The position numbers and the translations under genes are program-made. Below, one piece after another: positions 1 through 41,294 of a stretch of 41,294 nucleotides of DNA. The DNA is taken from UHGV virus genome UHGV-0110231; one strand, given 5' to 3'. Every line of letters starts with the position of its first letter. Within the stretch, counting starts at the first letter, position 1. The notes below the pieces were generated by a model that did not search any database, had not been told where the DNA came from, and saw only the letters and a list, made by a program, of their open reading frames with translations. Source of the DNA: a virus.

Positions 1-53
1 GCGTGGTGTATGACATCAGCGGCAAGCCGCCAGCTACCATTGAGTGGGAATGA
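1..53 (+). CDS. guaA: 3' end of GMP synthase gene (partial; C-terminus ...VVYDISGKPPATIEWE*)
   Basis: In-frame translation ends in the conserved GuaA C-terminal motif PPATIEWE; stop TGA at 51-53 lies inside the att core; gene neighbourhood (yfgI/H/G/F on the other side of the prophage) fits. Confidence 0.6.
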   Translation, partial: VVYDISGKPPATIEWE

Positions 54-55
54 TT
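39..55. repeat. attL core (ATTGAGTGGGAATGATT)
   Basis: Exact 17-bp direct repeat with 38830..38846; overlaps the guaA stop codon. Confidence 0.75.
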
Positions 56-101
56 AACAGCTAACTCATAGCAAATCATTCCTATTCAGATGTCAACTCA
101 A

Positions 102-131
102 CCCTCTGTTTTTGCAGAGGGTTTTTGTTTT
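102..131 (+). terminator. Rho-independent terminator, phage-supplied copy that replaces the native guaA terminator
   Basis: Hairpin CCCTCTG-tttttg-CAGAGGG followed by a T-run; near-duplicate of the host terminator at 38873..38898. Confidence 0.55.
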
Positions 132-188
132 TATGTATTCATTTCTATTCACTCTACACCATATTTTTCGGCGGTACAGGTGACGGTA

Positions 189-203
189 TTACCTTAAAGG
201 TAT
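189..203. promoter_or_regulatory. Operator-like palindrome TTACC-N5-GGTAt upstream of int
   Basis: TTACCTTAAAGGTAT; member of the recurrent TTACC-N5-GGTAA family. Confidence 0.4.
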
Positions 204-245
204 ACTCTCATACCGTCATGAAAATGGTTTCTATATGGGTGAATT

Positions 246-1496
246 GTGCTTACCGATACAAAATTAAAAAACCTCAAGCCGCAGGACAAACTGTACAAGG
301 TCTCCGATCGTGACGGGCTGTATGTAGCTGTGCTTACGTCAGGCACGGTCTCGTTTCGCTATGACTACCGTATCAACGGTCGCCGCGAAACACTGGTAAT
401 CGGGCAGTATGGGCGTGACGGTATCAGCCTGGCAGAAGCGCGAGAAGAACTGATTGCTGCAAAGAAGCTGCTTAAAGCAGGCCAGTCACCGGCTGCGGCT
501 AAACGTGACGGTATCAAAAAGATTCGTGGTGCCGAGACGTTTGCGGTACATACCGACAGTTATATGAAACACGTCATCCTGGCTGACAGTACCCGCGCAA
601 TGAAGCAGGCGGTGATCGACCGTGACATACTTCCGGTTCTTGGCAACAAAATGATGGCTGAAATTACCACATCGATGGTTCGTGATTTGTGTGACCGGAT
701 TGTCGAACGCGGTGGTCGGGCAACAGCAGTACAGGCCAGGGAGATCATCAGCAGCGTATACCGTCACGCCAATGACCGTGGTCATGGTTTGTTTAATCCT
801 GCCGCTGACATTAAACCTTCGTCTATCGCCATATTTAAACCACGAGAGCGAACACTGACACCAGAAGAAATTGGCCTGTTCTTCCGCACGCTGGATGCCA
901 TTGGTGCTATGGGCACTATGAAAATGGCTTTAAAGCTGGTGCTTATCACTATGGTTCGTAAAGGCGAATTCACCAATGCAACGTGGGATGAAATAGATTT
1001 TAAAAAATGGACATGGACAATTCCTTCAGACCGCATGAAGGGAAGCCGGGCGCACGTTATTTACCTGCCTAAACAGGCACAGGATATATTGGTTGGGTTG
1101 CAGATGTGCGCTGGTGGAAGTGAATATCTGGTTCCTGGTCGTTACAATTTCCGGAAGCCATTATCTAATGCCGCGCTGAACTCTCTGATCGACAGAACGG
1201 TGAAAATAATAAATGAAGATGGTGAGCGTATTCAGGACTTCACCGTACACGATATGCGCCGTACAGCAAGTACGTTGTTGCATGAGGCTGGTTATCCTTC
1301 AGACTGGATTGAAAAGGCTCTGGCACATGAGCAGAAAGGTGTGCGCGCCGTATATAACAAAGCGGAATACGCCAGACAGCGCGCCTACATGTTGCAGCAG
1401 TGGGCCGATATGATTGATTCCTGGATTGACGGGGAGCATACGGATCTGATTCCGTTCTCCCCGTCTAAGTTTGAGAAGTTGATGGCGGGGGAATAA
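246..1496 (+). CDS. int: Tyrosine integrase, P4/CP4-57 type
   Basis: 416 aa; N-terminus LTDTKLKNLKP...GLYVAV...FRYDYRINGRRETLVIGQY matches the P4-type arm-binding domain; GTG start; sits next to attL. Confidence 0.85.
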   Translation: MLTDTKLKNLKPQDKLYKVSDRDGLYVAVLTSGTVSFRYDYRINGRRETLVIGQYGRDGISLAEAREELIAAKKLLKAGQSPAAAKRDGIKKIRGAETFAVHTDSYMKHVILADSTRAMKQAVIDRDILPVLGNKMMAEITTSMVRDLCDRIVERGGRATAVQAREIISSVYRHANDRGHGLFNPAADIKPSSIAIFKPRERTLTPEEIGLFFRTLDAIGAMGTMKMALKLVLITMVRKGEFTNATWDEIDFKKWTWTIPSDRMKGSRAHVIYLPKQAQDILVGLQMCAGGSEYLVPGRYNFRKPLSNAALNSLIDRTVKIINEDGERIQDFTVHDMRRTASTLLHEAGYPSDWIEKALAHEQKGVRAVYNKAEYARQRAYMLQQWADMIDSWIDGEHTDLIPFSPSKFEKLMAGE

Positions 1497-1499
1497 CGT

Positions 1500-1694
1500 T
1501 TAATAGTTCTGCTGATTTTCTTCCATCTCTGCTTCTGCTGCCAGTGATTCAATTTTATCTGCGAATATTGCTGACAGTGTTGCAAATTCAGCATCAGTGA
1601 CAGCGGGAACTGGAACAAACCTGATCCCGCTGTGTGCAAGCATGTTTGCAGTTTCAAGACATTTCCTTAAATCTGCTGGTGATGCCCTGTTCAT
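1500..1694 (-). CDS. Hypothetical small protein (64 aa; the longer ORF to 1814 overlaps the methyltransferase)
   Basis: Internal ATG gives a 4-nt ATGA overlap with the upstream methyltransferase stop, suggesting translational coupling. Confidence 0.4.
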   Translation of the reverse strand: MNRASPADLRKCLETANMLAHSGIRFVPVPAVTDAEFATLSAIFADKIESLAAEAEMEENQQNY

Positions 1695-2341
1695 GCTGCA
1701 CGCTCCCGCCCCTGGTTGTCTGTTGGTGACAGCAGAGCATTGCTGAATGCATTTGTTAATCCGCCAATATCCAACGCGTATCCTGGGTGTAGTTGCACTG
1801 CCGGGTCTTCGCACTGATTACCCCAAACATCGAAACCATGAGACGACTGGCGGGCGAACAGTTCAATGCGAGAAACATCGCCTAACAATTGCACAAGTTT
1901 TTCACGAACGACATCTGGTTTTCTTGAATGCTCAAGCCGCGGTGCGGTAAATGACTGAACGATCCCTGCATTAATGCGCGGAGGTAGTTTTCCCTTTACT
2001 GCAAACAGGCAATCTTCACTATTGGCGCGAGTCATGTGTCCCATACCCATAACCAGTTTATCTGGTTGTCGACTACCACATTTTATCCATGTGAAGCCCT
2101 TCATGGTCATCAGACGGAATCCCCAGGCTTCAACAACTTTTAGAGCTTCGAGTGGTTGTGTTGGCACCCACCACATGGCCAACAGACAGTTTTCATCGGC
2201 CAAATCCCACACAGGAAGGCGGCAGATATCCATCACACTCATAACCGGATATTTAAAACCGGCACCGCGATTACCATCTGCGGCTTTGTCCCGGTATACC
2301 CAGGGTGGATCTGCATAGATTAGTGTGTATTTCTTAGTCAT
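1691..2341 (-). CDS. MT-A70-family N6-adenine DNA methyltransferase (orphan)
   Basis: 216 aa; catalytic DPPW motif within TLIYADPPWVY; no adjacent restriction endonuclease. Confidence 0.75.
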   Translation of the reverse strand: MTKKYTLIYADPPWVYRDKAADGNRGAGFKYPVMSVMDICRLPVWDLADENCLLAMWWVPTQPLEALKVVEAWGFRLMTMKGFTWIKCGSRQPDKLVMGMGHMTRANSEDCLFAVKGKLPPRINAGIVQSFTAPRLEHSRKPDVVREKLVQLLGDVSRIELFARQSSHGFDVWGNQCEDPAVQLHPGYALDIGGLTNAFSNALLSPTDNQGRERAA

Positions 2342-2633
2342 AAACCACCCCGCAACATCCTATACCGCTATAGTCGCCACGGCGAAGGCCGTTACCTTTT
2401 GTGATACATTGGTCCCTGCGAACCGCGATCCTTGCACGCTCAACATCACCAGAAGCAACATCCATACACTGAAGCCAAAGGTGAGCGGCAATGCGGAACT
2501 GTCCTTTTTTCTCTCTTTCAATTGCGCGTTTTTCGATCTCTATCGCCGCAGGAGTAACGGCGACAATCTTTGACGGACTGCGCATTGAAACCTTGTTCAT
2601 GTGATATTTTTCAAGTCGGCTTAACTTTCTCAC
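2334..2633 (-). CDS. Hypothetical protein
   Basis: 99-aa ORF in the leftward early operon; overlaps the methyltransferase start by 8 nt. Confidence 0.4.
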   Translation of the reverse strand: MRKLSRLEKYHMNKVSMRSPSKIVAVTPAAIEIEKRAIEREKKGQFRIAAHLWLQCMDVASGDVERARIAVRRDQCITKGNGLRRGDYSGIGCCGVVYD

Positions 2634-2742
2634 TTAATCCAACCCTCTCTGAAAATTAATGCCAGCAGATAAAGCCATGCTGAAACAGAGGACAGGAATA
2701 AGTACCATCCTGACCATTTGCTCCAGTTCCTTAGCAGCACAC

Positions 2743-2991
2743 TCATGCAGCGTTGCTCACAGGACGATATACACGTTGCTGAACAGGAGGCTTTTTACCC
2801 TGAAACTCTGCCGGGCTTGCTGCCTGACGTTCATCAAGCCAACGCTCAACTTCGTCACGGTTCCATGCGCAGCGTTTGTCAGTGATATACCAGCGTTTAG
2901 GAAATTCACCTGCGCGCTCCATACGGTCGATAGTGCTCCATGACAGTGGCACCACCGCCAGGAGTTCCTTCTTACCTAATGCACCTTTCAT
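2743..2991 (-). CDS. xis: AlpA-family excisionase / DNA-binding regulator
   Basis: 82 aa; LLAVVPLSWSTIDRMERAGEFPKRWYI...RDEVERWL matches the AlpA/Xis HTH pattern. Confidence 0.65.
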   Translation of the reverse strand: MKGALGKKELLAVVPLSWSTIDRMERAGEFPKRWYITDKRCAWNRDEVERWLDERQAASPAEFQGKKPPVQQRVYRPVSNAA

Positions 2992-3040
2992 AAATACCTC
3001 TCTTGGTTGCAGTGCGGCGCGCGTGGCGCCGCGGTGGTGG

Positions 3041-3922
3041 TTACATAGATGTTTCGTTTAATTCTTCCCGACGAACGCTGTAAACGTCGGTGGCTTTTGC
3101 CAGCAGTTCGTCATCATCTGAAAGTTTTTGTGCAATGTATTTGTAAGCCTTATCCAGTTCGGAGACAGTGCTGTAATTCATCGCTGCGCTGGTAAAGGCC
3201 ATCAGCATTTCTTCTGGATCACGGCTATCCGCTTTACGCGTTTGCTCATCATGCTTTTTCACTGGTTTAGCGTTGATCAGACTGTTCATTCCCGCAGCAG
3301 TAGTCGTTTGCGGAGTAATGTCTCGCTCAACGCGCGGTGCCGTTTCCTGTAATTCGTCAGGGGTGTAAACACCGAGAAGCACATCAGGAGCGTGCAGGCG
3401 AGCCCATCGTTTCGTGCAAAGATAGGCAAGCTGCTGGCGCGGATCCTGTTCCCACAATGGAGAGTTACGCACTCCGGCTTGCGCCATACTGATGGTAAGC
3501 TCACGGGGTTCTGCTTCTCCTTTAAGAACTGCTGACACAGTTACCGTCAGATTCGGTGATTTATCTGTTTTGCCGTTAACATTCGACCAGTCACCGCTCC
3601 AGCGATAATTCAGGCGTGTCGCCAGCAGGCTGGAAGAGGATACGACCGCGTTTACCAACTGTGCTTCGTAGCCTAACGTTCCGTTTACCACATGCGTTTT
3701 CTGCGCCACGGCGAAAGGGTTCATTCCCCACTGTGCCGCCTGCATGGTCACCGCCAGACAATCGGCAGGTTTGCCTTCAAGATGTTTCGGTACAGTCGCT
3801 TTGCTTTGTGACATCAACTCCGCGAAACGCACCAGTTGATTCATGCCCTCCGGGCTGAAGATTGCCGCAGCAGTACCTACAGTTGCGCCTGGTTGTGATG
3901 TGATTGCGATATCATTGCTCAT
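3041..3922 (-). CDS. RecT/Bet-like single-strand annealing recombinase
   Basis: 293 aa; sits immediately downstream of, and coupled to, the exonuclease gene; RecT-like central region. Confidence 0.6.
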   Translation of the reverse strand: MSNDIAITSQPGATVGTAAAIFSPEGMNQLVRFAELMSQSKATVPKHLEGKPADCLAVTMQAAQWGMNPFAVAQKTHVVNGTLGYEAQLVNAVVSSSSLLATRLNYRWSGDWSNVNGKTDKSPNLTVTVSAVLKGEAEPRELTISMAQAGVRNSPLWEQDPRQQLAYLCTKRWARLHAPDVLLGVYTPDELQETAPRVERDITPQTTTAAGMNSLINAKPVKKHDEQTRKADSRDPEEMLMAFTSAAMNYSTVSELDKAYKYIAQKLSDDDELLAKATDVYSVRREELNETSM

Positions 3923-4740
3923 ACGTACATATCCTGTTTACGTGCCCAGTCAGGGCGTTTAATAATTTCCACGCCGCCCCATTCATCATTGATGCGGCAT
4001 TCGTGATAGGTATTCAGATCCCGGCGGAACAGAGCGTGCCCGGCATCGACATCCGGCGCATCCAGCTCGAACACGCGTACCGGATACCGACCACAATCAA
4101 TGCTTTCGCTCACGGCAAGAAAGAAAAAACCATGCGACTGACCAGTAACCCTCATCGCTCCTTCGCGGTACATTGCGTCCTGCACGTGGTAGCGGAATTC
4201 CTCGATGTGGCGTGCAAAACGATCCATATCTGCAACCTTTTTCACGTCGACGATCACGTTGTGCTCGTTCAGCCATTTGTCTGGACGAATTCGGCACAAC
4301 TCACCAGTCTCTTCATCATTCCAGTACATTGATGCTTCGCAGTAACCAGGTGCTTCCAGCATCCAGCGTGCCGCCGGGTGAGCCATTGCGCTATCACGCA
4401 TCAGCTCCAGTTTCCGCCACTGCTCGGCATCAAGTACCGTAATCCCCATATCCGCTACATCACGAAGAAATGCTTCTTCGTCAGCTTTACCTTGTTTCGT
4501 CCGACGATCGAACTTCGGTGAAACAATGAAGCGTTTGTCGAATTCTCCAGGCTCCAGAAGCAGACAGTGCAATGCGGTTCCCATATCCAGTGCAGACTTT
4601 TTCTCTTCGTCTTCTGGTGCTGCCTGAACCCATTTAAGAAGCGCCGGATTCTTGGCAACCATGTCCAGTTGCGACTTACTCACGCCGTCACCGGCGTGGT
4701 AGTCTTCGTTGCTGATGTCGAAATAAATTCCCGGTTTCAT
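3919..4740 (-). CDS. PD-(D/E)XK recombination exonuclease (YqaJ-like)
   Basis: 273 aa; YqaJ-like N-terminus (FDISNEDYHAGDGVSKSQL) and D...E.K signature (IVDVKK); 4-nt overlap with the annealase gene. Confidence 0.65.
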   Translation of the reverse strand: MKPGIYFDISNEDYHAGDGVSKSQLDMVAKNPALLKWVQAAPEDEEKKSALDMGTALHCLLLEPGEFDKRFIVSPKFDRRTKQGKADEEAFLRDVADMGITVLDAEQWRKLELMRDSAMAHPAARWMLEAPGYCEASMYWNDEETGELCRIRPDKWLNEHNVIVDVKKVADMDRFARHIEEFRYHVQDAMYREGAMRVTGQSHGFFFLAVSESIDCGRYPVRVFELDAPDVDAGHALFRRDLNTYHECRINDEWGGVEIIKRPDWARKQDMYV

Positions 4741-5036
4741 GCCGCTTCCCTCTGCCCATCAATCCGATCCGCCAGATCCCAGCGGGCGATAATTGCCATT
4801 GCCTCGCGCCGGTAGGCATCCATAAGTTCTTCGAACTCAGGGCTGTCTTTAGCTGCCTCCAGCACTTCCTGGCGAACTCCTTTGCCTGTTACAGCGTCAA
4901 AAGTTGAGGCCAGTTGATGAAGCCGGATGCTCTCGATCAGTTCAACTTGTCGGTCATATAGCTGTTCTGACAGGCGGTAGTCCTTGTCGAATGCCAGCAT
5001 GATTTTTTGAAGATTTTTCTGCTGATTAACGTTCAT
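4737..5036 (-). CDS. Hypothetical early protein
   Basis: ORF with GGGAGGG Shine-Dalgarno before the ATG at 5036; coupled to the exonuclease gene. Confidence 0.45.
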   Translation of the reverse strand: MNVNQQKNLQKIMLAFDKDYRLSEQLYDRQVELIESIRLHQLASTFDAVTGKGVRQEVLEAAKDSPEFEELMDAYRREAMAIIARWDLADRIDGQREAA

Positions 5037-5038
5037 TA

Positions 5039-5191
5039 TCAGCCCTCCCATATCTCGTTATCGTTGGCCACATCGCGAGCTTCTTTGCTGACGAAAGCCC
5101 ACTTAATGCCTTCCTGTAAGGTGCGGAACTTCCAGCTCATGAATCCGCATGCAGTAACGCAGTACCAACCGTTGATGATTTTCCACTGCAT
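5039..5191 (-). CDS. Hypothetical small protein (50 aa, Trp/Cys-rich)
   Basis: Not in the ORF track (under 60 aa); has a GAGG Shine-Dalgarno; first gene after the putative leftward promoter. Confidence 0.3.
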   Translation of the reverse strand: MQWKIINGWYCVTACGFMSWKFRTLQEGIKWAFVSKEARDVANDNEIWEG

Positions 5192-5210
5192 AACTTGTTA
5201 CCTCGGTCTG

Positions 5211-5225
5211 TTACCGTTGAGGTAA
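5211..5225. promoter_or_regulatory. Operator-like palindrome (putative PL region)
   Basis: TTACCGTTGAGGTAA; nested in a larger inverted repeat TTACCTC...GAGGTAA. Confidence 0.5.
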
Positions 5226-5272
5226 TAATTATGCGTATTTGGTTTGATGTCAATAGATATGAGTTGAAAAAA

Positions 5273-5287
5273 TTACCTATTAGGTAA
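5273..5287. promoter_or_regulatory. Operator-like palindrome (putative PL region)
   Basis: TTACCTATTAGGTAA, a perfect TTACC-N5-GGTAA. Confidence 0.5.
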
Positions 5288-5300
5288 TAGTATAGGCAAT

Positions 5301-5322
5301 AAAAAAGCCGCCAGAAGGCGGC
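5301..5322 (-). terminator. Rho-independent terminator after the repressor gene
   Basis: Hairpin GCCGCC-agaa-GGCGGC followed by a T-run on the minus strand. Confidence 0.6.
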
Positions 5323-5344
5323 TTACTTACTGAAAAGTATGATT

Positions 5345-5929
5345 TTATTGTTTGTTTTTTTCGTTCTGGTTGATGACAAATTCAATGTAACTTTCGATCT
5401 TTGCTTTCTCGGTTTCGGGTAACAATGCGTAGCGCGAGCGGTCATAGTTGATGGTCGCAGGGTCGTGCGGGTGAATCAGTAATTCATAGCCGTGACGCCC
5501 GAATGCGGATGCAACATTCTCCAGGGTGGAAATGGAAACGCTGACCTCATTGTTTAACAGGCGGCTGATTGTCACCTGGGCGACGCCGGATGCGCGGTGA
5601 AGTTTTCCCTGTGTTGAAAGGTCGCGGCTTTCGCTCATCCAGCGTTCCAGGTTGTGAGCCGCCAGCTGACCAATGTCGCTTGGGCCGACAGGCTGAAAAC
5701 CTTCCTGAGAAAGCGAGCGATCGATATCAAGCCAGTTACGGGGTTTATTGGCGGCAGCTTCAATTTTTCGCGCAACCTGGTCGCCGATAACCTTCTTGCC
5801 AAGAGCCCAGCGGTTTACCAGATTTGCCTGAGTTCCAAGTTTTTCTGCCATCCGCGTCTGAACACCATTGAATTCACGGTCGATCAAGTCGTTGAGATTT
5901 TGCCTGCGGACGTCCTGGATACTTTTCAT
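5345..5929 (-). CDS. Prophage repressor with two HTH (XRE-type) domains and no recognisable S24 peptidase domain
   Basis: 194 aa; N-terminal HTH (MAEKLGTQANLVNRWALGKK) and a second HTH (ASGVAQVTISRLLNNEVSVSISTLENVASAFG); divergent from the cro-like gene across an operator cluster. Confidence 0.7.
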   Translation of the reverse strand: MKSIQDVRRQNLNDLIDREFNGVQTRMAEKLGTQANLVNRWALGKKVIGDQVARKIEAAANKPRNWLDIDRSLSQEGFQPVGPSDIGQLAAHNLERWMSESRDLSTQGKLHRASGVAQVTISRLLNNEVSVSISTLENVASAFGRHGYELLIHPHDPATINYDRSRYALLPETEKAKIESYIEFVINQNEKNKQ

Positions 5930-5984
5930 TTTCTGGAAAATCGCCTCGTATATGAATCAGTAGATGATTCAATTTAAAGCAATA

Positions 5985-5999
5985 TTACCCAACAGGTAA
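5985..5999. promoter_or_regulatory. Operator site 1 in the repressor/cro intergenic region
   Basis: TTACCCAACAGGTAA. Confidence 0.55.
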
Positions 6000-6001
6000 A
6001 T

Positions 6002-6016
6002 GCACCTCATAGGTAA
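6002..6016. promoter_or_regulatory. Operator site 2 (degenerate)
   Basis: GCACCTCATAGGTAA. Confidence 0.4.
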
Positions 6017-6032
6017 CTATCCTTGATTTTTG

Positions 6033-6047
6033 TTACCTTATGGGTGA
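6033..6047. promoter_or_regulatory. Operator site 3, between the putative -35 (TTGATT) and -10 (GAATAT) of a rightward promoter
   Basis: TTACCTTATGGGTGA. Confidence 0.5.
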
Positions 6048-6083
6048 ATATTTATTATCTGAAATAAATATCAGGCAATAGCT

Positions 6084-6314
6084 ATGAGCGATAACGGACA
6101 TTTCGATTTCAAAAAGCACTGGCTTGCACTTACTCCGGATGAGCGTGAAGCCTTCGCACAGGAAGCCGGAACGACGAGTCACTATATCCAGACTCACTTA
6201 ACAGGTAAGCGCAAAATGCCAGGTAAAGTATTGATGAATGGGCTTTTTAAAGCCTGTAAAACAAGACAATGGCTGCGCTCAAAAGCAGAACTGGCATACT
6301 TCTTCTACTCATGA
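6084..6314 (+). CDS. Cro-like HTH regulator
   Basis: 76 aa; first rightward gene after the operators; HTH-like segment EAGTTSHYIQTHLTGKRKMP. Confidence 0.55.
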   Translation: MSDNGHFDFKKHWLALTPDEREAFAQEAGTTSHYIQTHLTGKRKMPGKVLMNGLFKACKTRQWLRSKAELAYFFYS

Positions 6315-6336
6315 TATCCAGCCACAACCCTCTGTA

Positions 6337-6359
6337 GACCGCCATCCGGCGGTCTTTTC
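6337..6359 (+). terminator. Rho-independent terminator after the cro-like gene (tR1-like)
   Basis: Hairpin GACCGCC-atcc-GGCGGTC followed by TTTTC. Confidence 0.6.
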
Positions 6360-6369
6360 ATATCTATTC

Positions 6370-6384
6370 TTACCTCAAAGGTAA
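6370..6384. promoter_or_regulatory. Operator-like palindrome downstream of the terminator
   Basis: TTACCTCAAAGGTAA. Confidence 0.5.
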
Positions 6385-6464
6385 TAAAAAACCAAATCTG
6401 GTTGATCTTTTTTTTGTGTCAGCACAAAATAACCGTAATCCCAATACTAATAACAGGGCTTACC

Positions 6465-6665
6465 ATGGAAATCATTACACGTATTGATGCCGCAAAGCGC
6501 GGACTTAAACGCTACTACACCGGAAAACCATGTAAGCACGGACATGACAGTGAACGCTGGGTTTACAACGGACACTGTGTTGAGTGCACCATGGAATCAA
6601 ACCGTCGCATCAGGGCAGAGATTAAGCAGATCATGATTAATTCCTCCCCACAACACTCAAGCTGA
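6465..6665 (+). CDS. Small Cys/His-rich (zinc-binding?) protein in the cII position
   Basis: 66 aa; motif KPCKHGH...NGHCVEC. Confidence 0.45.
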   Translation: MEIITRIDAAKRGLKRYYTGKPCKHGHDSERWVYNGHCVECTMESNRRIRAEIKQIMINSSPQHSS

Positions 6666-6680
6666 TAGCGGAGATTAATC

Positions 6681-7496
6681 ATGAGCAGACATGCAACAGA
6701 TTGGGCCTGGGAGACAGATCCAGGTAGCTCATCATTAAAGCTCATACTGCTCTCGATGGCTGACAGAGCCGATGAATATAACCTCTGCTACCCCAGCATA
6801 GAACGCCTCGTTAAAGACACTTGCCTGAATAAAAAAACCGTGCAGGCCGGGCTTATATCGCTCATGAAAATGGGGCTTATTTCAGATACCGGAGAGAGAA
6901 AGGGAGCGACAAAAAGAGTGCGGGTTTTCTCTCTTAATATAACCAAAAACGGGAACATTAAAGGCAACCGGGAGGGTGGCAATGAACCCGAAAACGGTAA
7001 TGTTACCGAAAACGGGAATATACCCAAAAACGGGATGTTGAATGATCCCAAAAACGGGATGTTGAATGATCCCAAAAACGGGATCCAGAACCAGTCATAT
7101 AACCAGTCATTTAACCAAGAGAGGGAGAGCAGGACAAAAAACGGGGATTCTGTGCATCATGACCCCGGCGCAAACAACGCCGTGATGAATAACTTTGTTC
7201 CTCCTGGTGGGCCAGGGCAATTAGGCAAATTTGTCATGCATGAACAATGGCAGCCATCAGATGACTTTCTTCGGAAAAGCTCATTGCAGGGGATCTACCT
7301 GGACAGTCTGCCAACGGCACAGGAACTTGCAGAGTTCAGAATTTACTGGATGGCTGAGGGTAAGGCATACCATCAGGCACAGTGGGAGCAGAAGCTGGCA
7401 AGGCGGCTGCAGATTAGCAGACAGAAGCAATCAACATTACCTGATAACAACGTTCCGCACTGGAACAGCCCTGAAGCATGGGAGGATTTCTTGTGA
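6681..7496 (+). CDS. Replication initiator (lambda O-like replisome organiser) with N-terminal winged-helix domain
   Basis: 271 aa; N-terminal HTH; iterons embedded in the coding sequence, as in lambda O. Confidence 0.65.
   Translation: MSRHATDWAWETDPGSSSLKLILLSMADRADEYNLCYPSIERLVKDTCLNKKTVQAGLISLMKMGLISDTGERKGATKRVRVFSLNITKNGNIKGNREGGNEPENGNVTENGNIPKNGMLNDPKNGMLNDPKNGIQNQSYNQSFNQERESRTKNGDSVHHDPGANNAVMNNFVPPGGPGQLGKFVMHEQWQPSDDFLRKSSLQGIYLDSLPTAQELAEFRIYWMAEGKAYHQAQWEQKLARRLQISRQKQSTLPDNNVPHWNSPEAWEDFL
6943..7083. repeat. Putative replication origin iterons (CCAAAAACGGGA, at least 5 copies including two exact 24-bp tandem units)
   Basis: Copies at 6943, 7006, 7024, 7048 and 7072, plus variants at 6988 and 7134; they encode the PKNGMLND peptide repeats. 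Confidence 0.6.
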
Positions 7497-8278
7497 ACAA
7501 CGTTTTTACCGCGATACAAAACCGTGACGGAGAAGCCCTTTCTCGCATGTCAGGTTATGAGCATCAGTACACCAACAATGACAACGTGGTGAACATGTCA
7601 GCAGAGAGGCTTGTTGATGCCCTTTTCAAACAGCTGAAACAACTGTTTCCGGCGGCAGTGGTAACCAACCTGAAGACGCCAGAGCAGGAAGTTGCTGCAA
7701 AACAGCAGTGGATTGCTGCGTTTGCCGAAGGGGGGATCCGAACCCGTGAACAGGTTTCTGCTGGTATGCGCCACGCCCGCGCCAGTGAGTCTCCGTTCTG
7801 GCCGTCGCCAGGGCAATTCATCAAGTGGTGTAAAGACAGCAAGATGGTTCTTGGCGTCACCATTGACGATGTGATGGCGGAGTTTCACCGGTACAGCAAG
7901 GAAAAAAGTTTATATCCTGGTGGTCCCGAAAGATTCCCGTGGCGACATCCGGTTATGTACTGGGTCGTATGTGATACCCGCCGTGCAATGTATCAGCGCC
8001 AGCTTAGCGAGATTGAGGTTGAGAAACACGCGCGCAGGCTGCTCGATGATTGGGCGAAAAAGGTGGCTTCCGGACAGCAGATACCCGATCCGGTGATCAG
8101 CATACAGGCAAAGCCAGAACCCATGAGTACGCCTCCGGACACAGGGAGAGACGTTTACCATCCACCAGGGCGAAGTTTCGGGTGCATGCCTAACGCCGCC
8201 ACCCTTGGGGGAATAACACCGGCGCAGTGGCTGATGGAGGAATACAGGCGGGGAAAGGCGTCAGGATTTATCAAGTAA
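7493..8278 (+). CDS. Replication protein (lambda P-like helicase-loader position)
   Basis: GTG start with GGGAGGA Shine-Dalgarno (alternative ATG at 7478); immediately follows and overlaps the O-like gene. Confidence 0.5.
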   Translation: MNNVFTAIQNRDGEALSRMSGYEHQYTNNDNVVNMSAERLVDALFKQLKQLFPAAVVTNLKTPEQEVAAKQQWIAAFAEGGIRTREQVSAGMRHARASESPFWPSPGQFIKWCKDSKMVLGVTIDDVMAEFHRYSKEKSLYPGGPERFPWRHPVMYWVVCDTRRAMYQRQLSEIEVEKHARRLLDDWAKKVASGQQIPDPVISIQAKPEPMSTPPDTGRDVYHPPGRSFGCMPNAATLGGITPAQWLMEEYRRGKASGFIK

Positions 8279-8315
8279 TACCAGCGCGATAGCGCATTTT
8301 TTTACGTCTCGATAA

Positions 8316-8330
8316 TTACCTTAGAGGTAA
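8316..8330. promoter_or_regulatory. Operator-like palindrome
   Basis: TTACCTTAGAGGTAA. Confidence 0.5.
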
Positions 8331-8377
8331 TAAAATATTCTAAAATCTATTGATTTCGTGTCTTATGTGGTTTTTAA

Positions 8378-8392
8378 TTACCTAAGGGGTAA
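8378..8392. promoter_or_regulatory. Operator-like palindrome, 4 nt before the ATG at 8396
   Basis: TTACCTAAGGGGTAA. Confidence 0.5.
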
Positions 8393-8395
8393 ATC

Positions 8396-8743
8396 ATGAG
8401 AAAACAGATGCAGGCTCTTGGTCGACTCAAAACAGGCCAGATGAACAAAACAGAATCTGCGTATTGCCAGCACCTTGAGCTGCGTAAACGTGCAGGAGAA
8501 ATCGTCTGGTATCGATTTGAGGGTATCAAGCTGCGGTTAGCTGACAACACGTTCTATACGCCAGATTTTGCTGTGATGCTCGCCACCGGCGAGATGGAAC
8601 TGCACGAAGTGAAAGGGGGATTCTGGACCGATGACGCCAGAGTGAAAACCAAAGTCGCCGCAGATCAGTATCCGTTCCGAATCATCGGGGTAACGGTTAA
8701 GCCAAAGAAAGCAGGTGGTGGCTGGAACATCGAAGAGTTCTGA
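8396..8743 (+). CDS. Small PD-(D/E)XK-type nuclease (DUF1064-like; possible Holliday-junction resolvase)
   Basis: 115 aa; YTPDF ... ELHEVKG matches a D...E.K nuclease signature. Confidence 0.45.
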   Translation: MRKQMQALGRLKTGQMNKTESAYCQHLELRKRAGEIVWYRFEGIKLRLADNTFYTPDFAVMLATGEMELHEVKGGFWTDDARVKTKVAADQYPFRIIGVTVKPKKAGGGWNIEEF

Positions 8744-8804
8744 ATCGACGATCTTTTTAGTTATCAATGTAATCAATAAGTTATGTGGATAAGCGAGGGT
8801 AAAG

Positions 8805-9284
8805 ATGGAAAGTAATATCAAAGGGTTAGTTGCCGCCGGGCATGAGATGGCTTCGGAACTGAAAGCAGAATGTGGTGCCGTTGATATGCGCAGTGTGGCA
8901 AAGCTCATCAGCGATTTGGCAACGCAACTGGAAGTGCAACTGGTGCGTGCTAATGCGCTGGCAGCGGAGAATGCGGGGCTGAAGTCTGGCGCTATGGATG
9001 AAATCAAGGTTATCAACCGTGGAGGGCAGGCATATTGCGTAAAAGATGGAGTGCAAGTTAATCCCATGTATGCAAGAGGGTGGAATGACTATCGCGCAAA
9101 GTCTCTGCAATCAGACACCCCAGCCACCGATGCTTTCCTGGCTGAAATTGAACGCAAAGCAATCCGCAAGTTCATTAACAGCATTGAACACATCCTGCGT
9201 GACAAGTTATCACCGTATGACACCGAAGAGATGCTTGAGGCTATGCGTATTTTTCTGGAAGAACAGGGAGGTGAGCAAAAATGA
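8805..9284 (+). CDS. Hypothetical protein
   Basis: 159-aa ORF with Shine-Dalgarno in the accessory region. Confidence 0.45.
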   Translation: MESNIKGLVAAGHEMASELKAECGAVDMRSVAKLISDLATQLEVQLVRANALAAENAGLKSGAMDEIKVINRGGQAYCVKDGVQVNPMYARGWNDYRAKSLQSDTPATDAFLAEIERKAIRKFINSIEHILRDKLSPYDTEEMLEAMRIFLEEQGGEQK

Positions 9285-9598
9285 CGATCACAAAACAACG
9301 TGTAGAAAAAATCATATCCCGCATTGAAATGTATGGGCATGGTGCCGGGTATACCGCTGACGAGGTTTATGACCTTGCTGTACTGGCGCTGAATTTATCA
9401 AATATCGCAAAACTCAAGCGATACGAGCTTGATATGGATGGTTGTGACTCGTTCGGTCAGGATTGTGGCGCTGACATGACTGAAGATTCTGATGGCGATT
9501 ATGTCCTGTTTGATGACGTGGTTAAGTTGTTTGAGTTTGATACAACCACTCAGAAGTTAGAAAGCCCAGCAAAGGAGGCAGCCAGTGAGCGAGATTGA
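9281..9598 (+). CDS. Hypothetical acidic protein
   Basis: 105 aa; GGAGGTGA Shine-Dalgarno; start overlaps the previous stop. Confidence 0.45.
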   Translation: MTITKQRVEKIISRIEMYGHGAGYTADEVYDLAVLALNLSNIAKLKRYELDMDGCDSFGQDCGADMTEDSDGDYVLFDDVVKLFEFDTTTQKLESPAKEAASERD

Positions 9599-10250
9599 CT
9601 ATCAGGCACTGCGTGAGGCGGCAGTGAAAGCAACGTGGGGAGACTGGGACTCATATAAACCACACCGTGGCGCACGTGGTTATGAGGTCCGACTAAGTAG
9701 TCAGGCCATTGCGCAACACGTTCTGAAAAACAACGTTGAATTTATTGCTGCCTTTAATCCAAAGGTTGCTTTGGCACTACTGGATGAACGGGAAAGAAAC
9801 CAGCAATACATCAAAAACCGCGACCAGGAGAACGAGGATATTGCGCTAACGGTAGGGAAGCTGCGCGTTGAGCTGGAAGGCAAAGACAGCAAAATAGCCA
9901 ATCTTACCGCCGAACGCGATGCTCTTCGTGAAGGTGAGATGGGCGACGCTAGGCATAGCAACACACGGGCCGCAGCTGATATCTACTTCCAACTGGTCGA
10001 GGAGTGCGAAATTCCTGCTGGCGGTTCTCTGGTCGAGTACGTTGACGATATGCGCGAGAAGTTGGAAGCCGCAGAGAAGCGCATAGCAGAACTGGAAGCA
10101 CGGGAGGTTGTACTGCCGCGTGCGCACGATGTTCACCCATTAGGGCCGCAGTCGGCGAAAATTTTTTGTGAGTTTCACCGGAGTATCGTGAACAGATGCG
10201 CCGATGAGATTCGCAAGGTTGGCGTCAAAGTCAGCATCAAGGGGAATTAG
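9585..10250 (+). CDS. ead/Ea22-like protein
   Basis: 221 aa; N-terminus SEIDYQALREAAVKATWGDW typical of Ea22-like prophage proteins; coiled-coil middle; GTG start with AAGGAGG. Confidence 0.55.
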   Translation: MSEIDYQALREAAVKATWGDWDSYKPHRGARGYEVRLSSQAIAQHVLKNNVEFIAAFNPKVALALLDERERNQQYIKNRDQENEDIALTVGKLRVELEGKDSKIANLTAERDALREGEMGDARHSNTRAAADIYFQLVEECEIPAGGSLVEYVDDMREKLEAAEKRIAELEAREVVLPRAHDVHPLGPQSAKIFCEFHRSIVNRCADEIRKVGVKVSIKGN

Positions 10251-10254
10251 GGAT

Positions 10255-10833
10255 ATGGCTGAACTAACCAAAGAATGGCTGAAGCAAACTATCGCTGAAT
10301 ACGAAGCCAATCGTGATGAATTACCGTTTGGACTGGATACCAACAGTGCCATTGAGCTTCAGGCGTTCAAGTTGGCGCTGGCATCGCTGGAAGCAGAACA
10401 AGTTGCTTATATTTTCAAACATCCGGCTGGAAAATTATTCTGGGCTTTAACGGATGAAAGCAATAAAGATCAATCGGACGTTATTCCTGTTTATGCTGCC
10501 TCACCTGCACCGATAGCGTCGGAGGCCATTGAAAACGCTATTGAATACATCCGCAGTATCGTTTTTCACATCGATGAAGACGATTACCACGGCAAACATA
10601 TTGCGTATTTCATGCGACAAGCATTGGCCTGGCTGGAAGGGCATTCATGCAGTGATGACAGTCAGGGCAAATCCGATAATTCACCATTGCCGCGCTACCA
10701 GGTGATCGAATTAACAATGCTGGTTAAACAATTGGTCAGCCAACTGAAAAAAGCAAAACCTGATTGCAAATTACCTGATAGGGCGATGGATTATCTTTTG
10801 CGAAACGGACTGGTAAGTGCGGAGGGGGTTTAA
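10255..10833 (+). CDS. Hypothetical protein
   Basis: Internal ATG after the previous stop, with GGGA Shine-Dalgarno. Confidence 0.45.
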   Translation: MAELTKEWLKQTIAEYEANRDELPFGLDTNSAIELQAFKLALASLEAEQVAYIFKHPAGKLFWALTDESNKDQSDVIPVYAASPAPIASEAIENAIEYIRSIVFHIDEDDYHGKHIAYFMRQALAWLEGHSCSDDSQGKSDNSPLPRYQVIELTMLVKQLVSQLKKAKPDCKLPDRAMDYLLRNGLVSAEGV

Positions 10834-10835
10834 CG

Positions 10836-11387
10836 ATGACCATTTCTACAAAAAAGCCTCTTTATGCTGAGGTTCACAATGTTCCTGATGATTATGAGTT
10901 CACTGACGAGGAACTAAACAGAATTATTGCAGGTGATATGTTCACTCCTCGTCAGGACGCAATAATGGCACGGGAGATACAGAAACTCCGTGCCGCCATG
11001 CTTCATGGTGCAGAACCTGTAAAACAGACTTACAAGTTGCCTCCCCTGTCATCCAGCGAAGTAAACGAAGCGGCATGGAGATTACACAACATGCTGACTG
11101 AATGCATCCCTCTAAATGGTCATCAGTTCAACAATCTGAAGGGTTGGTTCTATGAGGCGTTAAAGGTCGCAATGCGCAACTATCCGGCAACTCCGGATGG
11201 TTGGGTTCCGGTAAGCGAAAGGATGCCGGAACCTTATGAATACGTTCTTGTAACTGATGGTTTTGATGGCTGTGAGGTTATGCGTGTTAATACAGATGGC
11301 TACTGGGGGCCAGCAAAGAGTTTATATCCAGGTAGTATTACCCACTGGATGCCACTGCCAGCAGCACCGCAGCAGGAGGTGAAGTAA
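10836..11387 (+). CDS. DUF551-like protein
   Basis: 183 aa; C-terminal WVPVSERMPE...W motif. Confidence 0.5.
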   Translation: MTISTKKPLYAEVHNVPDDYEFTDEELNRIIAGDMFTPRQDAIMAREIQKLRAAMLHGAEPVKQTYKLPPLSSSEVNEAAWRLHNMLTECIPLNGHQFNNLKGWFYEALKVAMRNYPATPDGWVPVSERMPEPYEYVLVTDGFDGCEVMRVNTDGYWGPAKSLYPGSITHWMPLPAAPQQEVK

Positions 11388-11509
11388 TGAACAAGTGCAA
11401 CGCTCTGCTTTATGCCATGGTGATTGGTTTCGGCCTGGCTGCTGGTATCCGGGTTTATATTGCCTGGGAGTCATTAATCAATCTGGCGTGGAGTGCGATT
11501 CGTGGCTAA
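11387..11509 (+). CDS. Small hydrophobic membrane peptide (40 aa)
   Basis: Not in the ORF track; GGAGGTG Shine-Dalgarno, TAATG overlap with the upstream stop; MNKCNALLYAMVIGFGLAAGIRVYIAW... Confidence 0.35.
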   Translation: MNKCNALLYAMVIGFGLAAGIRVYIAWESLINLAWSAIRG

Positions 11510-11840
11510 ATCCCCCGCAGAACGCAAAGCCGCGCAGCGCGCTCGGCAGTCAGCCGCCGGTGAGCGCAAAATTGAACTGGTGCTGGATAAGCAGGAGCAG
11601 GAAATGCTGGAGCGTAACTGTGCCGCCCGTCGCCCTGGTCGTGCGCCGTATGAAATGAGCGAATACATCGCGTTACTGATCCGCCAGGATGATGCACGCG
11701 TGCGCGGGCGTATAAAATCGATCAGCAGAAAACGTTGCGGTAAGTGCGGCGAGAGAGTTCCAGTTAATTCATGCCCGTGTAATGGTGACTCGCAATGCTG
11801 GGTGACTAAAGGCTGGCATGAAACGAAATTAATAGTGTGA
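11493..11840 (+). CDS. Basic protein with C-terminal Cys cluster (zinc ribbon); candidate late-gene regulator
   Basis: 115 aa; CGKCGERVPVNSCPCNGDSQC; last gene before a terminator and the terminase genes. Confidence 0.45.
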   Translation: MRFVAKSPAERKAAQRARQSAAGERKIELVLDKQEQEMLERNCAARRPGRAPYEMSEYIALLIRQDDARVRGRIKSISRKRCGKCGERVPVNSCPCNGDSQCWVTKGWHETKLIV

Positions 11841-11848
11841 CATGTCAC
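11837..11848. repeat. Perfect 12-bp palindrome GTGACATGTCAC (copy 1)
   Basis: Overlaps the stop codon of the 11493..11840 gene. Confidence 0.7.
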
Positions 11849-11889
11849 GAGTAGATTATGCATGATGAATTTGATGGATTTTGAATACT

Positions 11890-11915
11890 GCCGCCAACTA
11901 TGGCGGCTTTATTTT
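11890..11915 (+). terminator. Rho-independent terminator upstream of terminase (tR'-like)
   Basis: Hairpin GCCGCCA-acta-TGGCGGC followed by TTTATTTT. Confidence 0.55.
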
Positions 11916-11958
11916 GCATGGTACTATTACCACAACGGTAACTATTACCACGGTGGTT

Positions 11959-12555
11959 ATGATGCCTGCTGAACCTAAAACCTATAAACGCAAATCAACG
12001 CAATTTAAGCCGCTCACAGCAATGCAGGAGGCTTATTGCCAGTCATACATCAAAACGCCTGAAAACCAGACTCAGGCAGCGATTAACGCAGGATTCTCCC
12101 CAAACACAGCGGCAGTTAAAGCCAGTGTCATGATGCGCGATGAACGCATTCAAAAACGGATTGCCGAGTTGATGGAGGAGCGCAACAAACGAATGCGCGT
12201 CAGTGCCGATTACGTTCTCATGCGCCTGGTGGAGATCGACCAGATGGACGTGATTGATATCCTCAACGACGATGGGAGCCTTAAGCCAATCCGCGAGTGG
12301 CCGAAAATCTGGCGCACTACGCTTAGTGGCTTTGATCTGTCATCGACCATCATGAACATGAACGAGGATTCGATAGAGACAATCCTCAAAAAAATTAAAT
12401 GGCCTGACAAGGTGAAGAACCTCGAACTGATTGGTAAGCACGTCGACGTCAACGCATTCAAAGAACGCCTGGATGTTAATGTGAATGTGACAATTGCTGA
12501 TCGCATAGCGGCAGCCAGGAAGCGACTCAAAGAACGTCAGGATGGTAATCAGTGA
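11959..12555 (+). CDS. Terminase small subunit
   Basis: 198 aa; HTH-like N-terminal part (AINAGFSPNTAAVKASVMMRDERIQKRIAEL); immediately precedes and overlaps the large subunit gene. Confidence 0.7.
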   Translation: MMPAEPKTYKRKSTQFKPLTAMQEAYCQSYIKTPENQTQAAINAGFSPNTAAVKASVMMRDERIQKRIAELMEERNKRMRVSADYVLMRLVEIDQMDVIDILNDDGSLKPIREWPKIWRTTLSGFDLSSTIMNMNEDSIETILKKIKWPDKVKNLELIGKHVDVNAFKERLDVNVNVTIADRIAAARKRLKERQDGNQ

Positions 12556-14027
12556 CAGATACAGCGTTATCTCCTGAAGAGCAGTTGATCGAGGATATTG
12601 CAGGGTTCACTCACGATCCGCTTGGCTATGCCCTCTATGCGTTCCCGTGGGGGGAAGAGGGGACTGAACTGGCACATGCTACCGGCCCACGTCAGTGGCA
12701 GGCTGATGCGTTCCGAGAGATACGTGATCACCTGCAGAATCCAGAGACGCGCTATCAGCCGCTTATGCTGGCACGCGCTTCTGGTCACGGTATTGGTAAA
12801 TCCGCATTCATCTCAATGCTGATCAACTGGGGCATGTCCACTTGCGAGGATTGTAAGATCGTGGTGACCGCCAACACCGACAACCAGCTACGAACGAAGA
12901 CCTGGCCGGAAATTATCAAGTGGTCGAACCTTGCTATCACGAAAGACTGGTTTACCTGTACCGCTACTGCTATGTACAGCAATGATCCTGGGCACGACAA
13001 GCGGTGGCGAGCTGACGCAATCCCCTGGTCTGAGCACAACACTGAGGCATTCGCCGGACTACACAACGAGCGCAAACGCATCATCGTGGTATTTGATGAA
13101 GCGTCGAACATTGCGGATCTGGTGTGGGAAGTTGCCGAGGGTGCGCTAACGGACGAAGACACTGAGATTATCTGGGTGGCGTTCGGAAACCCTACACGTA
13201 ACACCGGACGTTTCCGCGAATGTTTCCGCAAATATAAACACCGCTGGAAAACTGCGCAGATTGACAGCCGAACGGTGGAAGGCACTAACAAACAGCAGTT
13301 GCAGAAATGGGTTGATGACTACGGGGAAGACAGCGACTTCGTTAAAATCCGTGTGCGCGGCATATTCCCTGATGCATCTGAATTGCAGTTTATCCCTACC
13401 GGTCTTACTGATGAGGCAATGAAACGGGTGGTGACCGCTGCGCAGGTGGCGCATGCTCCGGTGATAATCGGTGTTGACCCGGCATATTCAGGCGTTGATG
13501 ACGCGGTGATATACCTGCGGCAGGGGCTACACAGTAAGGTGCTGTGGACTGGCAACAAGACTACCGACGATCTGATTATGGCGAAGCGTATCGCTGACTT
13601 TGAAGACCAGTATCAGGCTGATGCGGTGTTCATCGACTTCGGTTACGGTACCGGGCTGAAGTCAATCGGTGACGGTTGGGGGCGCACATGGCAACTTGTT
13701 CCGTTCGGTGGCGCGTCTACTGACCCGCAGATGCTCAACAAGCGTGGGGAGATGTTCAACTCATGCAAGACATGGCTGAGGCTGGGCGGCATGCTGGATG
13801 ACCAGGAAACAGCGGACGACCTGTCGGCGGCAGAGTACAAAGTTCGAGTGGACGGTAAAATCGCTATCGAACCGAAGGAAGATATCAAGGAGCGGCTTGG
13901 GCGTTCGCCGGGTAAAGGCGATGCGCTACTGCTGACGTTTGCGTTCCCTGTGTCTAAGCGTCTGCGAATTCCCGGGCAGCAGAACCAGCAAGGCAAGGCC
14001 ATTACAGATTACGATCCCTATGCTTAA
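12552..14027 (+). CDS. Terminase large subunit
   Basis: 491 aa; size, position and ATPase/nuclease-like organisation. Confidence 0.8.
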   Translation: MTDTALSPEEQLIEDIAGFTHDPLGYALYAFPWGEEGTELAHATGPRQWQADAFREIRDHLQNPETRYQPLMLARASGHGIGKSAFISMLINWGMSTCEDCKIVVTANTDNQLRTKTWPEIIKWSNLAITKDWFTCTATAMYSNDPGHDKRWRADAIPWSEHNTEAFAGLHNERKRIIVVFDEASNIADLVWEVAEGALTDEDTEIIWVAFGNPTRNTGRFRECFRKYKHRWKTAQIDSRTVEGTNKQQLQKWVDDYGEDSDFVKIRVRGIFPDASELQFIPTGLTDEAMKRVVTAAQVAHAPVIIGVDPAYSGVDDAVIYLRQGLHSKVLWTGNKTTDDLIMAKRIADFEDQYQADAVFIDFGYGTGLKSIGDGWGRTWQLVPFGGASTDPQMLNKRGEMFNSCKTWLRLGGMLDDQETADDLSAAEYKVRVDGKIAIEPKEDIKERLGRSPGKGDALLLTFAFPVSKRLRIPGQQNQQGKAITDYDPYA

Positions 14028-14077
14028 TCCGTTAGCGGGGATAATGACGGAGATATCCTCTGGTGAGGATAAAACAA

Positions 14078-14101
14078 AGCCAGCTCATCGGCTGGCTGTT
14101 T
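14078..14101 (+). terminator. Stem-loop terminator after the terminase large subunit gene
   Basis: AGCCAGC-tcatcg-GCTGGCT followed by GTTTGT. Confidence 0.4.
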
Positions 14102-14113
14102 GTGACATGTCAC
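14102..14113. repeat. Perfect 12-bp palindrome GTGACATGTCAC (copy 2)
   Basis: Between the convergent terminase and gp49-like genes. Confidence 0.7.
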
Positions 14114-14117
14114 GGTG

Positions 14118-14474
14118 TTATTGCTCGCTTAACTTCTGCTTCAGCAAGTAACCTTCAAGCATCCAGATTTTGTTTACAGCATTCTGCCGGGCAATCTTCC
14201 GACCAATTTCTGCATCAAAGTTTTCCGGGCTTGCACAGGCGCTCTCTCCGGTGACGGTGAAGCCATTCTTCAGCACCAGTACGCAGAAAGTAAGGAGGTC
14301 TGTAGATTTATGCGCTGTCCACGCATCGCCAACGCCCATATTGGCGGCACGAATACCGTCATAAGCAGTAAAGAAATGCTCTTCAAGAATGATGCTTTCG
14401 ATATATTGAGGCGTAACGCGCGGTGCCGTTTTGCCTTTCTCAACGATTTCTTTTTCGATTTGCTGGTCGTTCAT
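14118..14474 (-). CDS. Gp49-like phage protein of unknown function
   Basis: 118 aa; antisense to the flanking structural genes; family assignment from memory. Confidence 0.5.
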   Translation of the reverse strand: MNDQQIEKEIVEKGKTAPRVTPQYIESIILEEHFFTAYDGIRAANMGVGDAWTAHKSTDLLTFCVLVLKNGFTVTGESACASPENFDAEIGRKIARQNAVNKIWMLEGYLLKQKLSEQ

Positions 14475-14672
14475 AATCTCACCTTAAAAAAATGCCCGGC
14501 GAACCGGGCGAACTGGAAGCAATGAGTTATGCCTTCCGTGGCTGTACGGGTTTACAGCATGAAGTCATCGCAATGGCGTCCTGCTGTAAAAAGGGCGGTG
14601 ATAGTCCTTCAAGGGAAACCATCACCGCCAAGCCCATGGAACTTCTGGCATCACGGTCCTTAGGCGTGATTC

Positions 14673-14749
14673 TGGCGTGGCATGCAGGATTCGAACCTGC
14701 GACCAACCGCTTAGAAGGCGGTTGCTCTGTCCAACTGAGCTAATGCCAC
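14673..14749 (-). tRNA. tRNA-Arg (anticodon UCU), phage-encoded
   Basis: 77-nt cloverleaf read by hand: acceptor GTGGCAT/ATGCCAC, D-arm GCTC..GAGC, anticodon stem ACCGC/GCGGT with loop CTTCTAA, T-arm GCAGG-TTCGAAT-CCTGC, discriminator G, CCA encoded. Confidence 0.85.
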
Positions 14750-15071
14750 AACGCTGAGAGCACTTAGCCTGTTAAGGCACCACACTTTGTCGCGGCTCCA
14801 TAAATGCTCTCATCGTTGTACCCTCGTCTCTTCCGAGGCGTCACACCGAATCGCCGGGATGGTGAATCCCCGTGCGCGGAATAAAACCGCTCGACTTGCA
14901 CATTCCGGCTACCTGGTTCGTTTGCCCGAGCAAGGGAGGGTGCCCCTTAAACGTATCCAGACCGCTATCGGCGCATGTGCCATACGTCGTACTGCTCAAA
15001 ATAAAAGCTCACTCCACCTGTTCAATTTAACGACAAGCCAGTCAGGTTAATAACCGGAATTAACCCTTTGC

Positions 15072-15086
15072 TTACCTGAAAGGTAA
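15072..15086. promoter_or_regulatory. Operator-like palindrome upstream of the structural operon
   Basis: TTACCTGAAAGGTAA. Confidence 0.5.
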
Positions 15087-15176
15087 TAATTTGTGCGTTA
15101 AATGTCAACTATCTACGATAAATAAATCATATGTGGTTAAATTGGTAATAATTTAATTGCGTACGGAGTCATTGAT

Positions 15177-15383
15177 ATGTGCATGGGTAGCTCACCGTCA
15201 GTGCCTGCAACACCAGAAGTTCAGGCAGCACCACAGGAGCAGGATGCCGCCGTTGTTGATGCCCGCGACGAAGAAACTCGTCGCCGTCGCGCTGCTGCTG
15301 GTCGTAGTTCTACGCTGCTTACCGGTTCTCAGGGTGACACATCAACCGCTAATACCAGCGGTAAAACGCTGCTTGGTCAGTAA
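15177..15383 (+). CDS. Small hypothetical protein preceding the portal gene
   Basis: 68 aa; GGAG Shine-Dalgarno; its initiation-region sequence is duplicated before the portal gene. Confidence 0.45.
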   Translation: MCMGSSPSVPATPEVQAAPQEQDAAVVDARDEETRRRRAAAGRSSTLLTGSQGDTSTANTSGKTLLGQ

Positions 15384-15397
15384 CCGGAGTCATTGAA

Positions 15398-17077
15398 ATG
15401 GCGGAAACAACTAAAGAGCGATTGAACAAACAGTTCGCACAACTTGAAAGCGAGCGTCAGTCGTTCGAGCCGCACTGGCGCGAGTTGAGTGATTACATCA
15501 ACCCGCGTGGTTCCCGCTTTCTTACTTCTGAGGTCAACCGTAACGATCGACGCAATACACGCATTATTGATTCGACCGGGACTATGGCGGCGCGCACTCT
15601 CGCCAGCGGCATGATGTCTGGCATCACAAGCCCCGCGCGTCCGTGGTTTCGCCTGGCTACGCCTGATCCTGAAATGATGGATTATGGTCCTGTTAAGTTG
15701 TGGCTTGAGGCGGTGCAGAACCGCATGAACGATATGTTCAATAAGTCGAATCTCTATCAGTCGCTGCCGCAGTTATACGGAAGCCTCGGCACATACAGCA
15801 CTGGTGCAATGGCAGTACTGGAGGATGACGAGGACATCATTCGCACAATGCCATTCCCGATAGGCAGTTACTACCTGGCTAACTCACCTCGTGGCAGTGT
15901 GGACACCTGTTTTCGCAAGTTCTCTATGACTGTTCGTCAGCTTGTTCAGGAGTTCGGGCTAAATAACGTCAGCGAATCCGTAAAAAGCATGTGGGAAAGC
16001 GGCACCTACGAGAAGTGGATTGAAGTGATGCATTCGGTTTACCCGAACATTGACCGCGATACATCGAAGCTGGATAGCAAGAACAAGCCATTCAAATCGG
16101 TTTATTACGAGGTTGGTGGCGATAACGACAAGTTGTTGCGTGAGTCCGGATTTGATGAGTTTCCAATTATGGCTCCGCGCTGGGAAGTTAACGGCGAAGA
16201 TGTTTATGGATCATCATGCCCGGGTATGCTGGCGCTTGGACCTGTTAAGGCATTGCAGCTTCTCCAGAAGCGCAAGTCGCAGTTGATTGATAAAGCCACC
16301 AATCCGCCGATGGTTGCTCCGACTTCCCTCAAGAATCAGCGCGCCTCCCTTCTTCCTGGCGACATCACGTATATCGATCAGATTACTGGTCAGGATGGCT
16401 TCAGGCCTGCTTATCTGGTTAACCCCAGTACAGCAGATTTGGTGGCAGACATTCAGGACACTCGTCAAATCATTAACAGCGCCTACTTTGTCGATCTGTT
16501 CATGATGTTGCAGAACATCAATACCCGCTCGATGCCTGTTGAAGCGGTGATCGAAATGAAAGAAGAAAAACTTCTGATGTTGGGGCCGGTACTTGAGCGT
16601 CTGAACGACGAATGTCTTAATCCTCTCATTGACCGCGCTTTCTCGATGATGGTGCGTAAAAACATGCTGCCGCCACCGCCTGACGCGATGGAAGGCATGC
16701 CCCTGAAGGTCGAATACATTTCCGTCATGGCTCAGGCGCAGAAGTCTATCGGCCTGTCCAGTCTGGCGTCCACGGTTAACTTCATTGGTCAACTTGCGCA
16801 AGCGAAACCAGAAGCTCTCGACAAACTCAACGTTGATCAGGCGATCGATGCATTCGCTGATATGTCCGGAGTGTCTCCAACCGTCATTGTTCCGCAGGAA
16901 CAGGTTGAGCAGGCTCGCCAGCAACGGGCACAGCAGCAACAGCAGCAACAAATGATGGCGATGGGGATGGCGGCGGCACAGGGTGCCAAGACGCTAAGCG
17001 AAGCTAAAACTTCGGATCCGAGTGTTTTGTCAGCTATGGCGAATGCAGTTAGTGGTCAGGGTGGGCAATCACAATGA
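15398..17077 (+). CDS. Portal protein (T7 gp8-like head-to-tail connector)
   Basis: 559 aa; C-terminal Q/M-rich tail (QQQQQQQMMAMGMAAAQG) resembles the T7 gp8 C-terminus. Confidence 0.8.
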   Translation: MAETTKERLNKQFAQLESERQSFEPHWRELSDYINPRGSRFLTSEVNRNDRRNTRIIDSTGTMAARTLASGMMSGITSPARPWFRLATPDPEMMDYGPVKLWLEAVQNRMNDMFNKSNLYQSLPQLYGSLGTYSTGAMAVLEDDEDIIRTMPFPIGSYYLANSPRGSVDTCFRKFSMTVRQLVQEFGLNNVSESVKSMWESGTYEKWIEVMHSVYPNIDRDTSKLDSKNKPFKSVYYEVGGDNDKLLRESGFDEFPIMAPRWEVNGEDVYGSSCPGMLALGPVKALQLLQKRKSQLIDKATNPPMVAPTSLKNQRASLLPGDITYIDQITGQDGFRPAYLVNPSTADLVADIQDTRQIINSAYFVDLFMMLQNINTRSMPVEAVIEMKEEKLLMLGPVLERLNDECLNPLIDRAFSMMVRKNMLPPPPDAMEGMPLKVEYISVMAQAQKSIGLSSLASTVNFIGQLAQAKPEALDKLNVDQAIDAFADMSGVSPTVIVPQEQVEQARQQRAQQQQQQQMMAMGMAAAQGAKTLSEAKTSDPSVLSAMANAVSGQGGQSQ

Positions 17078-17370
17078 CAGATTACGAAGACGATCAACTG
17101 AAAGAAGAAAACGACCGTAAGCAACGTGACATGGCGCAGCGTGAAATTGATGACATTCGCTTTGTCATGAGCAGTGAACAGGGGCGTCGCGTTGTCTGGT
17201 CGGTGCTGGAGAAAGGCCGTGTGTTTTCCGCTATCTCACCGATGGACGCTATGGCAATGGCATTTAATGAGGGGCAACGCAATCTGGCGCTGGAGCTGTT
17301 TCAGCGCGTTATGGCGCATTGCCCTGAACAGTATTTGAAGATGGCCAAAGAGGCCAGTGAACAGGAGTGA
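17074..17370 (+). CDS. Hypothetical head-module protein
   Basis: 98 aa; ATGA overlap with the portal stop. Confidence 0.5.
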   Translation: MTDYEDDQLKEENDRKQRDMAQREIDDIRFVMSSEQGRRVVWSVLEKGRVFSAISPMDAMAMAFNEGQRNLALELFQRVMAHCPEQYLKMAKEASEQE

Positions 17371-17372
17371 TC

Positions 17373-18068
17373 ATGAATTTATTTGAGCGTTTGCTGTATA
17401 GCCGTCTTTGCAATGAGCAACCAGTCGATGGTGGAGCAGCTCCGGCTGCGTCAGAACCGTCAGCGCCTGCAGGTGATAGCCCTGCTCCAGTTGGTGATCC
17501 ATCACAACAGGAAGGTGATAAGCCACAACCTGTTGCTGATGGCGATAAACCTGCTGATGACAAAAAGCCTGAAAACGATAAGCAGGATGAAAAAAAGGAC
17601 GGCGATAAACCAGAGGGTGCGCCTGAGAAGTACGAGTTTCAGGCTGCCGAAGGCGTAGAGCTGGATACAGAAGCGTTGAAGGAATTCGAGCCGGTGGCGC
17701 GAGAACTTAACCTGACCAACGAGCAAGCGCAAAAGCTGGTTGATGCTTATCCGAAGATTCTGGCAGGTGTTCAGCAGCGCCAGGCAGAAGCCTGGCAGAA
17801 AACAACCGAGCAGTGGGCTGCGGATGTAAAAGCTGACAAAGAAATCGGTGGCGACAAGTTGATTTCTAACCTTAGCGCCGCACAGCGTGCGCTTGACCAG
17901 TTCGGGACACCTGAACTCAAAGAATATCTGAACACCACCGGGCTGGGTAATCACCCTGATCTGGTCAAAACGTTCGTGAAAATCGGAAAGGCGATGTCTG
18001 AAGATGGCATGGTCACCGGTGGTAATGAAGGCCAGCGTAGTGCGGCCGAAGTGCTCTATGGCAAATAA
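17373..18068 (+). CDS. Scaffolding protein
   Basis: Acidic, Pro/Ala/Asp/Lys-rich low-complexity N-terminal half; position between portal and capsid. Confidence 0.65.
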   Translation: MNLFERLLYSRLCNEQPVDGGAAPAASEPSAPAGDSPAPVGDPSQQEGDKPQPVADGDKPADDKKPENDKQDEKKDGDKPEGAPEKYEFQAAEGVELDTEALKEFEPVARELNLTNEQAQKLVDAYPKILAGVQQRQAEAWQKTTEQWAADVKADKEIGGDKLISNLSAAQRALDQFGTPELKEYLNTTGLGNHPDLVKTFVKIGKAMSEDGMVTGGNEGQRSAAEVLYGK

Positions 18069-18076
18069 GAGAGGAA

Positions 18077-19069
18077 ATGACAATGGCTGTTAAAGGCTTA
18101 ACTGCGCTAACGCTGGCTGACTGGGGTAAGCGCGTCGATCCAAACGGGAAAGTCGATAAGATTATCGAGCTTCTCGGTCAAACTAACCCGATCCTTCAGG
18201 ATATGCCTTTTGTCGAAGGGAACCTTCCTACCGGACACCGAACCACCATTCGTTCTGGTTTACCTTCAGCTACCTGGCGTTTGCTGAACTATGGCGTACA
18301 GCCAAGCAAATCAACCACAGTGCAGGTAACCGATTCCGTTGGCATGCTGGAAACCTATGCTGAAGTCGATAAATCACTGGCTGATCTGAACGGCAATACC
18401 GCTGAATTCCGCCTGTCTGAAGACCGCGCATTTATTGAAGCGATGAATCAGCAGATGGCGCAGACGCTGTTTTATGGTGATTCCAGCGTTAACCCTCAGC
18501 AGTTTATGGGACTGTCCTCCCGCTATTCCAGCCTGTCTGCGGGTAATGCTCAGAACATCATTGATGCTGGTGGCACGGGTACAGATAACACCTCAATCTG
18601 GTTAGTGGTGTGGGGCGAAAACACCGTGCATGGCATCTTCCCGAAAGGGCAGAAGGCTGGCATCCAGATGGAAGATAAAGGCCAGGTGACACTGGAAGAT
18701 GCTAATGGCGGCAAGTACGAAGGCTATCGCACCCATTACAAATGGGACAACGGACTTGCTCTGCGTGACTGGCGTTATGTTGTTCGCATTGCAAACATCG
18801 ATGTCAGCAATCTTTCAGAACCTTCCTCTGCCGCAAATATTGCGAAGTTGATGGTTAAAGCACTGCATCGCATTCCAAACCGTGGAATGGGTCGCCCGGT
18901 GTTCTACATGAACCGCACTGTAGGCCAGGCTCTTGATCTGCAATCTCTGGAGAAAACATCTCTGGCGATCAGCGTAAAAGAGACAGAAGGCGAGTGGTGG
19001 ACTTCATTCCGTGGTGTACCAATCCGTGAAACTGATGCGCTTCTGGAAACAGAAGCCCGTGTGGTGTAA
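18077..19069 (+). CDS. Major capsid protein
   Basis: 330 aa; position after the scaffold gene; followed by a stem-loop. Confidence 0.75.
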   Translation: MTMAVKGLTALTLADWGKRVDPNGKVDKIIELLGQTNPILQDMPFVEGNLPTGHRTTIRSGLPSATWRLLNYGVQPSKSTTVQVTDSVGMLETYAEVDKSLADLNGNTAEFRLSEDRAFIEAMNQQMAQTLFYGDSSVNPQQFMGLSSRYSSLSAGNAQNIIDAGGTGTDNTSIWLVVWGENTVHGIFPKGQKAGIQMEDKGQVTLEDANGGKYEGYRTHYKWDNGLALRDWRYVVRIANIDVSNLSEPSSAANIAKLMVKALHRIPNRGMGRPVFYMNRTVGQALDLQSLEKTSLAISVKETEGEWWTSFRGVPIRETDALLETEARVV

Positions 19070-19120
19070 CGCCTGTTATTAACCAGTGGGTCGTAACAGA
19101 CCCACTAATGGAGAAAGAAG

Positions 19121-19558
19121 ATGATCACCGACAAACTGTTGATGTTCTCCGAAGCACAGGCGGTAACTGATACCGCGGCTTCTACTGACGTAATCGATCT
19201 AGGTCCAATTGATGGAAATCGTCGCGATATCGGCGTGGGTTACCCGCTTGAGTTTTGGGCGCTGGTTAACGAAGCCGCCACGGCAAGTGGTGAGGCAACT
19301 GTAAACATCCAGTTGCAGACGAGTGAGAATAACAGCTCATGGTCCACTATTTATGATAGTGGCGCACTGGCAAAGGCTACCCTGACAGCAGGTAAACGAG
19401 TTGTTTCTGCAAAGGTGCCTGCCGGTGTTCAGCGATATCTGCGTGTTAACTACTCCGTCGCAACTGGCCCACTAACGGCCGGCAAATTCACTGCGGGTAT
19501 TAGTCTGGATGTTGATGCCAATACACCGTACCCGATCCGCTCAAAAGTAACTGGTTAA
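19121..19558 (+). CDS. Putative capsid decoration/stabilisation protein
   Basis: 145 aa; directly downstream of the capsid gene. Confidence 0.4.
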   Translation: MITDKLLMFSEAQAVTDTAASTDVIDLGPIDGNRRDIGVGYPLEFWALVNEAATASGEATVNIQLQTSENNSSWSTIYDSGALAKATLTAGKRVVSAKVPAGVQRYLRVNYSVATGPLTAGKFTAGISLDVDANTPYPIRSKVTG

Positions 19559-19568
19559 GGTGATTTCG

Positions 19569-19904
19569 ATGTCAGGTGAGAAACCAAGATACCGCGTTCT
19601 GCGCCTCTCTCATATCCATAACACACTGTGGCCGGAGGGGGCAGAAATCGAATACGAAGGTGAGCCTGGTAGCGCACTGGAACCTGTTAACGATGCAGCC
19701 AGACAGGCAAAAGCAAAGGTAGCAGGAAAGGTGACTATGGCAGCAACCAGCACCAAAATCATCAACGATGTGTCAGATGATGGTGAACTGGATAAGCTCC
19801 GTGAAGAGTACGAATTGCTCTTTAACGAGAAGCCACACCATAACGCCAAAGCCGAAACGCTCCGCGAGAAGATCGCAGATAAGCGTAAAGAACTGGGCGT
19901 GTAA
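19569..19904 (+). CDS. Hypothetical structural-module protein
   Basis: AAGGTG Shine-Dalgarno; followed by a terminator. Confidence 0.45.
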   Translation: MSGEKPRYRVLRLSHIHNTLWPEGAEIEYEGEPGSALEPVNDAARQAKAKVAGKVTMAATSTKIINDVSDDGELDKLREEYELLFNEKPHHNAKAETLREKIADKRKELGV

Positions 19905-19920
19905 GCCTCGCGAATCAGAC

Positions 19921-19942
19921 AAGGGGCTTCGGCCCCTTTATT
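19921..19942 (+). terminator. Rho-independent terminator
   Basis: AAGGGGC-ttcg-GCCCCTT followed by TATT. Confidence 0.5.
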
Positions 19943-19954
19943 GCAGGAGTGTAT

Positions 19955-20278
19955 ATGGAACTCGTAAACCTCAAAACCGGCACTGACAGCTACCAGGATG
20001 AGAGCGGAGAAACCAGAACTCGCGATGAATACCCGTGGGGGCTGTGCATCACTCTTAATAATGACACATTGAATAAGCTGAAGGCGCAACCTCAGGGCGT
20101 CGGAACAGAAGTGATGATAACTGCAAGGGCTGTTATTCGAGGCCTGTCTGCCAGAGAAACTGACGATGGTGTTAACCGCAGCGCCGATCTGCAGATCACT
20201 GATATGGCGATCGCTCCTGTTTCCGGGGATGTAGAAAAATCAGCGGCTGAAACCCTGTACGGCAATGGGGGTGAGTAA
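19955..20278 (+). CDS. Hypothetical virion protein
   Basis: AGGAGTG Shine-Dalgarno; coupled to the downstream gene. Confidence 0.45.
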   Translation: MELVNLKTGTDSYQDESGETRTRDEYPWGLCITLNNDTLNKLKAQPQGVGTEVMITARAVIRGLSARETDDGVNRSADLQITDMAIAPVSGDVEKSAAETLYGNGGE

Positions 20279-20883
20279 TGGCCTCTGTAGTAGAGATCTG
20301 CAATCGTGCGCTGTCCAATATTGGCAACAGCCGCAGCATTAACAGCCTGACGGAAGCCAGCAAGGAAGCGGGGGAATGTTCGCTGCACTTTGAGGCCTGC
20401 CGTGATGCTGTGCTTTCTGATTTTGACTGGAACTTTGCTACCAAACGCGTGGCGCTTGCAAATACGAGCAATCCACCGCCTGACTGGGAATATGCGTATC
20501 AGTACCCGTCCGATTGTCTGCGCATTACTGAAATTATGCTTCCTGGTGTACGCAATCCAACAGCAGCAATGCGCGTTCAGTACGAAGTTGGTGCAGACAC
20601 CAACGGAACAGGAAAGTTGATCTACACAGACCAGCCGCAGGCATGGCTCAAGTATGTCTCTCGCGTTTCAGATGTGAACATGTTTGATGCCATTTTTATG
20701 GAGGCGTTGGCCTGGCGTCTTGCGGCAGCTATTAACATGGCGCTGACTGGGAATGCAGACCTCGGTACGTTTGCCCTCAATATGTACAATCTCGTGATTC
20801 TTAGTGCTGGCTCGCATAGCCAGAATGAATCACAGGAACCACAGCCACCGGTTGACGAGTTTACCATTGCGAGGTTGTCCTGA
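20278..20883 (+). CDS. Tail tubular protein A / adaptor (T7 gp11-like)
   Basis: 201 aa; size and position before the large nozzle gene. Confidence 0.5.
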   Translation: MASVVEICNRALSNIGNSRSINSLTEASKEAGECSLHFEACRDAVLSDFDWNFATKRVALANTSNPPPDWEYAYQYPSDCLRITEIMLPGVRNPTAAMRVQYEVGADTNGTGKLIYTDQPQAWLKYVSRVSDVNMFDAIFMEALAWRLAAAINMALTGNADLGTFALNMYNLVILSAGSHSQNESQEPQPPVDEFTIARLS

Positions 20884-23354
20884 TGGCTATCAGTTGGATC
20901 CAGCCCAGCTTTGCCGGTGGTGAGATTGGACCGTCGTTGTACGGGCGTATTGACATGGCGAAGTACCAGGTAGCATTGCGCAAGTGCGATAACTTTATCG
21001 TGCGGCAGTATGGCGGCGTTGAGAATCGACCTGGTACGCGTTTTGTCGGTGCCGCCAAATACCCAAATCGGAAATGCCGCCTGATCCCGTTCCAGTTCTC
21101 GACGGTTCAGACTTATGCTCTGGAGTTCGGACACCAGTACATGCGCGTTATCAAAGATGGTGCGTTGGTGCTGAACAGCAGCAATGTTATTTATGAAATT
21201 GCCACGCCATATACTGAAGCCGATCTGTTCCGAATTAAATTCACGCAAAGCGCAGACGTGCTTACGCTGGTTCATCCGGCATACCCGCCGAAAGAGTTGC
21301 GCCGCTATGCGCATGACAACTGGCAACTGGTTGATGTGGTAACGAAGAACGGGCCATTTGAAGATATCAATATTGACGAGTCAGTGACGGTTTATGCCAG
21401 CGCCAGCACCGGGACAATTACGTTAACGGCAAGCGCCTCTATTTTTGGCGCGGAGCAGGTAGGCAAATTGTTCTATCTGGAACAGCCTGCAGTGGATTCA
21501 GTGCCGGTATGGGAAACCAGTAAGAGTACGTCGATTGGCGATATTCGCCGTGCAGACAGTAACTACTATCGCGCCGTTACAGCAGGCAAAACAGGCACTT
21601 TGCGCCCTTCGCATACAGAAGGCACATCATGGGATGGCTGGGGCGGATCCGGTGATGATGATACTGGCATTGAGTGGGAGTATCTGCACAGTGGTTTTGG
21701 TATTGCCCGTATCACTGCTGTAAACGGCACTACTGCAACTGCCGAGGTGATTTCCTATATCCCTTCGCAGGTCGTTGGCGAGGATAATGCCAGCTATAAA
21801 TGGGCTAAATATGCCTGGAACAGTGTTAATGGTTATCCTGGCACTGTTGTTTATTATCAACAACGTCTTTACTTCGCCGCATCGACTGCGTTCCCTCAGA
21901 CTATCTGGGCCAGCCGTACTGGGGATTATAAGGATTTTGGCAAAAGCAATCCTACGCAGGATGACGACAGAATTATCTACACCTATGCCGGGCGTCAGGT
22001 TAATGAGATCCGCCACCTGATTGATGTCGGTTCGCTGGTGGCGCTGACTTCCGGAGGTGAGTACGTCATCACCGGCGACCAGAACAAAGTATTAACCCCA
22101 TCATCATTTGCATTCAGCTCTCAGGGATCAAATGGCTCGAGCAATGTCCCACCAATTGCCGTGGCGAATATTGCTCTGTTCGTCCAGGAGAAAGGCAGTG
22201 TTGTCCGTGATCTGGCCTACTCATTCGATGTTGACGGCTATCAGGGGAACGACCTGACAATCCTTGCCAATCATCTTTTTCAGAAGCACAGCATTGTTGA
22301 CTGGTGCTTCTCTATTGTCCCTTACTCCAGCGCCTTCTGCATTCGTGATGACGGTAAATTACTGGTGATGACCTATTTGCGTGATCAGCAGGTTTTTGCA
22401 TGGGCACCACAATCCAGTACCGGAAAATATGAAAGCACATGCAGTATCAGCGAAGGCAATGAAGATGCGGTGTATTTCGTCGTTAACCGAACCGTTAACG
22501 GGCAAACAGTGAGATACATCGAGCGGCTGTCCAGCCGTTTATTTACCAGCGATGAAGATGCTTTCTTTGTTGATTCTGGCCTTAGCTATGATGGAAGAAA
22601 TACGTCTGACAGAACGATGACCATCACTGGTGGTTCTGGTGAATGGGATTACCGTGCGGAATATACAATCAGTGTTTCTGGTGGTGCGTACTTCACCAGT
22701 GGCGATGTCGGTGCGCAACTACAGTTCCCTTATACCGGAACTGATCCTGATACTGGCGATGAAGTGTCAAAAGAATTACGTTGCGACATCATTTCTGTAA
22801 CCAGCAATACCGCTGTAGTGGTTCGTGCTAACAGGAACGTCCCGCCATCCCTCAGGAATGTGGCCACCACGAACTGGCAGATGGCGCGTCGGACATTTGG
22901 AGGCCTGTCTCATCTTGAAGGACAGATCGTAAACATTCTTTCTGATGCGAATGTTGAGCCACAGAAAGTTATTTCCGGAGGTGCCGTCACACTGGAATCT
23001 CCGGGGGCTATAGTGCACATCGGCCTGCCAATAACTGCTGAATTCGAAACACTGGATATCAACATTAACGGACAGGAAACGCTGCTGGACAAAAAACAGG
23101 TGATCCCCTCCGTTACTCTGGTTGTGAATGCCAGCCGCGGCATCTGGGCGACTACGCCTGGCGGTAAATGGTACGAATATCCACAGCGTGAATTCGAGTT
23201 CTACGATGATCCTGTTGATGATGCTACCGGAAAAGTGGAAGTGAAACTGGACAGTAACTGGGGCAAAAACGGACGTGTAAAAATCCGTCAGCTTGACCCG
23301 TTGCCGCTGTCTGTTCTTGCCGTTATTCCTCGCCTTACTGTTGGGGGATTCTGA
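20883..23354 (+). CDS. Tail tubular protein B / nozzle (T7 gp12-like)
   Basis: 823 aa; size and position. Confidence 0.55.
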   Translation: MAISWIQPSFAGGEIGPSLYGRIDMAKYQVALRKCDNFIVRQYGGVENRPGTRFVGAAKYPNRKCRLIPFQFSTVQTYALEFGHQYMRVIKDGALVLNSSNVIYEIATPYTEADLFRIKFTQSADVLTLVHPAYPPKELRRYAHDNWQLVDVVTKNGPFEDINIDESVTVYASASTGTITLTASASIFGAEQVGKLFYLEQPAVDSVPVWETSKSTSIGDIRRADSNYYRAVTAGKTGTLRPSHTEGTSWDGWGGSGDDDTGIEWEYLHSGFGIARITAVNGTTATAEVISYIPSQVVGEDNASYKWAKYAWNSVNGYPGTVVYYQQRLYFAASTAFPQTIWASRTGDYKDFGKSNPTQDDDRIIYTYAGRQVNEIRHLIDVGSLVALTSGGEYVITGDQNKVLTPSSFAFSSQGSNGSSNVPPIAVANIALFVQEKGSVVRDLAYSFDVDGYQGNDLTILANHLFQKHSIVDWCFSIVPYSSAFCIRDDGKLLVMTYLRDQQVFAWAPQSSTGKYESTCSISEGNEDAVYFVVNRTVNGQTVRYIERLSSRLFTSDEDAFFVDSGLSYDGRNTSDRTMTITGGSGEWDYRAEYTISVSGGAYFTSGDVGAQLQFPYTGTDPDTGDEVSKELRCDIISVTSNTAVVVRANRNVPPSLRNVATTNWQMARRTFGGLSHLEGQIVNILSDANVEPQKVISGGAVTLESPGAIVHIGLPITAEFETLDININGQETLLDKKQVIPSVTLVVNASRGIWATTPGGKWYEYPQREFEFYDDPVDDATGKVEVKLDSNWGKNGRVKIRQLDPLPLSVLAVIPRLTVGGF

Positions 23355-23818
23355 TGATCGATGTTCGAATTGTTCCCGCTACCGAAGAGCATCTTCAGAT
23401 GATTTTGCCGGATGTTCGTCAGGCTGATATTGACGAACTGTATGCGGTATCGCTGATGACTACCGAAGATGCGCTGCGTGTTGGTCTTCGCACTGCGACT
23501 ATGGCCTGGTCAGGATTTGCGAACGGAGAACTGGTAACCATGTTTGGCGTATCTCCGGCGTCAATGATCGGTGGCAATGGTACGCCCTGGCTGGTAGGAA
23601 CCAGCCGTATTGAAAAATATCAGAAGACATTTCTTCGCCACTGCCGCCCTGTATTGCAGCAGATGCTGGCAGTTTATCCGCGCCTGGAAAACTACGTCGA
23701 CGAGCGAAACCATGTTGCCAAAGCATGGCTGCACTGGCTTGGATTCAGGCTTGAAGAAGCCGCGCCTTATGGTGCTCTTGGTCTTAATTTCCACAGATTT
23801 CACATGGAGAGAAAATAA
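23354..23818 (+). CDS. Internal virion protein (small)
   Basis: 154 aa; coupled within the tail/ejection operon. Confidence 0.45.
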   Translation: MIDVRIVPATEEHLQMILPDVRQADIDELYAVSLMTTEDALRVGLRTATMAWSGFANGELVTMFGVSPASMIGGNGTPWLVGTSRIEKYQKTFLRHCRPVLQQMLAVYPRLENYVDERNHVAKAWLHWLGFRLEEAAPYGALGLNFHRFHMERK

Positions 23819-24363
23819 TGTGCGATCCGGTTATTGCTGGTGGCGCAATGCTCGCCATGAGTGGCATTCAGGCATACACCCAGTACCAACAGGGAAAGTA
23901 TGCCTCGAAGGTTGCAGAAGCGAACGCAGATATAGCCACTGCTCAGGCAAATGATGCAATAAACAGAGGTAACGCTGAAGCTGAGCAACGGCGCAGAGAG
24001 ACCCGACAGCGGCTTGGTACACAGGCGGCGACAATGGGGGCTACCGGCGCTGATTTATCTACAGGTAACGCGCTGGATATATTTGGCGACACTGCCCAGT
24101 TTGGCGCTCTTGATTCGCTGACGACGGTGAATAACGCGCAACGCGAGGCTTACGGTTATCAGGTTCAGGCTGCCAACTATAAAGCAGAAGCCAGTTCAGC
24201 CCGTAAACAGGGGAATGTGGGAGCAGCAACAACATTGCTCACTGCGCCTCTGAAGGCATACGGTGCGTACCAGATGTTTGGTGGGACGTGGAGTCCGTTT
24301 ACTCAAAGCACTCCTGCGCCAATCGGGGCAGCAGCAGGAACCAGATTACCCGGAGGATTATAA
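23818..24363 (+). CDS. Internal virion protein (gp14-like position)
   Basis: 181 aa; Gly/Ala/Gln-rich. Confidence 0.45.
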   Translation: MCDPVIAGGAMLAMSGIQAYTQYQQGKYASKVAEANADIATAQANDAINRGNAEAEQRRRETRQRLGTQAATMGATGADLSTGNALDIFGDTAQFGALDSLTTVNNAQREAYGYQVQAANYKAEASSARKQGNVGAATTLLTAPLKAYGAYQMFGGTWSPFTQSTPAPIGAAAGTRLPGGL

Positions 24364-26876
24364 TGCCAGTCGTACCAACAGTATCCGGACGTCAGGTTGA
24401 GAGCCGTGGAGTTCAGTCAGCAGGCTTGCAGACGTTTTCTCAGCCAGGTATTGGTGATGCTTTTGTTCTGGCAGGGGCAGAGACTATTGATGTTTTTGGT
24501 CAGGCAAAACAGCGTGCCAATATCGCTCTGGCTCAGGAGGCATCTCTTAACCTCAGTCAGATAAGCAGCGATCTGCTGAATAACCCTGAAACAGGGTTGC
24601 TTAACCTGAAAGGGAAAAATGCTATTGGAAAAGGCCATGAGTATACGCAGCAGTTTGATGCTCAGGTCGAACAACTGGCTATGTCGCTGCCGGATGAACA
24701 GGCTCGTAATACTTTCATGCAGCAGGCGCAGCAGCAGCGCATTCAGTTCACTACGCAGGCCGGGCGGCACGAGATAGGGCAAATAAACGCCTACGAAGAA
24801 GGCCAGTTTCAGGCTACGCTGCTGAACAATGGTAAAAATGCCGCAGCATTGTATGGCGACAACGCCGCATACGTATTGGCTAATAAGCAAACTTTCCAGC
24901 AAATTGAGGATTACGGCATTGCGCATGGCTGGAGCGACGAGCAAATCCAGGCCAAGAAAGTCGAGTTTAAAGAGAAGGTTGCTGATGCCGCATTGTCCCA
25001 GTGGTCGGCAAACAATGCGACCGCATTCATCCAAAGTAATGGCGAGTTAAGTGATACTGCTGCTGGAGCTCGCCGTGCTGTAGCAGATAGTGACTCTTCC
25101 GAGCGTGCCCGTGGCATACGCAACAATAACCCAGGAAATCTCGAATACAGCAAAACTAATCCGTGGGTAGGCCAGACCGGTGATGATGGTCGATTTGCTA
25201 AATTCGAAACACCTGAACACGGGATTCGTGCATTAGGGCGAAACCTGATGTCGTATCAGAGGCAGGGTATTGATACCGTCAGCGAGATAATTAATCGCTG
25301 GGCACCGCCTACTGATAAAAATGACACTATGTCGTATATCAAAGCAGTGTGCGAACAACTTGGCGTTTCTGCTGATGAGCCTCTCGATGCATCTAATCCT
25401 GATACCCTGAAGGCGCTTTGTGCAGCCATTATCCATCATGAGAACGGTAGCCAGCCATACAGTGATCAGCAGTTAACTGCTGGTGTCAGTGCAGCACTTG
25501 GTTTATCAACAATTCCAACCAACACCAAACGCTATACCGGTAATGCAGCATTCGATGCGGCATCTCCTGAGGCGCAGGCAAGTTTTATGCGAAAGGCGGA
25601 TCAACTGCGTCGGCAGCAGCAGGCTGAATATAAAACGATGATTGACAGCCAGGTTCGCGATGCGACAGCTGCGTATATGCGTGGCGTTGAATTTCCTAAC
25701 CCACCTGGTGAGGCTGATTTTATTGCAGCTTATGGAGTCAGAGAAGGAAACCTGCGATATACCGAGTTCAGAAATACGCAAATCGCCGGACAGTATATAG
25801 GCTCTTTCCGCAACATGCCGACAAGCAGCATTACAGCATATGTTGAGCAATTACGCCCGGATACTGGTGAGACAGGGGAGGGTTATGCGGCACGAGCCGC
25901 TCTTTATGACAACGTTGTGTCGGCTGCAAATCAGGTGATAAAGCAGCGACAGGCTGATCCTGTACAGTTCTCTCTTGCCGCCGGACAGGCAAAGCCTATC
26001 GACATGAGCAATAAGGATAACTTTGGACAGAGCGTTGCCTTGCGTGCTGCTCAGGTCAGTGACCTTGCTAAGTCATATGGCACTCCACTGACGTTCTTTT
26101 CCAAAGACGAGGCCAATCAGATCGGTGTTTTCTTTCGTGATGCGCCCGTTTCCCAACAGGCAGCATATCTCGATACCATCAGGCAGAGCACTGGTGGTGG
26201 GCAGGTGTATATGTCAGCACTACAGCAGATCAGTGCCAACGCTCCATCTGCTGCCGTTGCCGGGATACTGATGGATAAGCCAGGTGGTATTTTGGCAGAA
26301 AAAAACTGGTTTAATCCGGATGTTTCCGTGTCTCCTGAAACCGCTGCGCAGACAATTCTTGCTGGCGCGGCGGCTCGTAAAGGTACTGATGACGCGAAAG
26401 GTATTCCGATGCCTAAAGATGCTGATCTCCGCCTTGAGTTTTCTGACATGGTGAAGGATGCATTTGCTGGTGATGCTCAGGGGGCATCAATGGCATACGA
26501 GATCGCAAAGGACTATTACGCTGGTGTGATGGCGAAAAAAGGCGTGGTATCAGGCGAAATTGACAATGATATCTGGAAACAGGCTGTTAACGTAGCTACA
26601 GGTGGCGTGCATGACTATAACGGAATGGGGAATGTTCTTTTGCCGTGGGGAATGTCTGCAGAGCAATTCGATAAGCAGGTTAATCAGGCTTGGAATGAAC
26701 AAGTTGTTGGCACAGGGATAAAAACACCGCCTGGTCAGTATGGTTTGCAAAGTTACGGCGATAGTCAGTACCTGGTGAAACTTGGTACTGGTTATCTGCT
26801 AAAAGATGATGGTTCTCCCGTTGTTCTTGATCTGACACAGAAGCGTCAGAGATTCTCCGGAGATATTCCGCAATGA
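24363..26876 (+). CDS. Large internal virion / ejection protein
   Basis: 837 aa from the ATG at 24363 (TAATG overlap with the previous stop). Confidence 0.55.
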   Translation: MPVVPTVSGRQVESRGVQSAGLQTFSQPGIGDAFVLAGAETIDVFGQAKQRANIALAQEASLNLSQISSDLLNNPETGLLNLKGKNAIGKGHEYTQQFDAQVEQLAMSLPDEQARNTFMQQAQQQRIQFTTQAGRHEIGQINAYEEGQFQATLLNNGKNAAALYGDNAAYVLANKQTFQQIEDYGIAHGWSDEQIQAKKVEFKEKVADAALSQWSANNATAFIQSNGELSDTAAGARRAVADSDSSERARGIRNNNPGNLEYSKTNPWVGQTGDDGRFAKFETPEHGIRALGRNLMSYQRQGIDTVSEIINRWAPPTDKNDTMSYIKAVCEQLGVSADEPLDASNPDTLKALCAAIIHHENGSQPYSDQQLTAGVSAALGLSTIPTNTKRYTGNAAFDAASPEAQASFMRKADQLRRQQQAEYKTMIDSQVRDATAAYMRGVEFPNPPGEADFIAAYGVREGNLRYTEFRNTQIAGQYIGSFRNMPTSSITAYVEQLRPDTGETGEGYAARAALYDNVVSAANQVIKQRQADPVQFSLAAGQAKPIDMSNKDNFGQSVALRAAQVSDLAKSYGTPLTFFSKDEANQIGVFFRDAPVSQQAAYLDTIRQSTGGGQVYMSALQQISANAPSAAVAGILMDKPGGILAEKNWFNPDVSVSPETAAQTILAGAAARKGTDDAKGIPMPKDADLRLEFSDMVKDAFAGDAQGASMAYEIAKDYYAGVMAKKGVVSGEIDNDIWKQAVNVATGGVHDYNGMGNVLLPWGMSAEQFDKQVNQAWNEQVVGTGIKTPPGQYGLQSYGDSQYLVKLGTGYLLKDDGSPVVLDLTQKRQRFSGDIPQ

Positions 26877-28675
26877 GTTACTTTGGCCTTAATCCAGTAA
26901 ACCAGAATCAGCAGCTTGAAGAAGCAGCATCAAATCCAGCTGGCTTTAACAGCGATGTTGGTTTTTTCGACAATGCTGTAGGAGCGGCATTGTCTGGTTT
27001 GTACTCCGGGCTGGTGGCAAAGCCAGACCAGTTTCTATGGGCAGGGATGGATAAAATCGTATCCCCGGTTGCTCAGTTTGTTAACGAAAACACCTCGCTC
27101 AATGACACTTCAGTTTCATACATTGCTGAGCAGAGAAAACTAGCAGAGCAGCAGGTTAAGCGGCTGACGCCTGATGCCGCGACAACCGGAACCGCCGGGC
27201 AGGTCCTTTATGGGTTGTTCGATATGGGCGGGCAGGCTGTTGTCGGTACAACGCTCGGTGGTCCGGTCGGAGGTGCTGCGGCAGTAACTTCTCTACAGGG
27301 TTTTTCTGAGTTTGAACGGCTGACAGCACAGGGTGTTGATTTCAGGACGGCGCAGGAAGCGGGATTAGTGCAGGGTATTACTGCTGGTGCCGGAACACTG
27401 ATCCCTATGAGCCTCGGGTTACGTGCTGGTGGTGCGCTGGCGGAAGGTGTGGCGGCCCAGCTTGCGCGGACTGGTGAAAGTTCAGTGCGACGCGCCGCAG
27501 CAACAGCAGTACGTGCAACGCCAGATATTGCCTATGCTGCAGGTACAAATATTGCGTTCGGTATGGCACAGCGTGGGCTTACTGCAAAAACGCTTCGTGA
27601 TGGTGGCTATAGCGAAATGGCTAACCAGTATGATGTGTTGGATCGACAGGCAATTGCTATTGATGCTGTTCTTGGGGTGGCGTTTGGTGGTGTCGGCAGA
27701 TTTATTAACTCTCGCGGCGAGTCTACAAGCGCACCAAATTTTTCACCAGTTGATGTTGATGCTGCACTGGCGGCGAATGCCGCTCATCATGCTGAAATTG
27801 ATATTGCGCCCGGCGTGCCGATCAACGTGCTTTCGCGCAATTCTCACATTCAGGCTCTGCGAAAAGCTATGTCTGATGTTAGCCAGGGGAGACCTGTAGA
27901 CGTTGCCAGCATTGTTGAGTCTGCATCTTTCAGTGAAATTCCTAGGCGCAAGAGTCTGCTGTCTCAGGCAGTTAATGAGGCTCTGTCATCTGTAGATAAT
28001 GGAGTAACGGCGCGCGCTATAGAAAATCGGTTGCTTGAAGAACAGGCCGCGCAGCTTTTGCCGCGTGGAGATAGACAGGTTTACCAGTCTGAAATCGCTA
28101 ATAGCCAACGAATTATTGAAAATCTCACTGAACAGCGTGCACAAATTCTTGCAGAAGAGCCAACCGGTAGCGGTAAAGCTTTGTCTCGTGCTCGATCAGA
28201 TAAACAGGCTAGACTTCGCGATATTGATCAACGAATCCGGCAGGCACAAGAACGCCTGGAATTTTCCCGTAACGCGTTGGCACCGCACGAGCCAGGCGGT
28301 CAGTTTTTTGAGGCTCGAGCAGAACTGGCTCGGAGACAGCAGGCAGAAAGTGAACTTAATGCTCAGGCTGTTTCATTCTATAAAACAGCAGAGGTCAGGA
28401 TGCCAGACGAAGTAGCTCCTTTTGAGCCTGATAAAATATTGCAACAGGCAGAACAAAAAATAATGTCAGATCAGGCAGGAGATATTGATCTGCGCATAGC
28501 TGAAGACTCGCTGCTTGAATCACCTGACATGATAATCACCGTGCTGGATGATGATGGTAATCCACAATCGCGCAGTGCGCGTGAAGTACTGGATGAAGCG
28601 AACAGGGAAAGTGAGCAGGCAATACAGGATTCCAGCCTGTTTGATGTCGCTGTGGCGTGTTTCTTGAGAGGTTAA
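26873..28675 (+). CDS. Internal virion / ejection protein
   Basis: 600 aa; Ala/Gly-rich N-terminal region, coiled-coil C-terminal half. Confidence 0.5.
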   Translation: MSYFGLNPVNQNQQLEEAASNPAGFNSDVGFFDNAVGAALSGLYSGLVAKPDQFLWAGMDKIVSPVAQFVNENTSLNDTSVSYIAEQRKLAEQQVKRLTPDAATTGTAGQVLYGLFDMGGQAVVGTTLGGPVGGAAAVTSLQGFSEFERLTAQGVDFRTAQEAGLVQGITAGAGTLIPMSLGLRAGGALAEGVAAQLARTGESSVRRAAATAVRATPDIAYAAGTNIAFGMAQRGLTAKTLRDGGYSEMANQYDVLDRQAIAIDAVLGVAFGGVGRFINSRGESTSAPNFSPVDVDAALAANAAHHAEIDIAPGVPINVLSRNSHIQALRKAMSDVSQGRPVDVASIVESASFSEIPRRKSLLSQAVNEALSSVDNGVTARAIENRLLEEQAAQLLPRGDRQVYQSEIANSQRIIENLTEQRAQILAEEPTGSGKALSRARSDKQARLRDIDQRIRQAQERLEFSRNALAPHEPGGQFFEARAELARRQQAESELNAQAVSFYKTAEVRMPDEVAPFEPDKILQQAEQKIMSDQAGDIDLRIAEDSLLESPDMIITVLDDDGNPQSRSAREVLDEANRESEQAIQDSSLFDVAVACFLRG

Positions 28676-28680
28676 ATTAA

Positions 28681-31155
28681 ATGAGACAGGAATGTATACA
28701 AGCGGTTCAGCAGGCGGCGCAGCGCATGTTAACGGCGCGAGAAATACAGAACATTGAAGACCGCATTTATCGAAATATGCGCTCCATTGCTCGTGATGAC
28801 CCGATGTCGTGGCGACAACTTTCCGAATCAGAGCGGCTATATCGAGCAGCACAATTGGCATCTGAAGAATTACAGCGAGAAGTGGCATTAAAGAAACGTC
28901 GTGTGGCTCTCACTATAGCCGCGCGTCAGAGATTGGATAAATTTATCAATAGCTATCAAGGGGCTGATGGGAAACTTGGCGCTCTTAACCGTACTATAGC
29001 TTTTAATGCAGACGGTAAATCTAATTTCCTCTCTGTTGAATCCAGAACAAAAGCCACCCGTGATTATGCATTGAGTCAATTGCAGGAGGCATTCGAAGCA
29101 GTTGATCCTCGCTTTTTTGGTCTGTTTGAAGATGAAGCTGGCGTACGTGACCTGGTATATGAAATGCGGGGGCAAAATACTGGCAATGCTAAAGCAAGAA
29201 AAGGTGCTAAGGCGTGGAGAGAAGTTACAGAGCTGCTGCGCCGCCGGTTTAATGATGCTGGTGGGGACATTGGCTATCTCGAAAACTGGGGGATCCCTCA
29301 ACATCATTCTATGGAAAAGGTTGGGGCGGTATCAAAGGATAAGTGGGTTAGCGATGTTATAGGTAAGCTGGATCGCAAATATTATACCCGAGCCGATGGA
29401 CAACTGATGAACGATGCCGAGTTGTCTGCATTTCTTGGAGAGGCTTATAACACGATCGCTACTGGTGGGCTGAATAAGCTTACTGATACCGGAATGCGAA
29501 TTTCCGGCGCACGTGCTAACCGTGGTAATGCATCACGACAGATACATTTCAAAGATGCAGATTCCTATCTCCAATATCAACAACTTTATGGCGATCGCTC
29601 TCTATGGGAAATCATGGTCGGTCACCTGGAAGGTATCAGTAAAGATATTGCTCTGGTGGAAACATATGGTCCAAACCCCGATCATGTTTTCCGCTCCCTT
29701 CTTGATCAGGTTAAGGCAGAAACGGCAACAGCTAACCCGAGTAAAACCGGTAGCGTCGAGCGTCTGGCGAACAAAACAGAGAACTTGTACAACTTTATTT
29801 CCGGAAAAACACAGCCTGTAGCGAATCCCCACATCGCGCGATGGTCTGACAATATCCGCAACTGGCTGGTTGCCAGCAGACTCGGATCCGCGTTGCTGTC
29901 ATCGTTCTCTGATCTTGGAACCATGTATCTGTCTGCGAAGGTTACCAACCTTCCAATGAACCAGTTATTTCGCAACCAGCTTGAAGCTATGGACCCAACG
30001 AACCGTACTGAGCTTGCGCGGGCGCGCCGCGCTGGCCTGGCGATGGAATCTCTACTTGGCAGCGTTAACCGCTGGGCGATGGATAATATGGGGCCGTCTG
30101 TGTCTCGTTGGGCGGCAACGGCGGTAATGCGTGCCAGTGGGCTTACAGCATGGTCAGATGCGCACAAGCGCGCCTATGGCGTAACCATGATGGGAAGCCT
30201 GGGAGAAGTAGTGTCACGGACACCAGACCTTCGTAGCCTTGATGACTCTGATTTTCGTATCCTGAAAAGCAAAGGGATTACTGACACAGACTGGAGCGTA
30301 TGGAAGTTGGCGCAACAGGAGGACTGGGGGAACGGTAATAATACGATGCTGACGCCGGAAAGCATTATGCGTATCCCTGATTCAGCAGTTAAACATCTTG
30401 GTGAGCCTGAACGCGTGAAATTTGAGGCAATGCGTAAACTGCTCGGTGCCGTAACTGAAGAAGTTGATATGGCTGTTATTACACCGGGAGCACGTGAGCA
30501 ACTGATAACCGGTTCTGGTATTCAGCGTGGAACATGGAAAGGTGAATTAACGAGAAGTGTTTTCCTGTTTAAATCGTTCCCTATCTCGGTTGTTATGCGT
30601 CACTGGTCACGCGCTATGGGTATGCCGTCTGCTGGTGGGCGTGCGGCATATATTGCGACGTTTATTGCCAGTACGACCATTCTTGGCGCTTTGTCGCAGC
30701 AACTTAACGACCTTGCGTCTGGTCGTAATCCTCGAGAGATGACAGGAGAAGATGCCGCAAAATTCTGGCTTGGTGCTCTACTGAAAGGTGGTGGTCTTGG
30801 TCTTTACGGTGACTTTTTATTGTCAGATCACACTAGGTACGGAAGCGGCGCGCTGGCGTCGATGCTTGGCCCGGTAGCTGGTCTGGTTGATGACGTAGTG
30901 AAGATAGCTCAGGGCATACCGCTAAATGCTGTGGAAGGGAAGAGTGAGCAGACTGGTGGTGATCTGGTGAAGCTGGGGAAAGGTTTGATGCCAGGTGCGA
31001 ATCTCTGGTACTTGAAGGCGGCTCTCGATCACATGATCTTTAACCAGATGCAGGAGTATTTTTCACCAGGCTATTTGCGTAAAATGGAGCAACGTTCGAA
31101 GAAAGAGTTTAACCAGACATACTGGTGGCGACCTCAGGATGTCACTCCGCAATAA
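28681..31155 (+). CDS. Large internal virion / ejection protein (gp16-like position)
   Basis: 824 aa; last large gene before the tailspike region. Confidence 0.55.
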   Translation: MRQECIQAVQQAAQRMLTAREIQNIEDRIYRNMRSIARDDPMSWRQLSESERLYRAAQLASEELQREVALKKRRVALTIAARQRLDKFINSYQGADGKLGALNRTIAFNADGKSNFLSVESRTKATRDYALSQLQEAFEAVDPRFFGLFEDEAGVRDLVYEMRGQNTGNAKARKGAKAWREVTELLRRRFNDAGGDIGYLENWGIPQHHSMEKVGAVSKDKWVSDVIGKLDRKYYTRADGQLMNDAELSAFLGEAYNTIATGGLNKLTDTGMRISGARANRGNASRQIHFKDADSYLQYQQLYGDRSLWEIMVGHLEGISKDIALVETYGPNPDHVFRSLLDQVKAETATANPSKTGSVERLANKTENLYNFISGKTQPVANPHIARWSDNIRNWLVASRLGSALLSSFSDLGTMYLSAKVTNLPMNQLFRNQLEAMDPTNRTELARARRAGLAMESLLGSVNRWAMDNMGPSVSRWAATAVMRASGLTAWSDAHKRAYGVTMMGSLGEVVSRTPDLRSLDDSDFRILKSKGITDTDWSVWKLAQQEDWGNGNNTMLTPESIMRIPDSAVKHLGEPERVKFEAMRKLLGAVTEEVDMAVITPGAREQLITGSGIQRGTWKGELTRSVFLFKSFPISVVMRHWSRAMGMPSAGGRAAYIATFIASTTILGALSQQLNDLASGRNPREMTGEDAAKFWLGALLKGGGLGLYGDFLLSDHTRYGSGALASMLGPVAGLVDDVVKIAQGIPLNAVEGKSEQTGGDLVKLGKGLMPGANLWYLKAALDHMIFNQMQEYFSPGYLRKMEQRSKKEFNQTYWWRPQDVTPQ

Positions 31156-31164
31156 GGAAGTGTT

Positions 31165-31338
31165 GTGTTTTTAATTATTTTGAGTGTGATAATTTCTGGT
31201 GGGTTGTTATTTATTGACCGCTACAAATATTTTCTTAACCATCAGACTCAAGCTATTTGCTGGTTCATCTTTGTTGTGCAGGGAGTAGTTCTTGTTGCAA
31301 GCCTTATTGAGGGGAGGCCTCTGATTTTTACTGGGTAA
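31165..31338 (+). CDS. Small hydrophobic membrane peptide (57 aa)
   Basis: Not in the ORF track; GTG start 4 nt after an AGGAAG Shine-Dalgarno. Confidence 0.3.
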   Translation: MFLIILSVIISGGLLFIDRYKYFLNHQTQAICWFIFVVQGVVLVASLIEGRPLIFTG

Positions 31339-31350
31339 ATAGGTGACTAC

Positions 31351-31647
31351 ATGCAAGCTATAGGATTCATTGTTTATATCGTCGTTGGTCTTTTTCAGTT
31401 GGCAGTAATTATGGCTGGGCTTGAATCATGGTTTGGATTGCACTGGATAATTGCAGCCCCCATTGCTTTCATCGTTAGCTATATTCCATTTGTTGGAGCG
31501 ATTGTTGGTATGGTTGGCGCTGTGGATGTATGGCGGTGGGAGTGGTGGCAGGCTGGCCTTCTCTTCTTTGGTGGGATCATCTTTGCTATTGTCTGCGGTG
31601 GAATGTCATCATTTTTCGAATGGCTATCATTCAGAAAAAGAACGTGA
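31351..31647 (+). CDS. Polytopic inner-membrane protein; candidate superinfection-exclusion factor
   Basis: 98 aa, roughly three hydrophobic helices; sits where P22 carries sieA. Confidence 0.5.
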   Translation: MQAIGFIVYIVVGLFQLAVIMAGLESWFGLHWIIAAPIAFIVSYIPFVGAIVGMVGAVDVWRWEWWQAGLLFFGGIIFAIVCGGMSSFFEWLSFRKRT

Positions 31648-31655
31648 CATGTCAC
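31644..31655. repeat. Perfect 12-bp palindrome GTGACATGTCAC (copy 3)
   Basis: Overlaps the stop codon of the 31351..31647 gene, in the same register as copy 1. Confidence 0.7.
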
Positions 31656-31679
31656 AGGCCGCTTTCGCGGCCTTTAAAT

Positions 31680-31937
31680 TTACCGGGTTTGTTTTCGTAA
31701 TTGTTCGGCACAATAGTCGAGATGTGTTTGCAGATCCCGCATAGACATCTGTGAGCTGGTGACGTAGTTAATCAGTGCAGTCAGTTCGGCAAGTGGGCCA
31801 TCGACATTAAATCCATCCTTATCGAGATCCCGGAGTAATTTCATCAAGTGCGATCCTTCCACCAGTGACCTGACGCCTCCCGGCGTGTGAATCTTTTCGG
31901 TAAATCCGTCTTCCAGTGGATAGTGATACTGCTGCAT
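31680..31937 (-). CDS. Small protein (85 aa) under a LexA-box promoter; candidate SOS-inducible antirepressor or effector
   Basis: ATG at 31937 with GGAG Shine-Dalgarno; LexA box 20 nt upstream; the longer ORF to 32003 would place the box inside the coding sequence. Confidence 0.5.
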   Translation of the reverse strand: MQQYHYPLEDGFTEKIHTPGGVRSLVEGSHLMKLLRDLDKDGFNVDGPLAELTALINYVTSSQMSMRDLQTHLDYCAEQLRKQTR

Positions 31938-31956
31938 CTTATCTTCTCCATGCAAT

Positions 31957-31976
31957 AACTGTATAAATGTACAGTA
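31957..31976. promoter_or_regulatory. LexA (SOS) box
   Basis: AACTGTATAAATGTACAGTA against consensus TACTGTATATATATACAGTA; CTGT-N8-ACAG intact. Confidence 0.7.
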
Positions 31977-32023
31977 GCAAATAATTTGTTTGCTATCCAG
32001 CACGTTTTGCTAATCACCTGAAA

Positions 32024-32038
32024 GGTAATATCTGTTCG
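32024..32038. promoter_or_regulatory. Operator-like palindrome in the divergent region before the tailspike
   Basis: TCACCTGAAAGGTAA. Confidence 0.45.
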
Positions 32039-32132
32039 TATTCATGAGCTATATATCCATATATGGTTTTTCAGGTAATAGAATAACCAGATATGCGGCG
32101 CAACGGGTGCTGCGACTATCTGGAGATTTAAC

Positions 32133-34922
32133 ATGACGGTCTCAACCGTAGTTGACCATAACGATTACACCGGGAACGGCGTTACGACATCCTTCCCGTA
32201 TACCTTCCGCATTTTCAACAAATCTGACCTGGTTGTTCAGGTGGTTGACCTTGATGAAAATATCGCTGTGCTAGCTCTTGATACTGATTACACAGTTACC
32301 GGGGCTGGAGGGTATAACGGTGGTAATGTAATTCTGTCGAAGGCGTTGGCTAACGGTTATCAGATTTCTATATCACGAGAACTCCCGGTTACGCAGGAAA
32401 CTGATTTGCGTAATCAGGGTAAGTTCTTTGCTGAGGTGCATGAAGACGCGTTCGATAAACTGACGATGCTGATACAGCAGGCGTACAGTGTGTTCCGCCT
32501 GGCGCTTCGCAAGCCGTCCAGCATCGCGAATTGGTACGATGCATTGGGAAACTACATCCGTAATGTGCGTGACCCTCGAGATCCTCAGGATGCGGCCACA
32601 AAGCATTACGTCGACTCATTAAGTGCAGGAAATACATCACATACTGATTTGTTATTTAGTAGAACATTGCGTACCGCAGAGAGCATCCCGCAACTTCCAT
32701 CTGTGGAGTCGCGAAAAAATAAAATTGTTGGCATGGATAACAACGGTAATCCCATAATGTTATTGCCTGAATCAGGAAGCGCGGCTGATGTCATGATTGA
32801 ACTGGCAAAAAATAGCGGAGCTGGGCTGATAGGATACAATGATACAGAGGAATACCCAGATGGAACGGTTGGCGATATTCTCAATAGACGACCTTTCGTT
32901 CAACTTTCTGATTTCGGCGTTACTGGATCTGGCGATGAAACAGAGAAGGTTAGATCGGCACATGCCAAAGCCAATGCTCGAGGCGTTCCCGTTATCTATG
33001 ATGTCTCTGAAGTTACTCTTGATGCAAAAGCAAACATAGAAGTCAGAACATCAGTAGACTTTAATGGTTGCATTATCCATCCTGTATTTTATGGAACGCC
33101 ATCTTACGACACAACGCCGACTTATTCGTTGCTAGGTAAAGCGTCTGAAAACGTGACATCAAAACTGTCACAGTCTGGTATGCGTAAGGGTGAAATGGCC
33201 CTTTACGGCGGTATGGCATCTTATAGTCGTGGAACATTCTGGATGGATACACGAGACCCTTTATGTAAACGTAGTCTCTCCGATGTGACCCCAAACCACT
33301 ATAAGACAACGATAAACCGCATCACGAAGTATGGTGGTTTACAGTATCCACTTGAGCATGATTTTACTGCATCACCTTCTCCAGAGGCCTACTTCAGACC
33401 TGATGAAGACTTCTGGTTGAAAGTTGAAGGCGCTCACATTGATACGTCTGGTATGACGTCAGGTGTTGTTTTTAAAGCATTAAGGTCCCAAGTTAAGTTT
33501 TCAGACATAACTGTACGGCAAGACGACAATGTTAAGATGACAAACATCCGGCAAATATTTTATCTCGGTGATGGTGTTAGCCAGATAAGATTTAATGACG
33601 TATCAGCAGAGGCTATGTCGAGCTATAACGCGAACAATGGCACATATCTGTTAAGCAGCAATTATGCGGCAGAGATTATTCTAGATAATGTTAATGCTGT
33701 GCAAGGTTGGGGTGCTCTCGGTCTTCATAAAGTGAGAGATTTGACAGTTACTAATTCAACTTTAAATCGGGTAGATGGACATTATCATATTTTCGACATA
33801 GACGTTAATCACACTAAGTTACACGAGTTCGGTGTACTCATTGGTGCTGGTGGAGGATACCTTCGTGTAACAAATTGCACTAAGTACCTCGGCACTCAAA
33901 CAGACCTAACTGGGACGAGCGGGACTGCTATAGATAAGACACGCCGAAGTGTCATCTATATGCGAGACGATTACGGTAGCTATTTTGACGGGGATATCAC
34001 CGTCGACAACGTAGTGTATAAAATGTCCAGAGAATTATCATTTGCTTCTGCATCCGAGGAGTGGCCAGGTATTCTGTCCTGTGTGTCGTTCAATGCCGGG
34101 GTTAGTACAACAAGTTCAACAACTCCTGATTATGGCTATACAGCACCAGTTCCGTGGGGGACAACTGTCACTGTTAAAAACATTACGGTAGAAGTGTTTA
34201 GGGATTCAATACTGGATTCATGGCTCACTTTTGTAGCTGTTAACTACAACGGGAATTACATACTTCCCAGCGTGTTAATGCCAGCAAGTATCACTGTGAA
34301 AGATATTAAATATAGCAAACCTCCGAGGACTGCGAAAATAGCACCCGTCATTCTCCCGGATTTACGTGGAACAACTGCGGCAGTTGCCTCTGCTAATAAT
34401 CGGGCTTTCTTTAACTCAATAATTAATATTGAGAATATTCAAAGTGGTTTTGCAAAAGACCGTCAAATCGGAGCTCTGAATACTGGGGTCCAGACACTTA
34501 TGTGCATGTATACTCAGACAGAGATATCTAACTTCCCTACTCCGTCTGTTGTTCCAGAAATAAATGTGCGTAACTTTTATGGCTTTTCTGGTAAGTTTGA
34601 CATTCCAGGAAGACTAAGCCTAACGGACTGCTTCGTCATTTCTCTGACCGACTCATCTGGTGGCAGAAATGCAGATTCTTTTATAAAAGTATCCGGAGGG
34701 TTTGTCTACGCGTTGCCTAGTTCTTCTGGTGGTTCTTCATCACAGCTACCAAGAGCCGAGTGGAATTCTGTTAGGTTTATTAAAAGCCCTGTCTCTCCAG
34801 ACCTAACTGATTACGACTCAATACAGGGTTGCACATTCGAAAATGGCAATCCACCGATAGGGATAACAGTGGCACTTGCGTTTTCAGGAAGTGTTGGTGA
34901 CGCTGCTAATAGATTGCAATAA
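32133..34922 (+). CDS. Tailspike / receptor-binding protein
   Basis: 929 aa; N-terminal particle-binding domain (MTVSTVVDHNDYTGNGVTTSFPYTFRIF...) followed by a long Ser/Thr/Asn/Gly-rich beta-helix-like region. Confidence 0.75.
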   Translation: MTVSTVVDHNDYTGNGVTTSFPYTFRIFNKSDLVVQVVDLDENIAVLALDTDYTVTGAGGYNGGNVILSKALANGYQISISRELPVTQETDLRNQGKFFAEVHEDAFDKLTMLIQQAYSVFRLALRKPSSIANWYDALGNYIRNVRDPRDPQDAATKHYVDSLSAGNTSHTDLLFSRTLRTAESIPQLPSVESRKNKIVGMDNNGNPIMLLPESGSAADVMIELAKNSGAGLIGYNDTEEYPDGTVGDILNRRPFVQLSDFGVTGSGDETEKVRSAHAKANARGVPVIYDVSEVTLDAKANIEVRTSVDFNGCIIHPVFYGTPSYDTTPTYSLLGKASENVTSKLSQSGMRKGEMALYGGMASYSRGTFWMDTRDPLCKRSLSDVTPNHYKTTINRITKYGGLQYPLEHDFTASPSPEAYFRPDEDFWLKVEGAHIDTSGMTSGVVFKALRSQVKFSDITVRQDDNVKMTNIRQIFYLGDGVSQIRFNDVSAEAMSSYNANNGTYLLSSNYAAEIILDNVNAVQGWGALGLHKVRDLTVTNSTLNRVDGHYHIFDIDVNHTKLHEFGVLIGAGGGYLRVTNCTKYLGTQTDLTGTSGTAIDKTRRSVIYMRDDYGSYFDGDITVDNVVYKMSRELSFASASEEWPGILSCVSFNAGVSTTSSTTPDYGYTAPVPWGTTVTVKNITVEVFRDSILDSWLTFVAVNYNGNYILPSVLMPASITVKDIKYSKPPRTAKIAPVILPDLRGTTAAVASANNRAFFNSIINIENIQSGFAKDRQIGALNTGVQTLMCMYTQTEISNFPTPSVVPEINVRNFYGFSGKFDIPGRLSLTDCFVISLTDSSGGRNADSFIKVSGGFVYALPSSSGGSSSQLPRAEWNSVRFIKSPVSPDLTDYDSIQGCTFENGNPPIGITVALAFSGSVGDAANRLQ

Positions 34923-34927
34923 AAAAT

Positions 34928-34953
34928 TGGCTGGGAATTTTAATCCCCAGCCA
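34928..34953. terminator. Bidirectional terminator between the convergent tailspike and acyltransferase genes
   Basis: TGGCTGGG-aattttaat-CCCAGCCA hairpin with an A-run on one side and T-rich sequence on the other. Confidence 0.55.
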
Positions 34954-34958
34954 GCATA

Positions 34959-36761
34959 TTAATTTATTTTTGATAAAAGATACTTACCTACTATTTTAGA
35001 ACCATCACTAGAAAGATGCCCACCATCAAAATAAACCGGTTTATCATTATGAATAACCATGCACTTCCCATTCTTGCACAGCTCGTCTTTAGGATTTATT
35101 ATCTTATAAGAGGCAAGCCCATCCCCTGAGTTCTCTATAAATAAATCATCAAGTTTTGTGCTCTTTATATCTACTAAATTTTTGCAGCCATCAAGTATGT
35201 GTCTAACTGGAAGTCTATTTCCATTCATGCAAGAAACAACGTCATAGTTTGGATGTTGGTAATTTCCTATTACATACATTCTTTTATCTTTATTAATAAG
35301 TTGTCGCCACTTGTTTATTTGTGAGAGTATAACATTATTATATGATGACTTACTTACATAATCTCCATGACGACTTATTAATTTATCATTATATCTCTCC
35401 CAGTTATGAGCAAGTATTATAGTGTTTGATTTCGATTTATTTATCTCATTGATTGCTTTTTCATACATCGAATAGCATCCTGATTCTTCTTTAGCATAAT
35501 AATCAGGAAGAATTGGGCATGACACTAACGAAATAAATGTTGCATTTATACCTTCACTGTCAATAAAGTCAATGAATTGCTGTGAGTAGCTATCACCAAC
35601 AAAAATAATGCCATCCTGTTTGCTTGATTCATTCAAATGCAAAATCTTTCCATTTGCCTTACCAAATAGTCTGTGTCCTCCATATGACGTATCCACCTTG
35701 CTACTTATCCTTGATGGAGCACCGGCGTAAAATATTGATGATGATATTAACATCATAAATATATATGAAAACAAAATAATATTTATATTTTTAACTTTAG
35801 ATTCAACTAAATGATGAAGTATTAATGATAAAGTGAAAACAATAAACAAATAAAAAAATAACCCAACCTCAATATTTAACTTTCTGAAAAACACTATGAC
35901 AGGCCAATGCACAAGATAAATCGAATAAGAAATTATTCCTATGTACTGTATTACTCTGTTTCTAAAGAATGAATTTTCGTTCATTCCTGAATGTATTACA
36001 AGCATAGCTCCGACAACAGGCACTATTGCATTTACGCCAGGCCACGCCATCGTGTCATTATAAATAATGAATGATAACAGTATCAATACAACACCAAATA
36101 TCTCTCCAATCCTATTTAATTTTAATTTTTTATTAATCACATAAACTATTGCCCCGCCCATCATTTGCCAGGATCTTCCGGGGAGAGAATAGTATGCAAA
36201 TTTACTATGATTGAATGCTTGATATATAGAAAGCGCAAGCGATAAAACGAATATTGAGTAAATAAGAACAACTCTATTGCTTCTATTTTTTACGAGATAT
36301 AAAAAAATTGGGAATAGTATATAGAATTGCCATTCAACAGAAAGTGACCACGTATGAAGTAGTATTTTGCTTTTTGAGTCCGAATCAAAATACCCACTCT
36401 CAAATGCATACACATAATTTGATATGAATGACATGCTTGATAGCATATGCTTTCCAAGCATTTTGTATGATGTTACATCAAGTGATACAAAACCTATTAT
36501 TGAAGTAAACAAAACAACTGCAATAAGTGCTGGTATAATTCTTTTTACTCTTGATGTGTAAAATTTTTTAAATGAAAAGTTACCATTATCCATCCCATTC
36601 ATTATGATGGAGGTCATAAGATAACCTGATATCACGAAGAAAATATCTACGCCAGCAAATCCACCCGGTAACCACTGCGGATTAAAATGAAAAATCACAA
36701 CAGACATGACTGCTATAGCTCTCAGTCCGTCAATATCCTTTCTGCGTTGAATGGAAGGCAT
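34959..36761 (-). CDS. Membrane acyltransferase-3 (OafA-like) with C-terminal SGNH domain; putative O-antigen acetyltransferase
   Basis: 600 aa; N-terminal acyltransferase-3 motifs (DGLRAIAVMSVVIFHF), multiple TM helices, soluble C-terminal domain; strongly AT-rich compared with the rest of the prophage. Confidence 0.75.
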   Translation of the reverse strand: MPSIQRRKDIDGLRAIAVMSVVIFHFNPQWLPGGFAGVDIFFVISGYLMTSIIMNGMDNGNFSFKKFYTSRVKRIIPALIAVVLFTSIIGFVSLDVTSYKMLGKHMLSSMSFISNYVYAFESGYFDSDSKSKILLHTWSLSVEWQFYILFPIFLYLVKNRSNRVVLIYSIFVLSLALSIYQAFNHSKFAYYSLPGRSWQMMGGAIVYVINKKLKLNRIGEIFGVVLILLSFIIYNDTMAWPGVNAIVPVVGAMLVIHSGMNENSFFRNRVIQYIGIISYSIYLVHWPVIVFFRKLNIEVGLFFYLFIVFTLSLILHHLVESKVKNINIILFSYIFMMLISSSIFYAGAPSRISSKVDTSYGGHRLFGKANGKILHLNESSKQDGIIFVGDSYSQQFIDFIDSEGINATFISLVSCPILPDYYAKEESGCYSMYEKAINEINKSKSNTIILAHNWERYNDKLISRHGDYVSKSSYNNVILSQINKWRQLINKDKRMYVIGNYQHPNYDVVSCMNGNRLPVRHILDGCKNLVDIKSTKLDDLFIENSGDGLASYKIINPKDELCKNGKCMVIHNDKPVYFDGGHLSSDGSKIVGKYLLSKIN

Positions 36762-36801
36762 TCTTACCTCTAAACATTGATTATTATTTTATAAGATAAT
36801 A

Positions 36802-36816
36802 TCACCCAGAAGGTAA
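36802..36816. promoter_or_regulatory. Operator-like palindrome between the acyltransferase and the lysis cassette
   Basis: TCACCCAGAAGGTAA. Confidence 0.45.
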
Positions 36817-36921
36817 TTTTGGTAAGAACAATTTTGGGTATGTTTAACCACATATGGTTTATTGTGTATGATGAACTCACCAACTAAGGGGGTTCTTTAT
36901 GCGTATTAAACGGTGGTCACT

Positions 36922-37326
36922 ATGTCTGCATCGCTAACCGCTGACACAATAAATCAGGGGCTTAGCTACGGAGCGTTGGCGGCAGTGGTCGCTGGGGTTC
37001 CTCCAGAGGTGGCGTTAGGTTCGCTGGCAGGCGCGGTAATTTTCGTTACCTCTGCCGTCGAGTATCCAGTTAAGCGCCGCGTCCTGCTTTCTCTTCTCAG
37101 CTTTCTCTGTGGCTTGCTCTTCTATAAACCTACTGCCTCTATCCTGATCGGTGTTGCCAGCTTGATCCCAACAATCACGCAGGAATCGTTCGAGAGAGGC
37201 GTGGTATTTTCTGCTGGTGCATTCGTGTCGGCAATCGTCGCGGTACGTGTTGGCATCTGGCTTTATCACCGTTCCGATAATCCACGCGAATTAATTCCGG
37301 GGAGAAAAGACGATGACAACTCATGA
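36922..37326 (+). CDS. Holin-like membrane protein
   Basis: Several TM segments and a charged C-terminal tail; alternative GTG start at 36913. Confidence 0.5.
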   Translation: MSASLTADTINQGLSYGALAAVVAGVPPEVALGSLAGAVIFVTSAVEYPVKRRVLLSLLSFLCGLLFYKPTASILIGVASLIPTITQESFERGVVFSAGAFVSAIVAVRVGIWLYHRSDNPRELIPGRKDDDNS

Positions 37327-37621
37327 GCTGCTTTTACTGATTGCCAATGCGGTTATCTGTTCTGCGATAGCAATCCGCGTCGGAACCTTCCGGCGTAATG
37401 GCTCACAACACCGCCGGTGGGGTGGGTGGATAGCCTACTTCCTTATCGTGGCATCCGCCAGCATCCCCGTCCGCGCCGCATATGCAATCTGGTATCACAC
37501 ACCAATGGCCGCTGATTTATCAGAGGTCATCATCAATGCTGTCATGCTTGCCGCCGTTCTGAAGACGCGCGGTAACGTCGTGCAGATATTCAAAATATCG
37601 AGGTCTCAACATGGACATTAA
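37313..37621 (+). CDS. Holin / antiholin-like membrane protein
   Basis: 102 aa with about 3 TM helices; immediately precedes the endolysin gene. Confidence 0.55.
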
Positions 37622-38240
37622 CCAGTTCCGGCGCGCAGCCGGTATCACTGAGCAACTGGCCGCACGCTGGTATCCACACATCACTGCAGCAATGAATGAA
37701 TTTGGCATTACCAAGCCAGAAGACCAGGCGATGTTTATTGCGCAGGTCGGGCATGAGTCCGGAGGTTTTACCCGGTTGCAGGAAAACTTCAACTACAGCG
37801 TGAGTGGGTTGTCAGGTTTCATCCGCGCCGGGCGTCTCACTCTGGGCCAGGCCAATGCTTTGGGCCGCCGTGCTGGTGAACCATCGTTACCGCTGGAGCG
37901 CCAGCGCGCAATCGCAAATCTGGTGTACAGCAAACGCATGGGTAACAATGCTCCAGGCGATGGCTGGAATTACCGTGGGCGCGGGCTTATCCAGATTACC
38001 GGTTTGAATAACTATCGTGACTGCGGAAACGGTCTGAAAGTTGACCTGCTGGAGAATCCTGAACTGCTGGCGCAGGACGTATACGCGGCTCGTAGCGCGG
38101 CGTGGTTCTTCTCCAGCAAAGGCTGCATGAAGTATACCGGAGATATTGCACGTGTAACTCTGATTATCAATGGTGGCCGGAACGGCATTGATGACCGGCG
38201 CGCGCGATACATCACTGCCAGTAAGGTGCTGACGGTATGA
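37611..38240 (+). CDS. Endolysin, glycoside hydrolase family 19 (chitinase-like)
   Basis: 209 aa; motifs [12 protein letters not shown] and ENFNYS are characteristic of GH19 lysins. Confidence 0.75.
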
Positions 38241-38719
38241 TCCTGACATTCGTAAGAGCATATTGGAAACAGCTGCTTATCGTGTTGATGCTTGCTGCTC
38301 TGTTCATCGTCGGAGTGGTTGCCTGGAATATACACGGCAGCCGCCAGTACGATGCCGGGTATGCGCAGGCGGAAGAAGACCGCAAAGCCGAAGATGAGAA
38401 TGTTCGTCAGCACTATGAACAGGAGAAAGCGATCAATGAACGCAAAGCGCAGCAGAGGATCGACCAGGCGCGCAATAATGCTCTTGATGCTGCCGCTCGC
38501 GCTGGCCGGTTGCAGCAACAGCTCGTTGCCATCCGTGAGCAGCTCAGGCAGTATAACGCCATTGTCGGCGCTGGGACGTCAGCCACAGAAACCGGAGTTT
38601 TGCTTGCCGACGTGCTCAGCAAATCTCTCGAGAGAAACAGACAACTGGCAGAGTATGCTGACCGGGCAGCCGAAGCCGGAAGAGTCTGCGAAAAACAGTA
38701 TGACACCCTGACCAGATAG
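38237..38719 (+). CDS. Rz-like i-spanin
   Basis: 160 aa; N-terminal TM helix then coiled-coil periplasmic domain; ATGA overlap with the endolysin stop. Confidence 0.7.
38478..38711 (+). CDS. Rz1-like o-spanin lipoprotein, embedded in the +1 frame of Rz
   Basis: [16 protein letters not shown] has a lipobox (LAGC); Pro/Ser-rich mature part. Confidence 0.6.
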   Translation: MLLMLPLALAGCSNSSLPSVSSSGSITPLSALGRQPQKPEFCLPTCSANLSRETDNWQSMLTGQPKPEESAKNSMTP

Positions 38720-38829
38720 CATGGTATTTTTCATGGTACTGATTTCCGGTGACGGTATATAAAACGGTACGAGGAAAATTGAGCTTTGGAAAAATGTGAT
38801 CACTCAATTGGTTATGGTGCCCGTAAATA

Positions 38830-38846
38830 ATTGAGTGGGAATGATT
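38830..38846. repeat. attR core (ATTGAGTGGGAATGATT)
   Basis: Exact repeat of 39..55. Confidence 0.75.
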
Positions 38847-38872
38847 TGACCCTGCACTATGAATGAACAAAA

Positions 38873-38898
38873 CCCTCTGTTACTACAGAGGGTTTTTT
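38873..38898 (+). terminator. Native host terminator of guaA, displaced by the insertion
   Basis: CCCTCTG-ttacta-CAGAGGG followed by TTTTTT. Confidence 0.6.
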
Positions 38899-38936
38899 AT
38901 CCTAAAGAATTATAGGTTTGAAGTTACTAACATCGT

Positions 38937-39476
38937 TTAGTTAAACCAGCTATCTGATTTATTCTCTTCTGCTTTGCCCACGCTTTTCATCAGATCGCGA
39001 CCGCCTTCAGTCATATTTCTGTTGGCGTCAGCTTCAGATTGCACCACATCGGTTTGCGCAGCTTTGTGCTTCAGTTCCTGATCGATAAATTCGTTTTCGC
39101 GCTTGACGCGGGCTTCTTCTTTCGCCAGCGCCAGTTTTTGTTTCTGAATCTCTAAGCTGCGTAGCTCATCTTCATAACTTTGATCGCGTTTTTTGTCCGC
39201 AGTGGCTTCGGCGTCCAGTTTATCCTGACGAGCTTTCTTATTCGCTGCTGCCGTTGCCGCTCTTTTATTAGCCGCGGCCTGGGCGTTTGCGCGACGTTGC
39301 TTCTCTTGCTGGATTTCCCTGTTGCGCTCCGCGACCCATTCGTCATGCTGCCTTTGCTCTTCATTTTTACCTTGCTGTTCCGCTTCTGCGACAGCCGAGA
39401 GTTGATCCTGCAATGATGAGGCGATAGCCGGATAGCTTAAGGAGGCTAAGATGGCGCAAAGAACAACTTTCTTCAT
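38937..39476 (-). CDS. yfgI: Periplasmic coiled-coil protein YfgI-like (signal peptide; Lys/Glu/Ala-rich)
   Basis: 179 aa; signal peptide; gene order guaA/yfgI/yfgH/yfgG/yfgF matches enterobacterial chromosomes (from memory). Confidence 0.55.
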   Translation of the reverse strand: MKKVVLCAILASLSYPAIASSLQDQLSAVAEAEQQGKNEEQRQHDEWVAERNREIQQEKQRRANAQAAANKRAATAAANKKARQDKLDAEATADKKRDQSYEDELRSLEIQKQKLALAKEEARVKRENEFIDQELKHKAAQTDVVQSEADANRNMTEGGRDLMKSVGKAEENKSDSWFN

Positions 39477-39491
39477 GACTCCTCCTGATTA

Positions 39492-40010
39492 TTAGCTCTT
39501 TTCAGGACATTTGGTATTTGGCTGAATACGCGTTTCGTTATACGTCGTGGTAATAACAACGGCTAAACCTGTCGTAAACTGGCACTCTTTACCCACCTGG
39601 GTGGAGGTATACACTTTGGTGCCTTCCTTATATGTTAAAGAAACACCTTCCACTAAGGTTTTATCATTCACCATAGAACCCGCTGCTGCGCCAACAGCTC
39701 CGCCGCCAACTGCACCTGCTGTCGTTCCGGAATTGCTGCCAGACCCGACGTTGTGGCCGATAACACCGCCAGCGACAGCGCCAATAAGCGCGCCGAAGGC
39801 TTGTGCGTTCCGTTTATTTTGGGCGTTGTCTACGGCAACTTTTGCGGGAAGAATGGAAATAATATTAACGGTTTTAGTTTCTTGTTTGGTATTCAGTTGA
39901 TCGGTTTGATAAACATCGGCGGCATGATCGTCAGCATTTGACTGGCATCCTGCCAGAGTGAATGACGCTAACATTGCCACAGGCAGAAGACATTTTTTAA
40001 ATTTCATCAC
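39492..40010 (-). CDS. yfgH: Outer-membrane lipoprotein with Gly-zipper domain, YfgH-like
   Basis: 172 aa; lipobox LAGC; glycine-zipper stretch GALIGAVAGGVIG. Confidence 0.55.
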   Translation of the reverse strand: MMKFKKCLLPVAMLASFTLAGCQSNADDHAADVYQTDQLNTKQETKTVNIISILPAKVAVDNAQNKRNAQAFGALIGAVAGGVIGHNVGSGSNSGTTAGAVGGGAVGAAAGSMVNDKTLVEGVSLTYKEGTKVYTSTQVGKECQFTTGLAVVITTTYNETRIQPNTKCPEKS

Positions 40011-40320
40011 TATTCCTTGTTATACACATTACGAAAAATAAGACATTTAAGATCATCAAAAGAGGAAAGTAAATGTATTGCGTATAAAGGAATAGATTAA
40101 ATTTATTAAAATTCATGTGGGAAATAATTTATAAAAATACATCATCACAACATATGTATTAATGATGTATTTATTTCGCAGCCGAACAGGATGAACTTCA
40201 GTCAGAACAAAGACGTAAAATTTAAGATGAAAGAATATCTGCCGCTTTGATAATCTCAAAGAACAAAAGCATCCGACAGCGAGGTGCCGTTATGTTCTGT
40301 GAGAGTGGAGAAGGTAACCG

Positions 40321-40512
40321 CTAACGTTGTACCGGTGATTCGACGGAGAGTGTGGATTGCTGAGCTTCTTTTTTGCTCTGATGGTGCTGCCAGGCACCGA
40401 CGGACGAGTAGATAAAACGGCCAAAGAAGAAGATAAAGCTGATGAGCAGTACGATACGGGTCATGCGACTGTTAAATCGGTGTCGTTTTCGCATACTGGT
40501 TGCCTGACTCAC
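40321..40512 (-). CDS. yfgG: Small membrane protein YfgG-like
   Basis: 63 aa; single TM helix; position. Confidence 0.5.
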   Translation of the reverse strand: MSQATSMRKRHRFNSRMTRIVLLISFIFFFGRFIYSSVGAWQHHQSKKEAQQSTLSVESPVQR

Positions 40513-40863
40513 AAAAGGTTCCTTGAAGTATGTCCCACGCTGTGGACGGTACTTACATTAAGGCACAACAGGACAAAATGGTCAATTCTTCGTTATGTAA
40601 AAAAGCGTCAGTTGATACATATTTTAATGTTATGGAAGTTAATTTAATTATTTACAATGATGATGTAATAATGATGAGTTAACATGATAAACGTAATAAT
40701 TCATTAATCAGGGTTATTTTGTTTGATATATATCAATTGGAACTTTCATATGACACTTAGAATCATTGCTCTCTATAGTGATGAATAATCATCATTCGAA
40801 GTCAGGTGGGATGCCTGTCTGAATACACCTCCTTCAGGATGTGGGGGATTCTGCTGAGCATCT

Positions 40864-41294
40864 ATGAAACTGAATGCAACTTATATAAAAATACGTGATA
40901 AATGGTGGGGGCTTCCGCTGTTCCTGCCTTCTTTAATCTTGCCCATTTTCGCCCACATTAATACTTTCGCGCATATTTCTTCCGGTGAAGTTTTTCTCTT
41001 TTATCTGCCACTGGCACTGATGATCAGCATGATGATGTTTTTCAGCTGGGCGGCATTGCCAGGGATCGCCTTAGGGATTTTTGTCCACAAATATGCAGAG
41101 CTGGGTTTTTACGAAACGCTCTCATTAACGGCTAATTTTATTATCATTATCATTCTCTGTTGGGGCGGTTACAGGGTCTTTACTCCCCGGCGTAACAACG
41201 TTTCACATGGTGATACCCGTTTAATTTCCCAGCGTATATTCTGGCAGATTGTGTTTCCTGCAACGCTGTTTCTGATACTTTTCCAGTTTGCTGC
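40864..41294 (+). CDS. pdeF: Membrane sensor domain, N-terminal part of a c-di-GMP phosphodiesterase YfgF/PdeF-like (partial, runs off the window)
   Basis: Open frame from the ATG at 40864 to the window end; polytopic membrane N-terminus; gene order. Confidence 0.5.
   Translation, partial: MKLNATYIKIRDKWWGLPLFLPSLILPIFAHINTFAHISSGEVFLFYLPLALMISMMMFFSWAALPGIALGIFVHKYAELGFYETLSLTANFIIIIILCWGGYRVFTPRRNNVSHGDTRLISQRIFWQIVFPATLFLILFQFA

Follow-up and report, generated by a model that had tools for sequence, protein, structure and literature searches.

A nuclease-candidate gene behind the replication genes

Directly downstream of the O-like and P-like replication genes, the window (the whole stretch of 41,294 nucleotides that was analysed) carries a gene for a protein of 115 amino acids. 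Between the replication genes and this gene lie a weak terminator and two copies of a palindrome, here called op1 and op2, which bracket a probable promoter, here called Pduf. Judged by its sequence, the window is a complete phiV10/epsilon15-type E. coli prophage (phiV10-like, Uetakevirus) of ~38.8 kb, since the attachment core published for phiV10 and epsilon15, ATTGAGTGGGAATGATT (PMC9782041), is found at 39-55 and again at 38830-38846. Region 7400-9400 is shared, at 97-98% identity, with Escherichia phage phiV10, with its Uetakevirus relatives and with prophages found in 947 out of 5426 complete E. coli genomes. The features on which the argument draws are these:

5211-5287, minus strand: PL region (operator 5287-5273, 19 nt, TTGACA 5253-5248, 17 nt, AATTAT 5230-5225, operator 5225-5211)
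5345-5929, minus strand: repressor gene (rep), with matches to Pfam HTH_3 and PDB 5D50 chain A
6084-6314: Cro-like gene, the next after the repressor gene and itself followed by a small gene
6681-7496: O-like replication initiator gene
7478-8278: P-like helicase loader gene
8284-8303, plus strand: weak intrinsic terminator after the P-like gene (hairpin GCGC-GATA-GCGC at 8284-8295, an A, then seven T)
8315-8331 (core 8316-8330): op1, the distal operator, ATTACC-TTAGA-GGTAAT (core TTACCTTAGAGGTAA, 17-mer ATTACCTTAGAGGTAAT)
8350-8378, plus strand: Pduf, a probable sigma-70 promoter (-35 TTGATT at 8350-8355, 17 nt, -10 TTTAAT at 8373-8378)
8377-8393 (core 8378-8392): op2, the proximal operator, ATTACC-TAAGG-GGTAAA (core TTACCTAAGGGGTAA)
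8396-8743, plus strand: DUF1064 nuclease-candidate gene, 115 aa, ATG start, homolog of phiV10 gp45
8805-11840, plus strand: remaining genes of the probable operon behind Pduf (Eae-like, an unknown, Ead/Ea22-like, unknowns, DUF551 and, last, PHROG_536)
11493-11840, plus strand: the PHROG_536 gene, a 'transcriptional regulator' like epsilon15 gp49; the terminase genes come next
11890-11907, plus strand: intrinsic terminator ending the operon
31937-31683, minus strand: ant, antirepressor gene, 85 aa
31959-31974: perfect LexA box, CTGTATAAATGTACAG, just upstream of ant

An IMG/VR viral contig encodes a protein with 100% identity to the 115-aa product; identity is 93-98% to proteins of phiV10, SPN1S and other sequenced phages, and 85-96% in the comparison with phiV10, SPN1S, SPC32H, BUCT554 and BUCT711. 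In phiV10 (gp45, PhiV10p45, YP_512300.1), SPN1S, SPC32H, BUCT554 and BUCT711 the homolog occupies the same slot, between the P-like gene and the eae-like gene. These phiV10-type relatives have the same cassette upstream of the gene as the window; the operator spacer bases differ, and nothing of substance does otherwise. The window's protein has one extra Gly (KGG) where the phiV10-type homologs have KG. In the relatives, the leftward operon includes a RecT/exonuclease module.

Over residues 1-190 the product of rep aligns with chain A of PDB 5D50, 'Repressor' (E 4e-42), and is a homolog, diverged in sequence, of the Rep protein of Salmonella phage SPC32H. Moreover, the product of ant matches chain E of the same entry, 'Anti-repressor protein', at E 4.4e-46. 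Given a Rep homolog, an Ant homolog and the LexA box, the prophage therefore has a Rep-Ant-LexA switch of the SPC32H type, in which the LexA-controlled ant gene is likely to be the induction input that lifts repression at all operators.

Operators, probable promoter and probable operon

As a 17-mer, ATTACCTTAGAGGTAAT, op1 is an inverted repeat without mismatches. Its end falls 19 nt before the -35 hexamer, and it overlaps a stretch rich in A/T that looks like an UP element. A preliminary description had placed a perfect palindrome before the gene, which holds for op2 as far as its 5+5 arms, but not for its 17-mer, where the outermost base is mismatched. The ATG was said to start 4 nt after this palindrome and does begin at the fourth base after the op2 core, the core thus ending 3 nt short of it. 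A second site, given as 60 bp upstream, is real and lies at 8316-8330, but the spacing is 62 bp from start to start rather than 60, and the two cores form an 18-nt direct repeat of the palindrome. The first core base of op2 is also the last base of the -10, and both the predicted start of transcription and the Shine-Dalgarno AAGGGG (8384-8389) lie within op2.

When the window is searched for TTACC-N5-GGTAA with at most one mismatch, 13 sites are found where 0.80 are expected, and none of 100 shuffles reached 13. Besides op1 and op2, these palindromes stand at the following positions:

189: ahead of int
5211 and 5273: PL side of rep
5985 and 6033: PR side of rep
6370: after a terminator, ahead of the replication genes
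11927 and 11945: after a terminator, ahead of the small terminase gene
15072: ahead of the portal region
32014: between ant and the tailspike gene
36802: between the O-antigen acetylase gene and the holin gene

The palindrome stands at most transcription-unit starts, late-gene regions included, and is ordinary for this phage group. The element that carries it also encodes the Rep homolog, with palindromes on both sides of the rep gene, and the same arrangement around rep is found in phiV10, SPN1S, BUCT554, BUCT711 and epsilon15. In the RefSeq record of epsilon15, seven such sites are annotated 'protein_bind: repressor', and the annotated site at 35906-35922 (ATTACC-N5-GGTAAT) is the exact counterpart of op1; the proximal operator of epsilon15 carries no annotation. 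The epsilon15 genome paper reportedly described ATTACC-N5-GGTAAT operators, which the feature table of that record backs. The earlier call of op1 and op2 as operators is borne out by this sequence evidence, namely by the same motif flanking the repressor gene at PL and PR and by the repressor-binding annotation of the epsilon15 homolog. Rep is the presumed ligand of the palindromes, and sequence and analogy both point to its binding at op1 and op2.

Across 67 distinct upstream sequences taken from related viral contigs, TTACC and GGTAA are unchanged at op1, and the half-sites of op2 differ by just two singleton changes. By comparison the 5-nt spacer of op1 occurs in 27 variants among the same 67 relatives, and spacer columns reach a diversity of 0.5-0.6; the half-sites are under purifying selection. 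The same half-sites occur in all six Uetakevirus lineages examined, including epsilon15, whose repressor is only 42% homologous to that of phiV10 (PMC9782041). Moreover, the 62-bp spacing of op1 and op2 is kept in phiV10, SPN1S, BUCT554, BUCT711 and epsilon15, and in 78 of 78 viral contigs with the cassette, the search pattern having allowed 57-63 bp. A reading of the palindromes as RNA hairpins was rejected, both folds being too weak to matter (op1, -5.5 kcal/mol, with 1 of 200 shuffles folding as well; op2, -4.2 kcal/mol, no better than shuffles at 62 of 200).

Separately, an island of ~40 bp around op1 (8305-8345) reaches a diversity of up to 0.5-0.6 per column, against 0.04-0.06 at third codon positions in the conserved module on either side (7766-8960). 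This island holds 12 of the 33 differences among 13 nearly identical sequence pairs.

The terminator at 8284-8303 has a 4-bp stem and an RNA fold of -7.4 kcal/mol (z = -4.2), and is weaker than the other terminators of the prophage, which range from -13.8 to -17.5 kcal/mol. Its stem and T-run are invariant in six Uetakevirus lineages, and its phiV10 equivalent is annotated as a putative rho-independent terminator. Between op1 and op2 the sequence suggests a probable sigma-70 promoter, Pduf, with a predicted transcription start at about 8384-8386. The -10, TTTAAT, lacks the consensus A at position 2, and Pduf was missing from a consensus promoter scan of the window because that scan requires this A. 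Because the A is usually essential, Pduf may be weak or in need of a factor. Six lineages that differ at neighbouring bases all keep the -35 context, CTATTGA, and the -10 region, and both are invariant or nearly so among the 67 distinct upstream sequences. Furthermore, the layout of Pduf is exactly that of PL: operator, 19 nt, -35, 17 nt, -10, operator. At PL the operators are spaced by 62 bp in phiV10, SPN1S and BUCT554 and by 63 bp in BUCT711.

The Pduf spacer also holds a conserved T-TGG-T motif. The sequence TATGTGGTT in the same spacer was considered as a DnaA box and rejected because it has three mismatches to TTATCCACA. A perfect DnaA box does occur at 8784-8792, and a single copy arises by chance in 21 of 100 shuffles. 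A leftward promoter-like match at 8364-8337 was likewise rejected, since that strand has no gene downstream.

Between 8743 and 11890 we found no Rep-type palindrome and no terminator on the plus strand. Therefore, the operon probably extends to the PHROG_536 regulator, Pduf heading a unit of ~3.5 kb (8396 to ~11907) with about eight genes, of which the nuclease-candidate gene is the first. With a promoter that probably serves about eight genes, the two operators would thus control an operon and its putative regulator, not one gene.

The DUF1064 protein and its place in related phages

The 115-aa protein matches Pfam DUF1064 (PF06356) at 26.4 bits, above the gathering threshold of 24.7, over residues 18-93, and it matches PHROG_190, which is labelled Holliday junction resolvase, at 1e-43. 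Close homologs already bear PF06356 and the name 'DUF1064 domain-containing protein'. The family is large: a word-indexed search returned 6175 relatives, and a library clustered at 50% identity returned 4653 cluster representatives at E <= 0.001. No match to the protein was found in NCBIfam or in PADLOC. DUF1064 was assigned to the PD-(D/E)XK superfamily in 2005 and has been a predicted nuclease since (PMC1189080); a 2012 survey still listed its function as unknown and suggested a role in recombination (PMC3424549). In the literature searched we found no biochemical study of the family.

The D...E.K signature previously ascribed to the protein is present in the plus-strand ORF as D57...E71-V-K73. 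Among 37 aligned members, the most distant at 48% identity, E20, D57, K84 and K86 are invariant, and E71, K73, D79 and D80 are at least 90% conserved, so the catalytic residues hold up in the alignment. A confident AF2 model of the protein (pLDDT 87.4) has the alpha-beta-beta-beta-alpha-beta core of the PD-(D/E)XK fold. It places E20 at the start of helix 18-32 (helix 1), D57 immediately ahead of strand 58-62, and both E71 and K73 within strand 67-73, which gives the PD-(D/E)XK signature of an E on helix 1, a (P)D at the start of a strand and a (D/E)xK on the next strand. Sequence and model thus support the protein as a candidate PD-(D/E)XK-fold nuclease of canonical layout, with E20, D57, E71 and K73 as the predicted catalytic residues.

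The model resembles Hjc and T7 endonuclease I, and its closest compact structural matches are junction resolvases. Predicted viral structures that match the protein are named endonuclease I-like, endonuclease or DUF1064. A single-sequence search of PDB sequences with the 115-aa protein gave no match. When the DUF1064 family profile was compared with solved structures in the PDB, T7 endonuclease I was the sole match, and a marginal one (E 0.018). That alignment pairs YTPDF, vETKG(W) and DDrkK (DD..K), and in PDB 1FZR, an E65K mutant, the K falls exactly opposite E71. The protein did not reach the threshold of Phage_endo_I (PF05367), scoring 11.7 bits against a cutoff of 29.1. With DUF1064 above its threshold, the predicted catalytic residues conserved and a model like Hjc and T7 endonuclease I, the nuclease call made beforehand stands, for a candidate.

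The slot itself is informative. In epsilon15, at the same genome position, the cassette is the same as that of the window, element by element, up to GGTAAATCATG (terminator, op1, TTGAAA, 17 nt, TTAAAT, op2, ATC, ATG). However, the gene behind it encodes, in place of a DUF1064 protein, a RuvC-like Holliday junction resolvase (NP_848251.1; PF02075, 25.7 bits), whose RuvC/RNase H-like fold is unrelated to DUF1064. Among the 78 viral contigs, the gene that starts 3 nt after op2 encodes a DUF1064 protein in 70 and a RuvC-like protein in 8, and nothing else is found. The alternation of two unrelated nuclease folds in one slot is good circumstantial evidence, at the level of sequence, for a shared role in resolving junctions.

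Orthologs with 70-81% identity in F116 and Bcep176 are differently placed, lying inside an early operon with overlapping or abutting neighbours and no room for a promoter of their own. In F116 the gene adjoins NinB and HNH, and in Bcep176 it follows a primosomal gene. The window, F116 and Bcep176 therefore all associate the gene with phage replication and recombination genes.

A probable repressed early operon and its known counterparts

Taken together, we consider it likely that a junction-type DUF1064 nuclease stands first in an early operon, behind a Rep-repressed promoter that op1 and op2 bracket. The nuclease would most likely cut branched DNA, such as Holliday junctions and the branches of replication and recombination, during lytic growth and before packaging; its junction specificity is suggested by the sequence comparisons above. 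The operon would start behind the weak terminator that follows the replication genes, with its own probable sigma-70 promoter. In the lysogen, Rep on both op1 and op2 would shut Pduf, as at PL, where the geometry is identical. Rep on op2 would block the formation of the open complex, and Rep on op1 would block the upstream contact zone, possibly pairing with op2. Upon DNA damage, cleavage of LexA would allow Ant to be made and Rep to be disassembled, and Pduf would fire together with the other Rep-controlled promoters. The activity of Pduf, its start site and any looping of the DNA are predictions in this scheme.

One Rep tetramer may bridge the 62-bp pair, a distance of about six helical turns. 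One report describes SPC32H Rep as a tetramer on palindromic sites in which each DNA-binding pair comes from different dimers (PMC9638917). Moreover, its tetramerization domain is homologous, according to another, to the DNA-looping domain in Rco of plasmid pLS20 (PMC9986798). A loop of 62 bp is tight, and two independent Rep tetramers are equally compatible with the data. A bolder reading joins three proposals: that a single Rep tetramer clamps the 62-bp pairs of Pduf and PL into a very small loop; that the ~40-bp island at 8305-8345, evolving about ten times faster than nearby silent sites although the op1 half-sites within it are kept, reflects ongoing selection on the spacer and flank; and that DUF1064 is an uncharacterised family of phage Holliday-junction resolvases interchangeable with RuvC. 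We offer this combination tentatively and hold it to be doubtful as a whole. If the reading of the island were true, selection may tune, for example, Rep affinity or the upstream element of the promoter.

The two operators were at first taken as a sign that a toxic nuclease is tightly repressed. It is true that op2 overlaps the -10 and the predicted start as well as the nuclease gene's own ribosome-binding site, that both gene types found in the slot are junction-type nucleases, and that T7 endonuclease I is toxic to E. coli cells expressing it. However, nothing in the present data specifically supports this purpose. The motif belongs to a genome-wide set at most unit starts, among them those of the terminase, portal, tailspike and lysis regions; the arrangement of the two operators repeats that of PL; about eight genes, the putative regulator included, probably depend on the promoter; and the orthologs of F116 and Bcep176 do without a promoter of their own. 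We therefore think it unlikely that the operators exist specifically to keep the nuclease off in the lysogen; the nuclease itself may be toxic. The protein could also be an active PD-(D/E)XK nuclease with another job, such as degradation of host or competitor DNA, a homing or restriction-like activity, anti-defence, or trimming during packaging and head completion. This is improbable given that the slot alternates with a RuvC-like resolvase and nothing else in the 78 contigs, that unrelated phages also carry the gene next to replication and recombination genes, and that the closest compact structural matches and the sole sequence-profile match are junction resolvases. The lack of a match in PADLOC points the same way.

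The regulation, too, can be read otherwise. The palindromes might be bound mainly by a regulator other than Rep, either the Cro-like protein (6084-6314) or PHROG_536, or the upstream site might be an activator site. Cro and the repressor bind the same operators in switches of the lambda type; in the window, op1 lies at about -62 relative to the predicted start, where class I activators typically bind, the -10 departs from consensus, and sites also stand ahead of late genes. Against this, the sites cluster on both sides of rep in a classical operator arrangement and such sites are annotated as repressor sites in the epsilon15 record. Moreover, in phage ZX5, overexpression of the identical repressor reduced the transcripts for holin and endolysin by over 99.9% (PMC9782041), which fits direct or indirect control of late genes by the repressor. 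We regard a main ligand other than Rep as very unlikely, and binding shared with Cro would not conflict with Rep control of the operon. Similarly slight is the chance that 8350-8378 holds no working promoter, with the operon expressed by read-through only and Rep reinforcing the weak terminator as a roadblock to polymerases that read through from PR. The low stability of that terminator (-7.4 kcal/mol, 4-bp stem), the missing consensus A in the -10 and the absence of this promoter from the consensus scan speak for it. Yet CTATTGA and the -10 region stay unchanged in six lineages that vary at the adjoining bases, and the hexamer spacing and operator placement replicate those of PL, which is necessarily a promoter. 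PR is already repressed in the lysogen, so a roadblock would add little.

By itself the finding matters little, as public phiV10 and epsilon15 records already contain the gene, the family to which it is assigned and the repressor-site motif. The additions made here are modest: the identity of Pduf and PL in geometry, the fixed 62-bp spacing and the alternation of DUF1064 with RuvC. Nevertheless, two unrelated nuclease families that alternate behind one conserved cassette yield a cheap and specific hypothesis for DUF1064, namely junction resolution. A promoter clamped by two operators 62 bp apart would also offer a simple test bed for an SPC32H-type tetrameric repressor on DNA. Lastly, the map of Rep sites suggests that this phage group represses most of its transcription units directly, beyond PL and PR.

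Among systems that are better known, the closest in regulation is the SPC32H switch (PDB 5D50, 5D4Z), with which the window shares Rep and Ant homologs and a LexA box before ant. SPN1S, near-identical to SPC32H, has the same palindromes around rep. For the protein, T7 endonuclease I (gene 3; PDB 1M0D, 1FZR) is likewise a small PD-(D/E)XK enzyme of a phage, and several depositors name DUF1064 homologs 'endonuclease I-like'. T7 endonuclease I is an intertwined dimer, and its likeness to DUF1064 is marginal by sequence. The archaeal Hjc resolvases (PDB 1GEF, 2WCW, 1HH1) share 12-15% identity with the protein, and no relationship to them was detected at the sequence level. In gene order, the nearest parallel is that of Rap and RusA in the nin regions of lambdoid phages, where junction-cutting nucleases likewise lie downstream of the replication genes on the early rightward transcript. 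Their folds are unrelated to DUF1064, and the Rap and RusA genes of lambda depend on antitermination and have no repressor-controlled promoter of their own.

Prophage ends and Rep-type sites beyond the repressor region

The phiV10/epsilon15 attachment core ATTGAGTGGGAATGATT is present as direct repeats at 39-55 and 38830-38846, which enclose a complete prophage of ~38.8 kb, and the sequence past 38846 is that of the host. Further palindromes of the Rep type (TTACC-N5-GGTAA, the putative operator of the prophage repressor Rep) are located as follows:

189, 6370, 11927, 11945, 15072, 32014 and 36802, Rep-type palindromes

The genes behind them are those for the integrase, replication, the small terminase, the portal region, the tailspike and lysis, often with a terminator immediately 5′ of the palindrome. 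Judged from the placement of these sites, the phage appears to repress most of its transcription units directly, beyond PL and PR, the promoter regions on either side of rep. The antirepressor gene (within 31683-31974) encodes a homologue of Ant from the Salmonella phage SPC32H (E 4.4e-46); CTGTATAAATGTACAG, a perfect LexA box, lies upstream of this gene within the same interval. Between the antirepressor and tailspike genes, the Rep-type site at 32014-32028 carries one mismatch.

Nuclease exchange and operator variation at the cassette

The terminator-operator-promoter-operator cassette that precedes the DUF1064 nuclease gene is also found in epsilon15 (locus L088, 35857-36451), where the gene behind it encodes a RuvC-like Holliday junction resolvase and not DUF1064. 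The same holds for viral contigs L089, L093, L112, L126, L131, L140, L144 and L150. Overall, the gene behind the cassette is DUF1064 in 70 of 78 contigs and RuvC-like in 8/78; this is an in-place swap between two unrelated nuclease families.

The 1.2-kb module at 7766-8960 is very conserved, except for a hypervariable island (8305-8345) surrounding the distal operator of the cassette. Diversity reaches 0.4-0.6 in the spacer columns of this operator (8322-8325), compared to 0.04-0.06 at third codon positions, and the spacer takes 27 variants among 80 loci with both half-sites, TTACC and GGTAA, constant throughout. When 13 near-identical sequence pairs were compared, this 41-nt island held 12 of the 33 differences. 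The distal operator of PL leans the same way, with 11 variants of its spacer across 39 loci at the operator's commonest position; operators overlapping core promoter elements show no such tendency. The island may reflect faster mutation, selection on affinity or the persistence of old alleles.

Two further palindromes

A second palindrome, AACCA-N4-TGGTT, has 6 matches in the window against 1.5 expected. Four of these matches, and a separate half-site, are at:

6390-6403, exact match
36846-36859, exact match
15125-15138, one mismatch
32055-32068, one mismatch
8366-8372, half-site, in the spacer of the probable promoter between the cassette operators

Each of these four matches follows a Rep-type site, 20-53 nt further downstream, and stands ahead of the replication, portal, tailspike or lysis genes; two of the four places are kept in epsilon15 (2985 and 33749). 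The half-motif T-TGG-T is conserved in the cassette promoter spacer and is also present, in reverse orientation, in PL. Another regulator may bind at AACCA-N4-TGGTT.

The 12-bp palindrome GTGACATGTCAC occurs in three exact copies, with 0.04 expected in the window:

11837-11848, 14102-14113 and 31644-31655, copies of GTGACATGTCAC

Two of these cover stop codons (of the PHROG_536 regulator gene and of ORF 31351-31647) with terminators downstream.

Possible replication-related motifs

A perfect DnaA box, TTATCCACA (8784-8792, minus strand), is present as a single copy in the conserved gap of 61 nt that separates the nuclease gene from the eae-like gene. Of 100 shuffled sequences, 21 contained one or more such boxes by chance. 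In the epsilon15 record, the corresponding gap carries an annotated IHF site. Within the O-like replication initiator gene, a 20-nt unit, TGGGATCATTCAACATCCCG (minus strand), is present in two tandem copies at 7031-7074, where the protein carries the repeat PKNGMLND. These units look like replication-origin iterons, similar to those of lambda, whose origin iterons also lie inside the initiator gene.

Follow-up and report, generated by a model that had tools for sequence, protein, structure and literature searches.

A 12-bp palindrome linked to the epsilon15 gp49/N15 gp46 gene family and placed beside predicted terminators at operon ends of epsilon15-like prophages

A close described counterpart of the palindrome discussed here is the E. 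coli site matS, which has the consensus GTGACATTGTCAC and is read by MatP with helix alpha4 and strand beta1 (PMC8669397; PMC6907758). The matS site is 13 bp long with a 3-bp spacer, occurs at 23 places in a chromosomal macrodomain, and is bound by a protein with a four-helix bundle and a coiled coil. Ribbon-helix-helix regulators (Arc, Mnt, CopG, MetJ, and the TacA/KacA antitoxins) have a beta-alpha-alpha core and palindromic targets that lie over their own promoters; placement of such sites at the 3' ends of genes is unusual for them. The DksA/TraR proteins are small and are encoded among the accessory early genes of mobile elements; they dock on RNA polymerase, with an acidic tip that enters the secondary channel, and the phage lambda protein Orf73 is a zinc-finger member of the family. 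We know of no cognate DNA site for TraR or DksA. Full-text literature searches found no published description of the palindrome treated below or of its variants.

The sequence analyzed here, referred to as the window, is a stretch of 41,294 nucleotides that represents an epsilon15/phiV10-like (Uetakevirus) prophage in guaA. It holds exactly three perfect copies of the 12-bp perfect palindrome GTGACATGTCAC, and a sequence scan placed them where a first-pass annotation had reported them, at 11837-11848, 14102-14113, and 31644-31655 (copies 1 to 3). That annotation had also judged a chance origin very unlikely, and the statistics agree: base composition predicts 0.0024 copies (Poisson P for three or more = 2e-9), and the 12-mer appeared in none of 100 dinucleotide-preserving shuffles. 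Allowing up to two mismatches added a single site in the window, at 17126, while the pattern GTGAC-N2-GTCAC returned the same three sites. The palindrome had been described as neither a CRP nor a LexA site, rightly so, as its spacing differs from that of TGTGA-N6-TCACA and CTGT-N8-ACAG. What the present analysis brings beyond that description is the link of the site to the gene upstream of copy 1 and its likeness to matS.

Each copy adjoins a predicted intrinsic terminator hairpin. Copy 1, the gene-linked primary site, overlaps the TGA codon (11838-11840) of the gp49/gp46-family gene and lies 41 nt upstream of a plus-strand hairpin (11890-11907, followed by TTTATTTT), which itself precedes a Rep operator and terS. 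Copy 2 lies, as had been noted, between the convergent terminase and gp49-like genes, here terL (12552-14027, plus strand) and a PF13876 'N4 gp49/Sf6 gene 66' gene (14118-14474, minus strand), whose stop codon is 4 nt away; 4 nt on its other side is a terminator-like bidirectional hairpin (14078-14097) with the better T-run on the minus strand. Copy 3 overlaps the TGA (31645-31647) of an open reading frame at 31351-31647, in the same register as copy 1, as previously observed, and stands at a convergent junction with an Ant-like gene; a plus-strand hairpin (31656-31673) starts at the base directly after it. A hairpin equivalent to that at 11890-11907 is also found in epsilon15, SPN1S, and Tyrion, and the adjacency of copy 3 to its hairpin is kept in epsilon15, phiV10, SPN1S, Tyrion, and HEMP4. 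No such terminator adjacency was seen in N15 or ZF40.

Two other kinds of signal were considered at these positions and set aside. The hexamer GTGACA, read as a -35 promoter element, reached only 9 of 12 consensus matches, at two of the sites, and was accompanied by no conserved -10. The epsilon15-type Rep operator (ATTACC-N5-GGTAAT) is a different sequence that is present elsewhere in the window (at 5211, 5273, 5985, 6370, 8316, 8378, 11927, and 15072), and this reading was dropped because the epsilon15 record annotates a different palindrome. Like the 12-mer, the Rep operators of Epsilon15 and SPC32H form a multi-copy palindrome family dispersed in the same genomes near late operons; unlike it, they have another sequence and other positions, are promoter-proximal, and are bound by a known helix-turn-helix repressor.

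A check in related phages had been proposed, on the grounds that absence of the 12-mer from relatives with the same junctions would speak against it. Each of the window's three junctions carries the 12-mer in epsilon15, SPN1S, Tyrion, HEMP4, and phiV10 as well, with diverged flanks, and site positions are kept while flanks diverge across seven complete Uetakevirus genomes. Copy 1 is found at the equivalent position in 77 of 80 homology-selected epsilon15-like loci. Copy 2 is present in 54 of the 75 related loci that cover its junction and absent, mutated, or truncated in the other 21, among them five one-mismatch variants and one truncated half-site. Copy 3 occurs at the same junction in six of the seven complete Uetakevirus genomes; in Kp4865-1 the third copy is inside a gene. 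The phages can thus do without site 2 or site 3.

Three things are shown: the site exists, it is conserved, and it goes with a particular gene. In the general form GTGAC-N2-GTCAC it begins 1 nt before the TGA of a gp49/gp46-family gene in all 49 N15-like loci, in 47 of 54 Yersinia P2-like loci, and in the same 77 of 80 epsilon15-like loci, and the same overlap is seen in 36 of 45 loci that were selected by the motif. In myophage ZF40 the site falls 2 nt after the stop codon of the family gene, and in a Mu-like phage it is translated, as VTGH, right ahead of the stop. The phage backbones are unrelated and each lineage has its own set of genes around the site, so that only the family gene is always next to it. 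Carriers include epsilon15-like, N15-like, P2-like, Mu-like, Vibrio, and ZF40 phages, with one to four sites per genome, and a profile search for the protein family returned 231 clusters at 50% identity. One phage lineage, represented by three loci, has two conserved copies and no family gene within the stretch examined. Over 3.49 Mb of carrier loci, the arms occur with a spacer of 2 bp 330 times and with spacers of 0, 1, or 3-7 bp only zero to three times each, and scrambled-arm controls gave a median of one occurrence. The arms are invariant, and the central dinucleotide is clade-specific (AT, TG, GC, or AC/CC). Some carriers have paired sites 33 bp apart, and some have intragenic copies, as in N15 repA and in ZF40 gp08 and cII. 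In N15 the second site stands where the repA operon ends, after its last gene, and 24 bp upstream of the -35 element of a promoter predicted on the minus strand. This promoter, presumably the Pa of the N15 literature, points at the antirepressor genes.

The candidate binder is the product of the plus-strand gene at 11493-11840 (epsilon15 gp49/N15 gp46 family, PHROG 536). Its likely true start is the GTG at 11502, which gives the 112-aa form seen in homologues. The sources searched annotate the family only as 'hypothetical protein' or 'transcriptional regulator'. Searches against Pfam gave no match for the protein, and PF01258, the DksA/TraR zinc-finger model, is not among the Pfam matches listed. 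The protein is weakly predicted to have a ribbon-helix-helix-like head, with a beta-alpha-alpha core, followed by a zinc finger of the DksA/TraR type (a 4-Cys knuckle). There is a conserved basic helix, RK-x3-R-x-R. R11 and R16 are each at least 90% conserved while the residues of the beta strand are variable, which parallels the invariant arms and variable center of the site. AlphaFold gave a low-quality model from a shallow alignment (pLDDT 61) and a usable one in a second run; Foldseek searches against PDB and BFVD were uninformative. A PDB profile search had YbiI of E. coli and TraR of the F plasmid as its top matches (E 0.006-0.009), and hhalign of the family gave 81% probability (E 1e-5) against TraR and 3.8% against DksA. 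Two other leads were set aside: an HNH nuclease for the Cys-rich tail found no support among the listed profile or fold matches, HNH proteins appearing only among non-significant BFVD matches (E above 1), and a bZIP lead (epsilon15 gp48, from a PF00170 note) was dropped once the linkage to the gp49 family emerged.

The resemblance to these families is partial. TraR and YbiI align with the C-terminal 60 residues of the phage protein (CxxCGxxhP ... GxxxC), and, as with DksA/TraR proteins, the phage protein is small and is encoded among accessory early genes of a mobile element. However, where the DksA/TraR finger is C-x2-C-x17-C-x2-C, the phage family has an invariant Thr in place of the fourth Cys and another Cys in mid-loop (in the window, C82-x2-C85-x16-C102-x2-T105, plus C94 and C96). 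The acidic tip is absent, the equivalent region being basic and Pro-rich (RRPGRAPY), an N-terminal DNA-binding-like extension of about 50 residues is added, and the similarity lies below the Pfam threshold. With ribbon-helix-helix regulators the phage protein would share a palindromic target, the predicted core, and, in some carriers, the pairing of sites; it differs from them by an additional basic helix, by the predicted zinc finger, and by sites at gene 3' ends and operon boundaries.

The first-pass annotation had offered three roles for the palindrome: a regulator's binding site, an exchange hotspot, and a packaging signal. We favor the first and give a probability of roughly 55% to the reading that the 12-mers are the cognate binding sites of the gp49/gp46-family protein, set beside intrinsic terminators at operon ends; we infer the binding, and the effect on transcription is wholly hypothetical. 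Weighing against this reading are the dispensability of sites 2 and 3, the intragenic copies, the lineage without a family gene in the stretch examined, the placement at 3' ends, the missing terminator adjacency in N15 and ZF40, and the lack of statistical support for homology to MatP. A dimer of the protein encoded at 11493-11840 would recognize GTGAC-N2-GTCAC, of which GTGACATGTCAC would be the local form. Modeled on the contact of MatP with matS through helix alpha4 and strand beta1, the basic helix would read the invariant GTGAC arms and a ribbon-helix-helix-type beta-ribbon the variable center. One site travels with the gene, over its stop codon, and further sites are scattered in each carrier genome; in the window the three lie at the 3' end of the early-right operon, at the junction of terS-terL with its convergent gene, and at that of the structural operon with Ant. 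Because the three sites are at the ends of transcription units beside terminators, the bound protein is proposed to act on arriving RNA polymerase; in lytic growth it might be a roadblock, strengthen termination, or insulate neighboring or convergent operons.

A more far-reaching form of this proposal, which we regard as speculative and rather doubtful, is that the phages share a widespread and so far undescribed cassette made up of a matS-like site and a chimeric protein, in which a MatP-like DNA-reading head would be fused to a TraR/DksA-like polymerase-docking finger. Seated at operon boundaries, the protein would punctuate or insulate transcription units through the secondary-channel face of the polymerase; through mimicry of matS, it might also disturb the host MatP/MukBEF system. 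Under the favored reading, the gp49/gp46 family gains a testable partner and a 12-bp target. If the domain prediction is true, a DNA-tethered member of the DksA/TraR world would represent a new way for phages to control polymerase at defined positions. The one-base gap to matS raises the question of how spacer length parts a host chromosome-organizing code from a phage code, and of whether there is cross-talk between the two systems. In annotation, GTGAC-N2-GTCAC beside the family gene can serve to mark where operons end and where mosaic modules meet in these prophages.

The likeness to matS suggests another possibility, that host MatP itself binds the palindromes as matS-like sites, which would tie phage or prophage DNA to the Ter-organizing, MukBEF-unloading system. 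The arms are identical to those of matS (GTGACRNYGTCAC), the spacer is one base shorter, and the E. coli consensus has just one T more than the phage site. The sampled carrier phages infect Escherichia, Salmonella, Klebsiella, Enterobacter, Yersinia, Pectobacterium, and Vibrio, all of them taxa that have MatP. This reading nevertheless seems unlikely to us. MatP reads both the arms and the center, and the loss of one base pair rotates and shifts the half-sites; the phage sites keep strictly to 2 bp between the arms (in the carrier loci, 330 such sites and a single 13-mer), and the window has no 13-mer matS-type site. Binding by MatP would also leave unexplained the tight coupling of the site, in unrelated phages, to the stop codon of a single phage gene family. 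The two systems differ further in that the phage protein, of about 112 aa, has a predicted zinc finger in place of the four-helix bundle and coiled coil of MatP, and in that the phage sites are few per genome, with one fused to the stop codon of a gene. The MatP domains PF06303 and PF17414 had no Pfam match in the phage family. Alignment of the family with MatP by hhalign fell in the ribbon-helix-helix register with a probability of 0.14-4.8%, which is not significant similarity, in what is a weak test because all the sequences gathered for the MatP profile but one (at 69%) were 87% or more identical to E. coli MatP.

It also seems improbable that the palindrome is mainly a recombination or module-exchange junction for mosaic phage modules. 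The hotspot idea does draw descriptive support from the mosaic breakpoints, which coincide exactly with the palindrome: upstream of site 2 the window is identical to HEMP4, and directly downstream the two are unrelated; at site 3 the opposite holds for the window and phiV10, with unrelated sequence upstream and identity downstream; and at every junction one flank is poorly conserved. However, 12 bp is short for homologous exchange, and any conserved functional element at a module border would resemble a breakpoint. Exchange predicts neither invariant arms around a variable center nor the tie to a single gene family that is seen in N15, P2-like, Mu-like, and ZF40 phages.

A function in RNA is very unlikely. 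Here the element would be a small hairpin at the 3' end of mRNA, concerned with processing, stability, termination, or the termination of translation at UGA, and it is true that two copies contain a stop codon and that, for at least one transcript, each of the three comes between stop codon and terminator. The 12-mer, however, lacks intrinsic-terminator character, folding marginally at -1.2 kcal/mol with a z-score of 0 relative to shuffles. Its arms never covary, whereas the neighboring terminator stems appear to; the stem next to copy 2 varies among relatives by apparently paired changes (judged by eye and uncounted) beside an invariant palindrome. Some phages, moreover, carry the site inside open reading frames or upstream of a promoter.

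The packaging role is not supported, and a pac site or other terminase DNA-processing signal is extremely improbable, for although copy 1 is about 110 nt upstream of terS and a copy in Vibrio phage K233 about 20 nt upstream of it, there are three copies per genome and the sites are not close to the terminase genes in N15, ZF40, P2-like, and Mu-like carriers. In the phiV10 and Tyrion records a physical genome end appears to fall inside the palindrome, but this reflects an annotation convention, since those records were opened directly after the stop codon of the last gene.

The window is an epsilon15/phiV10-like (Uetakevirus) prophage inserted at the 3' end of guaA; it opens with that 3' end and the att core ATTGAGTGGGAATGATT (window 1-60) reported for phage vB_EcoP_ZX5, followed by the integrase (246-1496). 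As the first-pass annotation had claimed, the palindrome GTGACATGTCAC occurs in these 41,294 bp exactly three times, at 11837, 14102 and 31644 (copies 1, 2 and 3), and its view that chance is a very unlikely cause is borne out by an expectation of 0.0024 copies from base composition (P for three or more, about 2e-9) and by 0 copies in 100 dinucleotide-preserving shuffles. Loosening the pattern to GTGAC-N2-GTCAC added no site anywhere in the window, and no 13-bp matS-type site was found in it. The placements had also been read correctly: copies 1 and 3 enclose the TGA stops of the ORFs at 11493-11840 and 31351-31647 in a shared register (G-TGA-C), while copy 2 separates terL (12552-14027) from a convergent minus-strand PF13876 gene (14118-14474), earlier called gp49-like. 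Predicted intrinsic terminator hairpins stand beside each copy (11890-11907; 14078-14097, with T-runs on both sides; 31656-31673), and the sites in this prophage mark 3' borders of transcription units, adjoining terminators. The window (GTGACATGGCGC, 17126-17137) and phiV10 (GTGACATGGCAC, 5306) share the position of a degenerate copy, just past the portal gene, which could be the remains of a site or a coincidence.

The palindrome is shown to be non-random, to be conserved, and to be coupled specifically to a single family of genes. The linkage emerged from an IMG/VR scan with the 14-mer TGTGACATGTCACG, in which the palindrome accompanied one gene, including in loci without epsilon15-type terminase genes. 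This gene is a homologue of window 11493-11840 and belongs with epsilon15 gp49, N15 gp46 and PHROG 536 ('transcriptional regulator'); no Pfam or NCBIfam model exists for the gp49/gp46 family. The linkage spans unrelated phage backbones. In Pectobacterium myophage ZF40, whose protein is 68% identical to that of the window, GTGACATGTCAC lies 2 nt past the stop, with two other copies elsewhere. N15 (37% identity) carries GTGACTGGTCAC over the TGA in the same register, plus two other copies, and N15-like loci keep the register at the stop in 49 of 49, most with one or two more copies. Yersinia P2-like loci (42-45% for the Yersinia phage itself) have GTGACGCGTCAC, in the same register in 47 of 54 and with few other copies. 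The nearest copy in Vibrio phage K233 (33%) is 226 nt downstream of the stop (three in total and one 13-mer); in a Mu-like prophage (33%; one other copy) the site is translated as V-T-G-H just ahead of a later stop, and in a lambdoid/Mor-type phage (40%; two other copies) it falls within the family gene. Neighbouring genes change from lineage to lineage, and the only constant neighbour of the site is the family gene.

Two conserved GTGACATGTCAC copies, separated by 5.1-5.4 kb, also occur in a different phage lineage with YdaT_toxin and Sipho_Gp157 genes (6848 and 12274 in L026, 1463 and 6515 in L053, 876 and 6185 in L116). No family gene was detected within the stretches retrieved; it may be present outside them on the same contig, or these loci may have another binder.

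When GTGAC and GTCAC arms were counted over 3.49 Mb of carrier loci at spacers of 0-7 bp, with scrambled-arm controls, the 2-bp spacer occurred 330 times and each other spacer 0-3 times (scrambled-arm median, 1). The arms are invariant, and the central dinucleotide is clade-specific (AT, TG, GC, AC/CC). Vibrio-type carriers have paired sites 33 bp, or three helical turns, apart (L316, 10771 and 10804; L313, 10517 and 10550, one of this pair with a 1-bp spacer), which looks like a cooperative operator arrangement. The matS site bound by host MatP is the 13-bp GTGACRNYGTCAC (PMC6907758), with the E. coli consensus GTGACATTGTCAC, contacted by MatP through helix alpha4 and strand beta1 (PMC8669397). 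The phage site combines the matS arms with a spacer one base shorter, a difference of a single T from this consensus. Binding of the phage sites by host MatP is unlikely, given the strict 2-bp spacer and the linkage to the family gene. In MatP, alpha4 bears K-x3-R-x-R (KQTIRAR) immediately ahead of the ribbon-helix-helix strand, and the phage protein is laid out alike. Profile comparisons of the two aligned in the ribbon-helix-helix register and were not significant (probability at most 5%), so a MatP-like mode of DNA reading is kept as a lead, and membership of the MatP family is not supported. K233 carries, as well as its three 12-mers, a true matS-type 13-mer (GTGACACCGTCAC, 19491-19503) over the TGA stop of gene 0027.

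Conservation in related phages, the check proposed at first pass, was found. In epsilon15, where the alignable parts of the 11000-15500 stretch match the window at only about 80% identity, each of the three junctions likewise has a perfect 12-mer, set between different flanks. Three copies are present in each of seven complete genomes picked by homology rather than motif (the window, phiV10, epsilon15, SPN1S, Tyrion, Kp4865-1 and HEMP4); copy 1 of phiV10 reads GTGACATGTTAC, with one mismatch, and the third copy of Kp4865-1 lies inside the structural operon, not at junction 3. Among 80 IMG/VR loci retrieved via the upstream protein, not via the motif, copy 1 was found in 77, and copy 2 in 54 of the 75 that span its junction, with one mismatch in 5 further loci and as a truncated half-site in 1; in the remainder the terminator-plus-palindrome block is replaced. 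Copy 1 is thus kept almost throughout, and the other two, though common, can be lost. The GenBank records of phiV10 and Tyrion are linearised directly after the stop of the family gene, so that the palindrome is split over the record ends; these ends are annotation conventions, not physical genome ends.

Three roles had been offered for the palindrome, of which that of a regulator site is the most likely, supported by gene linkage and invariant arms. A recombination hotspot would account for mosaic breakpoints that coincide exactly with the palindrome (site 2, window 14102 against HEMP4 15184, near-identical upstream and unrelated downstream; site 3, window 31644 against phiV10 19493, the reverse), but such breakpoints are expected at any conserved border element, and this role is improbable. 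Action as an RNA hairpin is very improbable, since the isolated 12-mer folds weakly (-1.2 kcal/mol, z-score 0) and lacks covariation; the adjacent terminator stems vary among relatives with apparently paired changes (judged by eye, uncounted) while the 12-mer is constant, which argues for sequence-specific recognition. A packaging signal, the third role, is extremely unlikely, the sites having no general closeness to terminase genes.

The candidate binder, the family protein, is about 112 aa long, and its homologues are all named 'hypothetical'; when its profile was searched against 1.84 billion representative proteins, 231 clusters were found, nearly all of 100-140 aa. It has a conserved N-terminal basic helix, RK-x3-R-x-R, in which R11 and R16 each reach at least 90% conservation, together with an extended but variable segment, a pair of helices and the pattern CxxCGxxhP ... 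C ... GxxxC-x2-T. Among all PDB sequences, the top three matches of the family profile are YbiI and TraR (E 0.006-0.009), and the hhalign match to TraR, across residues 50-108, has a probability of 81%; these matches make the C-terminal half the better-supported part of the prediction. The acidic tip of DksA/TraR is missing. We infer that a dimer would contact the invariant arms through its basic helices and the variable centre through its ribbon, and that protein bound at operon ends could act on arriving RNA polymerase via the TraR-like module, as a roadblock, by reinforcing termination or as an insulator of convergent and neighbouring operons. N15 agrees with this operon-end reading: its second conserved site follows the final gene of the repA operon and precedes by 24 bp the -35 of a predicted promoter, which we take to be Pa, that reads on the minus strand towards the antirepressor genes. 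Against the reading stand intragenic copies in N15 repA, ZF40 gp08 and ZF40 cII, and the restriction of terminator adjacency to the epsilon15-like group.

The searchable literature yielded no account of the motif or of what the family does. Systems in which a DNA-binding protein has its cognate palindromes are of a known kind; the new elements are the cassette linked to a stop codon, the predicted architecture of a ribbon-helix-helix and a TraR-like part, and the matS-minus-one site.

A second dispersed palindrome family, TTACC-N5-GGTAA (window 5211, 5273, 5985, 6370, 8316, 8378, 11927 and 15072), agrees with the 'repressor' protein_bind sites of the epsilon15 record (ATTACC-N5-GGTAAT). Of these, one is placed between terS and the terminator following palindrome copy 1, and one upstream of the portal operon. 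The mechanical terS ORF (11881-12555) starts at a TTG within the terminator region; judged against epsilon15, translation probably begins instead at an ATG near 11958, downstream of the Rep operator.

Follow-up and report, generated by a model that had tools for sequence, protein, structure and literature searches.

A family of structured phage RNAs beside tRNA genes and early operons, with a possible role in antitermination

Introduction

The nearest described counterparts of the RNA reported here are putL and putR of phage HK022 and the putL-like RNA of HK639. These RNAs lie in leaders just past a repressor-controlled early promoter, with terminators after them, and have no dedicated protein partner; HK639, judging from its annotation, carries a single copy in its left operon. 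A put RNA is about 70 nt long and folds into a two-stem 'V' with a triplex in stem I. In lambda, nutL and N occupy the same genomic position, and the boxA leaders of rrn operons are tied to untranslated RNA genes. The boxA sequence is UGCUCUUUAACAA in rrn leaders and CGCUCUUA in lambda. Elaborate phage non-coding RNAs linked to tRNA genes form another group of counterparts: the stable T4 species 1 and 2 RNAs, which are co-transcribed with tRNAs, and the large GOLLD and ROOL RNAs found near tRNAs. Small ribozymes adjoin tRNAs in other phages.

Here we describe a structured RNA encoded directly upstream of a tRNA gene in UHGV virus genome UHGV-0110231. The window, the whole stretch of 41,294 nt that was analysed, is a phiV10/epsilon15-like (Uetakevirus) prophage.

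Results

A minus-strand cassette in the head-gene region

The initial annotation had placed a minus-strand unit between the large terminase and portal genes, and the gene assignments on both sides bear this out (Table 1). The tRNA-Arg(UCU) proposed within it scored 73.3 bits against the Rfam tRNA model (gathering score 29; E 2.5e-14) and was also called by ARAGORN, with the anticodon tct at position 35; no degenerate tRNAs were found upstream of it by ARAGORN or by an Rfam scan of 14000-15400 at E <= 10. AGA codons, which this tRNA was expected to decode, occur at 6.6 per 1000 codons across the window ORFs and cluster in the tailspike gene and in an AT3/SGNH acyltransferase gene, where they make up 15 of the 20 Arg codons. 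The gp49-like gene, too, was assigned correctly: it matches Pfam Phage_gp49_66 along the full profile (1-82/82; E 1.7e-34; 118.6 bits, cutoff 27). The unit is not, as had been thought, an insert. A promoter-RNA(-tRNA) module is kept across Uetakeviruses, and the variable part is the cargo gene only, its slot being filled by other genes in TL-2011b, SPN9TCW, a Klebsiella phage (DUF2829), Tyrion (DUF551) and PAT1.

Upstream of the tRNA, the 400 bp described as GC-rich and structured consist of two parts. The upper 170 bp (15000-15170; 30-38% GC) are an AT-rich promoter/operator region rather than structured RNA. The lower part encodes the RNA on the minus strand (14750-14997), and the GC content of 14750..15000 (54-60%) is equal to that of the flanking coding DNA. 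The apparent structure was not visible in the single sequence, for which folding of 14750-15030 was uninformative (MFE z-score -1.0), and emerged from comparative analysis; the guess that a small RNA or a long leader might lie here was therefore sound, in that 14750..14997 (-) is a covariation-supported structured RNA joined to the 5′ end of the tRNA. No credible ORF was found in 14750..15170, in agreement with the initial annotation. An 87-aa plus-strand ORF starting with TTG is not conserved, since homologous cores of 184, 183, 175, 172 and 163 nt differ by non-multiples of three.

Table 1 Features of the cassette and its flanks (window positions)
Feature	Position	Strand	Evidence or remark
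terS/terL	11881..14027		one flank of the cassette
Terminator-like hairpin T3	14078..14097	-	hairpin 14097..14078 + TTGTTTT; cassette end
Cargo gene, gp49 / Sf6 gene 66 family, 118 aa	14118..14474	-	PF13876
Strong intrinsic terminator T2	14487..14509	-	hairpin 14509..14494 + ATTTTTTT
Terminator-like hairpin T1	14585..14629	-	14-bp stem 14629..14594, then CTTTTT (CUUUUUA)
tRNA-Arg(UCU), CCA encoded	14673..14749	-	ARAGORN; Rfam RF00005
P6 domain	14749..14818	-	helix closing a variable insert
Conserved RNA core	14814..14997	-	covariance model, base-pair counts
Helix P5	14838-14834 / 14826-14822	-	loop GAAGAGA
Pseudoknot PK2	14864-14861 / 14847-14844	-	
Helix P4	14870-14867 / 14859-14856	-	
Invariant 19-mer GGUAGCCGGAAUGUGCAAG	14913-14895	-	variable hairpin after it
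Helix P2	14961-14958 / 14915-14912	-	variable hairpin inside
Pseudoknot PK1	14980-14976 / 14902-14898	-	
Helix P1	14989-14983 / 14975-14969	-	
5′ leader, predicted start site to RNA core	14998..15072	-	alignments
Operator-like palindrome TTACCTGAAAGGTAA	15072..15086	.	overlaps the promoter -10
Predicted sigma-70-type leftward cassette promoter	15080..15108	-	conservation in six Uetakeviruses
Portal gene	15398..17077		other flank; Head-tail_con, E 1.6e-187

Promoter, leader and terminators

The putative promoter has a -35 element TTGACA (15108..15103) and a -10 element TACCTT (15085..15080) separated by 17 nt. Comparison of six Uetakeviruses from E. coli, Salmonella, Enterobacter and Klebsiella showed that TTGAC, the 17-nt spacing and a TTACC(Y)TT -10 region are invariant and that the spacer sequence is variable; a strict consensus promoter scan did not call this promoter. 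The palindrome at the -10 element has the form TTACC-N5-GGTAA, and the window has 13 such sites where 0.8 would be expected (0 of 100 shuffles). None of the 13 copies lies within a well-supported gene, and five flank an HTH_3 repressor-like gene at 5345..5929. This arrangement suggests that the cassette promoter is under repressor control. Because the -10 element is overlapped by a palindrome that also flanks the repressor-like gene, the cassette would be expected to be silent in an uninduced lysogen, where a missing transcript, proposed earlier as grounds for refutation, would mislead. Within the leader, a segment GTCGTTAAAT...GG(T/C)GGAGTG(A/C)GCT resembles by eye the 3′ half of P6 in L080 and in a Stenotrophomonas phage, and is possibly a relic of a second copy.

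Minus-strand terminator-like hairpins number five, where 1.8 were expected, and the hairpins with T-runs that had been reported after the tRNA and after the gp49-like gene are real. For T1, the downstream region folds with z = -3.4. T2 has the form GCCCGG-UUCG-CCGGGC, followed by A and seven U; its U-run adjoins the ribosome-binding site of the gp49-like gene (AAGGUGAG) and ends 12 nt before the ATG, which leaves no room for a promoter of the gene's own, so that the cargo would be expressible by read-through only. Homology to TL-2011b stops exactly past this U-run (query position 487, window 14486). T3 is convergent with the end of terL, and the phiV10 annotation gives a rho-independent terminator there on the other strand. 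Weak Rfam matches to RyhB, sau-6072 and anti-hemB at 14486-14562 reflect mere terminator shape.

The conserved fold

Judged by covariation among its homologues, the RNA at 14750..14997 (-) belongs to a family of structured phage RNAs that had not been annotated before. Its core of about 170 nt (158-190 nt) forms five helices with two pseudoknots; together with an optional 3′ domain, the whole RNA measures about 250 nt. Across 33 diverse homologues, six helices, including the two pseudoknots, were paired in 97.5% of cells compared with 24-50% in slid controls. Compensatory change was found at 11 pairs (78 cells), and none of 500 shuffles did as well; the PK1 columns are invariant in the present alignment. 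Approximately 110 G-U cells would become A-C mismatches if the other strand were read, which assigns the RNA to the minus strand. A covariance model (R1) of the 33 homologues recovered the window core with 146.9 bits (E 2e-43) as its sole match in the window. An RNAalifold alternative that pairs columns 14-16:117-119 and 31-33:105-107 was dropped because its support comes from invariant columns; we preferred the local P1 hairpin, since column 17:29 switches from G-C to A-U in 16 of the 33 sequences. We also dropped a closing helix that would pair the 5′ flank with the stretch following P5, as its registers were inconsistent between subfamilies.

The Rfam scan suggested as a check matched only the tRNA, both when the window was scanned in full with gathering thresholds and in 14000-15400 at E <= 10; none of the 4227 models of Rfam 15 matched within 14750..15170 at E <= 10. 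Literature searches on sequence motifs, put-like RNAs, HK639 and phage P1 transcriptomes returned no description of the element.

The 3′ domain is built on helix P6, in which CAACG-A-UGAGAGCA (14818-14805) pairs with UGCUCUCA-G-CGUUG (14762-14749). There is no spacer between the structured RNA and the tRNA: the last G of P6 is G1 of the tRNA. P6 is present in 68 of 117 unique copies, and the helix is kept in two-sided variants (GAGAGCA/UGCUCUC, AAGAGCA/UGCUCUU, AAAAGAGC/GCUCUUUU and GAGAGCGCAC/GUGCGCUC). Its inserts are 40-150 nt long, some with T-arm-like hairpins.

Distribution and genomic contexts

Of 5426 complete E. coli genomes, 1851 (about a third) carry the RNA, in phiV10-like, lambdoid/Stx and P1-like phages. 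It occupies three contexts: the PL leader after cI in lambdoid/Stx phages, the gap between trnI and ban in phage P1, and the tRNA/cargo cassette of Uetakeviruses. In 133 loci the element, its flanking tRNAs and the downstream genes all have the same orientation, and the element did not appear as a stand-alone sRNA gene with its own promoter and terminator and an independent orientation. A tRNA-Arg(UCU) follows it in about 32 of these loci, invariably on the same strand, and most copies are lambdoid, with no tRNA nearby.

The lambdoid order is cI, terminator, element and early-left genes on one strand, with at least six cI immunity types (defined by HTH_3 plus Peptidase_S24); in the loci examined, the interval from cI to the first early-left gene held no N gene. 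The element of mEp460 lies about 45 nt past a PL-like promoter with two TTGCATAnnnCGCAA operators and is separated from the first gene by two terminator-like hairpins. In phage P1 it starts 14 nt past the CCA of the tRNA-Ile immediately upstream, with ban downstream, and it lies 2.3 kb from Pban; a terminator scan found no terminator between the element and ban. Repressor-controlled promoters lie ahead of the element in all three contexts (PL/OL; the annotated Pban/Op72 of phage P1; the predicted operator-overlapped promoter of the window), and no protein partner common to the three was found. Same-strand terminator-like hairpins peak 250-500 nt past the core (94 versus about 15-35 in other bins, 133 loci), a bin in which opposite-strand hairpins are likewise enriched (83). 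At least one same-strand downstream terminator was detectable in 25 of 43 sequence clusters.

Beyond Enterobacterales, four matches of a gapped pattern in metagenome-assembled genomes (MAGs; Latescibacterota, Poribacteria and Chloroflexia) are as many as chance would give (about 4). The best MAG model score was 6.5 bits (Chloroflexia, E 1.1), and none was significant.

Comparison with put, nut and tRNA-linked RNAs

The element resembles the put RNAs in its leader position, in the terminators after it, in its lack of a dedicated protein partner and in its occurrence in phages without N at the loci examined; as in HK639, there is one copy, in the left operon. Helix P1 and its flanks, ACGGCG...CAUGCGUCG, match stem I of both HK022 putL and the HK639 putL-like RNA exactly, sharing a 5-bp CGGCG/CGUCG helix with its G.U pair, flanked by A and CAUG. 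A pattern derived from the family matched the HK022 and HK639 regions solely at put; there, the matching region includes U28, a base in contact with the beta' zinc-binding domain (PMC9378689). In other respects the element differs from put: at 170-250 nt it is 2.5-3.5 times larger, with five to six helices and two pseudoknots; the column equivalent to the essential G35 is variable, so that this base has no counterpart; and it occurs outside lambdoid phages (in phage P1 and Uetakeviruses) and beside tRNAs. Model R1 did not match HK022 putL or the HK639 putL-like RNA at E <= 10. The sole BLAST/nhmmer match relating to HK022 put, a 14-16-mer inside the nun coding sequence, was rejected as chance.

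With lambda nutL/N the element shares its genomic position, and with rrn boxA leaders an association with untranslated RNA genes; unlike these systems, it has no adjacent gene for an N-like protein, and in size it exceeds a nut site by far. In P6, the 3′ strand UGCUCU(C/U)... (UGCUCUC/UGCUCUUU) resembles boxA, which as a Nus-dependent site would be a single-stranded, GCUCUUUA-like sequence able to bind NusB/NusE. The stretch is paired, covaries as a helix and is missing from phage P1 copies. Like the T4 species 1 and 2 RNAs, GOLLD and ROOL, the element is an elaborate phage RNA linked to tRNA genes, and its maturation is probably the work of tRNA-processing enzymes. Much smaller than GOLLD and ROOL, it matches no Rfam family, these two included.

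Discussion

We tentatively propose, at slightly less than an even chance, that the RNA is a cis-acting processive antiterminator that would work like HK022 put while probably standing outside that family. In a derepressed prophage the operator-overlapped promoter would fire, giving a transcript with, in order, the leader, the structured RNA, tRNA-Arg(UCU), T1, T2, the cargo gene and T3. The nascent RNA would fold and act in cis on the host RNA polymerase transcribing it, as put RNA does, and the polymerase would become resistant to intrinsic terminators and probably also to Rho. It could thereby complete the untranslated RNA/tRNA stretch and read through T1 and T2 into the promoter-less cargo gene. 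The same RNA would take the place of the N/nut system in lambdoid relatives, at the start of the early-left operon, the site of action of nutL and putL; such phages without N have been said to possibly use put-type RNA ("may have put RNA-mediated antitermination"; PMC12315714). The link with untranslated tRNA genes would, by analogy with rrn antitermination, fit a need to resist Rho. Several observations speak against antitermination. An antiterminated polymerase would also be expected to run past T3, antisense into terL; the phage P1 element lies far from Pban and no terminator was found before ban; a downstream terminator was detectable in only part of the sequence clusters, with opposite-strand hairpins also enriched; the size and topology of the RNA, the variable G35 column and the failure of model R1 to match set it apart from put; and an ornate fold, T-loop-bearing inserts and fusion to a tRNA are equally typical of stable RNAs that act in trans.

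An RNA of this last kind is the chief competitor, although we consider it unlikely. It would not be put-like but would represent a new class of ornate phage RNA, excised from early transcripts by tRNA-processing enzymes during lytic growth (RNase P defining its 3′ end in the window, 3′ processing of tRNA-Ile its 5′ end in phage P1) and acting in trans, either as a catalyst or by capturing or sequestering a conserved host machine or defence factor. A tRNA does adjoin the element in two of the three contexts, at 0 nt from G1 of tRNA-Arg and 14 nt after the CCA of tRNA-Ile, and the single-stranded 19-nt invariant stretch and other invariant blocks are what RNAs docking on conserved host partners typically show. 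The elaborate architecture with its T-arm-like P6 inserts, the position of T1 right behind the tRNA, where most transcripts could end, and the phage P1 copy with no terminator after it point the same way. Set against this, the ends of lambdoid copies are not defined by tRNAs, and the element there lies within the obligatory PL leader; it never forms a promoter-plus-terminator unit of its own and is never opposed to downstream genes; and the promoter-less cargo gene behind T2 is left unexplained.

The layout of promoter, complex fold, terminators and genes in the lambdoid and Uetakevirus contexts, with a highly conserved core that could be a binding pocket, also recalls a riboswitch or attenuator, a leader that would sense a ligand or factor and decide termination downstream. 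We regard this as improbable: the terminators are 100-350 nt away and outside the conserved fold, in the window T1 is set off from the fold by a 77-nt tRNA plus over 40 nt, with no overlapping expression platform, and no alternative pairing between core and terminator was seen. Moreover, the phage P1 copy has no terminator, the downstream genes are functionally unrelated, and no Rfam riboswitch matched even at E <= 10. A self-cleaving ribozyme or dedicated processing element that separates leader, tRNA and mRNA would suit the double-pseudoknot architecture, the invariant unpaired nucleotides and the tRNA neighbours, but it appears a shade more improbable still, as no known family was matched, RNase P already explains the tRNA junction and the PL leader has no obvious need for cleavage. 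Least credible of all is that there is no RNA here but a conserved DNA site or a decayed or short protein-coding gene. Plus-strand "hypothetical protein" ORFs are annotated over the element in the mEp460, PhiR63_1, BUCT709 and Tyrion records, and the single-sequence folding score was unremarkable. Protein coding is nevertheless rejected on account of core lengths that vary by non-multiples of three, variable hairpins that break every frame, and compensatory changes and G-U pairs that are strand-specific; RefSeq has itself dropped the phiV10 ORF at this position (p05).

Whatever its function, this is a large and strongly conserved RNA, present also in the model phage P1, that PGAP, Rfam and GenBank records leave unannotated or misannotate as hypothetical proteins, which marks a gap in annotation. 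If it is an antiterminator, as we propose, it would explain how many lambdoid phages that lack N, including Stx2-converting and SfV/mEp460-type phages, escape their early terminators. Control of RNA polymerase by RNA alone would then be far commoner and structurally more diverse than the single HK022 put paradigm, and accessory ("moron") genes and tRNAs that lie behind terminators would be expressed only after prophage derepression.

A structured RNA element in the head-gene region

The window is a phiV10/TL-2011b/epsilon15-like (Uetakevirus) prophage; over 14000-15400 it shares gene order and 97-98% identity with phiV10 and with O157 typing phages 9 and 10. The initial annotation, largely correct, had placed a minus-strand tRNA-Arg and gp49-like gene, each followed by a hairpin and T-run, among the head genes. 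The flanks are indeed terS (PF03592), terL and the portal gene (PF12236), with terL identified from annotation in relatives and the other two from Pfam families, and the hairpins number three (T1 and T2 after the tRNA, T3 after the gp49-like gene). It had also described about 400 bp of GC-rich, structured-looking DNA that could hold a small RNA or a long leader. The composition was misjudged: 14750-15000 is 54-60% GC, like the coding flanks, and 15000-15170 is 30-38% GC. A structured RNA was found in 14750-14997 but not in 15000-15170; single-sequence folding of 14750-15030 was unremarkable (MFE z = -1.0), whereas pair counts across 33 cores revealed structure.

A sensitive BLAST query with 14750-15040 matched unrelated temperate phages over about 240 nt of non-coding DNA, at about 80% identity. 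These were lambdoid phages (cdtI, mEp460, Ayreon, 2H10, PhiR63_1, Stx2c-converting and some Stx2a-converting phages), P1 and P7, Uetakeviruses of Klebsiella, Enterobacter and Salmonella, and one Stenotrophomonas phage. The element was present in 1851 of 5426 complete E. coli genomes (1938 chromosomal and 554 plasmid places), with no PGAP annotation under it among the matches listed. An invariant 19-mer used as bait recruited at least 120 IMG/VR contigs, de-duplicated to 43 clusters below about 88% identity. No Rfam family matched the element region, and a literature search for the motifs or a description of the element found nothing.

We aligned 33 diverse cores, proposed six helices and then counted pairs. 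Invariant blocks alternate with hairpins variable in sequence and length. Helix P1 (CGGCRUA/UGYGCCG) switches G-C to A-U at one column in 16 of the 33 sequences, P2 switches C-G to U-A in 9, P4 has three covarying pairs, and P5, with loop GAAGAGA, has four. PK2 pairs CACC of the P4 loop with a downstream GGUG, replaced by AACC/GGUU in 5 sequences; PK1 (GCACA of the P1 loop with UGUGC of the 19-mer) is invariant and therefore uninformative. The six helices paired in 97.5% of cells, against 24-50% with partners slid by 1-3 columns, with compensatory change at 11 pairs (78 cells), and none of 500 shuffles matched the observed score. In about 110 cells the pair is G-U; on the opposite strand these would become A-C mismatches, so the element is read from the minus strand, like the tRNA. 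A coding reading was rejected because core lengths differ by non-multiples of three. We regard the existence of a structured RNA as very nearly assured, and that it is not an RNA as a minor alternative. The covariance model built from this alignment found a single match in the window (Table).

Many copies, the window's included, carry a 3' domain, P6. Its helix of about 13 bp (CAACG-A-UGAGAGCA / UGCUCUCA-G-CGUUG), kept through changes on both strands, encloses a variable insert of 40-150 nt, sometimes with T-arm-like hairpins (GGUUCGAAUCC). One or two such hairpins occur in individual copies (L003, L010, L006 and L103), including CUGG-UUCAAUU-CCAG, UCCG-UUCGAUU-CGGA and AGGG-UUCGAAU-CCCU, which suggests tRNA-derived or T-loop docking modules.

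Table. Coordinates of the features discussed
Feature	Position	Strand	Evidence or remark
Predicted cassette promoter, -35	15108-15103	-	Conservation in six Uetakeviruses
Predicted cassette promoter, -10 (TACCTT)	15085-15080	-	Conservation in six Uetakeviruses
Uetakevirus leader	~15045..14998	-	5' of core
Element core	14997..14814	-	146.9 bits, E 2e-43
tRNA-Arg(TCT)	14673..14749	-	Sole ARAGORN tRNA; Rfam 73.3 bits
T1	14629..14594	-	
T1-T2 segment	14510..14593	-	85 nt
T2	14509..14494	-	GCCCGG-UUCG-CCGGGC, then A and seven U
gp49-like ORF	14118..14474	-	118 aa; full-length Phage_gp49_66, E 1.7e-34
T3	14097..14078	-	
Plus-strand ORFs	14492..14743; 14787..15050	+	Almost certainly spurious
68-aa ORF (MCMGSSPSV...)	15177..15383	+	Upstream of portal gene
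TTACC-N5-GGTAA	189, 5211, 5273, 5985, 6033, 6370, 8316, 8378, 11927, 11945, 15072, 32014, 36802		
HTH_3 repressor-like gene	5345-5929		
AT3/SGNH acyltransferase gene	34959..36761	-	

The predicted promoter and the cargo of the cassette

When the regions upstream of the element were aligned for six Uetakeviruses, which come from four host genera, TTGACA proved invariant and TTACC(Y)TT conserved, with a 17-nt spacer that varies in sequence. The predicted -10 sits within a palindrome, TTACCTGAAAGGTAA. The window has 13 occurrences of TTACC-N5-GGTAA (0.8 expected), none of them within a well-supported gene, and five of these flank the HTH_3 repressor-like gene. By analogy with C1 of phage P1, this looks like a dispersed-operator regulon, and we infer that, like PL and Pban, the cassette promoter would be controlled by the prophage repressor. 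Other copies lie upstream of terS, the portal operon, the tailspike and the gene at 36913.

Downstream of the promoter follow the leader, structured RNA, tRNA, T1, T2, gp49-like gene and T3. The leader, seen also in copies L011, L012 and L009 (GTCGTTAAAT...GG(T/C)GGAGTG(A/C)GCTT..GGTGTG), resembles the P6 insert and 3' strand found elsewhere in the subfamily (L080, Stenotrophomonas BUCT709) and may, judging by this likeness, be left over from a second copy, either tandem or recombined. The T2 U-run touches the Shine-Dalgarno of the cargo gene (AAGGUGAG), 12 nt ahead of its ATG, leaving no room for a promoter, and homology to phages with different cargo genes ends exactly past that run. The segment between T1 and T2, with its own hairpins and the strong T2 at its end, could be a separate small RNA; its Rfam matches are weak (RyhB and others, E > 2) and reflect just the terminator.

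The tRNA and cargo gene themselves are ordinary. The slot that holds the gp49/gp66-family gene is variable, and this gene is one among several that can fill it. AGA makes up 6.6 per 1000 codons in window ORFs; the head genes lack it, and its use clusters in the tailspike (12) and the AT3/SGNH gene (15 of 20 Arg codons), so the tRNA fits the usual codon-supply role. The AT3/SGNH gene, which probably encodes an O-antigen acetylase serving lysogenic conversion, is the likeliest main client of the tRNA. The 68-aa ORF, conserved in all Uetakeviruses examined and annotated as similar to epsilon15 p03, matched no Pfam family. The two plus-strand ORFs, which carry hypothetical-protein annotations in phiV10 (p04), TL-2011b (gp24), BUCT554, mEp460 (gp37) and PhiR63_1, are judged almost certainly spurious because they run antisense to the tRNA and overlap the structured RNA.

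Genomic contexts and candidate function

In lambdoid phages, a cI-type repressor (HTH_3 plus Peptidase_S24; six or more divergent types) and its terminator come first, and the element then follows on the same strand, frequently with one or two terminator-like hairpins between it and early-left genes such as yfdP and yfdQ. In mEp460, two TTGCATAnnnCGCAA palindromes overlap a promoter-like sequence located past the cI terminator, and the element starts about 45 nt downstream of that sequence. In the lambdoid loci examined, the stretch from cI to the first early-left gene contained no N gene; a comparative paper describes phages of this kind as lacking N and possibly relying on a put-like RNA (PMC12315714). 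In phages P1 and P7, the element lies within the C1-controlled ban operon, 14 nt past tRNA-Ile(CAU) and about 100 nt ahead of ban, with P6 absent. The phage P1 copy (L007, record 71023..71191) is unannotated between trnI and ban; this operon also contains a dicF-like region and two further tRNAs. In Uetakeviruses, it stands between the portal-operon control region and the variable cargo slot. Here tRNA-Arg(UCU) is joined to the element's 3' end in about 32 of 133 loci, and the final nucleotide of P6 in the window is G1 of the tRNA; Tyrion, BUCT554 and PAT1 keep the element with the tRNA missing. Nearby tRNAs are all on the element's strand.

The most economical reading, and the best-supported hypothesis, although we hold it only tentatively, is a cis-acting processive antiterminator: in the nascent transcript, the element would let polymerase read through terminators ahead of promoter-less genes. 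We favour it because the element takes the nutL/putL position in phages showing no N gene there, stands upstream of terminators that precede promoter-less genes, needs no conserved phage protein and accompanies untranslated tRNA genes, which are natural Rho targets. Counting against it, no terminator was detectable after the phage P1 copy, and terminators were detected in just 25 of the 43 clusters. The main rival, which we consider unlikely, is a stable trans-acting RNA freed by RNase P and tRNA 3' processing. A riboswitch or a ribozyme is a minor alternative.

The antiterminator reading invites comparison with put. Stem I of HK022 putL and the HK639 putL-like RNA is identical to helix P1 and its flanks (ACGGCG ... 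CAUGCGUCG), G.U pair included, and a family-derived pattern matched the HK022 and HK639 phage regions at put only. In put, a nucleotide inserted into the beta' zinc-binding domain, U28, belongs to the corresponding segment (PMC9378689). Counting against the antiterminator reading as well, the element is far larger than put and differently folded, its covariance model leaves put RNAs unscored, and put's essential G35 has no conserved counterpart. We would therefore place it outside the put family, although it may work like put. The notable result is what covariation in these sequences supports: a widespread, unannotated phage RNA family.

Follow-up and report, generated by a model that had tools for sequence, protein, structure and literature searches.

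Positions 39-38846 of the window, the whole 41,294-nucleotide stretch analysed here (UHGV-0110231), almost certainly constitute a 38.8-kb prophage that looks intact, belongs to the phiV10/epsilon15 group (genus Uetakevirus) and is integrated at the 3′ end of guaA of E. coli by its own P4-type tyrosine integrase. The block at 15398-31155, which a preliminary description had picked out as a T7-like podovirus structural module, is real and was rightly recognised, yet it is already known and not new. Only the tailspike receptor domain and the neighbouring putative O-antigen acyltransferase are unusual, and swapping of such a cassette is well known.

The prophage is bounded by an exact 17-bp direct repeat (Table 1), whose sequence has been published for phiV10, epsilon15 and ZX5 as their attP/attB core, and for ZX5 both a short tail and guaA integration were shown by experiment (PMC9782041). 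The integrase is 98.6% identical in amino acids to phiV10 p31, annotated as cd00801 INT_P4, and contains the three domains (arm-binding, central and catalytic) that a P4-type integrase should have. Across its entire length (100%), the structural block has 98.1-98.4% nucleotide identity to phiV10, phiv142-3, ZX5, PAS61 and O157 typing phages 9 and 10, all of them short-tailed or classified as Uetakevirus; in total, phiV10 and at least six further sequenced phages match at 98%. Any match to the block was found in 570 of 5426 complete E. coli genomes, and 297 of these 5426 carry 80% or more of it. A comparison with all 55 phiV10 proteins showed most of them to be collinear, with 96-100% amino acid identity in the structural block. 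The suggestion of a possible distinct member within a limited set of phages is thus not supported, given the 98% identity, the collinear proteins, the 570 matching genomes and the published att core.

Table 1. Features of the prophage in window coordinates
Feature	Position	Strand	Basis or remark
attL core, ATTGAGTGGGAATGATT	39-55	+	overlaps last codons and stop of guaA (...IEWE*)
P4-type tyrosine integrase, 416 aa	246-1496	+	Pfam Arm-DNA-bind_3, Phage_int_M, Phage_integrase
Early-left operon	1500-5191	-	Pfam; collinear with phiV10 p32-p39
DUF1382 protein, MT-A70 adenine methyltransferase, PerC, small membrane protein, two small ORFs	within 1500-5191	-	
AlpA/Xis-like protein	2743-2991	-	early-left operon
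RecT	3041-3922	-	Pfam
PD-(D/E)XK exonuclease	3919-4740	-	Pfam
PL-/PR-like control regions	5211-6047		four Rep operators TTACC-N5-GGTAA at 5211, 5273, 5985, 6033
Prophage repressor Rep, 194 aa	5345-5929	-	Pfam HTH_3
Cro-like small regulator, 76 aa	6084-6314	+	PHROG 35 'transcriptional repressor', E 5.6e-13; divergent from Rep
Replication module	6681-8278	+	Pfam PF13730, PF17948, PF06992
Replication initiator (HTH_36 + DnaT domain)	6681-7496	+	four 24-bp iterons at 6935-7087
Lambda-P family helicase loader	7478-8278	+	lambda-P homologue
Variable nin-like region (DUF1064, Ead/Ea22, DUF551, others)	8396-11840	+	Pfam, PHROG
Terminase small (Terminase_2) and large subunits	11881-14027	+	Pfam PF03592; PHROG 2 terminase large subunit
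tRNA-Arg(TCT)	14673-14749	-	ARAGORN; Rfam RF00005, 73.3 bits
Portal, 559 aa	15398-17077	+	Pfam Head-tail_con PF12236, E 1.6e-187
Head genes (Bbp19-like to gp10-like staple)	17074-20278	+	Pfam PF25181, PF20911, PF21190, PF21628
Prohead protease, 233 aa	within 17074-20278	+	PHROG 458
Major capsid protein, 330 aa	18077-19069	+	epsilon15 GP7 capsid Pfam family
Bbp16-family cement protein, then 114-aa ORF	within 17074-20278	+	Pfam Bbp16
gp10-like capsid staple	19949-20278	+	Pfam Gp10-like
Predicted tail adaptor, 201 aa (T7 gp11/'tail tubular protein A' fold)	20278-20883	+	AF2 model and Foldseek
Tail nozzle, 823 aa (T7 gp12 position)	20883-23354	+	Carin-1 'Tail Nozzle' 8ck1_A, E 2.6e-216
Internal virion/ejection proteins, 154, 181, 837, 600, 824 aa	23354-31155	+	PHROG 308, 418 'internal virion protein'
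837-aa protein	24363-26876	+	peptidoglycan-hydrolase domain, residues 249-399
Antirepressor Ant, 85 aa	31680-31937	-	SPC32H anti-repressor 5d50_E, E 4.4e-46, residues 2-84 aligned
LexA box, CTGTATAAATGTACAG	31959-31974		22 nt upstream of ant start codon
Tailspike, 929 aa	32133-34922	+	conserved N-terminal anchor (~230 aa), exchanged receptor-binding domain
AT3 + SGNH acyltransferase, 600 aa	34959-36761	-	Pfam PF01757, PF19040; GC about 0.33-0.36
Lysis cassette: membrane/holin-like protein, holin, GH19 endolysin, Rz, embedded Rz1	36913-38719	+	PHROG 198 holin; Z142-1 annotation
attR core	38830-38846	+	followed by host genes yfgI, yfgH (annotation of the equivalent region in Z142-1)

The block comprises 14 collinear plus-strand ORFs from the portal through the last internal virion protein, and their products are of 559 (portal), 98, 233 (protease), 330 (major capsid), 145, 114, 109, 201, 823, 154, 181, 837, 600 and 824 aa. 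The portal gene that begins at 15398 is complete and not a fragment. The portal matches that of Carin-1 (8ck0_A, E 5.7e-179) and is 99.1% identical to phiV10 p07 and 81% to epsilon15 gp4; only residues 381-555 resemble a T7-like portal (cyanophage P-SCSP1u) directly in sequence, which agrees with the T7-like portal C-terminus noticed earlier. Solved relatives of the capsid protein are those of BPP-1 (3j4u), Carin-1 (8cjz) and epsilon15 (3j40). The PF12236 portal, the prohead protease, the capsid protein (HK97 fold, BPP-1/epsilon15 type) and the cement and staple proteins would serve to build the head.

From the 201-aa protein onwards, gene order and sizes parallel T7 gp11-gp16 (196, 794, 138, 196, 747 and 1318 aa), as the preliminary description had said of tail tubular A/B and the internal genes. 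The 201-aa protein is predicted to be a T7 gp11-fold adaptor: its AF2 model (pLDDT 80.6) retrieved Carin-1 8ck1_E (E 2.5e-16), LME-1 9efk, KP32 tail tubular protein A (5mu4) and T7 gp11 (7box_M, E 7.7e-7, TM 0.57) in Foldseek, and it is 84% identical to epsilon15 gp11, for which the RefSeq record notes that HHpred matched T7 tail tubular protein A. For the nozzle, AF2 modelling reached a pLDDT of only 38.6, so a gp12-like fold is assigned to it from solved homologous nozzles and the literature; the protein matches LME-1 orf18 (E 5e-16) and PHROG 376 tail protein, and is 88% identical to epsilon15 gp12. The LME-1 tail 'closely resembles' that of T7, and the nearest relative of LME-1 is Carin-1 (PMC12407071). 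The five internal proteins are 97-100% identical to phiV10 p16-p20; the 181-aa protein belongs to the T7_gp14 family (PF24072, E 2.5e-7), and further matches among the internal proteins were to Gp29 (9vvp_L, E 3.8e-38) and an endolysin (7q47). Neither pairwise nor shallow-profile comparison with T7 proteins gave significant similarity, and 'T7-like' holds for architecture only, not for sequence. By analogy with relatives, a gp11-fold adaptor ring and nozzle mounted on the portal would form the short tail, and the five internal proteins, one of the gp14 family and one with a peptidoglycan-hydrolase domain, would be packaged as a core that, once ejected, bridges the cell envelope.

Temperate functions flank the block. 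The genome is of temperate podovirus type, as described before, and its P4-type integrase, repressor and cro-like genes, replication genes and RecT/exonuclease pair are all present outside 15398-31155. The terminase is of the P22/Sf6 type, with subunits 99-100% identical to phiV10 p01/p02. The nin-like region is shared with phiV10 only in part and ends in a conserved regulator gene (11493-11840), and tRNA-Arg(TCT) is annotated in phiv142-3 and Z142-1. Lysis proteins are 87-96% identical to phiV10 p27-p30a. In the tailspike, only residues 1-227 align with that of phiV10 (76%); the receptor-binding domain is 47% identical to its nearest phage relative, and this domain also occurs fused to other anchor types, including P22-type head-binding anchors. 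The acyltransferase gene sits in the slot of phiV10 oac and is probably an O-antigen-modifying lysogenic-conversion gene. Such a modular tailspike would recognise O-antigen, which the adjoining AT3-SGNH acyltransferase would modify in the lysogen.

The lysogeny switch appears, from homology, to be a repressor/antirepressor system of the SPC32H type. Rep is 100% identical to phiV10 p40 and homologous to SPC32H Rep (5d50_A, E 4e-42); Pfam found its HTH only and no S24 peptidase (autocleavage) domain. The cro-like protein is likewise 100% identical to phiV10 p41. We found 13 matches of the operator motif against 0.8 expected, and the predicted operators are intergenic and ahead of most operons, except two inside terS; the motif is kept in phiV10, and the RefSeq record of epsilon15 marks it as protein_bind sites named 'repressor'. 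The HTH repressor, bound to 19-bp palindromes (TATTACC-N5-GGTAATA) that precede most operons, would maintain lysogeny, and upon SOS induction LexA would leave the ant promoter and Ant would strip the repressor from DNA, as relatives suggest. Of the 'lambdoid regulation' proposed earlier, a repressor divergent from a cro-like gene stands, but Rep/Ant, the missing S24 domain, the failure to find an N- or Q-type antiterminator, and operators at most operons depart from it. O/P-type replication holds for the lambda-P homologue and not for the initiator.

The intergenomic similarity to phiV10 is only 78.8%, and the combination of receptor domain and acyltransferase occurs in one of 5426 complete E. 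coli genomes. Both points would fit a distinct, previously unrecognised temperate podovirus lineage, in which a T7-like structural module is joined to lambdoid control. This is very improbable and refuted at the lineage level: seven or more sequenced phages share the block at 98% identity, most of it is carried by the 297 genomes above, gene order, att site, integrase and repressor are those of phiV10, and the differences are limited to known variable cassettes (PMC10408124). After ant, phiV10 and the Z142-1 prophage carry Bro-N antirepressor genes that are missing here, which might mean that the element is not a functional prophage but a defective, cryptic remnant. We consider this unlikely, as both att cores, the core ant gene and the LexA box before it are all intact, and the structural, lysis, replication, integration and switch genes of phiV10 are all full length here (87-100% amino acid identity) with no frameshift. 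No evidence contradicting the phiV10-group assignment was found.

It is hardly credible that a P22-like (Lederbergvirus) or other lambdoid prophage had its structural block misread as T7-like, even though the small terminase is Terminase_2 and HHpred matched epsilon15 TerL to Sf6 gp2, P22-type anchors also bear the tailspike receptor domain, review trees put the epsilon15 gp14- and gp16-like proteins nearer P22, and residues 211-446 of the 837-aa protein match a PHROG named 'tape measure'. The last match overlaps the peptidoglycan-hydrolase domain; moreover, portal family PF12236 is annotated as bacteriophage head-to-tail connecting protein, the adaptor has the predicted gp11 fold, the nozzle is homologous to solved T7-type nozzles, and no tail tube or major tail gene is present.

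The phiV10-group prophage has the whole-genome gene order of Uetakevirus phiV10 (NC_007804), whose other close relatives are phiv142-3, vB_EcoP_ZX5, PAS61, O157 typing phages 9 and 10, and TL-2011b. With phiV10 it shares identical sequences of the repressor, the cro-like protein and the small terminase subunit, as well as the att core, guaA site and tRNA-Arg(TCT). phiV10 differs in encoding a 338-aa Oac instead of the acyltransferase, in its tailspike receptor domain and nin-like region, and in its Bro-N region (p21-p23), absent here; the RecT allele is 74% identical to that of phiV10, and RecE and RecT are separate ORFs here, likewise in phiv142-3. The Salmonella phages epsilon15 (type member and cryo-EM model podovirus) and SPC32H/SPN1S follow the same genome plan, and epsilon15 has the same att core and the same operators (ATTACC-N5-GGTAAT) ahead of operons. 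Its capsid protein is 43% and its last internal protein 28% identical, it is without an annotated lambda-P homologue, and it converts serotype via an O-antigen polymerase and inhibitors, not an acyltransferase.

With T7 (Autographiviridae) the prophage shares the order portal, capsid, adaptor, nozzle, small internal, gp14-like, large internal proteins and fibre/spike at similar sizes, and the likeness extends to the portal Pfam family, the adaptor fold and the gp14 family match. Unlike T7, it is temperate, has no phage RNA polymerase or T7-type replication genes, and uses a P22/Sf6-type terminase and tailspikes, not fibres; its peptidoglycan-hydrolase domain lies in the gp15-position protein and not at the gp16 N-terminus, and two proteins (600 and 824 aa) fill the gp16 position. 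The closest solved portal, capsid, adaptor and nozzle are those of Cobetia phage Carin-1 (8CJZ, 8CK0, 8CK1) and Legionella phage LME-1 (9EFK), with E values of 1.2e-87 for capsid and 2.7e-26 for adaptor. LME-1 is likewise chromosomally carried with a T7-like virion, but both phages have other hosts, about 32-50% identity or less, and unrelated non-structural genes. The prophage resembles lambda in that its repressor and cro-like genes diverge, its left operon includes a recombination module and its iteron-containing initiator precedes a P-family loader; a nin-like region and a holin, endolysin and Rz/Rz1 cassette are further common features. In contrast to lambda, its repressor is without S24 and has operators at most operon starts, induction would go via a LexA-controlled antirepressor, neither an N nor a Q homologue was detected, its initiator combines HTH_36 with DnaT and is not of the lambda O family, and the virion genes are of podovirus type.

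When the morphogenesis block, 14 collinear ORFs running from the portal to the last internal virion protein, was searched by megablast against 50,697 phage records, it was matched with 100% coverage at 98.1-98.4% identity by phiv142-3, ZX5, phiV10, O157 typing phages 9 and 10 and PAS61, and at 97.5% identity by HEMP4. The block is ∼98% identical to seven Uetakevirus members; Enterobacter phage Tyrion gave 82%, and epsilon15 gave 75% in a partial match. Moreover, 570 of 5426 complete E. coli genomes contain a match to the block, which covers at least 80% of it in 297. By tblastn with all 55 phiV10 proteins, the two genomes are collinear, core genes being 87-100% and structural proteins 96-100% identical, and the repressor, the cro-like protein and TerS being identical. 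Collinear order and orthology were thus found for the core proteins considered, i.e. terminase, portal, capsid, adaptor, nozzle, internal proteins, lysis, integrase and repressor. The ICTV convention places in one genus phages with a whole-genome nucleotide similarity of ∼70% or more to a member, and the prophage, with an intergenomic similarity to phiV10 of 78.8% in a VIRIDIC-style calculation (82% of the genome aligned at 96.0% identity), lies above this value for Uetakevirus.

From left to right, the window holds an integrase, a leftward early operon, a divergent pair of repressor and cro-like genes and a rightward replication and nin-like region (ORF listing, composition and tRNA scan), followed by the terminase genes and the long plus-strand morphogenesis block, and at the right end by the tailspike, a low-GC minus-strand gene and the lysis cassette (ORF listing and composition), which is the gene layout of a typical phage. 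An exact 17-bp direct repeat, ATTGAGTGGGAATGATT, is present on both sides. Its left copy overlaps the 3′-terminal codons of guaA (...IEWE stop), the C-terminus of which is encoded in the left flank, and the host genes yfgI and yfgH lie 3′ of the right copy. The same sequence is the published attP/attB core of phiV10, epsilon15 and vB_EcoP_ZX5 (PMC9782041). Therefore, the two repeats, the guaA end, the host genes and the published core together define the prophage boundaries, with integration at the guaA 3′ end via ATTGAGTGGGAATGATT as in Uetakevirus. The integrase was correctly called P4-type in the preliminary description: arm-binding (PF13356, Arm-DNA-bind_3), central (PF22022) and tyrosine recombinase catalytic (PF00589) domains were all found with Pfam, and the phiV10 orthologue, 98.6% identical, is annotated cd00801 INT_P4.

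Likeness to T7 had been claimed for the portal C-terminus and for the order and sizes of the tail and internal virion genes; it stands for fold and architecture, but not for sequence, since no T7 structural protein gave a significant pairwise match. From the adaptor on, the proteins measure 201, 823, 154, 181, 837, 600 and 824 aa, in parallel with the 196, 794, 138, 196, 747 and 1318 aa of T7 gp11-gp16. The 559-aa portal belongs to the Head-tail_con family (Pfam PF12236, E 1.6e-187, 624 bits vs a cutoff of 27), residues 381-555 alone resembling a T7-like portal (cyanophage P-SCSP1u) by sequence, in line with the remark on its C-terminus, and position 15398 is, as a correction to the earlier reading, the start of the complete portal gene. 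Pfam assigned the 330-aa protein to the epsilon15 GP7 capsid family, and ORFs neighbouring the capsid gene to Bbp19-like, Bbp16 and Gp10-like capsid accessory proteins. PHROGs class the 201-aa and 823-aa proteins as tail proteins, and those of 154 and 181 aa as internal virion proteins. The 181-aa protein also belongs to the T7_gp14 family (PF24072, 31.2 bits vs a cutoff of 27) and is followed by large ejection proteins, of which the next, with 837 aa, carries a peptidoglycan-hydrolase domain at residues 249-399, whereas in T7 this activity resides at the gp16 N-terminus.

Searches with T7 gp8-gp19 against the prophage proteins (phmmer --max, BLASTP) gave nothing significant, and hhalign of T7 gp11 and gp12 against the family profiles gave a probability of 0.1, these profiles being shallow (Neff 1.3-2.1) as the homologues listed were close relatives only (at least 55% identity for the adaptor and at least 82% for the nozzle). 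The AlphaFold (AF2) model of the adaptor (pLDDT 80.6) was matched by Foldseek, with a probability of 1.00, to the Carin-1 connector, the LME-1 adaptor, T7 gp11 (7box_M; E 7.7e-7, TM 0.57) and KP32 tail tubular protein A (5mu4), and the adaptor as modelled has the gp11/tail tubular protein A fold. For the nozzle, the AF2 model from 17 close homologues had a pLDDT of 38.6, too low for a fold search; this protein, which may have the gp12/tail tubular protein B fold, is clearly homologous to two solved nozzles, the Carin-1 ‘Tail Nozzle’ (E 2.6e-216) and that of LME-1. By tblastn, PDB entries 8CJZ, 8CK0 and 8CK1 were identified as Cobetia phage Carin-1, the nearest structural relative of LME-1, whose portal-tail complex is close in likeness to T7 (PMC12407071). 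A review of ejection proteins counts epsilon15 among the phages that have homologues of gp14/15/16 and a core stack like that of T7, and groups epsilon15 proteins nearer P22 in its trees (PMC8954989). The 824-aa internal protein had no match in a PDB sequence search, and none of ten structural, packaging and regulator proteins had an NCBIfam family. Packaging is not T7-like; TerS is of the Terminase_2 family (Pfam), and TerL of epsilon15 has, according to its record, an HHpred match to Sf6 gp2. Of the two marks of Autographiviridae, significant sequence similarity to T7 core proteins and a phage single-subunit RNA polymerase, neither was found, the polymerase having been sought in the ORF list, the phiV10 protein mapping and domain scans of most ORFs.

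Directly after the last internal virion gene lie two small, strongly hydrophobic ORFs of 57 and 98 aa, the latter in PHROG 3075 (function unassigned), which may encode membrane or superinfection-exclusion proteins.

Features of the prophage and its surroundings, with counterparts in related genomes
Feature	Window coordinates	Strand	Counterpart
Prophage	39-38846		
ATTGAGTGGGAATGATT repeats	39-55; 38830-38846		
TTACC-N5-GGTAA palindromes	189-203; 5211-5225; 5273-5287; 5985-5999; 6033-6047; 6370-6384; 8316-8330; 8378-8392; 11927-11941; 11945-11959; 15072-15086; 32014-32028; 36802-36816		
Exonuclease and RecT	3041-4740	-	
Repressor (Rep)	5345-5929	-	
24-bp repeats	6935-7087		
TGTGACATGTCAC(G/A) palindromes	11836-11849; 14101-14114; 31643-31656		
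gp49/Sf6-gp66-family gene	14118-14474	-	
tRNA-Arg(TCT) (-) and 83-aa ORF PhiV10p04 (+)	14492-14749	-/+	phiV10 (L001) 2672-2929
CTGTACGGGTTTACAG site	14542-14557		
Morphogenesis block	15398-31155	+	
Capsid protein	18077-19069	+	
Last internal virion protein	28681-31155	+	
57-aa ORF	31165-31338		
98-aa ORF	31351-31647		
Place of missing Bro-N module	31647-31680		phiV10 (L001) 19345-20230; Z142-1 prophage (L003) 2024-3692
Antirepressor (Ant)	31680-31937	-	
Tailspike	32133-34922	+	
Receptor domain and acyltransferase	32823-36761		

Regulation had been described as lambdoid, and a divergent pair of repressor and cro-like genes is indeed present, but the two marks of lambdoid control, a CI-type S24 repressor and N/Q antitermination, were not found: Rep has HTH domains without an S24 peptidase domain (Pfam), and Pfam and PHROG scans of the early and late regulator ORFs gave no match to N- or Q-family antiterminators, of which very divergent ones are possible. 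Rep is homologous to the Rep of SPC32H, an epsilon15-like Salmonella phage (5d50_A, E 4e-42), the 85-aa Ant is closely homologous to the antirepressor of SPC32H (5d50_E, E 4.4e-46), and a LexA box, CTGTATAAATGTACAG (CTGT-N8-ACAG), lies 22 nt upstream of the ant start codon, a combination which, as read from sequence, points to an SPC32H-type switch. In the likely circuit, by analogy, Rep would hold most promoters shut, LexA would leave the ant promoter upon DNA damage, and Ant would then release Rep from DNA. This circuit follows the published SPC32H model in the form in which it is cited (Kim and Ryu 2013, as cited in PMC7380047). A Bro-N antirepressor-like gene with two to three small ORFs, located 3′ of ant in phiV10 and in the prophage of E. 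coli strain Z142-1, is absent here, leaving only Ant, which is predicted to be LexA-controlled.

In the window the palindrome TTACC-N5-GGTAA, in full TATTACC-N5-GGTAATA, has 13 copies vs 0.8 expected, most of them intergenic, beside promoter-like sequences and ahead of an operon. Two lie near a leftward PL-like promoter, two between the repressor and cro-like genes (PR-like), one past the cro terminator, two past the P-gene terminator, one each before the structural block, the tailspike, the lysis genes and int, and two within the 5′ part of terS. These sites are kept in phiV10. We considered the dispersed palindromes as a possibly new multi-operator scheme and rejected this, because the epsilon15 RefSeq record already annotates identical ATTACC-N5-GGTAAT sites as repressor-binding; the phiV10-type and epsilon15 repressors have been reported to be only 42% identical despite their common operator sites (PMC9782041).

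A second palindrome, TGTGACATGTCAC(G/A), has three copies vs 0.18 expected, all at the borders of operons: one immediately 5′ of terS, one past the terminator hairpin of terL and one next to the terminator lying between the 98-aa ORF and ant. The third copy sits where the Bro-N module is missing compared with Z142-1, and the palindrome may serve a regulator or mark a recombination boundary. A second CTGT-N8-ACAG match, CTGTACGGGTTTACAG, falls between the tRNA-Arg gene and the gp49/Sf6-gp66-family gene. Two such matches in the window are no more than chance (11/100 shuffles) and the spacer of CTGTACGGGTTTACAG is GC-rich, so this site may be nothing.

The O/P-type replication and RecT/exonuclease modules named in the preliminary description are both supported. 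The replication initiator has HTH_36 and DnaT domains and lacks the lambda O family (Pfam), and four 24-bp direct repeats within its gene, with consensus GAATnAnCCCAAAAACGGGAT, are likely the iterons of an origin; lambda O also has iterons inside its gene, whereas its domains differ from those of the prophage initiator. A lambda-P family protein follows (PF06992, Phage_lambda_P, E 1.5e-56). RecT (293 aa) and a PD-(D/E)XK exonuclease (273 aa) are adjacent, separate ORFs with an overlapping stop, likewise in phiv142-3 and Z142-1, whereas in phiV10 the two are annotated as one 586-aa RecE-RecT ‘fusion’. With only 74% identity to its phiV10 counterpart, the RecT part represents an exchanged allele, and the nin-like region also differs from that of phiV10. 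The minus-strand tRNA-Arg(TCT) (Rfam, 73 bits) overlaps the 83-aa ORF PhiV10p04; phiV10 RefSeq shows no tRNA there, phiv142-3 and Z142-1 annotate one, and the ORF may be spurious. Among ten accessory ORFs PADLOC returned an orphan methyltransferase alone, so no hidden defence system was found in them.

The resemblance of the 929-aa tailspike to that of phiV10 is confined to the N-terminal 227 residues (76%, tblastn), and no phage relative of its receptor-binding part exceeds 47% identity. The receptor domain together with the adjacent acyltransferase was found in 1 of 5426 complete E. coli genomes, that of strain Z142-1 (95.9%). Elsewhere the receptor domain is fused, at 85-89% identity, to P22-type (PF09008), PF18668 and T7-fibre-type (PF03906) anchors, which is the modular exchange already known for O-antigen-specific tailspikes (PMC10408124). 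The acyltransferase (600 aa, AT3 and SGNH, GC ∼0.33-0.36) occupies the slot of phiV10 oac. This rare pair may be of use in serogroup-specific detection or in engineered bacteriocins.

Compared with epsilon15, the portal (81% identical), adaptor (84%) and nozzle (88%) have close counterparts, whereas the capsid protein is only 43% identical to gp7 and the last internal protein 28% identical to gp17, i.e. there is mosaicism inside the genus. The capsid protein is closer to that of Bordetella phage BPP-1 (E 9.5e-129), the closest solved capsid protein, than to epsilon15 gp7.

The similarity of 78.8% to phiV10, the single genome sharing the cassette and the 47% identity of the nearest phage receptor domain argue for a new species-level Uetakevirus member, for which an E. 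coli O-antigen new to the genus would be the target of the rare tailspike receptor domain and would then be modified by the paired AT3-SGNH acyltransferase, and we give this reading an even chance; if true, it adds one receptor-binding-protein subtype to the known catalogue. At most, the prophage is a further species-level variant of something already known, one more data point on the frequency of the group in E. coli, with little significance beyond correct annotation. The feature itself is real and its nature was recognised correctly. Ever since the genome papers on epsilon15 and phiV10, a virion module of T7 architecture has reportedly been known in combination with temperate control. A short-tailed virion has been shown for ZX5 (PMC9782041) and, in the cryo-EM literature as cited in PMC8954989, for epsilon15. 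Cryo-EM structures, a genus name and a solved complex of repressor and antirepressor already exist for the group. The prophage is an ordinary representative of a named genus already characterised in structure and genetics, and its combination of T7 architecture with a temperate life is the defining plan of Uetakevirus.

Follow-up and report, generated by a model that had tools for sequence, protein, structure and literature searches.

The window examined here, by which we mean the whole 41,294-nt stretch of the virus genome UHGV-0110231, carries two small open reading frames, ORF57 and ORF98, immediately downstream of a gene for a gp17-like virion protein. The coordinates of these genes and of the neighboring features are collected in Table 1. 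An earlier note on this DNA, written from the letters alone, had described a 57-aa hydrophobic peptide with a good Shine-Dalgarno site and a 98-aa polytopic membrane protein, placed after the last internal virion protein and before a LexA-controlled gene and the tailspike. These descriptions were confirmed. The GRAVY value was 1.28 for ORF57 and 1.26 for ORF98, the latter with three hydrophobic stretches, and the order of genes was the last internal virion protein, ORF57, ORF98, the LexA-box gene and the tailspike. The same note had also proposed superinfection exclusion or membrane-level defense, a position like that of P22 sieA, and expression from the prophage, and these claims are taken up below with the results that bear on them.

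Table 1. Features at the ORF57/ORF98 locus and in its surroundings (positions in the window)
Feature	Position	Strand	Remarks
gp17-like virion protein gene, 824 aa	28681-31155	+	stop codon at 31153-31155; last large gene of the late virion operon
ORF57 Shine-Dalgarno site, AAGGAAG	31154-31160	+	overlaps the gp17 stop codon; read from the sequence
ORF57	31165-31338	+	GTG start, 57 aa, TAA stop at 31336-31338
ORF98 Shine-Dalgarno site, AGGTGA	31341-31346	+	4 nt 5' of the ATG; read from the sequence
ORF98	31351-31647	+	ATG start, 98 aa; family phrog_3075, no Pfam model
Intrinsic terminator ending the late operon	31656-31682	+	7-bp GC-rich stem, UUUC loop, U-rich tail
Convergent 85-aa gene, epsilon15 gp19-like	31680-31937	-	outside the cassette; PGAP coordinates in L004
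LexA box, perfect, CTGTATAAATGTACAG	31959-31974		promoter region of the minus-strand 85-aa gene
Tailspike gene	32133-34922		
Lysis cassette, complete	36913-38719		~5 kb from ORF57/ORF98; tailspike and acyltransferase genes in between

ORF57 begins 9 nt after the gp17 stop codon and ORF98 begins 12 nt after ORF57, with all three genes in the same orientation; the late (virion) operon has ORF57 and ORF98 as its final two cistrons. A gp17-to-ORF57 spacing of 9-10 nt was also found in a Salmonella locus (L016), in a Klebsiella oxytoca locus (L018) and in phiV10. The terminator that closes the operon was identified by a terminator scan and by folding (-16.5 kcal/mol, z = -2.1). The phiV10 record annotates the same terminator, and the element is kept to the right of differing cassettes. 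Beyond it, the convergent 85-aa gene with the LexA box matched phrog_450 and, in addition, the C-terminal part of the anti-repressor family phrog_1760. ORF57 and ORF98 share a reading frame in the window, and a read-through fusion of the two was considered and rejected, since in many relatives one additional intergenic nucleotide puts them out of frame.

The ORF57/ORF98 region was 97-99% identical to that of Escherichia phages phiv142-3, HEMP4, and YDC107_2, and its flanks matched phiV10 and Salmonella epsilon15-type phages, which are classified as Uetakevirus. Judged by these matches, the phage is a Uetakevirus (epsilon15/phiV10 type) prophage of E. coli, not a relative of the P22 kind. Upstream lie three large genes, the counterparts of epsilon15 gp15, gp16, and gp17. 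The gp17-like protein matched phrog_684 across its whole length and was ~31% identical to epsilon15 gp17, and its gene showed 97-100% nucleotide identity to phiV10 p20 in each segment of 90 nt. [quoted passage not shown] Conservation in the final 90 nt of gp17 was 0.88-0.90 versus ~0.79 elsewhere, a modest excess that would fit a recombination anchor as well as a regulatory element.

Homologues of ORF57 with a length of 56-58 aa were found in E. coli, Citrobacter, Salmonella, K. oxytoca, and Enterobacter, at identities down to 65%. The gene was full-length (56-58 aa) in 42 of the 44 loci examined; the two exceptions were a frameshifted copy in L003, where gp17 was fragmented too, and a 60-aa copy with a variant C-terminus in L064. 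The start codon differed by lineage and was GTG, TTG or ATG. ORF98 had about 40 homologue clusters in Enterobacteriaceae. By the Nei-Gojobori method, the dN/dS of ORF57 was 0.25 against the Salmonella copy and 0.19 against the Klebsiella copy, and that of ORF98 was 0.06-0.19. The corresponding value for gp17 was 0.014 versus 0.2 for ORF57, which indicated that ORF57 is evolving much faster. On the evidence of these substitution patterns, ORF57 and ORF98 are real coding genes under purifying selection. Both proteins are already present in databases as hypothetical proteins, and RefSeq/PGAP annotates ORF98 and not ORF57. This missing annotation, together with a frameshifted ORF57 in the record of phage YDC107_2, would be expected if the two ORFs were spurious, either as chance hydrophobic frames in T-rich DNA or as decaying remnants. 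However the gp17 gene of YDC107_2 is also split into several ORFs, pointing to assembly errors, and the purifying selection, the length kept in five genera, the interchange of valid start codons, and the Shine-Dalgarno sites all argue against such an origin. We regarded it as extremely improbable and, by the selection evidence, as effectively refuted.

By hydropathy, the hydrophobic stretches of ORF57 were located at residues ~2-17 and 30-48, with a basic loop (DRYKY) between them. The likely topology of the peptide is a hairpin whose ends are both periplasmic and whose basic loop is cytoplasmic. An AlphaFold2 model of ORF98, built with 22 homologues, had a mean pLDDT of 87.7 and contained helices at residues 2-28, 32-42, 46-60, and 65-97. 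The conserved core of the protein comprised the residues Q16 and P46, a glycine zipper with the pattern G49xxxG53xxG56-A57, a belt of tryptophans at W61/W63/W65/W66, and a C-terminal tail of basic character. Among remote family members Q16, P46, G49, G53, W61, W63, and F72 were invariant, and G56/A57 nearly so. In the fold that we infer, a helical hairpin built on the glycine zipper and kinked at Pro46 lies between two spanning helices, the tryptophan belt sits on the periplasmic side, and ORF98 probably works as an oligomer. Both termini of the ORF98 unit are likely cytoplasmic, in view of the basic linkers and the cytoplasmic-type N-terminal fusion partners found among its relatives (see below) and of its basic C-terminal tail. 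Structure searches returned no useful match, no significant match to Pfam, NCBIfam, PADLOC or Rfam models was obtained for either ORF or for the region, and a literature search by protein accessions and locus tags retrieved nothing.

A consensus scan of the + strand, which a weak promoter inside coding sequence could escape, found no sigma-70-like site upstream of ORF57 or ORF98. The best candidates picked by eye were weak, namely TTGACC-17-AACCAT within ORF57 and a TAAAAT without a -35 element in the 3' end of gp17. The co-orientation with gp17, the short intergenic gaps, and the lack of a detected promoter indicate that ORF57 and ORF98 are probably translated from the late operon, and the gene layout predicts late lytic expression. 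The claim of the earlier note that the two genes are expressed from the prophage was therefore left unsupported. With such a layout, both proteins would be inserted into the inner membrane in the course of lytic growth, and a lysogen would make no more than low amounts of them. Classical prophage exclusion genes, such as P22 sieA, have promoters of their own, and that ORF57 and ORF98 have no detectable one is a point against superinfection exclusion.

We surveyed the site downstream of gp17 in 80 IMG/VR loci whose gp17 was 94-100% identical to that of the window. The cargo started ~9 nt past the gp17 stop codon in all 80 loci. ORF57 and ORF98 together occupied the site in 35 of them, a phiV10-type 46-aa two-helix peptide in 25 (and, frameshifted, in one more), a 137-aa lipoprotein alone, with no small membrane peptide, in 11, and a 138-aa lipoprotein in 8, where a small hydrophobic ORF stood in front of it in 7 of the 8. 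The two lipoproteins were unrelated to each other. The slot is thus hypervariable, and its borders, the 3' end of gp17 on one side and the terminator on the other, are conserved. All of its cargoes were envelope proteins: a two-helix peptide, a polytopic membrane protein, a lipobox lipoprotein, and, in Klebsiella, a protein with a signal peptide. No function assignment was found for any slot cargo. This pattern of occupancy marks ORF57 and ORF98 as accessory rather than core genes.

ORF57 and ORF98 are also independent modules, as each was found without the other in other genera, and the candidate idea of an obligate pair was ruled out on the same ground. In K. oxytoca (L018), an ORF57-type gene was the sole occupant of the slot, and in Salmonella Muenchen an ORF57-type gene was followed by a lipobox lipoprotein, with no ORF98. 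Conversely, an ORF98-type gene without ORF57 lay directly 3' of a gp17 homologue in a Salmonella podophage (L006) and in Kosakonia (L015). In Klebsiella, an ORF98-type gene stood behind the gene for a 102-aa secreted (signal-peptide) protein, which itself followed a gp17 homologue. ORF98 was therefore again downstream of a gp17 homologue in the Salmonella, Kosakonia, and Klebsiella phages, where gp17 was only 26-32% identical. Compared with the Klebsiella copy, ORF98 had a dN of 0.07, whereas the adjoining gp17 had a dN of 0.84, and this difference indicates that ORF98 has been exchanged horizontally.

The position of ORF57 raised the question of a function tied to gp17. ORF57 starts within ~10 nt of the gp17 stop codon, and it has two helices and a basic loop, as do epsilon15 gp18 (64 aa) and phiV10 p21 (46 aa), two uncharacterized hairpin peptides that occupy the same position in phages lacking ORF98. 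ORF57 could be a functional equivalent of these proteins and serve as a virion or ejection accessory linked to gp17. Its hairpin would then help to fold, hold or package gp17, or would seed the inner-membrane channel when co-ejected, and ORF98 would be an unrelated cargo. That a two-helix ORF lies within 10 nt of the gp17 stop codon, or overlaps it, in epsilon15, phiV10, the window, the Salmonella locus L016, and the K. oxytoca locus L018 agrees with such a function, as do the presence of an ORF57-type gene alone in the K. oxytoca slot and the tight coupling to gp17, which suggests matched expression. However the three peptide types had no detectable similarity (a forced alignment gave 21% identity, and they belong to different PHROGs or to none). 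Moreover, in the 11 of the 80 loci with the 137-aa lipoprotein, this gene comes right after a gp17 that is at least 94% identical and no hairpin peptide is present; the peptide is missing in the Salmonella L006 and Kosakonia L015 loci as well, and the dN/dS of ORF57 is far above that of gp17. We considered a gp17-linked role unlikely. The recurrence of a two-helix peptide after gp17 in epsilon15, phiV10, and the window, which may reflect a gp17-linked function of ORF57, is in itself a point against superinfection exclusion.

The position at the end of the late operon would also suit proteins that modulate the timing of lysis, with ORF57 and ORF98 as accessory holin, antiholin or pinholin-like factors tuning the main lysis cassette. 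The size, hydrophobic pattern, and basic C-terminal tail of ORF98 recall class I holins, its glycine zipper suggests oligomerization, and it had a weak Pfam match to Phage_holin_5_2 (E = 0.03, 15 bits). That score is far under the 29.2-bit cut-off of the model, neither protein matched an NCBIfam holin model, and ORF57 matched no holin model at all. Small size, predicted late expression, probable oligomerization, and a basic C-terminal tail are features shared with holins of class I and II, but ORF57 and ORF98 are not linked to endolysin and spanin genes. The phage has a separate and complete lysis cassette, homologues of which carry Phage_holin_8, Phage_holin_3_7, Glyco_hydro_19, and DUF2514, and phages with the same lysis cassette exist that have no ORF98. 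The topology inferred for ORF98, with both termini cytoplasmic, is unlike that of class I holins, and no endolysin is encoded close to its distant relatives, which are found on non-lytic elements or as fusions to DUF805, RDD, MORN or zinc-ribbon domains. A role in lysis timing is accordingly quite doubtful.

We further considered whether the two proteins could benefit the host, as envelope factors of lysogenic conversion that would be made by leaky or read-through expression in the lysogen and would confer, for example, tolerance to stress, serum or antimicrobials. The cassette is common, being carried by 205 of 5,426 complete E. coli genomes (~4%, including ETEC H10407 and avian pathogenic strains) as counted with a junction query that also matches terminator-only sites, and the wider ORF98 family extends to bacteria outside recognizable phages. 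In ETEC H10407 the cassette is located at ~2851340-2851860 of NC_017633. One cassette-bearing prophage, phiv142-3 of strain DE142, improves the serum survival of avian pathogenic E. coli (PMC7724020). The serum phenotype of phiv142-3 was mapped, however, to orf6 and orf10, and orf12, which is the ORF98 gene, was not among the 14 serum-up-regulated genes, the qRT-PCR supplement covering up-regulated genes only (PMC7724020). A lysogen of a related Uetakevirus, which has a different cassette, was unchanged in growth, stress response, serum sensitivity, and virulence (PMC9782041). Together with the lack of a detected promoter, these findings make a host benefit rather unlikely.

ORF98 matched phrog_3075 with E = 4e-53, its residues 1-98 aligning to positions 1-98 of the profile, and shares with that family the Q16/P46/G49/G53/W61/W63/F72 core; the family has no assigned function, and the match does not indicate a mechanism. 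A profile search of 1.84 billion representative proteins recovered 687 clusters (50% identity) at E <= 1e-3, of which 241 were found at E <= 1e-10. All named members were 'hypothetical', and no Pfam domain covered the region. Among 30 long proteins tested, three (P0069, P0073, P0094) were fusions of the ORF98 domain with DUF805. In other fusions the ORF98 domain was joined to RDD, to N-terminal MORN repeats, or to an N-terminal zinc ribbon. One relative (P0052) contained four matched ORF98-domain stretches, at least three of them clear tandem units, separated by short basic linkers; an AlphaFold2 model of this four-repeat protein, made in search of a pseudo-tetramer, reached a pLDDT of 47 and was unusable. 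That family members are fused to membrane domains of a generic kind (DUF805, RDD) would agree with a general role in the membrane and is a point against superinfection exclusion.

The genomic surroundings of distant relatives were also inspected. At the loci L104 and L107 of distant bacteria, an ORF98-family gene was translationally coupled to a DUF805 gene. A Mesorhizobium relative overlapped a downstream DUF805 gene and stood beside a Type ISP restriction enzyme, and a Cohaesibacter relative stood beside a resolvase and a Bro-N protein. Of further distant relatives, one adjoined an integrase and one was part of an early-region block in another phage. ORF98 was also retained, with no ORF57, in a decayed element adjoining Abi_2, SocA, and an integrase. 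Distant relatives of ORF98 thus sit on mobile elements, some of them with defense genes. Relative to the papers searched, the slot with four cargoes, the independence of ORF57 and ORF98, and the large DUF805-linked ORF98 family are new.

Taken with the slot, these surroundings led us to an envelope-level role of ORF57 and ORF98 in phage competition, with superinfection exclusion as our best guess, which we hold tentatively and with less than even confidence. Exclusion is favored because the slot behaves as is typical of conflict genes, with alternative, unrelated, and surface-directed cargoes between conserved recombination anchors, and because SieA lies at the equivalent map position. The missing promoter helped to keep the estimate low. 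At least one genome, TW10722, has a second match to the junction query besides its cassette-bearing prophage; this match may be a second related prophage and as such counts against exclusion. Under exclusion, ORF57 and ORF98 would be translated from the late transcript and would alter the inner membrane in such a way that genome delivery by incoming phages fails. The targets would be phages of like or related type that have to build a channel in the inner membrane from their ejected gp15-gp17. The mode of action would resemble that of P22 SieA or T4 Imm, with unrelated proteins and probably at a late stage rather than in the prophage. The membrane-level exclusion or defense proposed in the earlier note is in keeping with accessory inner-membrane genes next to the ejection-protein genes, with a slot devoted to envelope cargo, and with relatives on mobile elements; a point against it is that no similarity to any known exclusion or defense family was detected, and a search of defense-protein models (PADLOC-DB 2.0) gave no match at E <= 1 for ORF57, ORF98 or the LexA-box gene.

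The comparison with P22 SieA proved partial. SieA, an inner-membrane protein of 162-164 aa with the conserved cytoplasmic motif FxRYPxEAxxFNK, prevents DNA from entering, and phage mutants that escape it are altered in the ejection proteins gp16 and gp20 (PMC10883804). ORF57 and ORF98 share with it the inner-membrane location, the placement in a temperate podophage after the last ejection-protein gene and ahead of the antirepressor/tailspike region, and a patchy occurrence among relatives, and the channel that ejection proteins form at the inner membrane would be a plausible common target. In contrast, P22 belongs to another genus (Lederbergvirus) and has P22-type ejection proteins, whereas the phage described here has T7-type ones; sieA, a gene of P22-like prophages found between the homologues of genes 16 and 9, lies on the opposite strand, has its own annotated promoter, and is expressed in the prophage, whereas ORF57 and ORF98 run in the direction of the late operon and abut it. 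BLASTP of ORF98 against P22 SieA revealed no similarity (best E = 2.2 over 10 residues), the SieA motif was absent from both translations, and their lengths of 57 and 98 aa differ from the ~160-200 aa of SieA. What survives of a sieA-like position is therefore the map position, while phage type, strand, sequence, and motif all differ. ORF57 and ORF98 are not members of the SieA family, and the analogy is positional and possibly functional.

T4 Imm and HK97 gp15 are likewise small proteins of the inner membrane; they have 2-4 helices and block the entry of phage DNA at the step of genome delivery through that membrane, and HK97 gp15 is encoded as cargo embedded among tail genes. In contrast, Imm is the product of an early gene and HK97 gp15 is expressed from the prophage, whereas the layout of ORF57 and ORF98 predicts late expression. 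Neither protein matched Pfam Imm_superinfect in an hmmscan against all of Pfam-A (E <= 1).

The repeated association of the ORF98 family with DUF805 allowed a more specific proposal, which we rated as very improbable. The family would be a widespread entry-block module of mobile elements that works through host DUF805 proteins of the YhaH/YhaI type. ORF98 would bind or mimic a DUF805 partner, so that an inner-membrane factor needed for entry is withheld from incoming phages. Genes that block receptors and entry would in that case be stored generally in the slot after gp17, and the site of action of the two lipoproteins would be the outer membrane. Two Stephanstirmvirinae phages, which are myophages, have been reported to need YhaH (DUF805) to infect E. 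coli (PMC12548472). From ORF98 to YhaH it takes two inferential steps, and the connection is no more than a lead.

If superinfection exclusion is true, the slot after gp17 in Uetakevirus would amount to a compact library, made by nature, of four or more unrelated anti-phage cargoes acting at the envelope, and the same recombination anchors that flank all of the cargoes would make them easy to swap and test. ORF98 would in that case give a first function to a family of several hundred clusters without a Pfam model. If exclusion is wrong, the genes would be ordinary uncharacterized membrane proteins of a phage, and accessory membrane genes of phages are already a familiar category. Prophages with the cassette, carried as they are by ETEC and avian pathogenic strains among others, could affect the susceptibility of E. 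coli to therapeutic podophages.

Between the stop codon of gp17, the last large virion gene, and the operon terminator (window 31155-31656), four alternative cassettes were found among the 80 IMG/VR loci (L023-L102) whose gp17 is at least 94% identical. Two of the four encode uncharacterised lipobox lipoproteins, phrog_8691 (137 aa) and phrog_3716 (138 aa), which are candidates for receptor masking or other outer-membrane roles. In the cassette with the 138-aa lipoprotein (L024 and six similar loci), the first 175 nt past gp17 carry a small ORF that is seemingly split between two frames. Helix 1 is encoded by a 41-aa ORF, and the C-terminal half of a 43-aa ORF is similar to helix 2 of ORF57, the first of the two small membrane protein genes of the window (AAAWFGFVVFGIVLF vs AICWFIFVVQGVVLV). 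The split ORF may be a frameshifted relative of ORF57; its counterpart in the Salmonella locus L016 is intact, at 58 aa.

The ORF98 family, named for the second membrane protein gene, was also found next to DUF805 genes of the YhaH/YhaI type. In two loci of distant relatives (L104, 7001-7657; L107, 7001-7665), the ORF98-family gene overlaps the start of a downstream DUF805 gene, and in three proteins from the profile search (P0069, P0073, and P0094) DUF805 is fused to the ORF98-family domain. According to a 2025 paper, two E. coli myophages depend on YhaH to infect their host (PMC12548472). A 103-aa ORF98 homologue was located on an element in three metagenome scaffolds (L009-L011), together with a P4-like primase, an SSB, and a gp15-like SLT protein that shares 46% identity with that of the window over the N-terminal ~210 residues. 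Only a C-terminal remnant of gp17 is left, and after the homologue come AlpA, Abi_2 or SocA_Panacea, and an integrase. The element is a decayed prophage or satellite-like island in which the membrane gene was retained.

Coordinates of the features beyond the membrane genes
Feature	Location	Strand	Remark
85-aa gene and LexA-box region	window 31680-31974	minus	resembles epsilon15 gp19
AT3 + SGNH acyltransferase, 600 aa	window 34959-36761	minus	directly past tailspike
Element with ORF98 homologue (103 aa)	L009-L011, metagenome scaffolds, about 1-12300		

ORF57 and ORF98 share one reading frame, with TAA and four codons in between (window 31336-31353). In phiv142-3-type relatives, a 1-nt insertion in this spacer abolishes the frame relation and leads annotators to call a 118-aa ORF overlapping the end of ORF57. 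No sign of programmed read-through was seen. In the GenBank record of phage YDC107_2 (L003, CP025713.1), gp17 is fragmented into several small ORFs and ORF57 contains two compensating 1-nt indels, which look like homopolymer sequencing errors instead of biology.

The 600-aa AT3 + SGNH protein is a probable O-antigen acetylase, which would mediate serotype conversion and block adsorption. Its counterparts are the Oac of phiV10, of only 338 aa, and the longer acyltransferase of strain HCP4S3_I4.

A perfect LexA box (CTGTATAAATGTACAG, 31959-31974) lies ~20 nt 5' of the ATG of the 85-aa gene, whose product matched phrog_450 as well as the C-terminal part of the anti-repressor family phrog_1760. 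The gene probably encodes a small antirepressor of the Tum/Gifsy type under SOS control. For the corresponding intergenic region of epsilon15, the annotation gives a phage-repressor site in place of the LexA box. In phiV10 and phiv142-3, Bro-N antirepressors are encoded in this part of the genome. A second CTGT-N8-ACAG match (CTGTACGGGTTTACAG) was observed within the structural gene region at 14542-14557. Its spacer is AT-poor, at least two matches occurred in 11 of 100 shuffles, and it is probably a chance match.

Follow-up and report, generated by a model that had tools for sequence, protein, structure and literature searches.

A probable LexA-controlled antirepressor of the SPC32H Ant/Rep type in a phiV10/epsilon15-like prophage of Escherichia coli

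Introduction

The Ant/Rep pair of Salmonella phage SPC32H is the closest described relative of the locus reported here. It was reportedly characterised genetically and crystallised in studies by Kim & Ryu (2013, J Virol 87:11775) and Kim et al. (2016, PNAS 113:E2480), and the abstract of the former is said to describe its Ant as structurally distinct from the antirepressors of the Tum/Gifsy type. According to PMC7380047, the SOS response and cleavage of LexA lead to production of SPC32H Ant, which inhibits the phage repressor by protein-protein contact. PMC9638917 describes SPC32H Rep as binding DNA as a tetramer, which is broken apart when two Rep dimers are bound by an Ant tetramer, and PMC9986798 names the C-terminal domain of Rep as the part that mediates tetramerisation as well as the binding of Ant. 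The LexA-controlled Ant/Rep mechanism is already known from this phage and the system is not new.

In the temperate podophage P22 the antirepressor gene of immI directly precedes the tailspike gene and is remote from the main immunity region. The P22 Ant has about 300 residues and is unrelated to the protein described below; its regulators are Mnt, Arc and the sar RNA instead of LexA. Because of these two differences a parallel to immI, which a preliminary description of the present locus had drawn, holds for position only. PMC7380047 adds that the c2 repressor of P22 is RecA-cleavable and that P22 ant mutants are still SOS-inducible. That source describes a functional likeness in the Tum system of phage 186 and in the Gifsy and Fels-2 prophages (for these systems see also Shearwin 1998; Lemire et al. 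2011, PMC3121763), where a non-cleavable repressor is inactivated by protein-protein contact with a small, LexA-repressed antirepressor.

Here we analyse a window of 41,294 nucleotides, the whole stretch of virus genome UHGV-0110231 that was examined, and an 85-aa gene on its minus strand, which we call ant. The mechanism being established, the value of the analysis lies in the annotation and in a few follow-up questions.

Results

Phage identity and gene order

DNA and protein comparisons showed that the window is a temperate podophage prophage similar to phiV10 and epsilon15, genus Uetakevirus. Phage landmarks are an integrase gene near the left end and the tailspike gene at 32133..34922. 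The ant region was used as a 901-bp query against 5,426 complete E. coli genomes and matched 550 of them, with at least 80% of the query covered in 47. The best match was 97% identical, so the exact prophage is absent from this collection. Among the E. coli RefSeq matches listed, the features under the ant region were mostly annotated as 'hypothetical protein', the tail gene excepted.

The gene order is common to the window, phiV10, SPC32H and epsilon15: a gene for a large virion protein is followed by one for a small membrane protein, by ant on the opposite strand and by the tailspike gene. ant is divergent from the tailspike gene and convergent with the genes of the virion and membrane proteins, which is its position in SPC32H. 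A GC-rich hairpin (31656..31673) separates ant from the convergent gene of the membrane protein and is terminator-like on the plus strand, while it lacks a U-tract on the ant strand; epsilon15 annotates a rho-independent terminator at the matching place. The membrane-type protein beside ant (31351..31647, plus strand; phrog_3075, E = 4e-53) has 98 residues and replaces the integral membrane protein of 46 residues of phiV10 and SPC32H, a small cassette difference. An Rfam scan of the ant locus found no family.

The ant gene and its product

ant extends over 31680..31937 on the minus strand including the stop codon. A Shine-Dalgarno sequence GGAG (31946..31949, minus strand) is located 8 nt before the ATG and was invariant in nine aligned phages. 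Because the conserved GGAG-ATG marks the start we assigned it to the ATG at 31937, as in the preliminary description of this open reading frame. A version of 107 aa with a GTG start (31680..32003) was rejected; its extension crosses the LexA box and is missing from SPC32H Ant. In phage PAS61 the ant CDS is annotated with 381 nt (1750..2130 of locus L003) and a start upstream of the LexA box, which is probably a start-codon mis-call.

The 85-aa protein matched chain E of PDB 5D50, 'Anti-repressor protein', over residues 2-84 with E = 4.4e-46 and was assigned to phrog_450 with E = 1e-47. It is equal in length and 85.9% identical to the product of the SPC32H gene, which is annotated as 'ant: anti-repressor protein' in GenBank. 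The same gene is found at the same locus and with the same LexA box in phiV10 (p24; 97.6% identity) and in epsilon15 (gp19; 81.9%), and both products are deposited as 'hypothetical protein'. The earlier view of the protein as an orphan that might be new has to be abandoned in favour of membership in the SPC32H Ant family. A Pfam scan yielded only a sub-threshold and spurious match to DUF724 (17 bits, cutoff 38); it revealed neither a Bro-N (PF02498) nor an ANT domain, and gave no sign of a relationship to Tum or to DinI-like domains. Thus, while Ant resembles the small antirepressors of phage 186 and the Gifsy phages in the features named above, it differs from them in having no detectable sequence relationship.

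Ant as a whole shows homology to phrog_1760 and, with E = 3e-20, to the C-terminal domain of gp20, a Bro-N antirepressor of Enterobacter phage Tyrion. Tyrion gp20 (1773..2477 of locus L007) is an antirepressor of 234 aa encoded just downstream of ant, and its Ant-like domain comprises residues 153-230 with 40% identity to Ant (E = 3e-20). Judged by these alignments the Ant fold is modular: some relatives have, directly downstream of ant, a gene for a Bro-N antirepressor that carries this fold as its C-terminal domain. The Bro-N protein phiV10p23 (1867..2451 of locus L001) retains only the first ~31 residues of the Ant-like domain and looks truncated. In phiV10, p23 is an 'anti-immunity' gene located downstream of ant, and it is missing from the window; a tblastn search of the window for a second antirepressor like phiV10p23 gave ant itself as the sole match.

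The repressor Rep

The presumed target of Ant is the prophage repressor Rep, a protein of 194 aa encoded at 5345..5929 on the minus strand. Rep matched PDB 5D50 chain A, 'Repressor', over residues 1-190 with E = 4e-42 and PDB 5D4Z with E = 4e-20. It is 100% identical to the repressor of phiV10. The identity to SPC32H Rep amounts to 43%, rising to 53% in the N-terminal domain and falling to 40% in the C-terminal one. The Pfam scan identified HTH families only, i.e. HTH_3 at residues 106-147 and a weaker HTH-like match at residues 21-61, and no match to Peptidase_S24. These data bear out the preliminary description, which had left the strand unstated and had read the gene as a repressor with two HTH domains and no S24 autopeptidase domain. 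In an alignment of six Reps the C-terminal segment contained the invariant residues I160, Y162, D163, Y167, L170, P171 and E174, followed by K175, K177, I178, F184, Q188 and N189.

Ant was found in 35 and Rep in 36 records of Uetakevirus-type phages, essentially one set, and the counts of the two were near-identical by organism name (E. coli, Salmonella, Klebsiella, Enterobacter). The degree of conservation was different for the two proteins. Between E. coli and Salmonella phages Ant is 82-86% identical, Rep only 42-43%; for the Klebsiella phages the values are 58-63% and 45%. The comparison indicates that Ant and Rep are evolving, or are being exchanged, at very different rates.

The LexA box and the putative ant promoter

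The sequence AACTGTATAAATGTACAGTA at 31957..31976 agrees with the E. coli LexA consensus TACTGTATATATATACAGTA in 17 of 20 positions and retains an intact CTGT-N8-ACAG core; 19 nt separate it from the ATG of ant. The coordinates of this near-consensus box and its distance of about 20 nt from the gene had been given correctly before. It is the sole site in the window with at most three mismatches to the consensus, and no such site occurred in 100 shuffled sequences. We also scored the window with an approximate PWM of E. coli LexA operators from the literature; the box reached 24.0 bits, a value within the range of the training sites, while the next site in the window scored 10.7 bits and the best of 30 shuffles 19.9 bits. 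The bare CTGT-N8-ACAG core occurs twice in the window against 0.57 expected matches, and 11 of 100 shuffles reached two. The core alone is weak evidence for a LexA site. Its second occurrence, at 14542, was rejected as a LexA site, because its spacer is GC-rich and its 9.4 bits are below the shuffle level.

The intergenic region between ant and the tailspike gene was aligned for nine phages, whose hosts are E. coli, Salmonella, Enterobacter and Klebsiella. The flanks diverge in this alignment, in contrast to the LexA box, the GGAG and the ATG, which are conserved apart from one change in the left arm of the box in the Klebsiella phages. The LexA box of the window aligns with that of SPC32H and has an equal distance from the ATG. 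A comparison of SPC32H with SPC32N showed two base differences only in the 2.6-kb locus. One is a C to A change in the LexA box, which converts ACAG to AAAG and is equivalent to base 31961 of the window; the other affects codon 5 of the tailspike gene. The abstract of Kim & Ryu (2013) reportedly states that the box mutation of SPC32N makes Ant constitutive and that the phage cannot stay lysogenic.

In all nine phages a TGGA.A block is invariant, and a constant distance of 17 nt separates it from the TA at the start of the LexA box downstream. From this phylogenetic footprint we infer an ant promoter at 31971..31999 on the minus strand that overlaps the LexA box at -10, with TGGATA as -35 (31999..31994), a spacer of 17 nt and TACTGT as -10 (31976..31971). 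The putative -10 agrees with TATAAT at three of six positions. Conservation alone provides the placement, because a simple sigma-70 scan of 31600..32200 called no promoter at the LexA box. With this arrangement LexA would sit on the -10 hexamer and the start site.

The ATTACC-N5-GGTAAT palindromes

Beyond the LexA box lies the sequence ATCACC-TGAAA-GGTAAT (ATCACCTGAAAGGTAAT), which has one mismatch to the palindrome ATTACC-N5-GGTAAT and is conserved in the nine phages. A site of the TTACC-N5-GGTAA family had been noted here before; its existence was corroborated, while its position has to be corrected from 32024..32038 to 32013..32029, about ten bases to the left. The palindrome belongs to a family with 15 sites in the window at up to two mismatches against 1.16 expected. 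The 17-nt sites start at 188, 5210, 5272, 5984, 6369, 8315, 8377, 11926, 11944, 15071, 24345, 32013, 36801, 37265 and 37340, and the better-matched ones are mostly intergenic and near gene starts; the intergenic ones are those at 5210, 5272, 5984, 6369, 8315/8377, 11926/11944, 15071, 32013 and 36801. Two of them (5210..5288) lie between rep and the leftward early operon, and this two-site arrangement downstream of rep recurs in epsilon15, SPC32H, Tyrion, BUCT554 and BUCT711. Another site, ATTACC-N5-GGTAAA at 5984..6000, is located in the rep-cro intergenic region and has equivalents upstream of rep in SPC32H, Tyrion and BUCT711. In the RefSeq entry of epsilon15 the palindrome is labelled 'protein_bind: repressor; lysogeny' at corresponding places; the site orthologous to 32013..32029 (19895..19911 of epsilon15, between gp19 and the tailspike gene) carries a repressor-site annotation as well. 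Most likely the family represents the operators of Rep, as far as its distribution and the epsilon15 annotation can tell. A location of the palindrome on the flanks of rep is shared by SPC32H, Tyrion, BUCT554 and BUCT711, in spite of an identity of only ~42% between the Reps.

Closer to the tailspike gene two further elements, at 32074..32079 and 32058..32063, are invariant in the nine phages. They are a lone half-site of the GGAAT type, GGTAAT, which reads TATTACC on the ant strand, and a CATAT block. They are located ~55-75 bp upstream of the tailspike ATG, and epsilon15 annotates an IHF site nearby. Both may be part of the promoter or regulatory region of the tailspike gene.

Discussion

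The window has every feature of an SPC32H-type Ant/Rep system that can be tested in a sequence. The likeness comprises an orthologous Ant, a homologous Rep with two HTH-like domains and a C-terminal tetramerisation and Ant-binding segment, the spacing of the LexA box, the location of ant between a virion-protein gene and the tailspike gene, and ATTACC-N5-GGTAAT sites flanking rep. The differences are a Rep of the phiV10 type, E. coli instead of Salmonella as a host, and the larger membrane-protein neighbour. Thus we favor the view, with a probability of roughly 0.88, that a phiV10/epsilon15-like prophage uses this locus as an SOS-sensing switch for its induction and that the switch is of the SPC32H Ant/Rep type. 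We base this assignment on the homology of Ant and Rep to their crystallised counterparts, on identical synteny, on a strong, unique and conserved LexA box and on the lack of an S24 domain in Rep; LexA control, the binding of Ant to Rep and the non-cleavage of Rep are taken from the literature on SPC32H. The preliminary description had proposed an induction through a LexA-repressed antirepressor encoded far from the immunity region, and the orthology to SPC32H Ant and Rep speaks for this proposal.

In the lysogen, host LexA bound to the box at 31957..31976 would overlap the ant promoter and keep ant silent. Upon DNA damage RecA would become active and LexA would cleave itself, so that ant would be transcribed. 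The 85-aa Ant would then bind to the C-terminal tetramerisation and Ant-binding part of the non-cleavable Rep and split the DNA-binding Rep tetramer into dimers. Rep would leave its operators and the lytic genes would be turned on. We infer that the SPC32H mechanism holds for the phiV10-type Rep. The contact of Ant with this Rep is extrapolated from the SPC32H pair, because the two Reps share 43% identity overall and 40% in the Ant-binding C-terminal half. In human E. coli isolates a DNA-damaging microcin gave a 21- to 47-fold induction of prophages of the phiV10 species (bioRxiv 10.64898/2026.05.26.727859), which is compatible with an SOS-linked switch in this type of phage.

Several other explanations were weighed against this reading. 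Ant might act mainly on the repressors of co-resident prophages, like in the crosstalk of the Gifsy phages, or on a host target. The high conservation of Ant next to a diverged Rep in E. coli and Salmonella phages leaves room for a constraint besides the cognate Rep, and crosstalk by trans-acting antirepressors is documented in Salmonella (PMC3121763; PMC7380047). On the other hand, Ant and Rep occur in essentially one set of phage records, the C-terminal residues listed above are invariant across six Reps, and the crystallised complex in PDB 5D50 contains the cognate Rep, so we consider a different main target improbable. Still less credit can be given to RecA-stimulated self-cleavage of the repressor as in lambda, by which the LexA-controlled gene would be dispensable for induction. 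While this is the textbook default for SOS-inducible prophages, we found no evidence in its support; Rep has no Peptidase_S24 match and is a full-length homologue of SPC32H Rep, which PMC7380047 and PMC9638917 describe as inactivated by Ant and not by cleavage. That the LexA box is a chance palindrome devoid of a regulatory role could be argued from the weak enrichment of the bare core. Yet, the full 20-mer was unequalled in the shuffles and stood far above the next site in bits, its position and sequence are conserved in phages of four host genera, and SPC32H and SPC32N differ at exactly this box. The probability of a chance occurrence is accordingly close to nil.

The role of the palindrome at 32013..32029 is more evenly balanced. 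Its edge is 14 bp away from the putative -35 of ant, and it lies ~57 bp upstream of the predicted ant start. We lean slightly towards a Rep operator that belongs to the divergent transcription unit of the tailspike gene and is outside the control of ant. The better-matched sites mostly precede the starts of rightward genes on the plus strand (8396, the terminase region at ~11.9 kb, 15157 and 36913), the sites of epsilon15 occupy matching places, and the distance to the ant start is an odd position for simple occlusion. Against this stand the proximity to the -35 and the outcome of the sigma-70 scan, in which no clear rightward promoter overlapped the palindrome. In addition, Rep is a looping-type tetramer according to PMC9986798, which would leave room for an action on the ant promoter.

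A recognition of the gene as a LexA-controlled ant would explain how prophages of the phiV10 type sense DNA damage in spite of a repressor that is not cleavable. The prophages concerned include those of O157:H7 and other STEC backgrounds. It would also close a gap in the annotation of E. coli genomes, where ant is carried as a 'hypothetical protein' among the matches listed. The 82-86% identity of Ant compared to 42% for Rep suggests that one Ant might inactivate several types of Rep. That this is so, or that Rep co-represses ant from the conserved palindrome 14 bp upstream of the putative -35, is a tentative idea to which we assign a rather low probability. If a single Ant did act on multiple Reps, cross-induction between heteroimmune Uetakevirus prophages would be allowed. 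If Rep co-repressed ant, the gene would be derepressed by its own product, and a positive-feedback latch would be added to the control by LexA. For prophage cross-talk, the contrast in conservation between Ant and Rep offers a modest lead that can be tested.

Two further genes of the window complete the description. Directly after the tailspike gene, on the opposite strand, is the gene for an O-antigen acetyltransferase of 600 aa with AT3 and SGNH parts (34959..36761, minus strand; phrog_6705), a serotype-conversion moron as in phiV10. ARAGORN and Rfam both called a phage-encoded tRNA-Arg with the anticodon TCT at 14673..14749 on the minus strand.
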